From NCBI GenBank assembly GCA_964016885.1, contig OZ024748.1, positions 7,750,001 to 7,814,000 of the forward strand: a DNA stretch of 64,000 nt, written 5' to 3'. The position numbers and the translations under genes were made by a program. This DNA comes from Eledone cirrhosa (taxonomy: Eukaryota). The stretch's first letter is position 1, and each line of letters opens with the position of its first letter. Under the pieces are notes generated by a model, which had not been told where the DNA came from, ran no database searches, and worked only from the letters and a program-made list of their open reading frames with translations. Below are positions 1 to 64,000 of this stretch, piece after piece.

Positions 1-605
1 AGTGTCGAGAAAAGTGATACAATATGGTGGGATATGTAATAAACAGTGTCGGGAAAACTGATACAATATGGTGGGATATGTAATAAACAGTGTGGGGAAA
101 AGTGATACAATATGGTGGGATATGTAATAAACAGTGTGGGGAAAACTGATACAATATGGTGGGATATGTAATAAATAATAAACAGTGTCGGGAAAAGTGA
201 TACAATATGGTGGGATATGTAATAAACAGTGTGGGGAAAAGTGATACAATATGGTGGGATATGTAATAAACAGTGTGGGGAAAACTGATACAATATGGTG
301 GGATATGTAATAAACAGTGTCGGGAAAAGTGATACAATATGGTGGGATATGTAATAAACAGTGTCGGGAAAACTGATACAATATGGTGGGATATGTAATA
401 AACAGTGTCGGGAAAAGTGATACAATATGGTGGGATATGTAATAAACAGTGTGGGGAAAACTGATACAATATGGTGGGATATATAATAAACAGTGTCGGG
501 AAAAGTGATACAATATGGTGGGATATGTAATAAACAGTGTCGGGAAAAGTGATACAATATGGTGGGATATGTAATAAACAGTGTGGGGAAAAGTGATACA
601 ATATG
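1..605. repeat. 44-bp minisatellite, ~13.5 copies (runs off window start)
   Basis: Unit agtgtcgggaaaagtgatacaatatggtgggatatgtaataaac repeated with few variants. Confidence 0.95.
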
Positions 606-675
606 GATAGAAATATAAAGATGGAACTGAAGTCAAAAGGATGACAAAATAATAATTATAATAATTATAATAATA

Positions 676-866
676 ATTGTTTCTACCTTTGGCACAAGGC
701 CAGCAATTACCTCAGTACATTACTGGTACTTTATTTTATTGACTCCGTAAGGATGAAAGGCAAAGTTAACCCTGGCAGGATTTGAACTCGGACGTAAAGG
801 GCCATAACTCTCTGCCACAAAACATGTTGTCCGACGCTCTACCGATTACTGCCAATCCACCGCCGT
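676..866 (-). mobile_element. tRNA-derived SINE, family 1 (Deu/Nin-like central domain)
   Basis: Reverse strand has A-box-like ggattggcagtaatcggtaga, B-box gagttcaaatcc, domain tttgcctttcatccttacggagtcaataaaataaagtaccag and a (TTA)n tail. Other full or partial copies near 8573, 11020, 11255, 16220, 16839, 17705, 22385, 27047, 29645, 29858, 30511, 34059, 40418, 44420, 46750, 51450, 56370, 61690. Confidence 0.85.
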
Positions 867-1567
867 AACCTCACTAAATATTAGAAACAGTTTTGGCCTG
901 TGTTTAACTGAATCTTTCATCCATGAGTAATTATGATCTTTATTGTTGTTTGAAATATTTAACAAATTAACGATATCTTTTATTATATTCTGTCAAAAAG
1001 AGATAAAAAATGGTATTATGTTTGATTGACTGGAAATCCTAGAAGGAATTAATGTGTGTTGTTGATGCAGGCTAACAACAATCAGCTTATGGTCATTGAG
1101 TCTCTGGTGTAGATATATGTCGACAAATTAGTAAAGGGGCTGAAGTATAATCAATCCTAGTAACAAATGAACCGATTCTATAGAGACTTCTACCTTCCTT
1201 TCCATTGTTTGCCGTCACTAGATAGCAAGTAGAATAAAACAAGATTAATTATTTAACCTTTTCTTCAATCATCTTACACAATGATTTTCAAAAGTATAGC
1301 ACGAACGATGTGAAAAATATATAATGTCAGTTCAGTTTACATTGACGAATAATTGACTTCATATGTCAACTATTTGGTGTCTCAACACGACAAACAACGA
1401 AGGTGTGCAATAAATAGCATCAGACATAAATACTTTTCTTATTGAATATTTCGTTGGATGTTAAGAAGCTAGATGGGGGAGAGGTGAAGAGGTGAAGGTA
1501 GTAACAGTAGGAGTTTGGTGCCATTGTGTTCAGACCGGGTGTGTGTGTATATATATATATATATATA

Positions 1568-1697
1568 AAACGAAGGAGTTGTGGTAAGCAACCAGATGGA
1601 CCATAACACACCAGAGTACTCAATACTTAGGGTAGTAGAGTGGGTAATAGGAAAAAGTATGACCCCGACGGCAGAGCTCAAGCCGTTTCGACGGCTA
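1568..1697 (-). mobile_element. Penelope-like terminal (pLTR-type) fragment, family C, no fold-back
   Basis: Homologous to 1990-2130 and 34990-35125; abuts (TA)n. Confidence 0.6.
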
Positions 1698-1989
1698 TAC
1701 AGCACATTAATACTTATAGTTGTTAATTTAATAGTATTTAACACACATGTAGAAAGTGACAAAAATACTTCGAAACAAACGAAAGGAAATTACATATTGT
1801 CACAATTGAATATTTTACTTCTTTATATTAATACTTACAGATATCTTTCACTGTAGTAAATCTCCTACTAATATGATTTAGAAAACACACACACACCTAT
1901 ATATATATACACACACGCTTATGCACACAGACAGATACACGGGCACACAACTCACACATACACGCACATATGTATATATATATATATAT

Positions 1990-2187
1990 AACGAAGGAAA
2001 TGTGGTAAGGAGCCAGGTGGACCATAACGCACCAAAGTACTCAATACTTGAGGTAGTAGAGTGGGTAATAGGAACCAGTAAGACCCCGACAGCTGAGCTC
2101 AAGCCGTTTCGACGGCTAATTCTGGACTCTGAGTCCAGAATTAGCCGTCGAAACGGCTTGAGCTCAGCTGTCGGGGTCTTACTGGTT

Positions 2188-2192
<5 letters not shown>
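1990..2192 (-). mobile_element. Fold-back element family C in (TA)n; perfect 62-bp arms 2068-2129/2131-2192
   Basis: Arms are exact reverse complements around a 1-nt loop; unpaired ~78-nt tail 1990-2067; (TA)n on both sides. Confidence 0.85.
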
Positions 2193-2267
<75 letters not shown>

Positions 2268-2914
2268 AACACAGATAGCTAGGTCCTGTCAGTATGCTAT
2301 GTTTTGGCATGGTTTCTATGGCTGGATGCCCTTTCTAACACCAACCACTTTACAGCTTGGACTGGGTACTTTTGGTTGTGGGACCTTCATTACAACCTTT
2401 TTGTTTTAATCTAAAAACCCCAGCTAAATTTACAGTCCCGTCAGAGTCCCGTCAAGGTACGACTTGGTTAATCCTGGCCAGACTTGTCTCTTGCACAGAC
2501 AACCCATCTGACCCATGAAAGCATGGAAAAAATGGACGTTAAATGATGATGATGATGATATTGGAATAAATTGTGCCTGATCCCTACTATATATTGTATC
2601 AGTAATCTATATATTAGTTGTCACTCATATATTTTATATGACTATCACATATAAAGATCAATAGATCAATATTTAATACATTTTATTGCTTATTCTACTC
2701 TGTCTTTCTTGTAAATCACAAACATAGATATGTGGGCAGATGAAACAATTGAAGTTTTTATGTTTTCAGCTCTTCTTTATTTAATCCTAAAAGGATGATA
2801 ATACTCACCTATTTACTATATATTGTACTATATTGTATTATATTGTATTATACTGTACTATACTGTAGTATATTGTATTATACTTATAGTATTGTGTTTT
2901 GATGGATATTTTAA

Positions 2915-3451
2915 CCCTTTTGATACCAAACTAGTAAAAACTACTTCTAGTTCAATGATACAAAATTATATATTTTAAGTGTTTATATTTATCTAAAAAC
3001 CCCTCACTATAATTCTATGTACACACCCTTAGCATTTAAACCCTTTAGCATTTAAACCGGCCATATCTGGCCAGAATTCTTTCACCTCTTTCTGTTCAAG
3101 CTGATTGTAACTGGCCACTCATACTGATGTTAAGGTATTATTTTTGAAAATAAATAATACCAAGATCTCATAGATTCTATATTATGTGAGATAAAGCCTT
3201 TACCATGAAAATACAATAGTATATTTAGAGTAATATAAATGGTAAAGGGTTAACAAATTCTGGCCTGATACATCTATTTTAAATGCTGAAGGGGTAAGGT
3301 ATGTTTTAGGCTCCAGCTTGAAAATAAGAAAATTATTGGGTCATCAAATATGAAATTTGTAGAAAAAAAACAAATTTCTACAAATTTCATACTTGATGAC
3401 CCAATAGTTATATTGCTAAATCCCTTCAAGTTCTCTATGGTAACAAAAGGG
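2915..3451. mobile_element. piggyBac-like MITE family 2 (TTAA|CCCTTTTG..CAAAAGGG|TTAA) hosting nested elements
   Basis: TTAA flanks and CCC/GGG termini with imperfect TIRs. Related pieces at ~16458-16655, ~34400-34560 and 58251-58486. Confidence 0.65.
3041..3249. mobile_element. piggyBac-like MITE family 1 (~210-230 bp, TIR CCCTTTAGCATTTA, TTAA target)
   Basis: Starts ccctttagcatttaaa and ends taaatggtaaaggg|ttaa; about 11 related copies in the window. Confidence 0.85.
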
Positions 3452-4171
3452 TTAAATTATTCTTTAATTAATAAAAAATATTAATCAAAGACTGTATATT
3501 TCCAAATCTATTTTTAAATGACTTATTGTTTTCTTCTTTATTTCTAGTTTGCAACAATGCTTAGGATACAAGTTATTAGGGCACTGCTAATGACTAGATG
3601 AACTCTTCTTTGTTAATACATATTTAATTATTGTTATTGGTGAGTAGACTTTCATATTCTTTACTGTTGTTATTGTTACATCCATTATGTAATTGTTCAG
3701 AATATATTATAGGGACACATGCCAAAGGATGGAGAGGATGGTTCAGTTGTGTTAAGGGGATGACAAGCCCGCCCACCCTAGTGCTGCTGGTTGCATGGTA
3801 TAATGCACCAAGTACACTCTGTAAAGTGGTTGGGAGTAGGAAAGGTATCTAGCTGTAGAAAAACTTGCTGAATAAATGGTGAAAATAATTCTTCAGTTGT
3901 GTCAGTGACATGACAACCTCCTTAATGCTGGGTGGGACAAAAATGCACTTGGGGCACTCTAGAGAGAGAGATGATGACGATGATGATGTGCTGTGCCAGC
4001 AAGTAACTGATACTAAGGTTGTGTTCTTATTCCATCCAAGTATTTTTTTATTTTTATTCTTCAATAAAATAATTATAAAGTAATCTATCTGTTGTCTGGC
4101 ATATCTGTGAGGTCTCATTTGTTTTCTCTTACTCCAGATAATGAATATATTCAACATATTCTATCTGAATG

Positions 4172-6853
4172 TCTGTGTTGTGTGTATGTGATAGTTTTAT
4201 ATGTGTGTGTTCCATGTTGTGTGTATGTGATAGTTTTATATGTGTGTGTTCCATGTTGTGTGTATGTGATAGTTTTATATGTGTGTGTTCCATGTTGTGT
4301 GTATGTGATAGTTTTATATGTGTGTGTTCCATGTTGTATGTATGTAATAGTTATATGTGTGTGTTCCATGTTGTATGTATGTAATAGTTATATGTGTGTG
4401 TTCCATGTTATAATAATAATAATAATAATGAAATTATTGTGTACAGTGCTCAGGTGCACTACAACTCATCAAAGGTGCATGTATAGTACATAGAATAATG
4501 TACAAATGTCAGGAAAATAAACAGTGTATGAGTCATGATATAATAACAATAACAATAATGAAATATTGTGTACAGTGCCCAGGTGCACCACAACTCATCA
4601 AAAAAGTGCATGTACAGTACATAGGGCAATGCACAAACATCAGTAAAATGAACAGTGCACGAGTCATGATACACACATGTGTGCATGTGTATGGAAGGGG
4701 TACATCAGGTGTAGTTTTGGCGTATTTCGGGAAGCATGAGTGTCTTAAAGGATGCAGTGTCTCGGCAGCTAACAATTGACGCAGGCAGTTTGTTCCATGC
4801 TTCAGCAACTCTGAGCGTGAAAAAATGTCTGCGAAAGTCATGGGAGCTGTGCTGTTTTCTTATCTTGTAGGCATGTCCACGTGTGTTAGACACATGGAGA
4901 TCAAAGAGGCACTCAGGGTTGCAGTTGGCGAGATGGTTAAAAACTTTGTGGGTATTCACCAAGTCCATTGCCAGACGTCGGAGCTTCAATGAATCCATGC
5001 CCAGGGAAGCAAGGCGTTCAGAGTATGGTAGGTGTCTGATGGAGGGTATGCGCTTGGTTGCACGTCTCTGAACAGTTTCCAGGAGGTCAATGTTCCGAGC
5101 AAGATAGGGGTTCCAGACTGATGATGCGAATTCCAAGTGTGGTCGCACCATAGCTGTATACAGTTTTAAATAGATGGCTGGAGAGCGGCTAACAAAGGTC
5201 TTGCTGAGTGATGCCAAGACACCCTCGGCCTTCTTGACAATCTTAGAGACATGCTTTGTCCAACGCAAATCGTTGCTGACAGTAATGCCCAGGTCACGTT
5301 CACAAGAGGACTTTTTGATGTCAGTGTTGTGGAGGGAGTATGTGGACGCTGGATTTTTCCTTCCAAAATGCATGGTGGTACACTTGTCCACAGCCAGCTT
5401 CAGTTGCCAGTCTGTGATCCATTGCTGCATTGTGTCCAGGTCTGATTGTAGGAAAGAGTTGTAAATTTCAGGATCAGTCCTTTTGATTTCAAGGTACAGC
5501 TTGATGTCATCTGCATATTTTAGTACCGTGGCATTCTGGTATGTATGTGATAGTTATATGTGTGTGTTCCATGTTGTATGTATGTAATAGTTATATATGT
5601 GTGTTCCATGTTGTATATATGTGATAGTTATATGTGTGTGTTCCATGTTGTATGTATGTAATAGTTATATGTGTGTGTTCCATGTTGTATGTATGTAATA
5701 GTTATATGTGTGTGTTCCATGTTGTATGTATGTAATAGTTATATGTGTGTGTTCCATGTTGTATGTATGTAATAGCTATATGTGTGTGTTCCATGTTGTA
5801 TATATGTGATAGTTATATGTGTGTGTTCCATGTTGTATGTATGTAATAGTTATATGTGTGTGTTCCATGTTGTATATATGTGATAGTTATATGTGTGTGT
5901 TCCATGTTGTATATATGTGATAGTTATATGTGTGTGTTCCATGTTGTATATATGTAATAGTTATATGTGTGTGTTCCATGTTGTATGTATGTAATAGTTA
6001 TATGTGTGTGTTCCATGTTGTATATATGTGATAGTTATATGTGTGTGTTCCATGTTGTATGTAATAGTTATATGTGTGTGTTCCATGTTGTATGTGATAG
6101 TTATATGTGTGTGTTCCATGTTGTATATATGTAATAGTTATATGTGTGTGTTCCATGTTGTATATATGTGATAGTTATATGTGTGTGTTCCATGTTGTAT
6201 GTAATAGTTATATGTGTGTGTTCCATGTTGTATGTAATAGTTATATGTGTGTGTTCCATGTTGTATGTAATAGTTATATGTGTGTGTTCCATGTTGTATG
6301 TAATAGTTATATGTGTGTGTTCCATGTTGTATGTATGTGATAGTTATATGTATGTCTTCCATGTTGTATGTATGTAATAGTTATATGTGTGTGTTCCATG
6401 TTGTATGTAATAGTTATATGTGTGTGTTCCATGTTGTATGTAATAGTTATATGTGTGTGTTCCATGTTGTATATATGTGATAGTTATATGTGTGTGTTCC
6501 ATGTTGTATGTAATAGTTATATGTGTGTGTTCCATGTTGTATATATGTGATAGTTATATGTGTGTGTTCCATGTTGTATGTATGTAATAGTTATATGTAT
6601 GTCTTCCATGTTGTATGTATGTAATAGTTATATGTGTGTGTTCCATGTTGTATGTAATAGTTATATGTGTGTGTTCCATGTTGTATGTAATAGTTATATG
6701 TGTGTGTTCCATGTTGTATGTATGTGATAGTTATATGTGTGTGTTCCATGTTGTATGTAATAGTTATATGTGTGTGTTCCATGTTGTATATATGTGATAG
6801 TTATATGTGTGTGTTCCATGTTGTATATATGTAATAGTTATATGTGTGTGTTC
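4172..6853. repeat. 33/37/39-bp minisatellite interrupted by a LINE (array segments 4172-4408 and 5539-6853)
   Basis: Core gtatgtaatagttatatgtgtgtgttccatgtt; explains the repetitive spurious ORFs (MEHTHITITYN). Confidence 0.95.
4409..5538 (-). mobile_element. 5'-truncated CR1/L2-group LINE: RT C-terminus, duplicated 3' UTR end and (TTA)n tail
   Basis: Frame open 5538->4705 with KYADDIKLY (YADD 5517-5506), LKLYTAMVRPHLEFASSVWNP, LETVQRRATK, FFTLRVAEAWNKLP. Confidence 0.9.
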
Positions 6854-7129
6854 CTCGCAGTAATTTTATCTGAATGTCTGTTGTATGTATGTGATAGTTA
6901 TATGTGTGTGTGTGTTCCTTTGGTCTGTTGTGTGTATGTGATGGTTTCATGTATGTGTACTCCTTGCTGTAATTTTACACTATATGTTGTGATAAACTTG
7001 TGATCGTTACAACCTTGTGTACTATATCTAACACATATTTTACTAACATGTTGTCTATCACATTTTAGTGAAGCATATGTTATATATCTTCTAATGAAAC
7101 ATTTGGCTATTTCTAGAAGGTATTCTATA

Positions 7130-7510
7130 CCTTCTTCTTACTATTTGCTGCCCACCTATTCCTGGGAGGGGCAGAGTCCACAAGTACTCCCTCCTTCCAG
7201 TGGGTCCTGTCAGAAGCAACCATTTCCAGCTAATCCAGTTGGATCCTCAAGCGAGACCCAGCCAAGCTCATGGATGTTATCCAACGATCATGCTTGGGGT
7301 GAGTCTACCCCTGGGTCTCCTGCCGGTTGATTTTGCCCATAAGATCTGTCCAGCAATTCTTTCCTGAGACATTGTAACTACATACACATAGTATCAGAGC
7401 TGTGATTTCTCAATTTGGAAAAGTAGGGGCTCTACCTTGAGTGACTCCCTGATTTCCTAGTTACACACTCTACTCGATAGAGTATAACTCAGAGATCAGA
7501 ATCTTCAGAA
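7130..7510 (-). mobile_element. Degenerate RTE-clade LINE 3' fragment
   Basis: Minus strand reads EIRESLKVEPLLFQIEKSQL*YYVYV, a decayed version of the RTE C-terminal '..QLRWFGHV' region; short (AAG) tail. Confidence 0.6.
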
Positions 7511-7649
7511 ATGATCGTCCATTACTATTTACCTTTTTTTCTCCTTTTTATCATATCTTTAAATACTAGAATATTCTTTCTGATTTCAGAATTTAAGATT
7601 CTAATTAAAATAATTGTCTTCAAGATTTTTGTAAACATTTCATGTGTAT

Positions 7650-7995
7650 GGAGGCACATGGCTTAGTGGTTAGAGAATTGGCCTTGCAATCGAAAGGTTG
7701 TGAGTTCAATTCTCAGACCGGGTGATGTGTTGTTTCCTTGAGCAAGACACTTTATTTCACATTGCTCCAGTTTACTCAGCTGTAGAAATGAGATGATAGG
7801 GACTGGGATCCCTATCATTCCACTGCAAAGTGGTCGTGGAGGTGCCACGGCAAAAAAGCATCCAGCACTCACTGTAAATGAGGTTGGTGTTAGGAAGGGC
7901 ATCCAGCTGTAGAAATCAAGCCAGAATCAGTTCCCGTCCCACCCTTGCAAGCAGGGAAAAGCGGACGTAAAATGAAATGAAATGAATGAAATGAA
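7650..7995 (+). mobile_element. tRNA-derived SINE family 2 (tRNA head + ccttgagcaagacact core + RTE-derived 3' end)
   Basis: A-box tggcttagtgg, B-box gagttcaattc, (AATGA) tail; near-identical copies at 8888-9285 and 62271-62597. Confidence 0.85.
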
Positions 7996-7997
7996 TG

Positions 7998-8061
<64 letters not shown>

Positions 8062-8228
8062 GTACTAAATGGGGACAGTAATGGTTGAGATCTTATTTAT
8101 TAAGAGAGAGGGGGAGGAGAGAGAGAGAGTGGGAGAGAGAAAGGGGAGGGAAGCGGTGGGGGGGGGGGGAAGTTGCAGCAGTGAGAATTATGTTTGAAAT
8201 GGATGACATAAATACAATAGAATGAAAC

Positions 8229-8266
<38 letters not shown>

Positions 8267-8887
8267 TGGTAATGGTGGTGGTGGTAGTAGTACCACTAGT
8301 AGTAGTAGTAGGTTGTAGCTCTTTTTCATATAGAAGAAAAAAAATAAGAGCAAGGCTGATAACATCGTGGAGGTCATTATGAAGTGTAGATTTGTTGTGC
8401 CCCAGAATACATGTTACTGATAATTATTACAAGAGAAGAACATGTTGGCCAGTATTTCAGTTCAGAGATAAGAAGATGTATCAGGAACCAACAGCCATAG
8501 GATGCCATTCTAGCCCTTATAGAACACAAAATCTTCTTACAATGAATATATTTGGAATATAAAATAATAATAATTGTTTCTACTTTAGGCACAAGGCCAG
8601 TAATTACCCAGTGTATTACTGGTACTTTATTTTATCGACCCCATAAGGATGAAATAATAATAATGAAATAATGAAATTATTGTGTACAGTGCTCAGGTGC
8701 ACTACAAGTACGTGCATACCTTTAAGTATGTCTGCTTAAAGGTATGCACGTGTGTATGTAGATGTAGATATGTGTGTGTATATGTAAGTGTGCAGGTTTA
8801 AATAATTCAATTTAATATATGAGAGAATGACACAGGTGTGAATGTGTGTGTAATAATATATATACATCTATATATATATACATAAAT

Positions 8888-9285
8888 GGAGGTACATGGC
8901 TTAGTGGTTAGAGCATTGGCCTTGCAATGGAAAGGTTGTGAGTTCAATTATCAGACTGGGTGATGTGTTGTTTCCTTGAGCAAGACACTTTATTTCACAT
9001 TGCTCCAGTTTACTCAGCTGTAGAATGATATGAGATGATAGGGACTGGGGTCCATATCATTCCACTGCAAAGTGGTCGTGGAGGTGTCACGGCAAAAAAG
9101 CACCCAGCCCACACTGTAAAGTGGACGTGTAGGCGCCACGGAAAAAAGCACCCAGCACTCACTGTAAATGAGGTTGGTGTTAGGAAGGGCATCTGGCTGT
9201 AGAAATCAAGCCAGAATCAGTTCCCGTCTCACCCTTGCAAGCAGGGAAAAGCGGACGTAAAATGATGATGATGATGATGATGATA
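8888..9285 (+). mobile_element. SINE family 2 copy
   Basis: Same head and core as 7650; (ATG)n tail. Confidence 0.85.
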
Positions 9286-9387
9286 AATAATTATATATAT
9301 ATATATATATACATTTGTATATATAAATATATATATATTTATAACTATGCATATAAATATATATATATATATATTTATAACTATACA

Positions 9388-10420
9388 TATCATCATCATC
9401 ATCATCATCACCGTTTTACGTCCGTTCTTCCACGCTAGCATGGGTTAGACGGGTTGTCCTGTTGTGGGCAGTGTCTGGTCGGCTGACCATGCCTTGCTCA
9501 TACAGGAACTGATCTGGCTTGATTTCTACAGCTGGATGCCCTTCCTAACACCAACCTCATTTACAGTGAGTGCTGGGTGCTTTTTCGTGGCGCCTACACG
9601 TCCACTTTACAGTGTGGGCTGGGTGCTTTTTTGCCGTGGCACCTCCACGACCACCTTGCGGTGGTGGTGGGGGGGGGGCATATTGTTTATATGCTTCAGC
9701 ATGTACCCATGGGAGGTCGGGTACCCTGTATTACTGCGTGACGCCAGAAGTCACGGTCGTGTGTCATTGACTTTGAGAGGTGTAGTTGGGTAAGGTCGGC
9801 TTTTATCACCTCATCCCAAGTCATCTTGGGTCTCCCCACTCCGCGGTTTCCATCAACTTCTAGTGCTCTGCACCTTTTTATGCAGCTGTCATCCTTCATA
9901 CGCATCACATGTCCATACCAGCGTAACCGCCTCTCCTGCACGCAGCATTTGATTCCTCTTATGCTCAGTCTCTCTCTCAATTCATTTATGCTTTGTCGTT
10001 CACGTATATTACTGTTACACATCCATCGGAGCATGCAGGCTTCGTTTCTCTCTAATCTACGTAAGTCTTCCACCTTCAGCGCCCAGGTCTCACTACCACG
10101 CAACATCGCTGTTCGGATACACGCATCATACAGTCTGCCTTTCATTCTGAGGGAGAAGCCTTTTGCAGCTAGCAGTGGTAGTAGTTCCCTAAACTTCTTC
10201 CATCCCGTTCTTACCCTAGTTATTGTACTTTCTGAGCACCCACCTCCGTTGCTAATTCGGTCACCTAGGTAGCAGAAGCTGTCAACTGTTTCTACAGGGC
10301 CCTCCCAGAGATTGGTGGTACTTGTTTCCTGTGGCTGTTTGCTTGCTGTTTCAGCACAGCTGCTGCATGTGAATCCTACATTCTTAATTAAGCTTCCTGA
10401 GATCCCGCTACATCTCTTGT
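9388..10420 (-). mobile_element. 5'-truncated RTE-clade LINE (ORF end ~10420->9696, 3' UTR, (ATG)n tail)
   Basis: Open frame KRCSGI..FTCSSC..VDSFCYLGD..GWKKFREL..KGRLYDACIRTAMLRGSETW..RRLRWYGHVMR..GRPKMTW. Confidence 0.9.
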
Positions 10421-10769
10421 ATTTATAATATTATATATATATATATATATATATAATTGGTGTTGGATGCTTGAATTGTAATATGTCCAATAAATTCCAT
10501 TCGTCGCAACACTGATTCTCTTTTTCGATTTTATGTAGTTGATTATGCTAATTGGGAGAGGAAATGGTATATATTTTATCTGGTGATCCTATAGACATGT
10601 TTTATGATATATAGCTCTGATTATTTAATTTATTAACTTCTCATTGAGCCACAAAGTGACCCGTTGCAAAACACGTATATGTATGTATGTATATATATAT
10701 ATATATGTGTAAACCTTTATATATATATACATATATATATATGTACAACTTCACAGAATCTATTTTAAA

Positions 10770-11018
10770 TGCATCCTTTAAAACTTCCATGCTTTGCTTC
10801 CCGAAATTTGCCAACACTTACTACACCTAATATCCCCCCCACCCCCCCACCCCGCCTCTATATACATGCACGCATGCATGTGTGTGTGTGTGTGTCTGCG
10901 TATATTAAGACTCGTACACTGTTCACTTTCCTGACATTTGTATATTATTCTCTGTACTATACATGCACCTTTGATGAGTTGTAGTGCACCTGAGCACTAT
11001 ACACAATATATTATTATT
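10770..11018 (+). mobile_element. CR1-group LINE 3' end fragment
   Basis: Matches 3' UTR of the 4409-5538 element (gcacctttgatgagttgtagtgcacctgagcact). Smaller pieces at ~8655-8708, 40305-40418, 45575-45648. Confidence 0.8.
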
Positions 11019-11655
11019 GATTGGCAGAATTGGTAGAGTGTCGGACACCATGCTTTGCAGCATAGAGTTATGGCCCTTTATGTTCTGAGTTCAAATCCCG
11101 CCGAGTTTAGCTTTACCTTTCCTCCTTACGGAGGTTGATAAAATAAAGTACCAGTAATGCACTGGGGTCAATTTAATCGACTTTCCCCGCCCTCCACAAA
11201 ATTACTGGCATCCTCCTATATCAGAAACTATTATTATTATTATTTTTATTACCTCCCTTTATGATCTGAGTTCAAATCCCGCCGAGGTTAACTTTGCCTT
11301 TCATCCTTACGGGGGTCGATAAAATAAAGTACCAGTAATACACTGGGATAATTGCTGGCCTTGTGCCTAACGTAGAAACAATTATTATTTTTATTAAATT
11401 GTAATATCTGATCTGGAAATGAAAGGCTAAAAGTATGGAGAAAGATAACTCCGTAGGTTATAAATAGTTATTTGCAGCCATATTGTGATGCTGACAAAGT
11501 GTAGACATTACAGAGATAAGTAAGAATAAATCTGTTGAAATGTGAATATTAGTATTGTCTGAGCTGTATATAGGGCAATGAAACTAACCTACATGATATC
11601 ACCCAGTGTCCGTGTGTTGCAGAATTGTGGGCTTGAGTCAAACAATGTTATCATG

Positions 11656-11835
11656 TACTCTCAGGTCTTGAATAATTGGCCCCCTTGCTCCACTTATTAA
11701 TTCTTCAGATGGTTTCCAACCTCACAGCTTTTATTCCACCGCATCCTTCTTATTAAATTTTGCTAATCTATCTCCGATGAAATTTTATTGTAAGTGATTC
11801 ATATCGATACAGCAGTCGGAGAATCTAATAATAAT
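11656..11835. mobile_element. Partial copy of TA-flanked MITE-like element (reverse of 23910-24086)
   Basis: ttttattgtaagtgattcatatcgatacagcag is reverse-complementary to ctgctgtatcaatatgaatcacttacaataaaa at ~23930. Confidence 0.6.
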
Positions 11836-13297
11836 TTTATTCTACATTAAAAAAAAACATTATATATGACAAAAAAAGAACATTACAAGAAATCACATAT
11901 TTACGAATGTAAAATATACAATTACCGATTTTCCAAAATCTCATGGATTCGATAGGGATAATTATGTTAAATAAAGCCTTTACCACAAAAATACAATAGT
12001 AAATATAGAGTAATGTAAATGCTAAAGGGTTAAAGTAGCTGAAGTTTTGATGGAGTATAACTGTATTAAAAGAAAATATGTGAACCTAAGCTAATATACT
12101 TTGAAATAAATTGAAACACTACAAGTTAGAATCACTAAATTACAAATAAGAACATGTAAATTGGTTTGAAATCAATGGTAAAAACCTCCCAGTCTACACT
12201 GTAAATGTGGTTGGTGTTAGGAAGGGCATCCAGCCATAGAAAACCCGCCAGACAGTCCTGAGCAAGACAACCAATCTTGCCTCAAATGGGACAATTCCCG
12301 TCCAGACCTATGCTAGCGTGGAAGATGATGATGATGATGATAAAGTAGTTTATACAAAGAGGAAGTTAGACAGTATCTTGAAATGGGGAAGAATTTTGGA
12401 AAACATGAAAAAAAAAAACAATATAACTTGATAAAAATTCGAGCCAAATACTAATATAGAGGTTAATACTTTTTAGAAATGTCCAACATCATATAATTAA
12501 TGAGAATCACTTAGAAGATTGCTGTTGAAATTAAATCAAAATAAAGTGTAAAAAATAAATCTCTTATAAAAAATTACATTGTTATCTTTCATTTACCAAA
12601 TTGGCTGAAATTGGCATTTTCAAAGAACAAAGACATCAAATTAAAAACTTCTGGTATTTGAAATTTCTTGTTCAAACTGTTTATAATTTGTTGGAATCTA
12701 TGTCTTTAAAACTACATTAAAATCAATGTGACCAAATAATTTGGAAAAAAGAAATTTGAAGATCATTTAAACAAATTTGTCTCCTCCGTTCTCTCTTTCC
12801 TCTTTTGCATTATTCCACCCCTCCTGCAATTGTTTTCTAATTTTTTTCTTTCTTTTCGTTTATTATTTTAATTCTTTTTAAATAGATACTTTCATTATTG
12901 TATACTTCTGCACAACAATAAACTTCTTTTGATATCTTAAACAAATTATGGTAATCAAAGTTCTGTTATCAGATGAATATAAATTAAAACAAATGCAGTA
13001 ACACTCATTAGATTTTAAAAAAATTTATTCATTAAAAAGAAAATCATTAAAATTTATATACATATAAAAATGAGAAAACTCATCGTTAGAACAACCATTA
13101 AAATAGCTAAATACTATCAAAGACAGTGATGGGCAAAACTGCCTCAGAAGTCTGAGACCACTGGTCAGTGGTCAAGAAATAATTAAATGTCGGTTATTTT
13201 ACTAAATTCCTTGAAATTTTTCAGTCCTTGATTTTCATTTGAAATATGGTAACCCTTCAAATTTTTGAGTGTTTGAAAATATATGCAGTGTTTTTTG

Positions 13298-13660
13298 TTA
13301 AAATATGGTAATGAAAAGGTTAAAAGTATTTGGATGTTTCAAATCTCTCAGGTAACATATGAGAAAAATATCTTGTACTATACTTGTAGTAAAATATGGT
13401 AATGAAAGGGTTAAAAAGTATTTGGATGTCTTAAATCTCTAAGGTAATATATCTGAAAAATATCTTGTACTATACTTGTAGTAAAATATGGTAATGAAAG
13501 GGTTAAGAAGTATTTGGATGTCTTAAATCTCTCAGGTAATATATCTGAAAAATATCTTGTACTATACTTGTAGTAAAATATGGTAATGAAAGGGTTAAAA
13601 AGTATTTGGATGTCATAAATCTCTCAGGTAATACATCAGAAAAATATCTTGTATTCTATG
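13298..13660. repeat. 92-bp tandem repeat, ~4 copies
   Basis: gtaaaatatggtaatgaaagggttaa recurs at 13389, 13481, 13573. Confidence 0.9.
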
Positions 13661-15149
13661 TGTATTAAGTGTTTGGGGGTTGACAAAACTTTTAATTTTC
13701 CCTTCTGAAAATTAGATATAGAAATAAATCTGGTTGTATCTCAGTGAATAACATATGTTAGAAAGACAGGCTTCCAGTTTAGTTATTAATATTAGCAATA
13801 AATTTGCTATCAGTAGTTATGTTTAAAAAGTCCAAAGTCTATATGCTTTGATAAGTTGTAACGAGTATAAGTACTTGAAATATATCTTATCAATGACCTC
13901 ATACGAAATACTTGATAGTTTCAGTATAAAATGCAACATTTATATTTATCAAGAGAGAAAGAAAATGTAATAAAGACATTGTTATATTAGAGGAGGGTCA
14001 TGTTGTTATAATATTGCTATAAAAATATAGTAAAACACACTCACATAAATAATAAACTAAGTAAAACAAGATTTATCAAATATGTTGTATACACTTTAAC
14101 AGAGTAATATTTCTTCTGTTTTGAAAAAGAGAATTTTATAAAACTTAAGATTGATGATAAATACACAAGGAATATGGTAATGAATGTAAGAATATTGGTA
14201 GTGAAAGAATTGTATTAACCAATAGGTGTTCACAAATATTTTGAGGTAAACTTTGATTTGCAGCATTTTCACTATATATATAGTAAAAGAATGAAGAATA
14301 ATATGGTCGGCTGTACAAAAGGGTTTAATTTACAGTATTAACAATTGTTTCATTAAAAGTCACTGATCGTTAGAAGTTACGTATCCTATATATATAGTTT
14401 TCCTTTAAAATGCTACAAAATCTAAATTTCAGTGATATTTTTAAGGAGCTATTGACGTAATAGGGAGGTTTTTAAAAATAAAGTATGACCTTGACTTTCA
14501 GTTTTGTTTAATAAATGTTTGCTGATAATGAAATGTTTGCTATAATGAGAAATTTGTATGTATGTGTAATTACATTTGTATAAGTGTACCTAGAATGTCC
14601 CCTTCCCCTTTTAACTACATACATATATGTATGTAGTTATATAGGAGAGAAAACATTCTGTATCTGATAAAGAATTAACTATGTATCTTTTCATTTATCA
14701 TGCATTGCTATGAACTTTGAACTCTGGACTATTTGGCTTATCAGTATATTTTCTTAATTTTGGACAACACTACTCCTCCAATATTTCATATAGGTAACCT
14801 GATATGATTAAATGCTCTTAATTCAATATATCATTAATTTCATTTACTGAGGGAAATATTTACTGCTCTGAAGTATAATTTTGGTAAGTAATAGTTTTTT
14901 ATTTGTGTGTAAACTGGTTTCAATTTAATTTAATGAACCCAATACCGTAGAGGTTAGAAGAGTAACTTTCATTGTTTACCATTCCAGTTTCTGACAGAAA
15001 GGTAAAAGGAATGTTAACCATTGTGTTACCATATTTCAAATGAAATACACTGCTTATGAGTTTCAAATAATAAATACTGAAAGGAAGATAGCATTAAAAA
15101 ATTATGAATATACAATATAATATTTAAATTTCAAAATTATGTTATTCAT

Positions 15150-15546
15150 TTTTAACCATCTTTCCAACAATAACCCTGAGCACCTTTTTGAATTCCATGT
15201 GTTTATCACCCACGGAGTCCATGTGTCTAACACCCGTAGACATGCTTACAAAATCAGAAAACAGTACAGCTCCAATGACTTTCGGAAACATTTTTTCACA
15301 CTCAGTATCGCTGAAGCATAGAACAAACTACCTGCATCAGTTGTTAGCTGTTGGGACACTGCATCCTTCAACACTTCCATGCTTCCCAAAATTTGCCAAC
15401 ACTACACCTGATATTCCTCCTCCATACACATATGTATGTGTCTGTGTCTATATCATGACTCATACACTGTTCACTTTCCTGACATTTGTACATTATTCTA
15501 TGTACTAAACAAGCACCTTTAATGAGTTGTAGTGCACCTGAGCACT
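15150..15546 (+). mobile_element. Degenerate CR1-group LINE 3' fragment
   Basis: HVSNTRRHAYKIRKQYSSNDFRKHFFTLS matches the C-terminus of the 4705-5430 ORF, followed by the same 3' UTR. Confidence 0.85.
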
Positions 15547-16659
15547 TATGTTCCATATTTTGACATAGTTTTTACAGCTAAGTGCCCTTTCTAATACCAA
15601 CTACTTTTAAGTGCATTTTATCATGGCTCCAGTTTTTGTTTGTTTTTTTTTGTTTTATTGAAGCGTGTGTTTCTGTGTTTTAAATCATGTGGGAAACACA
15701 TGGAAAAAAACTAAGGAAACAAGGGAATGTCTTAAGTAGGGAAGGAGTAGAAAAATCTAGAATAAAGGTTTGTCATCTATGTTATGAAACTAATTAATCT
15801 CTGAAGAGCTATATTCCAGAGGGGTCGGTTAGAAACCTACATTAAATATTTGCTAACCATATCTAATTTGTTTTTAGTAGGGTTAATAAGTCTATATTTA
15901 AGATCAGTTAAGAAATTATTAAATTTATAGTCTTTAAAGGAGTATGAGAGAGATAGAGAGCTGAATATTCTATATTATCATCTAATCTTAAAACCTGCAG
16001 CTGTTTTGTTTTCTTATTAATTAAACTGTAGCTGTATCTATTAGTTTTCTTATATATTTTGTAACATTTGTTAGAGAAAAATCATGTTTAGATGTTTTTA
16101 TCAACCTCATAATTATTGTTTGTCTATTTGATACATCATGCAATTTGTTAGAATTATGGAAACAGTCATCAACTCTTTTGATACTTACCTTCCCATTGAA
16201 ATTGCCCAAGATTCTATAATAATTGTTTCTACTTTATGCACAAGGCCAGCAATTTGCGGAGAAGGGAAAGTCGATTAAATCGACCGCAGTACATTACTGG
16301 TACTTTATTCTATCGACCCTGTAAGGATAAAAGGCAAAGTTAACCTCAGTGGGATTTGAACATTAGCCTCTGGCAAGTAAAATTGAGTGCTTGATTCTTA
16401 GTCACACCATTTCTAAAGTAAACAGTAATCCTTTCAAACCCACACTGAAAGTATTAACCCTTTTGATTCCATACTGCCTTAAACCAGTCCTAAACGCTCC
16501 ATTTTAAAATATTCCTAAATATATTAAAACCTTCCATCATATTTTTTTGTTAAGTAATGTTCTAAACATTCATCATCATCGTTTAACGTGTCTAAATAAA
16601 ATATTAATTCGAATATTTAGGCAGCGATTTCATTAGGAATGTGATACTGAAAGGTTTAA

Positions 16660-17054
16660 CCCTTTAGTATTTAAACTGGCCATATGCGGCCAGAATTCTC
16701 TCAAACCAGCCACAACTGGCTACTCATGCTGATGTTAAGGTATTGTTCTCAACATAAATAATATCAAAATCTCAGAGATTCTACATTATGTGGGATAAAG
16801 CTTTTACCGTGAAAATACAATATTAAATATAGAATAATTGTTTCTACTTTTGGCACAAGGCCAGCAATTACCCAGTACATTACTGGTACTTTATTTTATT
16901 GACTCCGTATAGATGAAAGGCAAAGTTAACCTTGGCAGGATTTGAACTCAGGTCGTAAAGGGACATAACTATGCTAGAAAGCATGCCTGACCCTCTACCA
17001 ATACTGCCAATTCACTGCCCCTTTTAAATATAGAATAATGTAAATGGTAAAGGA
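16660..17054. mobile_element. MITE family 1 interrupted by a family-1 SINE (16839-17023, minus) with 16-bp TSD
   Basis: ttaaatatagaataat duplicated at 16823-16838 and 17024-17039. Confidence 0.85.
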
Positions 17055-18430
17055 TTAAATGTGAAATTGTTTCTGCAGATTGTCTACAAAGTATTTATTT
17101 CATCATTCTTGTTAATATTCCATGGGAGACAACTTAGAAATGATCTTTTATAAAAAAAAACAAAATAAAAACAGAATGATGTCCTTTAGTAGAGGATGTG
17201 GTTACCATGGATACAGTTTGACTGTTATTTTACTTAGGGAATCAGATTTCATTTTTAGAGCTTGCAATGAAGCTTGGTGCCAACATTTAAACTAAACAAA
17301 ATAATTTGATATCTAGCCACTGTTCTTGAAATAACTATTTTGAACCCCCAGGTGATTAAAGCCAACAAACCAAGACATATAACTATGGGACTTCCATGGT
17401 AGACATATCCCTGTCTCTCAGGTGTTTTCTCTTTGATGTAGTAATTAGTATTCCTGAAATATTTGAGGTTGTTTCCCTTACATTGTATTTGTCATTTTAC
17501 TAAGCTGCTTAGATGTAATTTTTCCATCTCTATATTTTTTCAAATACATTGTTTCTTTGTTCACATCATTTCCATATAGCTATTTCTACTTCACCACGTG
17601 ACACAGTTTTGTATTTCCATTTTGAAGGCAGCATGGTTGCATAGATAGAAACTGTTTGAATATATATATTGATGATGATGATAAAGATATTATCTATATC
17701 ATCTTACGGCCCTTGCCATTCTGAGTTCAAATCCCGCCGAGGTTAACTTTGCCTTTCCTCCTTACGGGGTCGATAAAATAAAGTACCAGTAATACACTGG
17801 GTATTTGCTGGCCTTGTGCCAAAAGTAGAAACAATTATCATCAGCAGTATCATTTTAATATCAGCTTTCCCTGTTAGTGTTATATATATATATATTATAT
17901 ACTAATAAATGCCATGTGTTAAAGAAATATTCGACCCTTTCCCATAATGCACACCTAAGTTGAATTGCAGCAGAGCATGTGTACCCACAATTGCATGCGA
18001 TGCAATGTAAGAAACCACAGTAACCACCAGATGGCAGCACTCTAGGTTCTGCTTATTTGTGCTTCTACTGCAAACAACCCCTAACTCTTGTAGATTCTTA
18101 AGCTTGCAATACACTATGAGCATGACATAAATTATCTCCCTTCTTCTCTCAACTTAAAAATAGGGGTTTCCTCCCCTTTTCACTCCTACAGTAAGTGTGA
18201 TGGACAGACAGACTAAGAAACAGCTCTTATTTTATAAGAACTAATTGTAGCTAGTTATATATATATATATGGTTAAACGATGATGATATATATATATGTG
18301 TATGTATATGTGTGTATACATAATTTTTAGTGTACAGTTGAGTTTAATTTTCAATGATAATCTAGGTACATATTTGTTGTAGACAATGGATTGTGTCTAA
18401 GGACTGATGTAGTACATGGTTCTATTTTGT

Positions 18431-18762
18431 GAGATATTGGGAATAGGTCCAGATCTAGAGATATTTGGAATAGGGGCCAGATCTGGAGATACTGGGAATA
18501 GGGGCCAGATCTGGAGATACTGGGAATAGGGCCAGATCTGGTGATATTTGGAATAGGGGCCTGATCTAGAGATATTGGGAATAGGGGTCAGATCCAGAGA
18601 TATTTGGAAAAGGGGCCAGATCTGGAGATACTGGAAATAGGGGCCAGATCTGGAGATACTGGGAATAGGGCCAGATCTGGTAATATTTGGAATAGGGGCC
18701 TGATCTAGAGATATTGGGAATAGGGGTCAGATCCAGAGATATTGGGAATAAGGGCCAGATCT
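18431..18762. repeat. 27/28-bp minisatellite with 139-bp higher-order period
   Basis: Unit ggagatactgggaataggggccagatct; variant ccagatctggt at 18532 and 18671. Confidence 0.9.
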
Positions 18763-19427
18763 ATGATCCTTAACTGTACATCCTCCTCTGAAATTAGTTG
18801 TTAACTTTTAGGTTTGGGTGGCTCTGCTTTATGCTGTTTTTTTTTATATATACATTTATATACAACATTACACAATATCCCTTATGCTGTTTGGTGTTAT
18901 ATATACATGTATATATTACTTTACACAATGGTGTTTAGTATTATATACACATTTATATACAACTGTACACAATATACCTTATGTTGTCTAATCTTATATA
19001 CACATCTATATATCATTTACACAATGTACTTTATACTGAGCAGTTTTATATACACATTTATATGCAAATTTCCACAAATGTATATATATATATATATATA
19101 CATTCAGTAGTGTATACCAACATATGGTTACTTGTAGGATTATGGTGATTGATCAAGTGTATATATTTGTGTGTGAGTTAATCCAAATTACTTCAAGGGC
19201 ATGATAGCTTAATTTTAGGAGCTGTGCCTGTTAGTCTTTATCCACAGAGAAGCTATTTTGCCTGTCAGCCTTTATCCATACAGAAGGTTTATATATAATT
19301 GTCAAACATGAAAATTAATCTTTAATCTATTGTTTTAGTTATATCCATTACAAAATAAAACATTTTTTACTCATTTATACTATATAAATTATCTATTTTG
19401 TTCATAATACATAATAATATATTTTAA

Positions 19428-19638
19428 CCCTTTAGCATCTACATTACTCTATATATACTATTATATTTTCATGGTAAAGGCTTTACCTCACAGAATTATC
19501 TCACATAATATTGAATCTATAAGATGTTGATATTATTTATGTTGAGAACAATACCTTAACATCAGTATAAGTGGCCAGTTTGAACAGAAAGAGGTGAGAG
19601 AATTCTGACTGGATACAGCCAGTTTAAATGCTAAAGAG
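19428..19638. mobile_element. MITE family 1 copy
   Basis: ttaa|ccctttagcat...atgctaaagag|ttaa. Confidence 0.85.
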
Positions 19639-19953
19639 TTAAACAGAGTGTATAGCTTGGCTGGATATTTGAAAATACGATGACCTTAATTATAGGAGAG
19701 GTTAAATATATTAGAGATATGATTGTAAACCTGATAGCAAATACTTGAACATAGTACTTGAACAAACAAGAGCTATGTAATAAATGCATGTTTGATTTAA
19801 ACATCAGATTATTCCACTTTTGTTTGGAAAGATAATAATTTTTGGCAATATTAGTACAACATGACCCTCCCCAAATATAACAATATAAATACATTTAATC
19901 AATTTTCTCAAATTAATGAAATGGCTCGTTTCTTTAAAAATTTGCTGAAGTTA

Positions 19954-20400
19954 TGAAGCAAAGATTTCACAGGGGATATAAATATATTTAAGTTGCCCCT
20001 GGTTGCTCCTACTCATGAAGCAAAGATTTCACAGGGGATATAAATATATTTAAGTTGCCCCTGGTTGTTGCTCCTACTCATGAAGCAAAGATATCACAGG
20101 GGATATAATTATATTTAAGTTGCCCCTGGTTGCTCCTACTCATGAAGCAAAGATTTCACAGGGGATATAAATATATTTAAGTTGCCCCTGGTTGCTCCTA
20201 CTCATGAAGCAAAGATATCACAGGTGATATAATTATATTTAAGTTGTCCCTGGTTGCTCCTACTCATGAAGCAAAGATATCACAGGTGATATAATTATAT
20301 TTAAGTTGCCCCTGGTTGCTCCTACTCATGAAGCAAAGATATCACAGTGTCTCGACAAGGAAAGCAAAGATTTCACAAATGAAATAAAAAATATTTAAGT
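19954..20400. repeat. 62-bp tandem repeat, ~6.5 copies
   Basis: Unit tgaagcaaagatttcacaggggatataaatatatttaagttgcccctggttgctcctactca. Confidence 0.95.
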
Positions 20401-20983
20401 ACCCTCAGTCATTTGTATTTGGGACAAAGTATCTCTGACGTTTATTTCCTTTATAAAATAGAAAATAAATCTAAATGGTTGATCAAACAACATTTTTAAG
20501 TTAGGAATGTTCTTCTGTTCTTGACTCATAACTCCTGGTGGAGTCACCAGAGCACAGCAGTATCAAACAGCATCTCTTGAACATTTTTGTTAAAACCTAG
20601 GGAAGCCCATCTCTCCAGGACTGAATACAGCTGATTACAGAGAAGGAAAGAGTGTGCAATAGAGAAGAAATGAGAAAGAGATATCAAGGAAAGAATGACT
20701 CCAGTATTAGACTGGTACAATTTTTAATCTTTGAAACTTACCTATGAAAGTTAAGTGAAACAAACAACAGTAACATGACCACCTCAACATTATATATCCT
20801 ATATACAATAAAGCAAACCAGAAAATCAAAGGGTAGTTATCAGTTTTAAACATCAGATATGTCCTTAGATTTTGTAGTATTATTAAAGCTCTATTCAAAT
20901 GTTCTCGCCTTATTCCCTTCCCAGGTTTTTATAGTTGAGAAATTATTTATTAGTATCAATCTTGAAAATCTATGTGAACATTA

Positions 20984-21267
20984 CAGGCCTGCCGACCTCT
21001 AAAATCCCAAACTGGGAGTACCATGAAAAACGTGCCTCAAAACGGGAACAATTGAGGCAAAATGGGGAGATTTTACATAATGAAAGCTATACCCATTTTC
21101 ACAAGAGATAACATCTCTCACCCAGCCTAGAGTAGGTAGGAGATGTCCCCATCAGACAGGGAGAGTTGATAGGTCTGTATACCCATTTTCACAAGAGAAG
21201 ACATCTCTCAGCCACCCAAAGTGGGTGGGAGATCTCCCCATGAGACAGGGAGAGTCTACAGGTCTGA
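20984..21267. mobile_element. Short TIR element with tandemly duplicated right end
   Basis: Left end caggcctgccgacctct; right end ..gggagagttgataggtctg repeated as ..gggagagtctacaggtctg (~90-bp duplication). Confidence 0.5.
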
Positions 21268-22230
21268 CATTGTTCTGTCTCATCAAACGTAATGAAGGGT
21301 TAAAAATTCCCATTCAAATAAATGAAAGTTTAGGCAATTTAAAATTTGAAGTAATGTCTTTTTAAATACTTAAATAATTATATTTTACTGTTTGTCAGGA
21401 TTTTGAGCATTCAGATTATATGAACTATTTAAAAAAAAAATTACATGAATATTTTTCCTTTTTTTTTTTTGCTCACATATATCATCATCATCATCATCGT
21501 TTGACGTCCACTTTCCATGCTAGCATAGGTTAGATGGGAGCATAGGTATATATATATATTTGAAAAGAAAGGAAAGTACATTTCTGTTAATTGGGAAGTT
21601 AATCTCACATTATCATACCTACAGGCTATTATAGCAACAACAAAAAAGTACTCACTCATATAGTGTATTATTTAAGTTAAGCAATCTCTGCTGCTTCAAC
21701 ATGACTTTATAAATTAGGATTATATTTTTCTTTGTATCTTCAACTAACTGTTGTCATTATAAACCTATATTATATTTATCCTGGAAACTAAAAAAAAAAC
21801 TACCACAGATGAACTAGCCGCAGGGGATATCAAGTTTTTTTTTCTACAGCTGGTTCTAGGATCAACGCATCTACTTACACAAATAGTATATATTGTTATT
21901 GATCAAATATAAGCTTAAGTCCTGTTATATCCTCTCATATCCTCTCAATGCCCACAGTTTTATTTAGTAGTCTTTGCCACATGACCATAGCATCAACCCA
22001 TATATGGCTTTTAATTAATCACCACTAATACAGGCAACACTTTTTAAAATATAATACCATTAATCACATGGTTTTAATCAGTTAACATCTTGTATTCAAT
22101 GGAAGATTGTGCAATATGGAAGAGTAGTTGAAAACACACTATTTGTTCTTTTTAAAGGTATATTTTAAAACTTTCTCTCTCTTTTGTTCTGACACAATAT
22201 TTACTACAGCTCTATCTGTGCATATATATA

Positions 22231-22268
<38 letters not shown>

Positions 22269-22343
22269 TATATATGTATATATATGTTTATACAAATTCC
22301 ATATTTCTTTATATACATTTATATGTAATGTAATATATATTGA

Positions 22344-22381
<38 letters not shown>

Positions 22382-23700
22382 TATAATTGTTTCTACTTTA
22401 GGCACAAGGCCAGCAATTACCCAGTGCATTACTGGTACTTTATTTTATCGACCCCGTAAGGATGAAAGGCAAAGTTAATCTCGGCGGGATTTGAACTCAT
22501 ATAATATAATGTTGATATATATATGCATTTGTGTGCATGTGTGAGTGTATGTCTAAAGACATGTACAAAATTGCTTTTATATATATATATATATATACAC
22601 ACACACATATTGTTAGGTGTACTAAACTCTTCTGCTGTGTAACATCTACAAGCTGCTCAATGCTACTCTACTTCATCTTGAGCAAGAGTTTCAGTACTGA
22701 GACTGTATATTTAAGTGTATACTTTAATATATATATTTCAGTAACCAGACTATGGATGTATATAAGTGTATACATTAAAATATATATATTTCACTAATGT
22801 GTGTGTATGTATGTGTATGTGGGTCGGTGTGTGCATGTGTGTGCATCTGTATGTATATATCTATCTACTTATATATATTGCTCTTTTTCTTTGTCTCTTC
22901 CTCTCTATATATACATACATACAAACACATATACAAACCTACTTACATACACACATATATATATATATATATATGTAACCCCCCTCTCTCAAATGTATTG
23001 CACTTTATTTCAATTATTTAATGAAGAATTTTGAGAAATTTATTAAATTTAATTATTATTTCATTATTAAGATTCAATTTGCAGCATAACTTAATGTCAG
23101 ATTCTTATATCAAATTATGCTGAAAGATCTTAATTGTGATAGGAATCCCTTAAAATTGGTGGTTTTGTTTCACAGAGGTAGAAGCAGTTGGTTGGTATGA
23201 GATAAGTTAGTATCAGGTCTCCATTAATGTTAGTTTTCCATAAATTAAGAAAAGACTAATAGCCAAGAATAAGTATGTTTTAACTATGAAGCCTGAACCA
23301 GCCTTGACTAAACCTAGGTTGGTGACTTACCTATGACACATCGTTAGTCAAACAACTATATATGAACCACAGTTCCAGACCTATGTTGGTGTCACCTCAA
23401 CCCAGTCTTGACCAACCAAACCTATGTTGTTCTAGCCTCAAGCCAGTCATGACCAACCAAACCTATGTTGGTGACCTATAGCACATGGTGAGTCAATCAA
23501 CCAACTACATATGAACCAAAGTTCCACAGAACCAGATATAACATTCCTTCATCTGAGGACTTCACTTTCATATTCTGAAAGACTAGTGAATCCAATGAGA
23601 TACAGTAATACTGGTAATACTGTGTGGCAGTGTAAACATATCATTTTGTTGTCACTGCTTCATCTATTTGTGTATACCTAAAGTTCATTAATCTCATGTA

Positions 23701-24084
23701 CTCTTGGGGCCCAAATAATAGGAGGGTCAGCTGGAATAAGCAGGGGGGTGGTGGACATTTACTTAAATTCTTGGAAGTGGGGGATTGTTGGAATTAATGG
23801 GCTGGTTGGGAAATTGGTAATTGTATAGTGTACGTTCTTAAATACGGGTTTTCTTGTAATGTTCTTTTTCTGTCATATATAATGTTTTTTTTTTAATGTA
23901 AAATAAAAAAAATATTAGATTCTCCAGCTGCTGTATCAATATGAATCACTTACAATAAAATTTTGCTGGAGATAGATTAACAAAATTTAATCAACAGGTG
24001 GGGTTGGATTAAAAGCTGTGGGGTTAGGAAAAATCTGAAGAATTAATAACTGGCGGGGGTGGATGATTATTGAAGACTTGGGAG
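23701..24084. mobile_element. TA-flanked MITE-like element (Tc1/mariner-type target)
   Basis: ta|ctcttggggcccaaataat ... attattgaagacttgggag|ta with imperfect TIRs; second partial copy at 11656. Confidence 0.5.
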
Positions 24085-24740
24085 TAGTTATAATTTCCTA
24101 ATTAACCATGTCCTTTCTGATTATGTGATCTGTGGTCTGTTGCTTCTCAAGACTGCTGTTAAGGCAGTTACATAATCAACTGCACTAAATAATCACATAT
24201 ATAAATCTGATTTTATAATCTGGCTGTGATATTTACAGTTTTCTCATTAGCTCGCCTTGGGTGATTTCTTTATCTCTAATATCTGCTGAATTGCTACAAC
24301 TGGGCACACTTTTTATTTCATCTATACATATGATGGTGTTAAGAAGGGCTTCCAGCTGTAAAAAATCCCAGCCAAAATAGAGTTCCATTTGAGCAAGGTA
24401 CGATATGACCAGCTGGCTAGACTTGTCTCATAATGTGAACGACCCATCTGACCCATCAAGCATGGAAGAATAGATGTTAAATGGTAATGATGTTATATAT
24501 ATATATATATAAATATGTGTGTGTGTGTTTATGTAATTATGTTCTTCATAAAGTACATCTCACAAAAGTGAAACGTCTTACTGTAATCCATGACCTTTCC
24601 AATTTATTTTATTGTCCCTATCACAAGCCAAATGAAACCCTTAATTCCAGCCACCTAGAGCCACTCTAACACCCCAGGCTTATAACCTGATTCTAGACAC
24701 TTCAGGTTTTCTCAAAGTTTGACTAATGAATAGATTTGAA

Positions 24741-24948
24741 CTCTTTAGTTTACTCTATATATACTATTGTATTTTGACAGTAAAGGCTTTACCTCCCATA
24801 ATATCTCACATAATATAGAATCTATGAGATTTTGATATTATATTGAGAACAATAATTAACATAAGTATGAGCAGCCGGTTACAGCCGGTTTGAACAGAAA
24901 GAGGTGAGAGAGTTCTGGCCGGATATGACCAGTATAAATGCTAAAGAG
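24741..24948. mobile_element. MITE family 1 copy
   Basis: Same internal sequence; ends atgctaaagag|ttaa. Confidence 0.8.
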
Positions 24949-25109
24949 TTAAATAATATATCCTAGAAGAGGCTTTTACAATAAAATGTCTTTGTTTTAC
25001 AGCAGCACCAACCTTGCTATAGAAACAAAAGCTGAAAGTGAAATATTACTTGGTACTCATTCACAGTCAATGTCACATTAATTACACTGCAAGCTCAACA
25101 TTTCTTTAA

Positions 25110-25330
25110 CCCTTTAGCATATAAACCAGTCATATCCAGCCCAGAATTCTCTCATCTCTTTCTGTTCAAACCAGCCATAACTGGCCACTCATACTGATGT
25201 TATGGTATTGTTCTCAAAATATATAACATCAAATCTCATAGATTCGATATTATGTGAGATAATTATGTGAAATAAAGCCTTTACCGTGAAAATACAATAG
25301 TAAATATAGAGTAATGTAAATATTGAAGGG
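25110..25330. mobile_element. MITE family 1 copy (opposite orientation to 24741 copy)
   Basis: ttaa|ccctttagcat...gaaggg|ttaa. Confidence 0.85.
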
Positions 25331-25384
25331 TTAAACTCATTAAAAAGCATTTCTTCTTGAATCATAAATATCACCAGATTTTTA

Positions 25385-25900
25385 ATAAAAATTCCATGAA
25401 ATTGTCGCGTTCCTCTACCTAAAACTTAATTCAACACACTCTAACTCCTCCAAACTTAGTGAAGACAGCAATATCAGTAACAACATCCCCAAAACCCTTA
25501 TAACTGCACTGATACTTACAACTGCCTTCTAGAATGTAAATGTTTTGTTAAGGATATAGTTTATAGTATAGAGTTGCCACTAACAACAACTCTACAATTT
25601 ACGTGGGTGTTAGCTCAAACTCCTTTAAATCTAGATTCTATTCTCATAGGAACTCCTTACTGAAGCAAATAAACTTCATTGGTTTCATACATTTGGAAAT
25701 GTAAAGATAATTTGATACTGTCTCACCTTAAATGGAATATACTTTCTAGAGTATATTTGGGAAACAATAATCCTCATGATCTTTGCACTGTGGAAGATTA
25801 CGATAACTCTTTTGCTAAAATGTTATTTCTCAACAGTCATTCAGAAAATATTGTTTATTGCATTCAAAGAAAATATAACCAACCGACCATCTTCCCACAC
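25385..25900 (+). pseudogene. Degenerate Penelope-like element GIY-YIG endonuclease relic
   Basis: Joining frames gives NSMKLS..CLLECKCFVKDIVY/..NNNSTIYVGVSSNSFKSRFYSHRNS/..SYIWKCKD..LKWNILS..LCTVE..LNSHSE, resembling PLE endonuclease ends; frameshifts and stops present. Confidence 0.65.
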
Positions 25901-26135
25901 TGTTATCTGAATATAGTCTACATCATTGCATGTGTGTATGTATGTATGTGTATGTCTGTGAAGAAAGTAACTAAATGGTTGTATTATACACACACATACT
26001 ATATACACACATTAAGTTCAGAAACACTGAAGATTTAATGCATTATCAAACTAACAAATATTTACATTGAACTTTAAATCAACCAGTAAATGAGTTTAAC
26101 TTACTCCTGTTAATATTATCATAACCATAATATTA

Positions 26136-26178
<43 letters not shown>

Positions 26179-26265
26179 TTCCGTACGAGCGAGCCACGGT
26201 CTTCTGACCAATCCCGATCAAATGGAACAAAACCATCTAACCCATGCTAGCATGGGTCTGGACGG

Positions 26266-26308
<43 letters not shown>

Positions 26309-26446
26309 GTATATATATCAACACATACATGATGTGAACTGATGAGAAGTTGTCAGGGAATGATACTTAAGCTCAATGTTTTTATGCCATTACAAATAGA
26401 AATATTTAGAAGTGTCATTTAAGAGAAAGAACAAATTGAGATGACA

Positions 26447-26487
<41 letters not shown>

Positions 26488-26647
26488 CAGACATATATAC
26501 AGACTTATACACCTAGGAAATACAGGTTCTGTAAAATCATAGAGTGAGTGGAAAATTTGGTGGGCTAGCACAAATTCAATTTGTCTGGTTCGATATATAT
26601 ATATATCATCATCATCGTTTAACATCTATCTTCCACGCTAGCATGAG

Positions 26648-26687
<40 letters not shown>

Positions 26688-27513
26688 TCATCAACATCAT
26701 TTTACGCCCACTTTTCCATGTAAACTAGGAGATATAATTTGTGCTCTGGTGGAATATAGTGAGTTGCATAAGACAATAAGTATAGGTTAACAATATATTG
26801 AGAGAGTAATTTCTATAAGATACAATAATCTTCTATGTCTATGAAAATGGCAGATGTTATGAAATATATGCAACAAATGCAATACTTAGTGGTATATTTG
26901 CAATAGACGTAGAAATAGGCCAAGTATGAACTGCTAGATGTACATTGTATTTAGCCAGAAATGTTGGATTGCTAGTAAATTGTGAAAACTATTTGACACC
27001 AGAAGTATGTGGGGGAAATATTTATAATGTTATAAATGTAATATGAGGGAGGTGAATTGGCAGTATCGGTAGAGGGTAGAGGGTCGGACACCATGCTTTG
27101 ATGCATAGAGTTACGGCCCTTGCTATTATGAGTTCAAATCCTGCCGAGGTTAACTTTGACTTTCATCCTTACGGGGTCGATAAAATAAAGTACCAGCAAT
27201 GTACTGGATAATTGCTGGCCTTGTGCCAATAGTAGAAACAATTATATGAGGGAGAAATATCTATACTACTATAAATTTAATACAGATATATGGGAGAAAT
27301 ATTTATATTCTTATAAATGTTATGCATATATAATGTATGTAACGAGTGAGGAATTGTTGAGAATGAGAGAAGGATAGCTGAAGTAATGCAAATATGGGAA
27401 GAAGTGATTAGATCTAAGAATGATACATTTCAGAGGAGAAAATCAAAAGGGTTAAAACAACAAAGACTAAAGATGGTGGAATGGTGAGCTCTTGATATAT
27501 GACAACTTTAGTC

Positions 27514-27700
27514 CAGGGTTGTTTCAAACTGTAGGGCATAACCCCTCAGTGGGTCACAAAATAAATACAATGGGGTATCACATTAAGAAAAAATAAATCT
27601 ACAAAAATAAGCAAGTGAAATTGACCATTTGTATACTGGGTCAAAATATATCATGTTCTTGTTGTGGGTCACAGCAAAAGATGAGAGCAGCAACTGGGTA
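27514..27700. mobile_element. hAT-like MITE remnant whose right end seeds the adjacent array
   Basis: Left end cagggttgtttcaaactgtagggcataacccc..tgggtcac; right end aaaagatgagagcagcaactg resembles CAG..CTG hAT (Charlie-type) termini. Confidence 0.45.
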
Positions 27701-28268
27701 TATTGGGTCACAATATATCATGTTATTGTTGTGGGTCACAGCAAAAGATGAGAGCAACAACTGGGTATACTTGTTCACAATATATCATGTTCTTGTTGTG
27801 GGTCACAGCAAAAGATGAGAGCAGCAACTGGGTATACTGGGTCACAATATATCATGTTCTTGTTGTGGGTCACAGCAAAAGATGAGAGCAGCAACTGGGT
27901 ATACTGGGTCACAATATATCATGTTCTTGTTGTGGGTCACAGCAAAAGATGAGAGCAGCAACTGGGTATACTGGGTCACAATATATCATGTTATTGTTGT
28001 GGGTCACAGCAAAAGATGAGAGCAACAACTGGGTATACTGGGTCACAATATATCATGTTCTTGTTGTGGGTCACAGCAAAAGATGAGAGCAGCAACTGGG
28101 TATACTGGGTCACAATATATCATGTTATTGTTGTGGGTCACAGCAAAAGATGAGAGCAACAACTGGGTATACTGGGCCACAATATATCATGTTATTGTTG
28201 TGGGTCACAGCAAAAGATGAGAGCAAAAACTGGGTATACTGGGTCACTAACTATCATGTTCTTGTTAT
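27631..28268. repeat. 67-bp tandem repeat, ~9.5 copies
   Basis: gatgagagc recurs at 27680, 27747 and onward with a 67-bp period. Confidence 0.95.
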
Positions 28269-29145
28269 TGAGGAATGTCACTCTAGAGAAATTCAGCCAA
28301 AACCTGACGAGATATCAATCTCAAAAGCAATGCTAGAATTACAATATCTATTAAAAAAAAACTTTATAGATATTATACGAGATTGAAATACTGTTAAGTA
28401 CCATTTCTACAGAAAAGTCAAACAAAGAGCTACTCTAGATCAATAGAATTTCTAATTCTTCATCTACAAATATTAATAAAGCCTAAGGAACTTGTTGTCT
28501 GTAACATTCTTACAATATCCAATCTATTTTCCAACAAAGAAACATTCAACTATGCTGCACACTAGTACAATAATGCACTAAAGTAGATTTAAAGAAAAAC
28601 TTACAATATCTAACATATACACATATAACATATACCCCAACAATATATGACATATACACCAACAACATATAACATACACACCAACAATATATAACATATA
28701 CACCAACAAATGTATGAAAAGAAAAATACACATTTTCAATTCTGCCTATAGGAGTCACATCTAACCTAACCAGAAACTTTCTAACATTGATAAACGCACA
28801 TTTCTTTACCAATCACAAAGACTACAAGCTGTTAAAAAAAATCAATATAACAATTTATAATATAATTCTGTCTTGATATTCATGTGTTTGAGTGTTATGC
28901 TGTAAACAGCCTTCACTATGAAATGAAACTGAAGATATAACCAAACATTTTAGTACAAAAATATAGGCTGGTGCCTAAGAGTACAATACTCCCTCCAGGA
29001 CAGGACAATAGTCCATCACAGGGTTAACTTTAAGCTACTGCTGGTACTAATTTCCAGCTGAGGATACTGGATCAACATGAAATGAAGCATTTTGCTTAAA
29101 AACACAACACACAACCCAGTTCAGGACTATATATATATACATGCA

Positions 29146-29367
29146 TAAGAAAGTTAATGAAATATATTCATAGACTCTTAAGCATACAATAAAATATATC
29201 AAAGCTTACAGACTAGGTATTTTGTTTTAATTTTTATCAATTTTAATAAGATACTCTACAAATTATGTAATCTTGCATTCAGTACAGATTGTCTCTAGTC
29301 TTTAAGCTTTGATATATCTTAATGCAAGCTTAAGTGTCTATCAATATATTTCATTAACTTTCTTATA
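29146..29367. repeat. Inverted repeat (~70-bp arms, ~80-bp spacer) next to a TA run; fold-back family E
   Basis: ataagaaagttaatgaaatatatt..aaagcttacagactag versus ctagtctttaagcttt..aatatatttcattaactttcttat. Confidence 0.75.
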
Positions 29368-29418
29368 ATGATTAAGGCTCGATTTTATTATATTGAGCTG
29401 TGTTTAGAGACAAGACAT

Positions 29419-29573
29419 CTCTATATCTAAGGCGGGTAAAATTCCCGAGATCCATGGACGAGTTCTCTCCAGCGGTCTCTGTCCCTCATTATCGCTGCCA
29501 TCTCCTGCATCTCCAACAGACCAGTGTCTGTCCTTAGGGCATCAACATACGTTAACCTTGGTCTTCCTCTTCT
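29419..29573 (-). mobile_element. Very short 5'-truncated RTE LINE insertion with 11-bp TSD
   Basis: Reads RRGRPRLTYVDALRTDTGLLEMQEMAAIMRDRDRWRELVHGSREFYPP*; agacaagacat duplicated at 29408-29418 and 29574-29584. Confidence 0.85.
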
Positions 29574-30010
29574 AGACAAGACATATGTTTGATTTTGTAT
29601 CATCATGACATCCTTTATTTTGAATATAATATAATAATAATAATAATTGTTTCTACTTTTGGCACAAGGCCAGCAATTACCCAGTGTATTACTGGTACTT
29701 TATTTTATCGACCTCGTAAGGATGAAAGGCAAAGTTAACCTCGGCAGGATTTGAACTGAGAATGGCAAGGGCCGTAACTCTACGCATCAAAGCATGGCGT
29801 CCGACCCTCTACCGATACTGCCAATCCATCACCCTATATATAATAATAATAATAATAATTGTTTCTACTTTAGGCACAAGGCCAACAATTACCCAGTGCA
29901 TTACTGGTACTTTATTTTATCGACCCCGTATATATATATTTATTAAAATAACAGATTAAAGTCTAAGCAAAGAATCGCTGCTTCCACCCTTACCGGGATC
30001 TTCTGATTAC

Positions 30011-30294
<284 letters not shown>

Positions 30295-31177
30295 TAGTTG
30301 AAATCAAACAATTAGCTCTCTAGTAGTTTTGAAAATAGTTTATTGGCTAAGTTTAGTATGTTTATAATCTCTTACCTCTGCGACATTTCTTTCAAAGAGG
30401 CTAAGATAGAAGTTGAACTTGGTTAACTATAAATAGACAAAATAATCTTATGTTGCAGACAAAGATATCATATTCATAATAGATTTCATTATATATATAT
30501 ATATGTACATGGCGGTGGATTGGCAGTATCGGTAGAGGGTCGGACGCCATGCTTTCCAGCATAATTACGTCCCTTTACGATCTGAGTTCAAATCCCGCCG
30601 AGGTTGACTTTGCCTTTCATCCTTATGGTGTCGATAAAATAAAGTACCAGTAATGCACTGGGTAATTGCTGGCCTTGTGCCTAAAGTAGAGACAATTATA
30701 TATATATATGTACAAATTATAACTGTAACATTATATATATATATATACATGTATGTAAAAGGTAAACAGAAATAATAACACAATCGGTACAGTATATGGA
30801 AGGAATATATTAGGTTAACGCTTGAAATAGCTGGAAGAGGGTCTTAACATTTAGGATGCTAGTCCATCAGAAAAAAGAATTAGAAATTAGATAGTTTGAA
30901 GGGACGGGCTGGCTGGATTGGGAACAAATGTCAGTTGATAAAAATAACAGGTCCATTCATGTTGCCATCATACATATATACATATACATATATTCTTATA
31001 TATACATATGTATAGAAATATACCTTTGTATATATACGTATATCATCATCGTCATTGTTTTTATGCCCGCTTTTCCATGCTTACATGGACGTATATATAT
31101 ATATATATACGTCCATGTAAGCATATATATATATACAATATATTAATAAATGGAAACTATATTTATAAAACCATATT

Positions 31178-31242
31178 TATTTTATTATACATATTTCAAG
31201 AGCAACCAAGACAAATATGGTGCGCTTTCATCAGATAAAATA
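31178..31242 (-). ncRNA. Minimal hammerhead motif (mirror copy in inverted arm)
   Basis: Reverse strand: tattttat CTGATGA aagcgcacca..tggttgctctt GAAA tatgta ta ataaaata. Confidence 0.7.
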
Positions 31243-31345
31243 CAGATTTGTTTTATAAATAAATATTGACATACCCGGTTGGAGCTTCCTGGATAAGGTT
31301 GTCTTTTTTCCGGGTATGTCAATATTTATTTATAAAATAAATCTG

Positions 31346-31410
31346 TATTTTATCTGATGAAAGCGCACCATATTTGCCTTGGTTGCCCTTGAAATATGTA
31401 TAATAAAATA
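31346..31410 (+). ncRNA. Minimal type-I hammerhead ribozyme motif
   Basis: Stem I tattttat/ataaaata; core CTGATGA 31354-31360; stem II aagcgcacca..tggttgccctt; GAAA 31391-31394; near-palindromic stem III; predicted cut after AUA at 31402. Confidence 0.75.
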
Positions 31411-31541
31411 AATATGGTTTTATGAATATAGTTTCCATTTATTAATATATTGTATATTTACTCCACTAACTTGTTGAGTGCTTTATATTAGTTATAAACA
31501 TTTTTAAGCTTGTTGAATCCCAGCAAATTAAATATAACCTC

Positions 31542-31605
<64 letters not shown>

Positions 31606-32264
31606 CATGTGTGTGTATTGAATGCAAGTTATATAAACCTAGCTTTCTGTTAAGTTTGAAAATAGTATGTTGACTAAGTTTAGAAGATTTCTTAGTGTGA
31701 TTCTCTGGAAAAGGCCAAGTAAGATGAAATCTGGACTGAAAGTTGAGCAAATCAACTCTTTGTATGAAAACCTTTTGAAGAATGCCTTGATAAGAGAGGA
31801 CATTGAACTCATCATGTCTGGTGATTTTTCTGGGGCATGTTGAAAAACTCTTTCATAACTATTCTCATCTACATGGAGGTTATAATTTAAAAATAGATTC
31901 ATTAGTGAATCTTATCACATTATTTTGTTTCAGAATTTTTAAAAGGAAAATTAATACTGATTGCCTTCCTAAAATATATTTTCATTATTTGTTAATTTTA
32001 TCCTTTTCTGTCTTCTATTTATTTTAGTTGCCTAAATACATTTTATCTCTGGTTATTTAATTGAAACAAAATTTCCCAAGAATCCTGATTAACAAGAAAA
32101 ATGAATTTCATTTTCTGTAAGTAGACTTTTTTTCTCTATCATTTCAAAATTACTTGTTGTATTTTAGGAATTGTATATATTGAAATTGATGGAAAAAGGT
32201 GTTCCTAATAGAGAACCCATTACTAAAACGGAAGTCTAATAAGGCCTCTTTATTAGCATTTAGA

Positions 32265-32495
32265 TCAGTTTATTGAGCTGTAGAAATGAGTTACGACATC
32301 ACTGGTGCCAAACTGTATCGGCCATTGCCTTTCCCTTGGACAACATCGGTGGTGTAGAGAGGGGAGGCTGGTATGTATGGGTGACTGCTGGTCTTCCACA
32401 AACAACCTTGCTCGGACTTGTGCCTTGGAGGAGAACTTTCTAGGTGCAAATCCCAGGTCATTCATGACCGAAGGGAGTCTTTACCCTTTACCCTA
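32265..32495 (+). mobile_element. SINE family 3, 3' part (full copy at 54208-54542)
   Basis: Shares ctgtagaaatgag core end with family 2, then a different tail ending tttaccc repeats. Confidence 0.7.
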
Positions 32496-33531
32496 TTGTA
32501 GCTACATCACTGGGTTGTGAGAGTTTTCTTAGGAGCTAACAATGTCATCCATTGCTCCACCTCCCCTAATAGTATACCACTGTTGGTCCAGGAATGCTTA
32601 TTCATCTGCCAGAAGCCTGATTATATTGCAACAAACCATCATATTTTGTGGTTTTATCACTATCCACCATCTTCGACTTGTTCTCTAGTAGAACAGCTCA
32701 GAGAAGTAAAGTTAAAAAAGTTAATAGGTAAATGAATTAATTACTGAAGAGAATACAATACTATGATTATCACTTTATTATTTATAATATAGGAAATTGA
32801 AGATTAATTGACGTTAATTGTCTCATTAATTATACATCTAACGAATAGAAATTTTTAAAAAAATCCATCTAATTTATACTAAGAAAAGATGTGGTAATAT
32901 TGATCTGTCAGCTTACACATCTGTTACTCAACATGTACATACTTGTTTCATATTTGCACTTGTTGTTAACTAAATATTAATATTTATTCTATATCTTGTT
33001 TTACAAGTCAAAAGTAAAAAAAAATCATAGCACTGTATCATTTGCTGTTCTCAGACAAACTAATTTATTATTTATCATTATTATAACAATTACAATCATC
33101 ATCATCATCATAATCATTATTGTCATCCTCATCATTTAATGCCTGCCCCCCCCCCCCCCACGTTAGCAAACGTTGTATGGATTGTCATAGACCATGTCAG
33201 GCCACTGACCTCTTAGATTGGCTAGAGGCTACATCTTGCTTACTACATACATTATCTCTCACACACACTCTCTCTCATGTCATCAGCTCTAATCTGTTGT
33301 TATGTGTTTGACACAACTGAAGAGTCATCTCAATCCTTTGTTTGGCATGGTTTCTATGGTTAGATACCTTTCCTATCATCAATCACTTTACAGATGGTAA
33401 TAGGTATATTTTTACCATCACCAGCACTATACTTCTAAATTTATACAGTTTTTCTCTGTAAGCATTTGTTTTGCTTCTTTTTATTTCCAGTTGATTCCAT
33501 TGTTTACATCTATTCTTAATGCTTGGTTTAA

Positions 33532-33751
33532 CCCTTTAGCATTTACATTATTCTATATTTACTATTGTATTTTCATGGTAAAGTCTTTACCTCATATAAT
33601 ATCTCACATAATATCGAATCTATGAGATTTTGATATTATTTATTTTGAGAACAATACCTTAACATCAGTATGAGTGGCCAGTTACAGCCAGTTTGAACAG
33701 AAAGAGGTGAGAGAATTCTGGCCAATTACGGCCGGTTTAAATGCTAAAGAG
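33532..33751. mobile_element. MITE family 1 copy
   Basis: ttaa|ccctttagcattta...taaatgctaaagag|ttaa. Confidence 0.85.
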
Positions 33752-34989
33752 TTAAACTTATCTTATATTATGCCACAACAGTGTTTGGTAATAGAATGGT
33801 AAGTTAGAAGCTGAGTATAGAAGCTCTATTTACATCTATATGTATTCTTCATCCTAAGCTCTCCCCACCATTTACATAACAACCATAGTTTTATTGTTGG
33901 CCTTATTACAATATCTTGAGAACTAGAATACTAAATAACATATTTTTGACAAGTAGTTATCTAGAAATGGTTCCATAAGAATAATGGTAGCATTAGTTGA
34001 ATAGGCTGGCACAGAGTCAGGTTGCAGCTTTTCTGCTATTATTATATTAAGGGCAGTAGGGCGGTGGATTGGCAGAATCGGTAGGGCACTGGACAACATG
34101 CTGTGTAGCATAGAGTTATGGCCCTTTATGTTCTGAGTTCAATTTACACTGAGGTTAGCTTAGCTTTTCATCCTTACGGGGCTTGATGTAATAAAGTACC
34201 AGTAATGCACTGGGGTTGATTTAATCAACTTCCCCCTGTCCTTCCAATTGCTGGCCTTTGTACCATCAGTAGAATTAATTACATTAAGGACTAGTGAACT
34301 GGAAGAGTTGTTAGAGCATCGATTATGTTTGTGAACATAACTTAACAGAGGTTCTTACATAAAATTATGTTGGATGGGCTTTAGATAAATATAAACACTT
34401 AAACCCTTTTGTTGCCATATTTCTAATGAAAGACAGTCTATAATTTTCAAATCATTTTGAAGATAATCAAAAATTTGGAAAGGTTTAATGAAATAACTAA
34501 ATTTCTAATTATTAAGTTCGTGTTTGGAACATAACTTAACAAAGGTTCTTACATAAAATATGACAACGATCCAGAATCAATATGCAAATAAATTGTTGAT
34601 GTCCATTACTGATATTTCTCAATCAATTACATTCTTAATAAATCTGTGGACTACAGAAATAAAGCAATAGAAAGCGAAGAGACATAGTAATCTCTGACCT
34701 TTAGTTACAATAAAAATAACTCTGTAGACGTGAACAGATTGAACAATACTGATGTGAACATGAAAAGTGATGCTCTTATAAAAATAAGTTAACCTATGTT
34801 GAGACTAGAAATGTGGAAACTAACATATTTATCTCCCTTCTCAAATATTTAGTGGTTACAAGGAGGGTATAATACTAGCTAACCCTGTAGAAATTTCATG
34901 GTTTAATTAGAAACAACCAAGTATTAAAGATTAATATGCCATTTTATATGTTTTATTTAGAAGTTATATATATATATATATATATATAT

Positions 34990-35179
34990 AACGAAGGAAA
35001 TGTGGTAAGGAACCAGGTGGACCATAACGCACCAAAGTACTCAATACTTAGGGTAGTAGAGTGGGTAATAGGAACGAGTAGGACCCCGACGACTGCGCTC
35101 AAGCCATTTCGACGGCTAATTCAGTCCAGAATTAGCCGTCGAAACGGCTTGAGCTCAGCCATCGGGGTCCTACTCGTTC

Positions 35180-35183
<4 letters not shown>
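34990..35183 (-). mobile_element. Fold-back element family C in (TA)n (55-bp arms)
   Basis: Same tail and same arm end point (ataggaac) as the 1990-2192 copy, with a few arm mismatches. Confidence 0.85.
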
Positions 35184-35222
<39 letters not shown>

Positions 35223-35244
35223 CATACATATATATATACATACA

Positions 35245-35318
<74 letters not shown>

Positions 35319-35520
35319 CATATATATATATATATGTGTGTGTGATATAATTGTCCAGATATTAAATAATAAAAATATTTGCACAGACACACTCTTACCA
35401 TTGCCTTTCCATAAAGACTTGTTACAGCTCTCTCTTTCACTCACTCATACAATCTCGTTTCCATAAATACATTAGATTTTTTAAAAAATCCAGTGCTACT
35501 GTCACCATTGCCACCCCAGC

Positions 35521-35556
<36 letters not shown>

Positions 35557-35814
35557 ACACGACAGACATTTTACATTAAATGTACAACAGCTGTAATACA
35601 ATAGATTGGGTTGGGCCAACTCTATTATTTCCCTTGGTTATGGTGAAGGACACAGACGATTGAAGCCTTTTTTGGTTTGTTCACAACTATTTTGTCTATT
35701 TAGTCTAAGTTTTACTAAGACAACACCTTCCATAGCTTTCATAATTCAGATGAAAAATTGCTTCTAACTTTCTTTTACTTTCTTTTTTTCTTTGGTTAGT
35801 TGGTATTATTATAG

Positions 35815-35905
35815 TTCTTCTTCTTCTTCTTCTTCTTCTTCTTCTTCTTCTTCTTCTTCTTCTTCTTCTTCTTCTTCTTCTTCTTCTTCTTCTTCTTCTT
35901 CTTCA
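35815..35905. repeat. (TTC)n microsatellite
   Basis: About 30 uninterrupted TTC units; source of the poly-Ser ORF. Confidence 0.95.
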
Positions 35906-36533
35906 CATCTCTCCTTCTTCTTCTTCACATCTCTCCTTCTTCTTCTTCACATCTCTCCTTCTTATCTTTCTTTCTTCTCCTCTTCCCTTCTCCTTTCTAA
36001 TGACCTTGATGTAAAGAAACTGCTAGAGATGTTTGGAAGCATTCCCTCTGCTATCAGCTTCCATAATACAGATTCTTCAGATAACACATACACAGGAATC
36101 ATTAACTTATGTTTTTCTTTAGATTCACATTTTACTACAGCAATAATACTGATTTATTTTTACAAATGGTATCATATTTCTGAAAAGTTGCCCCAGTTAT
36201 TTCTTTCTTTGCTTCTTTATCCACTTCACTTGTCTGTCTTTTCTGCTCATCCTCCTCCTCCTCCAATCCTTCTCCTACTATTACTACTCCCCTCCTCCCA
36301 CTCCTCCCCCTCCATTCTCTCCCATCTCTCATATTTCTTTTTCTTTTCATTTCTTTTCTTTTCATTCTCATTTATATATTTAAAATGTTAATGAAATAAA
36401 TATTTGTAATATCGTTTTATTTTCATATATTTATATAAATATAGATCTAGAAGAATGTAGTAGATTAGGCTTTTGTATGCAAATGGTAATTATTTTATTA
36501 ACCACAGTGGTATTAAATATGTAAGTATGTAGG

Positions 36534-36596
<63 letters not shown>

Positions 36597-37109
36597 AAAA
36601 AAACATACACACATGTAGCTGCATAAATTGCTTTCAGTATTAATCTAGGACTTAATAAAAATAATACATTTATTTTAAAAATACAAACGTACTTATAAAT
36701 ATATAAATGTATGTCTAGATTTTGACATCTCTTCATAGTTGCAGCCAATACAAGAAACATATATGAGATAAGCAAGAATACTTACAATCCCCTCTCTTAC
36801 ATAATAAATAAGTTAAGAAACTCCAACCAACCAGTAGTAACACATACAATGAAATCAATGCCGAAGCACAAGAAATTCTGACAAAAATAGATAAATAAAT
36901 AGAAAACTAATATCGAAGTGAAACTTATATGACTTGTTAAAAACTCAGCATTCATCACACTGAAGGACCACAGAAGCAACCTTGAAACCTTACCTCAATT
37001 TAGACTTAGTTATTCTGCCAGAAATGATTCTGGTGTAGTTGTAGTTATTAAAATTGACTTAGTTTTAATTTTTTAGACTAACTATCTCAGACAAAAGAAT
37101 TAAAGTTAT

Positions 37110-37567
37110 CTTAGTCTTTGGCCCTAGGACCACCTCCCTACTCACCACCATTGGCACAGAGTTGGCTACCTGTAACAGTGGAAACATCTGGTGTTCTTGG
37201 CCCTAGGACCAACTCCCTACTCACCACCATCAGCAGAGAGTTGGCTACCTGTAGCAGTGGAGACTTCTGGTGTCCTTGGTCCTGGGACCAGCTCCCTACT
37301 TACCACCTTCATCACAGAGTTGGTTACCCATTCTAGTGGAGACTTCTGGTGTACTTGATCCTAGGATCACCTTCCTATTCACTACTATCGGCACGGAGTT
37401 GGCTACCCACAGGTGTAAGCCTTGCAAGCTGGAATGGCTACTCTTCCAACATGTCTCCCTCACCATCCTCCCAGGAAAACACTTTCTCTATTCTGTCTGC
37501 AAGGGCCATGGGGCGGCCAGTGCATAGGCTCCCATTTGCTTATAATAGTAGGAGATGGGGAGAGAGA
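37110..37567 (+). mobile_element. Dispersed element with diverged 79-bp internal repeats (reverse copy of 47925-49198)
   Basis: Units contain ccctaggacca..gagttggctacctgtagcagtggag; unique flank cttccaacatg..ataatagtaggagatgggga is shared with 47925-48060. Confidence 0.75.
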
Positions 37568-38809
37568 TCGAGGCAGTGAAAATGGGAATTTGATTCTTTT
37601 ATGTTCAGTCCTTGTTAGGAATTTTTTGTTTCAGTGTATATGTCGATACACACACACTCAAAGTGGTTCAGCGAAAAAGCATTGATAAAATGAGTAACAG
37701 ACTTGTTAGACTAAAGAATAAAAAAACTATCTTAGTTAGGGTAAAGGCATAAAATGGTTTACAAATTTGAATCTGAATCAGTCACCACGTGGTTTAATGT
37801 TGTCCAAAACAAAGCCAAACTGAAAAATTATCTGATTTGATATCATTGATTATTATCCTTCTATAAGCCAGGAGCTTTGATTGCGGTTTTATGTCAATAA
37901 AAAGAAAAGATTTAGCTAATATAAACACAATCAATTCCAGTAGAGTTTGTTAAAGACTCTGAATCATTAATGTCATAGCAATGTATCTTTATGCTTGGAA
38001 CAAACAGATTAACTGGTAATTTTAAATTACCGCTCCAAATTGAATGGCAATACATCTAGCATCTAATTACCATTAGGATTGTATCCAACTAATAAAATAA
38101 AGATACGTTGATATATTTTGCACATATAGATGTCCCTGTTTTGTTTTTGCATAAAACATATTCAATGTATATTTGTCTACAATGCCAATATTGATATAAA
38201 GTCAATATTGACACTATCAACCTGTCCTACAAACATGATCATGAGTGTGTGTAAGTGGTGGTGGTGGGGGCATATATGTGTGTGTGGGGTGTGTGCATAT
38301 ATGTGTGTGTATGAATGAGGGATGTGAATTTCAAGCCCGGAGCAAGGTTCAGCAGGTTTTCATGCACAATATTTTTTTGTAAAAAACTGCGACTTATTTA
38401 TGAGTATATATGGAAGTTATTGAGCTCGAACAGACACACATTAGTTTGTTGGAAGATAGTTCTGTTTCTCATATGATCCCCAAACCTTGCAATATTTGCT
38501 GGATTGAAACGTGTTCTATACAGAAAGTAACCTTTAATCTTTTAGTTAAAGAATTAAAAGACTAAATAGGTGTTATAGAAAATTAAAGGACTGAGAAAAG
38601 AGTTAGAAAGGTAGAATTTTACCATAGCAATTTTATTATATATATAAATATATATCACATAAGAAACGGAGAATCAGTGTTGCGACGAATAAAATTCTGA
38701 AATCACAAGGTCCTATCATCATCATCAATATATATATATATATATATATAGGAAAAGAGTCAGGACCCCGACGGCTAAGCTCTGGCTATTTCGACAGCTA
38801 GATCTGAAC

Positions 38810-38832
<23 letters not shown>

Positions 38833-38840
<8 letters not shown>

Positions 38841-39012
38841 ATACTTGGGGAGGGTCATATTTGTGTAATATTGCCAGAATTAATAACAGAACACACTCAC
38901 TGTTTGGTTGGTTTTCGCTTTTCGCTTCTGTGTATTTTATATCGGTAATCTAATTTATTCGGTCCTCAATGTTGCCATTGACTGACCAACGGTCTAAAAT
39001 AATACAGATACA
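38833..39012 (-). mobile_element. Family F terminal fragment beside (TA)n
   Basis: ttgttatacttggggagggtcat motif shared with 19840-19885, 50352-50610 and 63585-63755. Confidence 0.65.
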
Positions 39013-39035
39013 ATATAGACACAAACACATATATA

Positions 39036-39880
39036 TAGTTTATCAAAGTTCTTTCGTTGCACATCTGCAACATCGTCAGTGGTGCTATTGTTTCCTCCCG
39101 TTGCATTGTATTTTCTACGCCATCTTTATTTAGTCTGTTTATATATTTATTTGTTTATTTTATTTTGTCTTCTTTGCGCATGCGTTTGCGTGTGTGTAGA
39201 GTGTTTTGTTTGATGTGTGTTCGTGATTGGGTGACTGTGTATTGGTTAATGTATTCTATCTTTACTAGTGTGTGTTTATATGTGTTTGTTGTTATTGTGC
39301 TTGTGTATGTATTTATTTATTTATTTATTTATTTATCTATTTATTTATTTATACTTCTCTTAGGTCAGTGTTGTTTGTTTGGGTGTTGTTATTCCATTCA
39401 TTCTTTCTGTTTAGCCTTGGCCTTCTAAGTTCTATTTCACTGGCCTCTCTGATTTGCCTATCTGCTGGGTCATTTCTATGTTTAGATATTATTCTAATTT
39501 CTATGTTGTCTATGTTACCGTCGTGTTGTTGTCTGGCATGTTCGTATAGTACTGAACCATTTTTTCGTCCTTTTAGTTCCCCCCAGTGTTGGTCTATCCT
39601 TTCACCTATGCTACGAGCTGTCTCGCCTATGTATGTTGTTGTCATGTTTCTGCAAGTACCCTCTGTACATCTTATGCTATAGACTACGTTTCTAGTTTTA
39701 CAGGTTATCCGGGGGTTTACCTTACATATGATACATTTCCTATTAGTACAGTGGGTTTTCTTAAAAGGTTAGGTTTTGCTGATTAGGGATTTTATGGTGG
39801 TTCCTGGCTTTTCTACCACCTTAATCTTTAAGTGGGTCTTTCTCAGGGCCTTTCTACACTGGTTAGCTAATTTCCCTCCA
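39036..39880 (-). mobile_element. Penelope-like retroelement 3' fragment with GIY-YIG endonuclease
   Basis: HCTNRKCIICK..CKTRNVVYSIRCTEGTC..TYIGETARSIGERIDQH..SVLYEH..RQIREASEI..PRLNRKNEW (stop 39349); stop/frameshift further upstream; between TA runs. Confidence 0.88.
39041..39083 (-). ncRNA. Minimal hammerhead motif in Penelope-like 3' region
   Basis: Minus strand: cca CTGACGA t gttgca-gatg-tgcaac GAAA gaac tt tga; perfect 6-bp stem II, stems I and III slightly decayed. Confidence 0.65.
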
Positions 39881-39923
39881 CACGATTTCATATCAAAAAC
39901 CTCGCAAAACTAATTCATCACCG

Positions 39924-39990
<67 letters not shown>

Positions 39991-39998
<8 letters not shown>

Positions 39999-40112
39999 TA
40001 ACAGATTAAAGTTCAAGCAAAGTTATTTTAATAAATATTTGCTCTATCGTTTTCATATATATTTATATATATATTATCCTTATCGAGCCCTCTTCGGATT
40101 TTAGTCTTCATA
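39991..40112 (+). mobile_element. Short fold-back fragment family G beside (TA)n
   Basis: tattaaaataac..gttattttaata hairpin then gctc..gagc; same start tattaaaataacagattaaagt at 29942. Confidence 0.5.
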
Positions 40113-41198
40113 TTTATTATTATTACTATATATCATCATCATCATCGTTTAACGTCTATCTTCCACACTAGCATGGGTTAGAGGGGTGTTGTCCCACTTG
40201 AGGCAACATTAGTCGGGTGACCATGTCTCGCTCGTATAGGACTATCTGGCAGGTTTTCTATGGCTGGATGCCCTTCCTAACACCAATATATATATATTTA
40301 TCTTTTTTCCTGACATTTGTACATTATTCCATGTACTATACATGCACCTTTGATGAGTTGTAGTGCACCTGAGCATTGTACACAATAATTTCATTATTAT
40401 TATTATTATTATTATTATCTGAGTTCAAATCCCGCCTAGGTTAACTTTGCCTTTCATCCATACTGGGTCGATAAAATAAAGTACCAGTAATGTACTGGGT
40501 AATTGCTGGCCTTGTGCCAAAAGGAGAAACTATTATTATTATTATTACTATATATATATATATGTGTGTGGACATTTTTCTAAATAAATATTTTTTTCAT
40601 TTTTGTTTATTTGTTAATGGAGAAATAATGAAATAATATGTAAATGGTGGTATTACCTCAATAAATGTGAAACTACGAGAGTTATCTTAGCTTGCTATTT
40701 ATATACTGCTGTGAATGAGATGCTTTCCTTTTTATCTTTTCCCTCTCTTCTACCACACACACACACAGAAATTATCTTGCTTCTACTACCCACCTATTTT
40801 GTTTGTCTGTTTTTAGAATGAGCCTGTTTGGTTTCATTTAAACATAGAAATACTTTTAGAATACCTTAGCTTTAAATGAATATATCTGTCAATGTATTAG
40901 TTAAAAACATACACCAACAACTTTGAAGGAAAATGTCTTTTATTACAGGGTTAATCATTTGATTTAGTGTGTGACTGTATTGTGTAACTTATCTACATGT
41001 TATTTCCCATATATATATATATATTTGTGTGTGTGTGCCTGTGAGTGAGTGTCTGCGAGTACGTGTGTGTGTGTGTCAGTATGTATGGATGTATGTATGT
41101 ATGTGTGTTTATATGTGTGTGTGTGTGTGTGTGTACTTGGTAGATGCTGTGAAGTAGGAGGCAAGCTCCCAATGAGCCGAGATTTGTGTATGTGTGTT

Positions 41199-41238
<40 letters not shown>

Positions 41239-41673
41239 TGTCTGTGAGTGTATGTATATGTCAGTGTGTGTGCATGTATGCATACTTGGTAAATGCTGTG
41301 AAGAAGGAGGGTAGCTCCCAACAAGCCAAGATAGATGTATGTGTGTGTCTGTGTAGGTGTGTCTGTGTGTGTGAGTGTGAGTGTGTGTGTGTGTGTCTGT
41401 GTGTATGTATAGATAGGTTTTCATACCTGGTTGCTGGCTGCTATTTTACTTCAATCCTGCTACTGAAAGTCTTGGAGAAGCATGAATGTCACAACACCAA
41501 TCTCCCTAAAAGGACTCAGCAAATTGATATGTACTACTTCTGATCATAAAATATAAAGAAACAATTGACTCTATTATTTCAAGAATTGAGAAAATGAATC
41601 TCTCTCTCCCCTCCCCTCCCCCCTCACTCTCCCCTCCTCTCTCTATCTCCCTCTAACCCCCCTCTTTCTCTCG

Positions 41674-41719
<46 letters not shown>

Positions 41720-43677
41720 ATATATATATGATGAAGATGATATATAATGATTCCTATAAATATATGTATATATATGTATGTATGTGTGTGTGTGTGTGTG
41801 AAAGAGAGAGAGAGAATGTATGTGTGAGAGAGCAGGTGTGTGTAACTTAATGACTTTAATAATAAAACTTACTTAATAACTTTATATATAATTAATTAGT
41901 ATAATTATTAAAATTATTTCTGATTTGCTCATTAACCTTTTAATCATTAAAACTTTTACCATGACAATTAATTTTTAGTTATAATTTATTGATTGTAGCA
42001 TTTGCCCTTCCCTTCCCCTTCCCAATTTATTTAATTATTTAAAATTTATTTCCTCTTTTTTCTCTTTCATGTCCATTGTTTTAATCCCTTATGTTATATA
42101 CTTTCATTATTGTATACTACTGTTCAACAATGAATTCATATTTAATAAACTTTGTAAAGTTTTATACAACAAACAATTCTGTAAGAATGACCACAGGAGT
42201 GATTCTTTAGTTGTGCAAATTAGATTTTCTGTTTCTTTATTTGTTACCATCGATATTATTTTACATAATAGAAGTAAAGATAATATATTACTACTCCTCT
42301 GACGTTTCACTGCTTCAACTTATCCTGTTGCTATCATCTTAGATTATTTACAACTCCTTCGGTCTCTTTGCTCCTCTCACTATTGTAATTCAATGCACAA
42401 CAGTGTTGCCTGTTAATGTTGCTACTACAATTTGCTTCTTAATATCTCTTCTCTTTATTAATATGTTAGCAGTCAAATTTAGACAATTATTTCTGTTGGA
42501 TAAAAGCACCCTATTATAATGGGTCATGATTGGATATAGATTCAACATTGTCCCCATAGGATATTCTTTAAATAATAATTTGCTTCAAAGTAATATATTA
42601 TTATTATCTTAATTATGTAACTTTAAGTTGATATTTATAATTTATTAAGTTTTATGCAGGTTTTACTGCATATTATTATTTTATTTCTCATTATTTGAAG
42701 GTAAGTGAGATTTCCTGGCATTTCTACATCAGATTTTTACCTGTAGCTTTGAAATATTTATGTATACTTGGAATATAAGTAATTTTTTTCTAAAGTTAGA
42801 TAAAATCCTGATAAAAATATTTATTATAAATTTAATTTATACTCTTACTTTATTGAATCTTTATGTGACTCTTATGATATATTTGAATATTTTAAAATAA
42901 TTATGATATAGTCAGTGACCTTAAATGTTATCATTTCATACAATTATAACTTTGATGTTATTGCATGCTGAAGACACGTGGCCTTATGGTTAGGGTGTTG
43001 GGCTCACAATCATAAGGTCATTGGTTCAAATTCATGGCTGGGTGTCATGTTGTGTGTTTTAAGTTGATATTTATTAAGTTTTATTTCACATATCTCCTTC
43101 TCTCAGGAGTGGTGACCCGTAGATAGTATCAGCAATGGAAATATTGTTTTCTTGGTCTGATCTTAAGACCAGCTTCTTTCCTTTTCATTCTTTATAGAAG
43201 ATTGAATCTTCAAACCTTCTATCAAAACACAGTTATCATGATGTATATTTGAAGATAGTGAGGGTAGTACATATAGTAGAGAACTAAACTCATTTGTTCT
43301 ATAAAATCTGATTCCTAAAAATCTATATTTCTTATATTTATATAGAAAATATATTTCCCCATTGATTACTGAATAATTCTATATTTTCAAAGTACTCATA
43401 TTATATCATTTTACACACATGTTTAGGATAATCAAAAGCTGCTTTAAAATTAATTTTATTATTTTTTAACCACCATGTAATAACATATTTTTGTTTTTAA
43501 TGATTTCATTATTTTAATCAAAGAAAATTGTATTTTCTTTCATTTTTTCTCAAAGCAACTCATTTTTTTTATTAGAAGAAACTTTCCCCCTCATGTTTCT
43601 TATCTTCATTTTCTCATCTACATTTAATTACTTTTATATCAAGATAAATTGCTTGCTAATGGATAAATGTTGTTTAT

Positions 43678-43900
43678 CTCTTTACCATTTACATTACTCT
43701 ATATATTTACTATTATATTTTTGTGGTAAACACTTTATCTCACATAATTATCTCGCATAATATCGAATCTATGAGATGTTGATATTATTTATTTTGAGAA
43801 CAATACCTTAACATCAGTATAAGTGGCTAGTTACAGCCTGTTTGAACAGAAAGAGGTGAGGGAATTCTGGCTGGATACAGCCAGTTTAAATGCAATAGAG
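43678..43900. mobile_element. MITE family 1 copy (decayed ends)
   Basis: Internal identity with other copies. Confidence 0.8.
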
Positions 43901-44174
43901 TTACACATGTATTTATTGACATTTTATTTTAAAATCAAGTTTTTAGTGTCTTCTTATTTACATTTGCTATTTCCAATTATTTTTACTAAAGTGTCTTTTA
44001 TAATTCTTATATTTTCTAATTAGGCCAAATTTGTTAATAAATTCCTACAATTATAAGAGGGTTCATAAAAACCCCAGCTCAATTCACTTTCTGGACTGGT
44101 TAAAAACAAGTTCATTAATTCAAATGCTATGAATTTATGCAAAACTTTTACATCTAAATCATTATAAAAAATAG

Positions 44175-44270
<96 letters not shown>

Positions 44271-44509
44271 GAAATTTAATATAGAAATGGCTTCTATGGG
44301 ACTAGAACTGTTTCATTCATATGAAAATATGAAATCATCAAGAATGTTCTAATTGAGTACCGTAATTACTGTGGTTACCCCACCCCCTCCCGATATCACT
44401 CAGGATCTATATATATAATAATTGTTTCTACTTTTGGCACAAGGCCAGCAATTACCCAGTGTATTACTGGTACTTTATTTTATCGACCCCGTAAGGATGA
44501 AAGGCAAAG

Positions 44510-44880
44510 TAATATCTCTTTAGTCTGACTAAGAACATAACAAAGTTTCTTGTGTTGATATCTCAATAAATTGAACTCTGTAAAGTGATTGGTGTTAAGA
44601 AGAGCATACAACCAAAGACACCAGGCCAAATATATATATATAATAATGACATGAGATGGATAGGTCGTCACTGATCCAAATCAGTTCATATTTGGCATCA
44701 CTGCTCTCCTTGATGGATGAGAGGGCCATATCTCATTTGTAGGTACTATATTTGGCATGGTGTCTTTGGTTGTATGCTCTTCCTAACACCAATCACTTTA
44801 CAGAGTGTAATAAGTTCAATTTATTGAGATATCAACACAAGAAACTTTGTTATGTTCTTAGTCAGACTAAAGAGATATTA
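44510..44880. repeat. Inverted duplication (~125-bp arms, ~110-bp spacer)
   Basis: taatatctctttagtctgactaagaacataacaaagtttcttgtgttgatatctcaataaattgaact is mirrored exactly at ~44813-44880. Confidence 0.9.
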
Positions 44881-45168
44881 AATAGAAATATATATTTTAA
44901 TAAGAGCAAATAAATTTAATTTGATTTGTTATTTTTTTAATTAATTAGGTAATAATCTCATGCCTATTAAATTATTTATACTCTGTAGAATTTATAGTTT
45001 AACTCTTAAGATCCTGTACTATATGAAGTTATTTCACTAATGCTGCTCACTAGAATTAATTTTCTGTCCACTAGTGAAGATACTATAAACATATAAACTA
45101 AAAAAAAACCTCATCATCGTTTTTACATCCGCTTTTCTTTGCTTGCATGGGCTGGATGTGATTTACAC

Positions 45169-45240
45169 CTCTCCAGCGAGGCATCAAACCCCTGTCTCTT
45201 GTGTGACAGGCAGGGATACTTACCACTATACTACCAGATA
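45169..45240 (-). pseudogene. tRNA-Asp(GUC) pseudogene / SINE head
   Basis: Minus strand ..tagtatagtggtaagtatccctgcctGTCacacaagagacaggggtttgatgcctcg.. follows the metazoan tRNA-Asp consensus with CpG-type decay; acceptor stem and T-loop damaged. Confidence 0.8.
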
Positions 45241-45685
45241 TAAATATATCTATAACATGCCTCCTGTTTATTGCAACATAATCACACAAATCACACACTT
45301 GCTAAACAAGAGAAAGAGATCATATCATGTTGTAGACACCAACATAAAAACAGGGTAGACAACCAACAATATAGCTACAGTGGTATGTACAAGCTGTGAA
45401 AATACCCTTACACAGAAACATTGACTGAGATTCAATTAGAAATATCAAACCCAAATTACATATGTAGAATGCTAGAATGCTTCACACACATTCATATATA
45501 TCAACATATATATTTAGATAGACTTAAAAGTACTTTTATACTCAAAGAAAACACACCCCATTAAGATTATAAATAATAATAATAATAATGAAATTATTGT
45601 GTACAGTGCTCAGGTGCACTACAACTCATCAAAGGTGCATGTATAGTAATGATTGATCAACAAATCATAAAAATTGTGATTAGTT

Positions 45686-46750
45686 AATAATTACTATATT
45701 ATAACTACTCTCAAAACAATAATTACTATATTATAACTACTCTCAAAACAATAATTACTATATTATAACTACTCTCAAAACAATAATTACTATATTATAA
45801 CCACTCAAAACAATAATTACTATATTATAACTACTCTCAAAACAATAATTACTATATTATAACCACTCAAAACAATAATTACTATATTATAACTACTCTC
45901 AAAACAATAATTACTATATTATAACCACTCAAAACAATAATTACTATATTATAACCACTCAAAACAATAATTACTATATAACTACTCTCAAAACAATAAT
46001 TACTATATTATAACCACTCAAAACAATAATTACTATATTATAACTACTCTCAAAACAATAATTACTATATTATAACCACTCAAAACAATAATTACTATAT
46101 TATAACCACTCAAAACAATAATTACTATATTATAACCACTCAAAACAATAATTACTATATTATAACTACTCTCAAAACAATTACTATATTATAACTACTC
46201 TCAAAATAATAACTATATTATAACTACTCTCAAAATAATAACTATATTATAACTACTCTCAAAATAATAACTATATTATAACCACTCTCAAAATAATAAC
46301 TATATTATAACTACTCTCAAAATAATAACTATATTATAACTACTCTCAAAACAATTACTATATTATAACTACTCTCAAAATAATAACTATATTATAACTA
46401 CTCTCAAAATAATAACTATATTATAACTACTCTCAAAATAATAACTATATTATAACTACTCTCAAAACAATAACTATATTATAACTACTCTCAAAACAAT
46501 AACTATATTATAACTACTCTCAAAACAATAACTATATTATAACTACTCTCAAAACAATTACTATATTATAACTACTCTCAAAATAATAACTATATTATAA
46601 CTACTCTCAAAACAATTACTATATTATAACTACTCTCAAAATAATAACTATATTATAACTACTCTCAAAATAATAACTATATTATAACTACTCTCAAAAC
46701 AATAACTATATTATAATTACTCTCAAAACAAGAGCTACTGTATTATAACC
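45686..46750. repeat. 29-32-bp AT-rich minisatellite (~35 copies)
   Basis: Unit aataattactatattataactactctcaaaac, with a gradient of length variants along the array. Confidence 0.95.
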
Positions 46751-47221
46751 ACAGTATCTGTAGAGTGTTAGACACCATGCTTTGCAGCATAGAGTTATGG
46801 CCATTTATTTTCTGAGTTCAAATCCCGCCGAGGTTTGCTTTGCCTTTCATCTTTACGGGGTCAATAAAATAAAGTACGAGTAATATACTGGGGTCGATTT
46901 AATCAACTTTCCTCTCCCCCAAATTTCTGGCTTTGTGTCTATAGTAGAAATCATTATCATCATCATTGTTTAATGTTTATTTTTCATGCTTGCTTGAATT
47001 AGACATGTGATGTGGTGAGTCTACAGAGGTCAGTTGAGCATGTCTTGCTCATATCTTCTGTTTTGGGTTTGATCGCTATGGCTGCATGCCCTTCCTACTT
47101 CAATAAAATATCCTATAGTGATTGCTGAAATATTTTTGATCTCAGGTCTATATTATAAACTAACAAAATATGAAGCTTTGAATATTAATAAAAGCCATTC
47201 AACTTTGGTGGGAAAGTTTAA

Positions 47222-47416
47222 CCCTTTAGCATTTACATTAGTCTATATTTACTATTGTATTTTCATCGTAACGGCTTTATCTCACATAATATCAAATGTA
47301 AGCGATTTTGATATTTATTTTGCAAACAATACCTTAACATCAGTATGAGTGGCCAGTTACAACCAGTTTGAACAGAAAAAGGAGAAAGAATTCTGGCCAG
47401 TTTAAATGCTAAAGGG
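47222..47416. mobile_element. MITE family 1 copy
   Basis: ttaa|ccctttagcattta...taaatgctaaaggg|ttaa, perfect TIR. Confidence 0.9.
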
Positions 47417-48092
47417 TTAAGAAGAAAAGCAATGCATACACATTTATGCATTCATCATCATTTTTATTTTAATATCCATTTTAACATGGTGGCATAATTT
47501 GTGTAGAGTGGCTTAATGTCACTCTACACACTGTGTGTCTCATCTCAATTGTGAATTACATATAATTAGAATTCCAGTCTTTCCTCTTCTTTCTAAGCAT
47601 TTCTTTCAACCTGCTGCTGTTATTTATTTGCTTCACATGTTCATCATACTAATGCAGCTGTTTTTCTGTATGCATTGCTTGATATCTTTAAAGTATAGCT
47701 GCTCTCTTAACTCTCTTTTGTTGGTGTCTCTCAGACAAGCTAATGGATCGTGACTGTTTCTGTCTGTGTTGGCGTTTATTACCCTAGCATTAATAGCTAC
47801 AACTTTACAGAAGATACATTGCCAGTGTTTTAACTTAGACATGGATAAATTAAAATAAAAACAAAAACTTGTGTTATTAAATGATCCGATACAAAGCTGT
47901 TATCAGTTGTAACTTATTGGTTTCTCTTGCTCTCCCCATCTCTCACTATTATAATCAAATGAAGGCCCACGTACTGGCCACCCCATGGCCCCAGTGGACA
48001 GAATAGAGAAAGGTGTTTCCCTGAAGGATGGTGAGGGGAAACATGTTGGAAGAGTCATTACAGCTCATGAGGCTCACACCATGTTGATGGTG

Positions 48093-49198
48093 GCTACAGG
48101 TAGCCAACTCCATGGCGATGGTGGGGAGTATGGAGCTGGTCCTAGGGTCAAGGACACCAGAAGGCTCCACTGCTACAGGTAGCCAACTCCATGGCGATGG
48201 TGGGGAGTATGGAGCTGGTCCTAGGGTCAAGGACACCAGAAGGCTCCACTGCTACAGGTAGCCAACTCCATGGCGATGGTGGGGAGTAGGGAGCTGGTCC
48301 TAGGGGCAAGGACACCAGAAGGCTCCACTGCTACAGGTAGCCAACTCCATGGCGATGGTGGGGAGTATGGAGCTGGTCCTAGGGTCAAGGACACCAGAAG
48401 GCTCCACTGCTACAGGTAGCCAACTCCATGGCGATGGTGGGGAGTATGGAGCTGGTCCTAGGGTCAAGGACACCAGAAGGCTCCACTGCTACAGGTAGCC
48501 AACTCCATGGCGATGGTGGGGAGTAGGGAGCTGGTCCTAGGGGCAAGGACACCAGAAGGCTCCACTGCTACAGGTAGACAACTCCATGGCGATGGTGGGG
48601 AGTATGGAGCTGGTCCTAGGGTCAAGGACACCAGAAGGCTCCACTGCTACAGGTAGCCAACTCCATGGCGATGGTGGGGAGTAGGGAGCTGGTCCTAGGG
48701 GCAAGGACACCAGAAGGCTCCACTGCTACAGGTAGCCAACTCCATGGCGATGGTGGGGAGTAGGGAGCTGGTCCTAGGGGCAAGGACACCAGAAGGCTCC
48801 ACTGCTACAGGTAGCCAACTCCATGGCGATGGTGGGGAGTATGGAGCTGGTCCTAGGGGCAAGGACACCAGAAGGCTCCACTGCTACAGGTAGCCAACTC
48901 CATGGCGATGGTGGGGAGTATGGAGCTGGTCCTAGGGGCAAGGACACCAGAAGGCTCCACTGCTACAGGTAGCCAACTCCATGGCGATGGTGGGGAGTAG
49001 GGAGCTGGTCCTAGGGGCAAGGACACCAGAAGGCTCCACTGCTACAGGTAGCCAACTCCATGGCGATGGTGGGGAGTATGGAGCTGGTCCTAGGGGCAAG
49101 GACACCAGAAGGCTCCACTGCTACAGGTAGCCAACTCCATGGCGATGGTGGGGAGTATGGAGCTGGTCCTAGGGGCAAGGACACCAGAAGGCTCCACT
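48093..49198. repeat. 79-bp GC-rich tandem array, 14 near-identical copies
   Basis: Unit gctacaggtagccaactccatggcgatggtggggagtatggagctggtcctagggtcaaggacaccagaaggctccact; 1106 bp = 14 x 79. Confidence 0.97.
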
Positions 49199-49254
49199 GA
49201 AATTATCTATAAATGAAATTTATAGATTTCATGGTATAATAGGTTTGATATGTT

Positions 49255-49500
49255 GTCATATTTCCTTGAGCAAGACACTTTATTTCATGTTGTTCCAGTC
49301 CTCTAAACTGGTAAAATGAGTTGCATTTGTATTTCAAATGTCTGCTTTATCACATACAATTTCATGCTGAATCTCCATGAGAACTATGTTAAGGATAATC
49401 ATGTCTATGGAATACTAAATCACTTACACATAAGTTTCACAAGAGGTTGTTCCATTGTTCAAACAACTGGAATTCTCATCGTTGAAACTGACTGAGGTCC
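49255..49500 (+). mobile_element. SINE family 4 (same core as families 2/3, third tail type); related copy ~61432-61682
   Basis: ccttgagcaagacactttatttcatg core followed by gaatctc..atgtct.tggaat..cactt.cacat.a.tttcacaa..gttgttccatt shared between the two loci. Confidence 0.6.
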
Positions 49501-49959
49501 AACACATTATTGGATGATTTATGCCAGATATTGACTGAAATAACTCAGAAAATGTTTAGTTCTGGTGACATTGAAGCTGAATGAAACTAAATTGAAACCA
49601 TAATCTGTTAGATGACAACTCTGCATCTTCTCTGATGGGATTATAATACTCAAACTATTTCATATACACCCAATTAATATTAAATGCTAGATGCTGTGTT
49701 GCGTAATTTTTCTGTTATCGTATAAATATTAATAGTTAAAAAATAATTATGTAAACATTTATATTATAAACTACTGAGAGGATCCTAAATAAGCAGAGTA
49801 ATTCAAGTTACCATCTTCCACTTGTGTGTTGGTTAGTGTTAGTCTTTAGTTCATCAAGTTACCATCTTTCACAGTGTTAGTCTTCAGTTCAAAGACTGAG
49901 TTGGGCTGGTGGCAATGATGTTCTTGTCATCATTGACAGCTTGCTATACTGATGTATAA

Positions 49960-50160
49960 CCCTTTAGCATACAAACTGGCCAGAATTCTCTCACCTCTTT
50001 CTGTTGAAACTGGCCACAACTAGCCACTCGTACTGACATTAAGGTATTGTTTTCAAAATAAATAATATCAAAATCTCATGGATTTGATATTATGTGAAAT
50101 TATGTGAGATAAAGCCTTTACTGCGAAAATACAATAGTAAATATAGAGTAATGCAAATGG
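49960..50160. mobile_element. MITE family 1 copy
   Basis: taa|ccctttagcat start and conserved interior; right end decayed. Confidence 0.8.
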
Positions 50161-50351
50161 ATAAGAGGATATCCATGAGGGTGCTTGGCTATTCTTTCAC
50201 CTTAGCAATGCTATCACCTGTCACAATGTTGCAAGTGTGATGCTTCACCTAAAAAATATACGAGAAGAAACTTCAGAACCCTTTGTTGTGTGTGTCTGCC
50301 TTCTACATATTTTCCTCTCATTTTTTTTTCTTGATAAAATATGATAGAAAC

Positions 50352-50610
50352 TATATTGTTATATTTGGGAAGGGTCATTTCCTAATATTGCCAAAAATAG
50401 TAAAAGCACTCTCACTGTTTTACTATTTCTGGCAATATTAGAACAACACTCCCCAAATATAACAATATATGTTTCAACAAACAAAGTATCATATCAAAGC
50501 AAGAGAAAACCAAACCAAGCAGTGAGTGTGTTTTACTATATTTTTCTGGCAATATTAGAACAGCACTCTCCAAATATAACTATTTGTTTCAACACACAAT
50601 TTCATATCAA
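50352..50610 (+). mobile_element. Family F: inverted plus partial-tandem terminal repeats
   Basis: Inverted arm 50352-50415, then two direct copies ending ..caaatataac..gtttcaaca. Confidence 0.65.
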
Positions 50611-50780
50611 ATTGCAAAACAAATGCCACCAGAACATGTTGTAAAAATTGAAATCTTCTAAGTATGTATAATGATCATTATTATTTATTCTCTAATAGGT
50701 TAAAAATTACACAGAGTATATTTTCTCATTAATTTTAGAAATATAGTAGTTTCCTGTTTGTGGTATATATCTCTGTATCA

Positions 50781-51050
50781 ATCATCATCATTTTACGTCC
50801 GCTTTTCCCTGCTTGCAAGGGTGTGATGGGTCTTATTCAGCACAACATCTCTCCACTTGTCACGGTCCTTCGTCATCTCCACCGTGAGCTTCAGCAATCT
50901 GAGGTCTGTTCTCACTACCTCCGCCCATGTTTTTTGTGGTCTACCTCTACCATGTCTTCCTTCAACTGGCATTTCCTGGCTCTTCTTCACCCATCAGTCA
51001 TCCTCCATGCGCATCACATGTCTATACCACTGCAGTCTCCTCTCTCGCAC
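50781..51050 (-). mobile_element. RTE-clade LINE 3' fragment
   Basis: ..RLQWYRHVMR..VEGRHGRGRPQKTWAEVVRTDL..KDRDKWR; (ATG)n tail. Confidence 0.85.
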
Positions 51051-51179
51051 ACTACATTCAATATATATTTAAAATACTATCAATATATATTTTAAATATA
51101 TTTCTGTGCGAAATATTGTAATCTTTTCTAAGCAAATTATTTTTTTGTTTAATTTTTATTTATACAAGAAAGCAATGGT

Positions 51180-51440
51180 TATCCGTTAATCAAATCCACA
51201 CATCACGTGCTAGGGCAGCCCATTATCTCCATCGATGGGAAATGAAAGACAGCCCAGCTTATGACTGTGGCAACCCTGACCAGACAGTGCTGCATGTTGT
51301 TCAGGATTGCCCCCCAACTTCCCCTATTTTCCAAGCAGTTTGGAGGCAACCCATAATACTACAAATGATGCCTTGGTCTGGTTCACCAATCTCAATTTGT
51401 CTCTCTAACCATTGTGCCTATGTCATATGACGAGAAGAAT
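51180..51440 (+). mobile_element. Ingi/Vingi-type LINE 3' fragment (decayed C-terminal zinc knuckle)
   Basis: LHRWEMKDSPAYDCGNPDQTVLHVVQDCP resembles the LHKW..DSP.C.CG...QT..H....CP motif. Confidence 0.6.
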
Positions 51441-52476
51441 GCAGTCAATTAGGGAGTGCCATTAGAGTGCTGGATGTTAGTTCTGAGACTCTGTATACTG
51501 AGTTCAAATCCTGCTCTGGTCCACTTTAGCTTTCATCCTTGTAGGGTTGATAAATAAAGTACCAACCAGAAACAGTGCTGTTGTTGCCCTCCCCCCTTCC
51601 TCGATGTTCCATTGGCTCAAAGGAAGGAGCGTCGAGAGGGTGACTGTGTTTGCTCATGATTTAATGGGTACCAAAATATTTAGCAATAACATAGTACACA
51701 CTCAAAGTTGTACTCAATTTTGAGTGATAGCTGTAGTTAGCTAGTTAGTAACAAGGTGTCTGACAAATAATTTTCCTGATGAAAATCTCATTAATTTTGT
51801 GCACATCTATTAGTATATTATTAAGACTAAGCTATAAGCTAGCAGTTTATTGCTTTGTTTGTTTCATTATATATTTTCTATATTAAAAATATTACTGATT
51901 TAGTTTCCTCATAATTTGGTTGATGGAATGTTGTGTCTAAATTTGTAATTGAGGATAGTATAGAAAATGTGTGTAAAGGTTCACTCATTATATGCACATA
52001 TTTTAAGAATATATATATATATATATATGTGTATATATATATATATATAAACAAGCATCTGGTTTTATTAAGTGTATTATTTTCATGTTGCCTCCTGCAA
52101 TCATATATCTGGCATATGAAATCTTAGATTGTACAGCCTTAGTGAAGAACACTTAGAAAAGGATGGTGTGTTTTCTATATTTTAAAGTGGCAATTGTTAT
52201 AACAACATACTGACTTTAAAGTTACTTTCATGCTATATACTTAGTTTTATCAAGAACAGCAGAGCTTTGTTACAGGAAATCAAAATTATTAATATAAAAA
52301 TTTTATCAGATTAGCATTATTTATTTATTTATCCAAAGTCATTTACATTCTTCTTTAAGTTCTACAATTTATGCTTTAAAACTTCTTTTTTCATCAACAT
52401 CAATATCTGTTTTGAAATTCTGTTTTCATAAACCATAGATTTAAAAGTTTATAGAAATCATTTTTTTTTATTAGCT

Positions 52477-52533
<57 letters not shown>

Positions 52534-52535
<2 letters not shown>

Positions 52536-52867
52536 CGATATTAAACAAATGGAAACTATATTTATAAAACCATATTTATTTCATTATACATATTTCGGGG
52601 ATACTATATTAAAAATATGGCATGCCTTCGTCAGATAAAATACAATATATAAACAGTTTTAATATATTGTATTTTATCTGACGAAGGCATGCCATATTTT
52701 TAATATGGTATCCCCGAAATATGTATAATGAAATAAATATGGTTTTATAAATATAGTTTCCATTTGTTTAATATCGTATATCTACTCCAAAAACTTGTCA
52801 AGTGCTTTATATCAGTTATAAAATATTTACTTGTTGTAACCCAACAATTTTAAATAAAACTTTTGCA
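52534..52867 (+). mobile_element. Fold-back element family A (arms 52534-52650/52662-52778 + tail)
   Basis: Nearly perfect 117-bp arms; long (TA)n on the left and (TA)n on the right. Confidence 0.88.
52670..52735 (+). ncRNA. Minimal hammerhead ribozyme motif (mirror copy at 52577-52642, minus)
   Basis: tattttat CTGACGA aggcatgccatat-tttta-atatggtatcccc GAAA tatgta ta atgaaata; predicted cut after 52727. Confidence 0.75.
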
Positions 52868-54207
52868 TATATATATATATATATATACTTTAATGATTTA
52901 GTAGGAAATATCTAAAAGCATGTTTGTTAATTCAAGTGTTTATAGTATCTTTATTAACGCATAGATAGATCTTTGTGAAAATTTCAGTAAACACATCAGT
53001 AAAAACATCAATTTTTAATGAGACAGTTATAGTGCTGTTTTGTTGTCTTGCTAATGTGGTTTTATGTAGTCTTAGTCTTAAGTCCTCCTGTACCCTGGAG
53101 CATGTTGGCCAATGAGTTGTTTCCAATTTACTCGATCAGCTGTGGCATCTTACATAGTTTCTCAGTCCAGTCCAAATCTTCTTTTCATGTAGTACAGGAT
53201 GTTAAAATGTATTAATATAGTTTTACATTGAAATGCGGAAGCAAGATGCCCGAAGAGGAAGATTTTAATTAACAGTAAAGAAAACTCCTCTACAGCCACC
53301 TGAGAAGTGACCATTTCTAATGTACAGAACATGAGTAGCCATAATCTATATAATGTGTATCCAGTGCAAACTGTACTAGCATGAAAAGATGGACATCAAA
53401 TCATGATAGAACCACAGTTAATGAAGATGGAAAGTAATCCATGAATCATCTATCAATATATCATTTGGATATTGTGTGTGAGTGTGTGAACATGTTAAAG
53501 ACCTGTAACAGAAAACTCAGTACTATCTAGGAATGATCTGTCTTAGTTGATATGTAGGAATGAATTAGGTATATATAATTAGGTAGATATATATAAACTC
53601 AATACAATGTTGTCAGTGCAGCAAAAGGATTTCTCCTTGAATGACAGTAGGACTTCAGTGTAATAAAAACAAACATAAATAGAAGTTCACAAAGTCTCAG
53701 ATGACTGTTTATAAGTAGTTGATTGTTGTTTTCTTTTAATGTTTTTGATAGTTCTATTTTTATTATTCACAGTTGTATAAATATCATTACAAATCTTTAC
53801 AGAATGAAAATATAAACACATATAAATAAGTACATTTTAATTATTGCTTGGAACTTCACAAATATAAAACAAAATATATATCAAATATAATATACAAAAA
53901 GGGAAAACAAAAACGAAAACGACCATAAATTCACCACCAAGTGTGACCTAATTAATGCTCAAGTGAGTTATAGTGAAATCATGATACCTTGACTAAAAAA
54001 ATTAGCAGAAGTTTAGAAAGCTTGCAGCAGTATTGAAAACAAGTGAACAGCTAGAAAGTTAGTTGACCTATTATAAATAGTAGCTTAACCTCCCGCAAAT
54101 CATACCCAGAAAACATGTAAACATCGGTGGCATGAAGAGAAGTGACTGGTATGTATGGGCGACTGCTGGTCTTTCACAAAAACAACTTGCCCAGGCTTGT
54201 GCCTTAG

Positions 54208-54542
54208 AGCCTTAGTGGTTCGAGCATCAGGCTTAGAATAACGAGGTTGGGAGTTCAATTCATGGACCGAGCTTTGTGTTGTGTAGTTGAGCAAGACACT
54301 TTATTTCATGTTACTCCAGCTTACTCAGCTGTAGAAATGAGTTGTGGCATCACTGGTGTCAAGCTGCATCAGCGACTGCCTTTTTATTGGACAACATTGG
54401 TAACATGAAGAGAGGTGACTGATATGCATGAGTGACTGCTGGTCTTCCACAAGGACACCTTGCACAGGCTTGGGCCTCAGAGAGAAACTTTCTAGGGGCA
54501 AAAACCATAGCCATTCATAACTGAAAGGGGTCTTTTACTTTA
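54208..54542 (+). mobile_element. SINE family 3 near-full copy, preceded by a partial duplicate (54120-54207)
   Basis: gccttagtggtt..gagttcaattc head, gagcaagacactttatttca core, tail as at 32265. Confidence 0.75.
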
Positions 54543-54742
54543 GTTGGTGTATACATGGGGTTACAAGAACACGTACTTTGTATTTCAATATCTTGCTATA
54601 ATAGGTAATAACATCAGGGGATTCTAGCCATGGTCATCTGGGTGTAAAAGGATAATGATGAGGATGGTGATGATGATAAAATGATATATATATAAAACTT
54701 GCTAAGTAAAGTGGTGAGAGGACTCTACATTTGTGTCTATGC

Positions 54743-54895
54743 TATGACAACCTCCCTAGTGCTGGTGCCATGATAACTATGATATGACAACCTCCCTAGT
54801 GCTGGTGCCATGATAACTATGATATGACAACCTCCCTAGTGCTGGTGCCATGATAACTATGATATGACAAGCTCCCTAGTGCTGGTGCCATGATA
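54743..54895. repeat. 40-bp tandem repeat, ~4 copies, within an RTE-tail repeat
   Basis: Unit tatgacaacctccctagtgctggtgccatgataactatga. Confidence 0.9.
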
Positions 54896-57800
54896 AAATT
54901 GAACCAGTTCATTCTGTAAAGTGTGAGATGTGCCCCATCCCATTCCAGCCCATCTGAGAGGTCAATAATTCTGACTTGGTCTGTGACGACCCATCTAACC
55001 CTTTGTAGCAGAGAAAATGAATCTTGAAAGATGACGGTAATGATGATGAACATCATCATCATGTTCATGATGGCAACTGCATATTATACAATATATTGAC
55101 TGCTCAATCATGGTGATAACTTATTTTGTATAATTTATCACAGTTGATTCTTGAAACACAATATATATTCTCTATATATATTCTTTCTTAGAATATACAG
55201 GAAATAACTGTTAACATAGTCGATTACTATAAATAATAACTATAGAAAATTGGATAAATCACCACAATAGATGGATATAAGTGTCTAGCAGCTGCTAGGA
55301 AGAATTGAACTTCGTACCTCTCAAAGATATTATTTTATAAGGTGTTATTTATACTGTCATTATATGTTTTCTACATTTTCTAAGAATTTCAATTAATTCA
55401 AGGCTCCGAAATATATATATATATACAAGCAAATATATATACAAGCAAATATATATACAAGCAAATTAAAAACGTAAACATGTAAGTATGTTTTTGAAAC
55501 GGTGCACGAGTTTGAAATTAGAAATTAGAAATTATAAGCTTTCACCGTATTTTAGACTAAAGAAATTTCTAGCCTGATAGTGGGGTTTATAACCCCCGGA
55601 GAAATGGAAAAAGATGAGTGTTGCCAAGAGTCAGAACCCACCGGCTGATCTCTTGCCATTTCAATGAGTCTGGAATTGGCTGTATAATATAACCATACTC
55701 TACTACTCCAAGTATTGAGTACTATGTTGAGCTATGGTCTAACCAGTTTCAAACTGAATCCGTCCTGAGATATATATATATATGTATGGACTTGTGCCAA
55801 TGTCAGAAATCTCTGAGGTTACATAATTCTAGGAAAGACATTAACCTATATGTTCATTAGAATAGTAACATACTAATGTTTGTACTCAGAAGTTCTTAAT
55901 ATCCTAGTATGGAGATAACAATTTAATACTGTATAGACAACTAGTAAAAGATAAAAAAATAAATGGGACTGTTAATTTAATAACCATATTATAATGTTTT
56001 ATGTTTTTATGTATTCTAAAAGTATATGTAGGAATACTGTAATTTGGTACTTGAAATTCACTAATAAGCAAATCTTTAGTGTACTTCCCTTCGCTTGTGG
56101 AGAAGTAGTTCTTTCCTGTCCAAAGAGCTAGTGTTCATTAGTAGCATGAAGCCATTTTCCTGCAGTAATTTATATGTATGTTGAAGTCCACCAATTGTTA
56201 TATTTGAGGCTATAACTTTATATTTGAGACAGAATATATAGCAACATTATTTTCATTTGTGCGATAACATATTATTCATTTGGGTTTTGATTTCTACAGA
56301 AACGTAAGTTCAAAAATCTAAATATTATCAACTTTTTAAAACTTTTTTCTGAATTGTATTTTGTATGAAATGGCGGCAAATCGCCTGTTATTAGAAAGTC
56401 AGATAAAATGCTTTGCAGTATTCATTCCGGTTGTCTGAGCTCTGAATTCAAATCATGCCAGGGTCAACTTTGCTGTTCATCCTTTTGAATTCGATAAAAA
56501 AAATTACTAGTCTCATACTAGGGTTGATTCTTCATTTATATCTCTTTTCTACTGTCTCTCTATCACTTTCTCTCCTTATCTGGAAGAAATTGTCTGTGTT
56601 CAGACATGGAGAGGGATGGGCTTTGTTAGAGCTAGAATTCTCAACAAATGCTGTATATCACAACAATGCCCTTGCAATTCCTCCAGGAGTTATGGGTTAA
56701 AAATCAAAATAAATTTCATATGAATAATATCTTCACAATTTGCAAGATAAACCCAAACGTATCATTCAATAGTTTCCTTAGATTTTATTTAATTTTATAT
56801 TTAATCAATGTTACCTTTCAGTATTTACATACAATCATATAGATTTTAACATTTAATTAAAAATGTTAAAACAAAAATCAATATTATTTGCTGTATACAA
56901 AATCAATACTTATTGGAATTTCTTAAACTAGTTATAGATTTCTATTAAACTATATATATTCACTTATCTTTTCTAAACCTATTATTTAAGTTTATAAATA
57001 TTTCAAATCATTAATGGCTACAATTTTAGGTTTTCATCATAACTACATATTTAACATAACATTTCATGAGGGAACATTTAAAATATTTTACAATTATCTG
57101 ATACACTGCTTATATCGACAGACTTGAGTGCATTTTAAAAAAGTTATCTCCTCAGAGGTGGAGATAGAACCATTGTTCTTATGATAGAAATCTGAGCAAG
57201 AAAGAAACTGCGTCATATTTTAGCAATGACATCTACAAGATCTACAATCTATTAAGTTACTATTTCTTTCTGCAAAAGTCAAAATTACATGAGTTTTGTT
57301 TTGTTTTTGTTTTCTTTTGTACGACAATGAAACGTTATTCACTAGTATTAAAGGTATTTCTCAACGGTTAATATAAAATCCAGTTACGGATTTGATAAAT
57401 CTTTTAAATGAATTCATACACACCAAAAATAAACATGTGTGTTTGACCTTCTCAGGTGGATTATGACAGTTTTACAACATTTGCAGTTGTTATTAGCAAA
57501 CATAAATTAGGTGTGAAATTATTTTTTTCTCTGTTTGTCTGAGGCAAGTAAAATAGAAGACACAACATAATGTCTATTGAAATTGATGACATTTCTCTCC
57601 CATGGACATAACTTTAACTCTCTGTCATGCATAAAACCTCCAATGTAATTCTTGTATCTTGATCAAATTTATAAGCAACTTTTTCTGCATGACAAATGAT
57701 CCTCCTAACGTTTTTTTTTATTTTATTTCAGAGAAATAAAATTGTCATATGTTATTTAAAGCTTATTAAAATTATACATTGAAATTATCTAAGTAGTTAA

Positions 57801-58250
57801 TAACTTCTAATATATTATCAATAGGGTTGAAAACCCCCGAAATTTTATACTAACAAATTTATTTTAAATTTATCTGTTAATGCATAAAAGAGACAATAAC
57901 GGTGGTTTTGAAATGAGATTAAAATGAGTGGTGCAAGCTGAGTAGCCAGGGCAGACCAAGGAGAAAGTGAAGTGGCTTGGCCTAAATTACAGGAAATGTG
58001 ACTCACAAAAGACAGGGTTTACTTTAAAACTCTTATAAAGTATGAAGAGGAATGACTGTAGAGGTTTCAAGACATGTCAGTCAGTAAAAAAACAAAATTG
58101 TCAAACTGTTGAAGATGAGGATATATTTAGTATGTCTGGTTAAACCATAAAGGTCTTAGTACAATTAGACAATGAAATTTAAAGATTTAGATTTACTAAG
58201 GGAGATAACACACAATAATTACAACAAATTATTTCCTTTATCTACTTTAA

Positions 58251-58486
58251 CCCTTTCATGTCTGCATTTCTAATGAAATACACTCTATTTTAATTAAGTA
58301 AAGAAGAATTTTTAGATATTTACTAAAATTATTAATTATTTCATTAAGAAGACAGTAACTAAATTTAATGTTCTTATATAAAATTATGTTGGAAGATTTT
58401 AATTCAAATTGGAAAACTTTAAAATGAGTGGTTTTATTTCATAGAACCAGAGCTGGTTTTGGACTAAAGGGTTTTGAATTAAAGGG
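58251..58486. mobile_element. piggyBac-like MITE family 2 copy
   Basis: ttaa|ccctttc...aaaggg|ttaa; interior related to 34400-34560 and (reversed) to 2915-3451. Confidence 0.6.
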
Positions 58487-59018
58487 TTAAACTCAAGAAC
58501 GCTTGTAGGATTCTAAATATTATCTATATTTATTATCATTTCAATCATTTTACCCCTTTTCAACCTTTTTCTTTGCCTTGTCTTATGCATTGTAACAAAA
58601 ATTCATGTTGTCTTTCATGTCATACATTCTTTTTGAAGGATGTTTATATTTTGTCATCTTATATTTTGATTACAAAGTGAAGCAATAGCTGATACAAGTA
58701 ACCATCTATTAACTATATATATAACCCATGCTAACGTAGAAAATGGACGTTAAATGATGATGATGATATATACATACGTGGGTCTTTCTTGTGTGTTTGA
58801 TTTATATGGATCACACATATACACACACACACAACACATACTCACATATAAACACATAGACACTGATAGAAATAATGAATATAATCAAACCTCATCAGTA
58901 ATATATTAAACAAAAGATCATTAATTGCATTATTTTATCTTATTTGTTATGTTTTATTTTTCAGTTTAAAAAGCTGAAGCCACAGTGCCAAATTATATCT
59001 GGTTAGTGTTTAATTGTC

Positions 59019-59117
59019 ATGGCAACAGAGAGAAGGATGGTGCAACAAAACGATAACAGTCCATGTCCAATTCAGACAGCTGCAATTCTTACTGTGAGAA
59101 TGGTGATGCAAGGAAAA
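59019..59117 (+). CDS. PCBP: First coding exon of poly(rC)-binding protein (PCBP/hnRNP E, mub-like); exon 58965-59117 including 5' UTR part
   Basis: Acceptor ttttattttttcag ending 58964; MATERRMVQQNDNSPCPIQTAAILTVRMVMQGK then gtaagt donor at 59118 (phase 0). LTVRMVMQGK matches the PCBP KH1 start LTIRLLMHGK. Confidence 0.88.
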
Positions 59118-59410
59118 GTAAGTCTTGGTTTTACCACAAATTCGATATATATATATATATATATATATACAATCATGATAATTACAAAGTCCAGATGTAG
59201 ATAATCTTAATTAATTTTATTCATAGTCTGCCATAATACATATTTCTGTGGCATTAATAATTACATAATGCTCTCATCATACAACCACCACCACAACCTC
59301 ATCAGACAACATCTTTAGTAATAAGGCTGTTTTGTAACATTTCTAATCTAATACAGGCTATCGACAAGGAGACAGACGAATTCAATGCCAGTCCTTTGGG
59401 AGTCTGTCCC

Positions 59411-59444
<34 letters not shown>

Positions 59445-59445
<1 letters not shown>

Positions 59446-59606
59446 CAAGAGTAAGAAATTGCCTAGACAAATGAATTTACATAGTATGCGTGTTTGTACA
59501 ATTATATAGGTGCAATGACATAAGAACATCTGTCATTGCACCTATATAATTGTAAAAACATGCATACTATGTGGATACATTTGTCTAGACAATTTCTTAC
59601 CCTTGA
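59445..59606. repeat. Intronic hairpin, ~76-bp arms, 10-nt loop
   Basis: ..acaattatataggtgcaatgaca-taagaacatc-tgtcattgcacctatataattgt.. extends out to tcaag.gtaagaaattg / caatttcttac.cttga. Confidence 0.9.
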
Positions 59607-59754
59607 CTTACTGTGTTACTGCCCCTAATGGAAATTCTTAAATTTTGTATTAGTAGAGCTGACTTTAGGTTCTAACAGTGACTATTTTTAACACTTTGGT
59701 TACCTTATACTTTTGTCAGACAATATAATTAATAATTTTATGTATTAACCAATA

Positions 59755-59842
<88 letters not shown>

Positions 59843-59934
59843 CTGTATATTCAACAAATGTTACTGTATGTATTTCTGTATATAATTGATTTACATTTAA
59901 TCCCAATTTTAATTGAATGTTATTTTTATTTCAG

Positions 59935-59958
59935 GAAGTAGGAAGTATAATTGGAAAG
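59935..59958 (+). CDS. PCBP: 24-nt micro-exon of PCBP KH1 domain (EVGSIIGK)
   Basis: tttttatttcag|GAAGTAGGAAGTATAATTGGAAAG|gtaagc; in frame with the previous exon giving MQGK-EVGSIIGK, the approach to the KH GxxG loop. Confidence 0.92.
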
Positions 59959-60017
59959 GTAAGCAAGCTATATATTTTCTATCTTCTTTTATATTTTGTA
60001 AAGAGTAATTAAATTAA

Positions 60018-60288
60018 CCCTTTACCATTTACATTACTCTCTATATATATACTATTATATTTCCATAGTAAAGTCTTTATCTCACATAATTATCTCACAC
60101 GATATGGAATTTATGAGATTTTGATGATGTTATTTATTTTGAGAACAATACCTTAACATTAGTATGAGCAACTGGTTACAGCCTGTTTGAACTAAAAGAG
60201 GTGAGAGAGTTCTGGCCAGATACAGCTGGTTTGAACAGAAAGCGGTGAGAGAATTCTGGCCGGGTTCAGCTGGTTTAATTGTTAAAGG
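60018..60288. mobile_element. MITE family 1 copy with internal duplication, 60 nt after the micro-exon
   Basis: ttaa|ccctttaccattta; gtttgaac.gaaag.ggtgagaga.ttctggcc occurs twice. Confidence 0.8.
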
Positions 60289-60964
60289 TAGCAAGAATCT
60301 TTTGAATATGCAAAAGTTCATTTAATCACTTCTTTATTTAATTACTTATATGATTTTTTTATCCCTTATTTTCTATCTTTATATTATTTAGGAATGAGAT
60401 ATTTTTTTTTTTTTTTTTGGTATTGAAGATCAACTGTATTCCGATAAAAACACATCGGAACGTAAAGTTATTTCTATAGGAAAATAGTCATTTATTTTCA
60501 GGCACAGATTTTATAAATGCAGTTAACTTTATAGAAAACTAGAGCAGCTTCTAAATTCTTCATATTTCTTTTAAATTACTAATATTTTTTATCTTTAGCG
60601 ATTTTTTAAAATTGAAATCTGAAATGTAAAATAGATCAGTTTAAACTTTATAGTAAAGTTTCTTTAGAAATTTGAAAACTATATTTTTGACTTTTAAGAC
60701 CTTAAATTGTTAGATATCATCATAGTAATTAACTACGCAGTAACTGATGCTTTCTCTCCAATAGTTCCTGCTTGTCGTCAATTGTTGTTGCTGGCTTGCC
60801 TGTTTATCAACTGAGATGTTTTATGTTCTGAAAAATTGTTTCTGAACCAAGGTTCCACTATATATATATATATATATTTATCATCATTATCATCATATAT
60901 ATATATATCATGATATATATATATATATATATATTTATCATCATCATCATATATATATATATCA

Positions 60965-61034
<70 letters not shown>

Positions 61035-61168
61035 CCAGGGAGTGTAACTTGGAGTTACTGTAGGTTCACCCAGGTGAGCACTCGATGTTTAGGTTCACTT
61101 CAGTGTCGCGGTGTAGAGCTAGACAGAGTGTACTATAGAGAAATAAGATAGTGAAATAAGATATTATT

Positions 61169-61204
<36 letters not shown>

Positions 61205-61207
<3 letters not shown>

Positions 61208-61336
61208 TTTCTGAAGAAGATGGCTGATTGAAGAGGGATTTCGAGACAAGAAATAGGTAGTAACTTAACCGCTACCATTCTAGTTGGTTCATTGATCTCC
61301 ACCAATCAATCGACCCTCTGAAACGATCGTAAAATA
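61205..61336 (+). ncRNA. Candidate hammerhead with long stem II and perfect palindromic stem III
   Basis: gttt CTGAAGA (61211-61217) aga..tgattg ... caatca..tct GAAA (61320-61323) CGATCG TA aaat; directly follows (TA)n. Confidence 0.55.
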
Positions 61337-62270
61337 ATGAACTAACTACCTATGCCTCACTTCTGTTTCTCTTATTGTTGTATGCACACACACTGATACA
61401 CATATACACACGTGTGCGTGTGTGTGTATGAATGCTTAGTAAAGGTGTTTGGTTGACATTTGTACAGTTAAGGGTTCAATTCCCAGCAATGCGTTGTCTT
61501 CCTGAGCAAGAGACTGTATTTCATGTGCTTCAGTCCACTCAGATGTCAAAAGTACCTGTAATTGAAAGAGCTGCATTGTCCCATAATGTCATGTAGAATC
61601 TCACTGAGTATGTTATGGGTATATATGTCTTTGGAATGCTCAGCCACTTGCACATTAATTTCACAAACTGGTTGTTCCATTGAGAGGGTGCTTTGCAGCA
61701 TAGAGTTACAGCCCTTTACGGTCTGAGTTCAAATTCCACCGAGGTTAACTTTGCCTTTCATCCTTACAGGGCCGATAAAATAAAGTACCAGTAACGCACT
61801 GGGTAATTGCTGGCCCTGTGCCAAAAGTAAAAACAATTATTATTACCATGGGAGTGTATCACTGGCATGGCACAAAATATAGTTCACCTTTTTCAGGATA
61901 TATTGATTAGATATCTACATTCATTACAAATTAATATTTATTACAAATCAATATTTATTACAAGTCTATATTTTTTACCTCCTATTAGTTAGAAAATTGA
62001 AATAAAACTATATTGATTGCTTTGTAGATATAAATGACATTATATATATATATAGTGTATATATTGTGTATGAATTATGTACTATATATTGTATATAAAT
62101 AATATATAGCCTGTAAATGATATATAGTGAATATAGTGATATATATTGTATATATGTATATATATATCATCATCATCATCATCATTTAACATCCATCTTC
62201 CACGCTAGCATGGGTTATATATATATATATAGGATTCCTGGCGTTCCGGCATGGGAACTCTAATAGTTAT

Positions 62271-62597
62271 GGAGGCACATGGCTTAGTGGTTAGAGCATT
62301 GGCCTTGCAATCGAAAGGTTGTGAGTTCAATTCTCAGACTTGAGCAAGACACTTTATTTTACATTACTCCAGTTTACTCAGCTGTAGAAATGAGATGATA
62401 GGGACTGGGGTCCATATCATTCCACTGCAAAGTGGTCATGGAGGTGCCACGGCAAAAAAGCACCCAGCACTCACTGTAAATGAGGTTGGTGTTAGGAAGG
62501 GCATCCAGCTGTAGAAATCAAGCCAGAATCAGTTCCCGTCCCACCCTTGCAAGCAGGGAAAAGTGGACGTAAAATGAAATGAAATGAAATGAATGAT
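62271..62597 (+). mobile_element. SINE family 2 copy
   Basis: Near-identical to the 7650 copy with a short deletion. Confidence 0.85.
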
Positions 62598-62620
62598 ATA
62601 TATCATGTAAGTGGTATATA

Positions 62621-62658
<38 letters not shown>

Positions 62659-62692
62659 ACCTGAAAGTGATATATATATATATAATATAATA

Positions 62693-63093
62693 TAATATAA
62701 GATCAAAAGATGGTTAAAGGAGTTCCATGTATTTTATTATGCGCATTTCAAAAACAAACATCATCATGCAATAATATTTGTGTTTTCATCAGATAAAACA
62801 GGAGAACATGTTATGAAGGCTAAAAAACACTTGTGGATAGTGCAGTTTTAAATCAACATATCCACAAGTGTTTTTTAGCCTTCATATCATGTTCTCCTGT
62901 TTTATCTGATGAAAACACAAATATTATTGCATGATGATGTTTGTTTTTGAAAGGCGCATAATAAAATACATGGAACTCCTTTAACCATCTTTTGATCTTA
63001 TATTATGTATACTCCAGTCCTACAAACTGTAGAGTGCTTCTTATCCGATATCTGCATTGCTTTATTGTACTACAATAAAACTCACCTCCTACA
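62693..63093 (+). mobile_element. Fold-back element family B (arms 62693-62839/62859-63005 + tail)
   Basis: ~147-bp arms with ~2 mismatches, TA-rich flanks, hammerhead motif in each arm. Confidence 0.88.
62730..62800 (-). ncRNA. Minimal hammerhead motif (plus-strand mirror at 62898-62968 has one stem-III substitution)
   Basis: Minus: tgttttat CTGATGA aaacacaaatattatt-gc-atgatgatgtttgttttt GAAA TGCGCA ta ataaaata; stem III palindrome ATGCGCAT. Confidence 0.75.
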
Positions 63094-63097
63094 TATA

Positions 63098-63178
<81 letters not shown>

Positions 63179-63187
63179 ATATATATT

Positions 63188-63480
63188 AGAAAGTGAGGTT
63201 CTTTTACAAAATGAAAACAACTAGGTATGCTACACGCGTGAAAGTATAAGGAAAAAAGATGAAATCTAAAATGCAACTGGAATCTTTTTTTTTTTATATA
63301 TATTTATTTGGTTCCTTTACCAGTTTCGCAGTTCTTGTAGAATTGAGAAGGAGGAAACCACAAACCCTCCATCTCAATTCTACTTTTGAAAAGCACAAGA
63401 ACTGCGAAACCGGTAAAGAAACCAAATAAATATATTTAAAAAAAAAAGACTCCAGTTGCATTTTCGATTTCATCTTATTT

Positions 63481-63487
<7 letters not shown>
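63188..63487 (-). mobile_element. Fold-back element with decayed hammerhead (63383-63418, +)
   Basis: Arms 63245-63355/63366-63487; right arm ctt TTGAAAA gca-caagaac-tgc GAAA CCGG TA aag; left arm lacks the core through a short deletion. Confidence 0.7.
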
Positions 63488-63527
<40 letters not shown>

Positions 63528-63530
<3 letters not shown>

Positions 63531-63755
63531 CGTATCTGAATTTGTTTACCAAGATTCTTTATCTGAAAACGTGTGTTGAAACCGATATTGTTATGCTTTG
63601 GGAGGGTCATGTTGCCAATAAGAAACACACGCACCAGTTGCTTTCACTTCAATTTATTATAAATTTATAAATTTAATTTATAATAAATTGGAGTGAAAGC
63701 AACTGGTGCGTGTGTTTCTTATTGGCAACATAACCCTCCCAAAGCATAACAATAT
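63528..63755 (-). mobile_element. Fold-back element family F (arms from 63585 to 63755, ~80 bp each)
   Basis: atattgttatgctttgggagggtcatgttgccaataagaaacacacgcaccagttgctttcac mirrored; TA flanks; ~57-nt unpaired tail. Confidence 0.8.
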
Positions 63756-64000
63756 ATATATATATATAGCCTGAAAGTGATATATAGTGTATAAATTGAT
63801 ATATATTGTATATATATATATATATATATATAGCCTGTAAGTGCTATACATAGTGTATATAGTGATATTTAGTGTATGACTCACTTTGTAATTAAAATAA
63901 TATATGTAAGGAAACGCTTCTGTTTTGTCTATACAAATGTGTTGGAGTAATCTGTACTGTCATTAGTTTTGATGTTGTGACAGAGGTTGGGATCATTGGA

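Follow-up and report, generated by a model that had tools for sequence, protein, structure and literature searches.

The three short (TA)n-embedded elements described here, E1, E2 and E3, are very probably 5′-truncated insertions of a Penelope-like element (PLE), with their fold-back architecture arising as a by-product of insertion. In each, two short copies of the 3′ end of one family (family A) are joined head to head and, because both arms are very short, none of the three contains an ORF. By "the window" we refer to the whole 64,000-nucleotide stretch of DNA that was analysed, which is about 33% GC and contains 97 (TA)n runs.

Alignment of the arms bore out an initial description of three elements within TA repeats, each made of inverted arms and an unpaired tail (Table 1). 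The tail is about 85-90 nt long in each element and (TA)n flanks both sides, where it would mask any target-site duplication. Within an element the arms are 97-99% identical, which is higher than between elements, and the two arms show 2-5 differences around a spacer that is distinct in each case; such differences fall in stems II and III of the hammerhead motif (52707, 62953). The two E1 arms overlap by 2 nt at 31294-31295, and positions 31279-31295 correspond to family sequence from further upstream, with about 21 nt deleted at the joint.

Table 1. Elements, fold-backs and related features of the window.
Feature	Position	Strand	Details
E1 arms	31128-31278 / 31310-31460		146/151 paired; spacer 31 nt
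E2 arms	52531-52653 / 52659-52781		121/123 paired; spacer 5 nt
E3 arms	62692-62839 / 62859-63006		146/148 paired; spacer 19 nt
E1 tail-less arm	31128..31295	-	5′-truncated; ends at proximal start site in (TA)n; core 31234-31186
E1 tailed arm	31294..31460	+	hammerhead 31346-31410
E1 tail	31461..31545	+	proximal to distal start site; ends in (TA)n
E2 tail-less arm	52531..52653	-	core 52634-52585; stem II with one disrupted pair
E2 tailed arm	52659..52867	+	hammerhead 52670-52735; tail begins after arm end at 52781
E3 tail-less arm	62692..62839	-	core 62792-62738; stem III palindrome perfect
E3 tailed arm	62859..63093	+	stem III of hammerhead has point change at 62953; tail begins after arm end at 63006
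Fourth family-A copy (A4)	30047..30194	+	arms ~30 nt; truncated before ribozyme; 92% to E2 over 123 nt
Family B fold-back (B1)	1990..2192	-	spacer 1 nt; 62/62 paired
Family B fold-back (B2)	34989..35183	-	outer ends of B1, other centre; spacer 6 nt
Family C fold-back	63528..63755	-	arm end matches remnant 3′ end (29/33 nt)
Fold-back D	59441..59759	+	same build; tail 149 nt
Fold-back F	63186..63487	-	same build; tail 58 nt
Lone type I hammerhead	59229..59311	-	same stem III; no fold-back; within 245-nt piece between (TA)n runs
Remnant, long arm	38836..39873	-	5′-truncated; ORF end, then 3′ region to family-C proximal start site
Remnant, second arm	39879..39924	+	tail only; ends in (TA)n; no sequence in common with long arm

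Judged from their sequence, the arms of E1-E3 carry a minimal PLE-type type I hammerhead motif, whose self-cleavage is a prediction. The CUGAnGA, GAAA and UH core, together with stems I and II, is present in 6/6 arms, and the stem III palindrome that would permit a dimer form in 5/6; the earlier claim of a full core in each arm accordingly stands. In the E3 right arm, a G at position 15.2 (62953) breaks the palindrome. At 31398, a perfect-palindrome variant makes up about half of the depth in sequencing run X1. A strict type I hammerhead descriptor gave six matches in the window, five of the six arms and one at 59305-59235, compared with a mean of 0.03 (maximum 1) in 30 dinucleotide shuffles. 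All cells (100%) of the 8-pair stem I are paired over the six arms; in stem II, both partners have changed at 6 of the 9 pairs and 79.6% of cells are paired, in agreement with the 8-bp stem I and the divergent, still paired stem II first reported; this covariation count covers only three independent subfamilies, with the structure set from the same sequences. One stem II pair is mismatched in all six arms. The predicted cuts lie after 31402, 52727 and 62960 on the plus strand, the first two coinciding with the positions originally expected, and at 31186, 52585 and 62738 on the minus strand. The check by Rfam hammerhead models proposed with the sequence-only reading came back empty, as none of the 119 Rfam matches at E ≤ 5 was to a hammerhead model. 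Rfam hammerhead models overlook minimal variants. Nearly all of these 119 merely resemble hairpins or TA repeats and score below the gathering threshold. Unconstrained folding of a dimer did not give the dimeric hammerhead as the minimum-energy structure, a result that favours neither side.

The same build is found outside E1-E3. Nine fold-backs of several families in the window each consist of a tail-less and a tailed arm that terminate at (TA)n; among them are a fourth, ribozyme-less member of family A (A4) and five fold-backs from other families that the earlier reading had overlooked. A4 and E2 have the tail and the outer ends in common, with arms of about 30 versus 123 nt; A4 was misaligned in the automatic arm and junction tests, and its anatomy was read by eye. 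The (TA)n runs delimit 53 segments with lengths of 60-1300 nt, of which 10 score at least 60 as fold-backs; nine of these start no more than 8 nt from one (TA)n run and stop 61-153 nt before the other, and none is symmetric. The tail is one-sided in 9/9 fold-backs and measures 56-149 nt in the eight that aligned, and the spacers span 1 to 56 nt. Palindromes G, H, I, J, K and L were omitted from the junction test because they do not have the (TA)n-arm-tail-(TA)n build. A MITE or foldback DNA transposon was considered and rejected, given that one arm always falls short of the end by the distance just stated and that the centres vary. The density of fold-backs in the window is about 1 per 7 kb. 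A single arm lies between (TA)n runs at 38750-38809, and insertions are thus not all two-armed, a point against the explanation given here. A model built from the family-A alignment recovered only its own 7 source arms, and the family-A pattern had no matches in metagenome contigs.

Next we considered the centre and the outer ends of these elements. Reads of the same species were compared with the E1 stretch 31279-31546, and the E2 and E3 centres were judged within the window. The strand changes at 12 of the 15 listed joints in reads on this stretch, each time at a different position pair. Eleven of these 12 joints come from one RAD library (nine with 3-11 reads, two with 81-86 reads from one start), so that some may be library chimeras, and three joints lie near the proximal start site and may have either orientation, which weakens them as evidence for two cDNAs. 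At the outer side, 71 contigs exit into (TA)n at 31457, and the pair of outer ends is seen again in other copies as well as in further sequencing runs; run X6 contributed one contig, with a 34-nt match only. Forty contigs extend upstream of 31294 with letters that match, by eye, the reverse complement of 31275-31295 at 20/21 positions, indicating that each E1 arm has upstream sequence absent from the other.

A link to a coding element is provided by the remnant at 38836-39924. Its ORF ends in a GIY-YIG domain with a CX4CX2C linker and a CCHH motif, with the stop at 39349, and its 3′ region has a degenerate hammerhead core at 39079. The remnant is two-armed, but its arms do not overlap and it therefore forms no hairpin. 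The ORF is 39% identical to the RT-EN protein P0029, with the C/H/Y/G/R columns invariant in the alignment, and the family profile matches reverse transcriptases (best E 4.5e-6). The Pfam search with the remnant ORF did not recognise it, and a Pfam GIY-YIG match was found in 1 of 15 aligned members (E 0.0008); a PDB search with the single protein P0038 returned no RT, and none of 52 candidates for P0003 in metagenome contigs was confirmed. Positions 39349-39873 show the C-terminal GIY-YIG, the CX2-5CxxC linker and the CCHH motif by which PMC8557442 delimits this group, and motif criteria accordingly assign the remnant to the GIY-YIG Penelopes of Neptune/Nematis type and exclude Hydra, Poseidon and Naiad. 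A guess at a host-gene exon was not confirmed on checking. The homology to the 3′ ends of RT/GIY-YIG elements that had been anticipated thus exists for family C, through its arm end and the remnant; for family A, no ORF link was found by sequence, and we infer its parent via family C and the common build.

We hypothesize that the GIY-YIG endonuclease of the element would cut both strands of a (TA)n repeat, and that each free end would prime cDNA synthesis from uncleaved element RNA, with one cDNA beginning at the proximal start site and the other at the distal one. All six arms pass through the predicted cut site, which argues that the template was uncut. Priming would likely be aided by 2-5 nt of TA pairing: the proximal start sites show a TA overlap of this length, summing to 21 nt over six families versus a null mean of 6.1 (P 0.0007), whereas the junction of E2 does not keep the phase of the TA repeat and that of E3 is imperfect, both of which count against such aid. 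Both cDNAs would end early at variable points and then be joined head to head; a hairpin would arise only if the two extend into a shared region, and two hammerheads only if each of them has passed the ribozyme. This ribozyme would be inherited from the terminal repeat of the parent and selected there; in the fold-back, it would be locked in the predicted duplex, lack a partner on its own strand with which to form the dimer, and decay.

The reading first proposed, which we regard as very unlikely, treats the entire fold-back as one non-autonomous, retrozyme-like unit that is copied as a whole and whose hairpin switches cleavage off in a regulated way. It would account for the core kept in both arms, for stem II covariation across subfamilies, for arms more alike within an element than between elements and for a highly repeated family (5971 contigs and 28727 reads matched), and non-autonomous PLE derivatives do exist (10.64898/2026.07.22.740005). 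However, the centres vary among copies, the arm differences strike stems II and III, and B1, B2, C, F and D share the build without a complete core. Each strand holds a single sense ribozyme and a unit-length RNA therefore cannot be released; head-to-tail tandem units with at least two same-strand ribozymes are absent from the window, where the nearest same-strand cores are 10-21 kb apart. What survives of the proposal is the Penelope-like origin with minimal type I hammerheads and palindromic stem III, as well as the pairing of one ribozyme with its own antisense on each strand, borne out by cores on both strands. The competing off-switch finds no support: the predicted stability of the hairpin exceeds that of the ribozyme-forced fold by 94-100 kcal/mol, the predicted pairing probability of stem I rounds to 0, and the antisense arm is transcribed first on either strand. 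The hairpin is predicted to hold the ribozyme permanently off rather than to act as a switch.

Snap-back self-priming, in which a single cDNA (or antisense RNA) would fold onto itself and serve as its own template for the second arm, would still make the fold-back a by-product of Penelope-like insertion. It was proposed for palindromic junctions of Adineta Penelopes (PMC3846280), and the near-perfect centres of E2 and B1, with spacers of 5 and 1 nt, would also fit it and to that extent count against two cDNAs. We nonetheless find it unlikely, as neither E1 arm is a subset of the other, the two arms of the remnant have no common sequence, and spacer length varies across the fold-backs. The AT-rich composition and abundant (TA)n runs of the window, together with the fact that no contig among those listed spans the whole 31279-31546 stretch, might suggest assembly artefacts or generic template-switch products of replication at AT-rich DNA, unrelated to retrotransposition. 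Such an origin is highly improbable given arms that differ at several positions around distinct spacers, two outer ends that recur in separate copies and other runs, and the homology of family C to the ORF-bearing remnant.

Inverted 5′-truncated Penelope-like copies with a one-sided tail are described in PMC8557442 and PMC3846280. Compared with the canonical C-terminal EN+ PLEs (Neptune/Nematis) of these papers, the elements share the inverted truncated copy, the one-sided tail, the terminal-repeat hammerhead and the microsatellite target, and the neighbouring remnant shares the CX4CX2C linker, the CCHH motif and the C-terminal endonuclease; they differ in tails of 56-149 nt versus 30-40 bp, in the 2-5 nt TA overlap at the proximal site and in that family A is not tied to an ORF. 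In Schistosoma mansoni, minimal PLE hammerheads on opposite strands 100-700 bp apart were attributed to truncated PLEs (PMC4209133). The present motifs, with opposite-strand cores 114-168 nt apart, likewise have a type I core, a long stem II and a palindromic 15.2-16.2 with loop 3, and unlike them have a stem I of 8 bp instead of 4-5, a stem III palindrome of 8 nt, a lost G10.1-C11.1 pair and a fourth position of stem II that is mismatched in 6/6 arms. In vitro work on PAc, a Poseidon element of Anolis, showed that the tail is set by two internal RT start sites, that cutting and extension take place on both strands, and that insertion persists when the ribozyme is mutated (PMC11167929). The proposed route resembles PAc in that AT-rich DNA would be cut and extended on both strands with uncleaved RNA as template. 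In contrast to PAc, whose starts are not homologous to the cut DNA and show no strand preference (PMC11167929), the proximal sites here overlap (TA)n and 9/9 fold-backs pair a tailed with a tail-less arm, a discrepancy that speaks against the proposed route. Like non-LTR animal retrozymes, the elements are short, non-coding, AT-rich, PLE-related and equipped with a type I hammerhead, while retrozymes are head-to-tail tandems with same-strand ribozymes and circular RNA, as opposed to the inverted pairs with one ribozyme per strand seen here (PMC7229834; 10.64898/2026.07.22.740005). Literature searches on hammerheads and Penelope in octopus or cephalopods yielded PMC8557442 only, the relevant passages of which do not describe the present families; its supplementary lists and Repbase may include them.

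Taken together, the build is one already described, with small additions: the 56-149-nt tails, the 2-5-nt TA overlap at start sites and the strict tail asymmetry. As a described by-product, it has no significance as a new ribozyme-controlled mobile element. A broader scheme holds that an RT-endonuclease dimer cuts both (TA)n strands and TA-primes two cDNAs, obligately one per start site, and that the resulting hairpins, centred on the ribozyme-bearing terminal repeat and read through in host transcripts, are a genome-wide source of dsRNA that silences the parents and feeds A-to-I editing; as a whole this is rather doubtful, and the dimer cutting with TA-primed cDNAs, one from each start site, taken alone seems to us evenly balanced. 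The fold-backs provide data on how PLEs make inverted tailed insertions and why they favour microsatellites, a point named as open in PMC8557442. Because short, abundant, two-armed insertions hold both start sites and the joint in one read, a genome-wide count could separate two cDNAs from self-priming and test TA-assisted priming. The same insertions supply near-perfect 60-150-bp hairpins at high density, which repeat annotation and searches for ribozymes and microRNAs should expect.

The three fold-back elements E1, E2 and E3 are real and are built as the sequence-only reading had described, with arms paired almost throughout, an unpaired tail of ~85-90 nt after the right arm and (TA)n runs flanking both sides. 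That reading also placed a hammerhead in each arm. We found the core in all six arms, and a type I hammerhead descriptor recovers five of them together with one extra motif in the window (shuffle mean 0.03), the sixth arm carrying a single change in stem III. Stem II does vary yet stay paired, with double-sided changes in 6 of 9 pairs across three subfamilies, and pairing in the hammerhead alignment falls from 89.5% to 40-59% in slid controls, a covariation count that comes from three independent sequences and a structure set from those same sequences. The proposed Rfam check gave 119 matches in the window, none of them a hammerhead. At the fourth stem II position, C stands opposite C or U in 6/6 arms (columns 58/87 of alignment A1; 31364 with 31387 in E1) and the neighbouring positions covary; this is a conserved mismatch, which perhaps serves a tertiary contact. 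A palindrome of a different kind, tail-to-tail, adjoins E1 on its left.

Across the window, 53 segments of 60-1300 nt lie between (TA)n runs, and ten of these are fold-backs at a score >=60, none of them symmetric. Nine start <=8 nt from one (TA)n run and end 61-153 nt short of the other; four copies belong to family A and two to family B, the remaining three being C, D and F. Because complete hammerhead cores occur among these nine in E1-E3 only, the hairpin is independent of the ribozyme. In family B, the arms contain what may be one half of a hammerhead (GAAA-stem III-UC, the loop being palindromic), and no copy in the window reaches CUGAnGA. The repeat features of the window may point to a cephalopod host.

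Positions of fold-backs and other features in the window
Feature	Position	Strand	Remarks
E1 (family A)	31134-31545		146/151 paired; spacer 31 nt
E2 (family A)	52534-52867		121/123 paired; spacer 5 nt
E3 (family A)	62693-63093		146/148 paired; spacer 19 nt
A4 (family A)	30047-30194		arms ~30 nt
B1 (family B)	1990-2192
Second family B copy	34989-35183
C	63528-63755
D	59441-59759
F	63186-63487
Tenth fold-back	29140-29928		without such a tail
Extra hammerhead motif	59305-59235
Palindrome	31077-31124		perfect, 48 nt, (TA)n in centre
Family B pieces	1569-1697, 38750-38809, 55697-55739		without fold-back
Other inverted repeats	9062-9664, 24744-25320, 29145-29366, 44510-44880, 3331-3409		spacers 9-274 nt; outside the (TA)n-arm-tail-(TA)n build
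Penelope-like remnant	38836-39924		two arms
Remnant ORF end	39349-39873	-	CX4CX2C linker, GIY-YIG-type motifs, CCHH
Remnant 5' end	39879-39924	+	matches family C tails, continues into (TA)n
Family C relative	50347-50640		inverted arm and partial tandem of two units; (TA)n flanks absent
Family C-related single pieces	13978-14044, 19840-19890		older
Exon-like pieces	58968-59118, 59935-59958	+	bounded by AG/GT
C-terminal remnants resembling non-LTR retrotransposon ORFs	4705-5553, 9696-10430	-	first matches RVT_1, E 7e-7
Minisatellite arrays	1-623, 5500-6850, 27497-28399, 45656-46871, 48014-49340, 37114-37407		periods 44, 33/37, 67, 30/32 and 29, and 79 nt; last is an inverted relative of the 79-nt array
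SINE-like repeat	scattered		~150 nt

The hairpin had been proposed as an off-switch; folding predictions argue for a ribozyme that is permanently off. On both strands of E1-E3 the hammerhead fold, when imposed, comes out 94-100 kcal/mol less favourable than the hairpin, in energies of RNA folding alone, outside the protein-assisted folding reported for an anole element, and the predicted stem I pairing probability is ~0 after rounding. Since the arms lie head to head, transcription reaches the antisense arm before the sense arm whichever strand is read. In PMC4209133, minimal hammerheads of Penelope-like elements (PLEs) show no cleavage as monomers and low cleavage as dimers. Within a fold-back there is no same-strand partner for a dimer, and between-arm differences hit stems II and III (52707, 62953). 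Given the energy gap, the early antisense arm, the missing partner and these differences, the ribozyme is predicted to be off throughout. A further paper reportedly describes dimer cleavage by PLE hammerheads. It is plausible that ADAR or Dicer acts on such duplexes.

The outer ends of the fold-backs are constant, whereas the position of the centre shifts from copy to copy. A4 shares 92% identity with E2 over 123 nt and has the same tail and outer ends, and its arms end ahead of the ribozyme; the two family B copies differ in their centres. Sequencing runs were compared with the E1 stretch 31279-31546 alone: X1 gave 5971 contigs, X10, of the same species label, 28727 reads, X5, from another organism, 54 contigs, and X6 a single contig. 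Among the joints listed there, 12/15 change strand, every one at its own position pair; on the other side, 11 of these 12 come only from a single RAD library with few starts, and three near the proximal start site (the inner of the two 3' ends of a family, between which the tail lies) may have either orientation. Furthermore, 71 X1 contigs exit into (TA)n at 31457. Where 40 contigs from X1 and one from X5 extend upstream of 31294, their letters agree by eye with 31275-31295, read as reverse complement, at 20/21 positions, so that the E1 left arm carries upstream sequence joined over a ~21-nt deletion and the right arm has the deleted part, with a 2-nt overlap. The arms thus look like independent copies. 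At one X10 joint, 31455 to 31447 (3 reads), two family A pieces are separated by 29 letters that agree with the proximal end of family C in reverse complement; this may be either an insertion nested in TA or a chimera whose arms stem from two families. One X1 contig (depth 4.2) joins 31369 to 31403, the first base past the predicted cut, and may be due to chance.

For the anole element, PMC11167929 shows that AT-rich DNA is cut and extended on both strands, that the tail is set by two internal start sites, that insertion is normal in ribozyme mutants and that the main template is uncleaved RNA. By a similar mechanism, each start site of the fold-backs would give one cDNA, and both cDNAs would be truncated and then joined. 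An uncut template fits, as all six arms read through the predicted cut site. Self-priming, the snap-back copying of one arm proposed in PMC3846280, may account for near-perfect centres such as those of E2 and B1, but the E1 arms, with the deletion in the left and the deleted part in the right, are not simply obtained in this way. In two points the fold-backs differ from the anole element in vitro. In six families the overlap between proximal junction and TA repeat amounts to 5, 3, 3, 4, 2 and 4 nt, a total of 21 against a null mean of 6.1 (P 0.0007; E1/E2 counted once, the mis-aligned A4 left out, E2 out of phase and E3 imperfect), and a tailed arm is paired with a tail-less one in 9/9 fold-backs, for which independent choice gives at most ~1 in 500.

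The expected homology to the 3' end of a GIY-YIG/RT element was found for family C and not for family A. The ORF of the Penelope-like remnant has 1348 relatives at E<=0.001 and shares 39% identity with the C-terminus of the RT-EN protein P0029 (681 residues). Pfam scarcely recognises this ORF and its relatives; a profile of it with 14 relatives matches reverse transcriptases (best E 4.5e-6; telomerase just E 0.15). By the criteria in PMC8557442, its sequence assigns it to the Neptune/Nematis type. The 3' region has a degenerate hammerhead core at 39079, and the 3' end in (TA)n is the end point of the tail-less arm of C (29/33 nt match). Because of this shared end and the family C tail match at its 5' end, the remnant is, judged from sequence, a two-armed insertion like the fold-backs, with non-overlapping arms. 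The family C relative has the classic complex Penelope arrangement. Sequence comparisons found no ORF link for family A, whose parent could thus be either a non-coding derivative or an autonomous element.

The exon-like pieces, translated from the ATG at 59019, give 33 residues and then EVGSIIGK, which we take to resemble the start of a PCBP-type KH domain. If this likeness holds, D, E3, F and C would be intronic with respect to a gene on the + strand. The short exon-like piece had no match in PDB or Pfam, and the window yielded no further exon downstream.

The fold-back build of E1-E3 belongs to a known kind. Minimal hammerhead pairs on opposite strands, ~100-700 bp apart, are attributed to truncated elements (PMC4209133), and an inverted 5'-truncated copy, a one-sided 30-40-bp tail and (TA)n targets are described for PLEs (PMC8557442). 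The retrozyme-like label does not fit: retrozymes are tandem, same-strand units (PMC7229834; 10.64898/2026.07.22.740005), whereas E1-E3 are neither. The use of insertions as short as these is that they could decide by what route Penelope-like elements make inverted, tailed copies at microsatellites.
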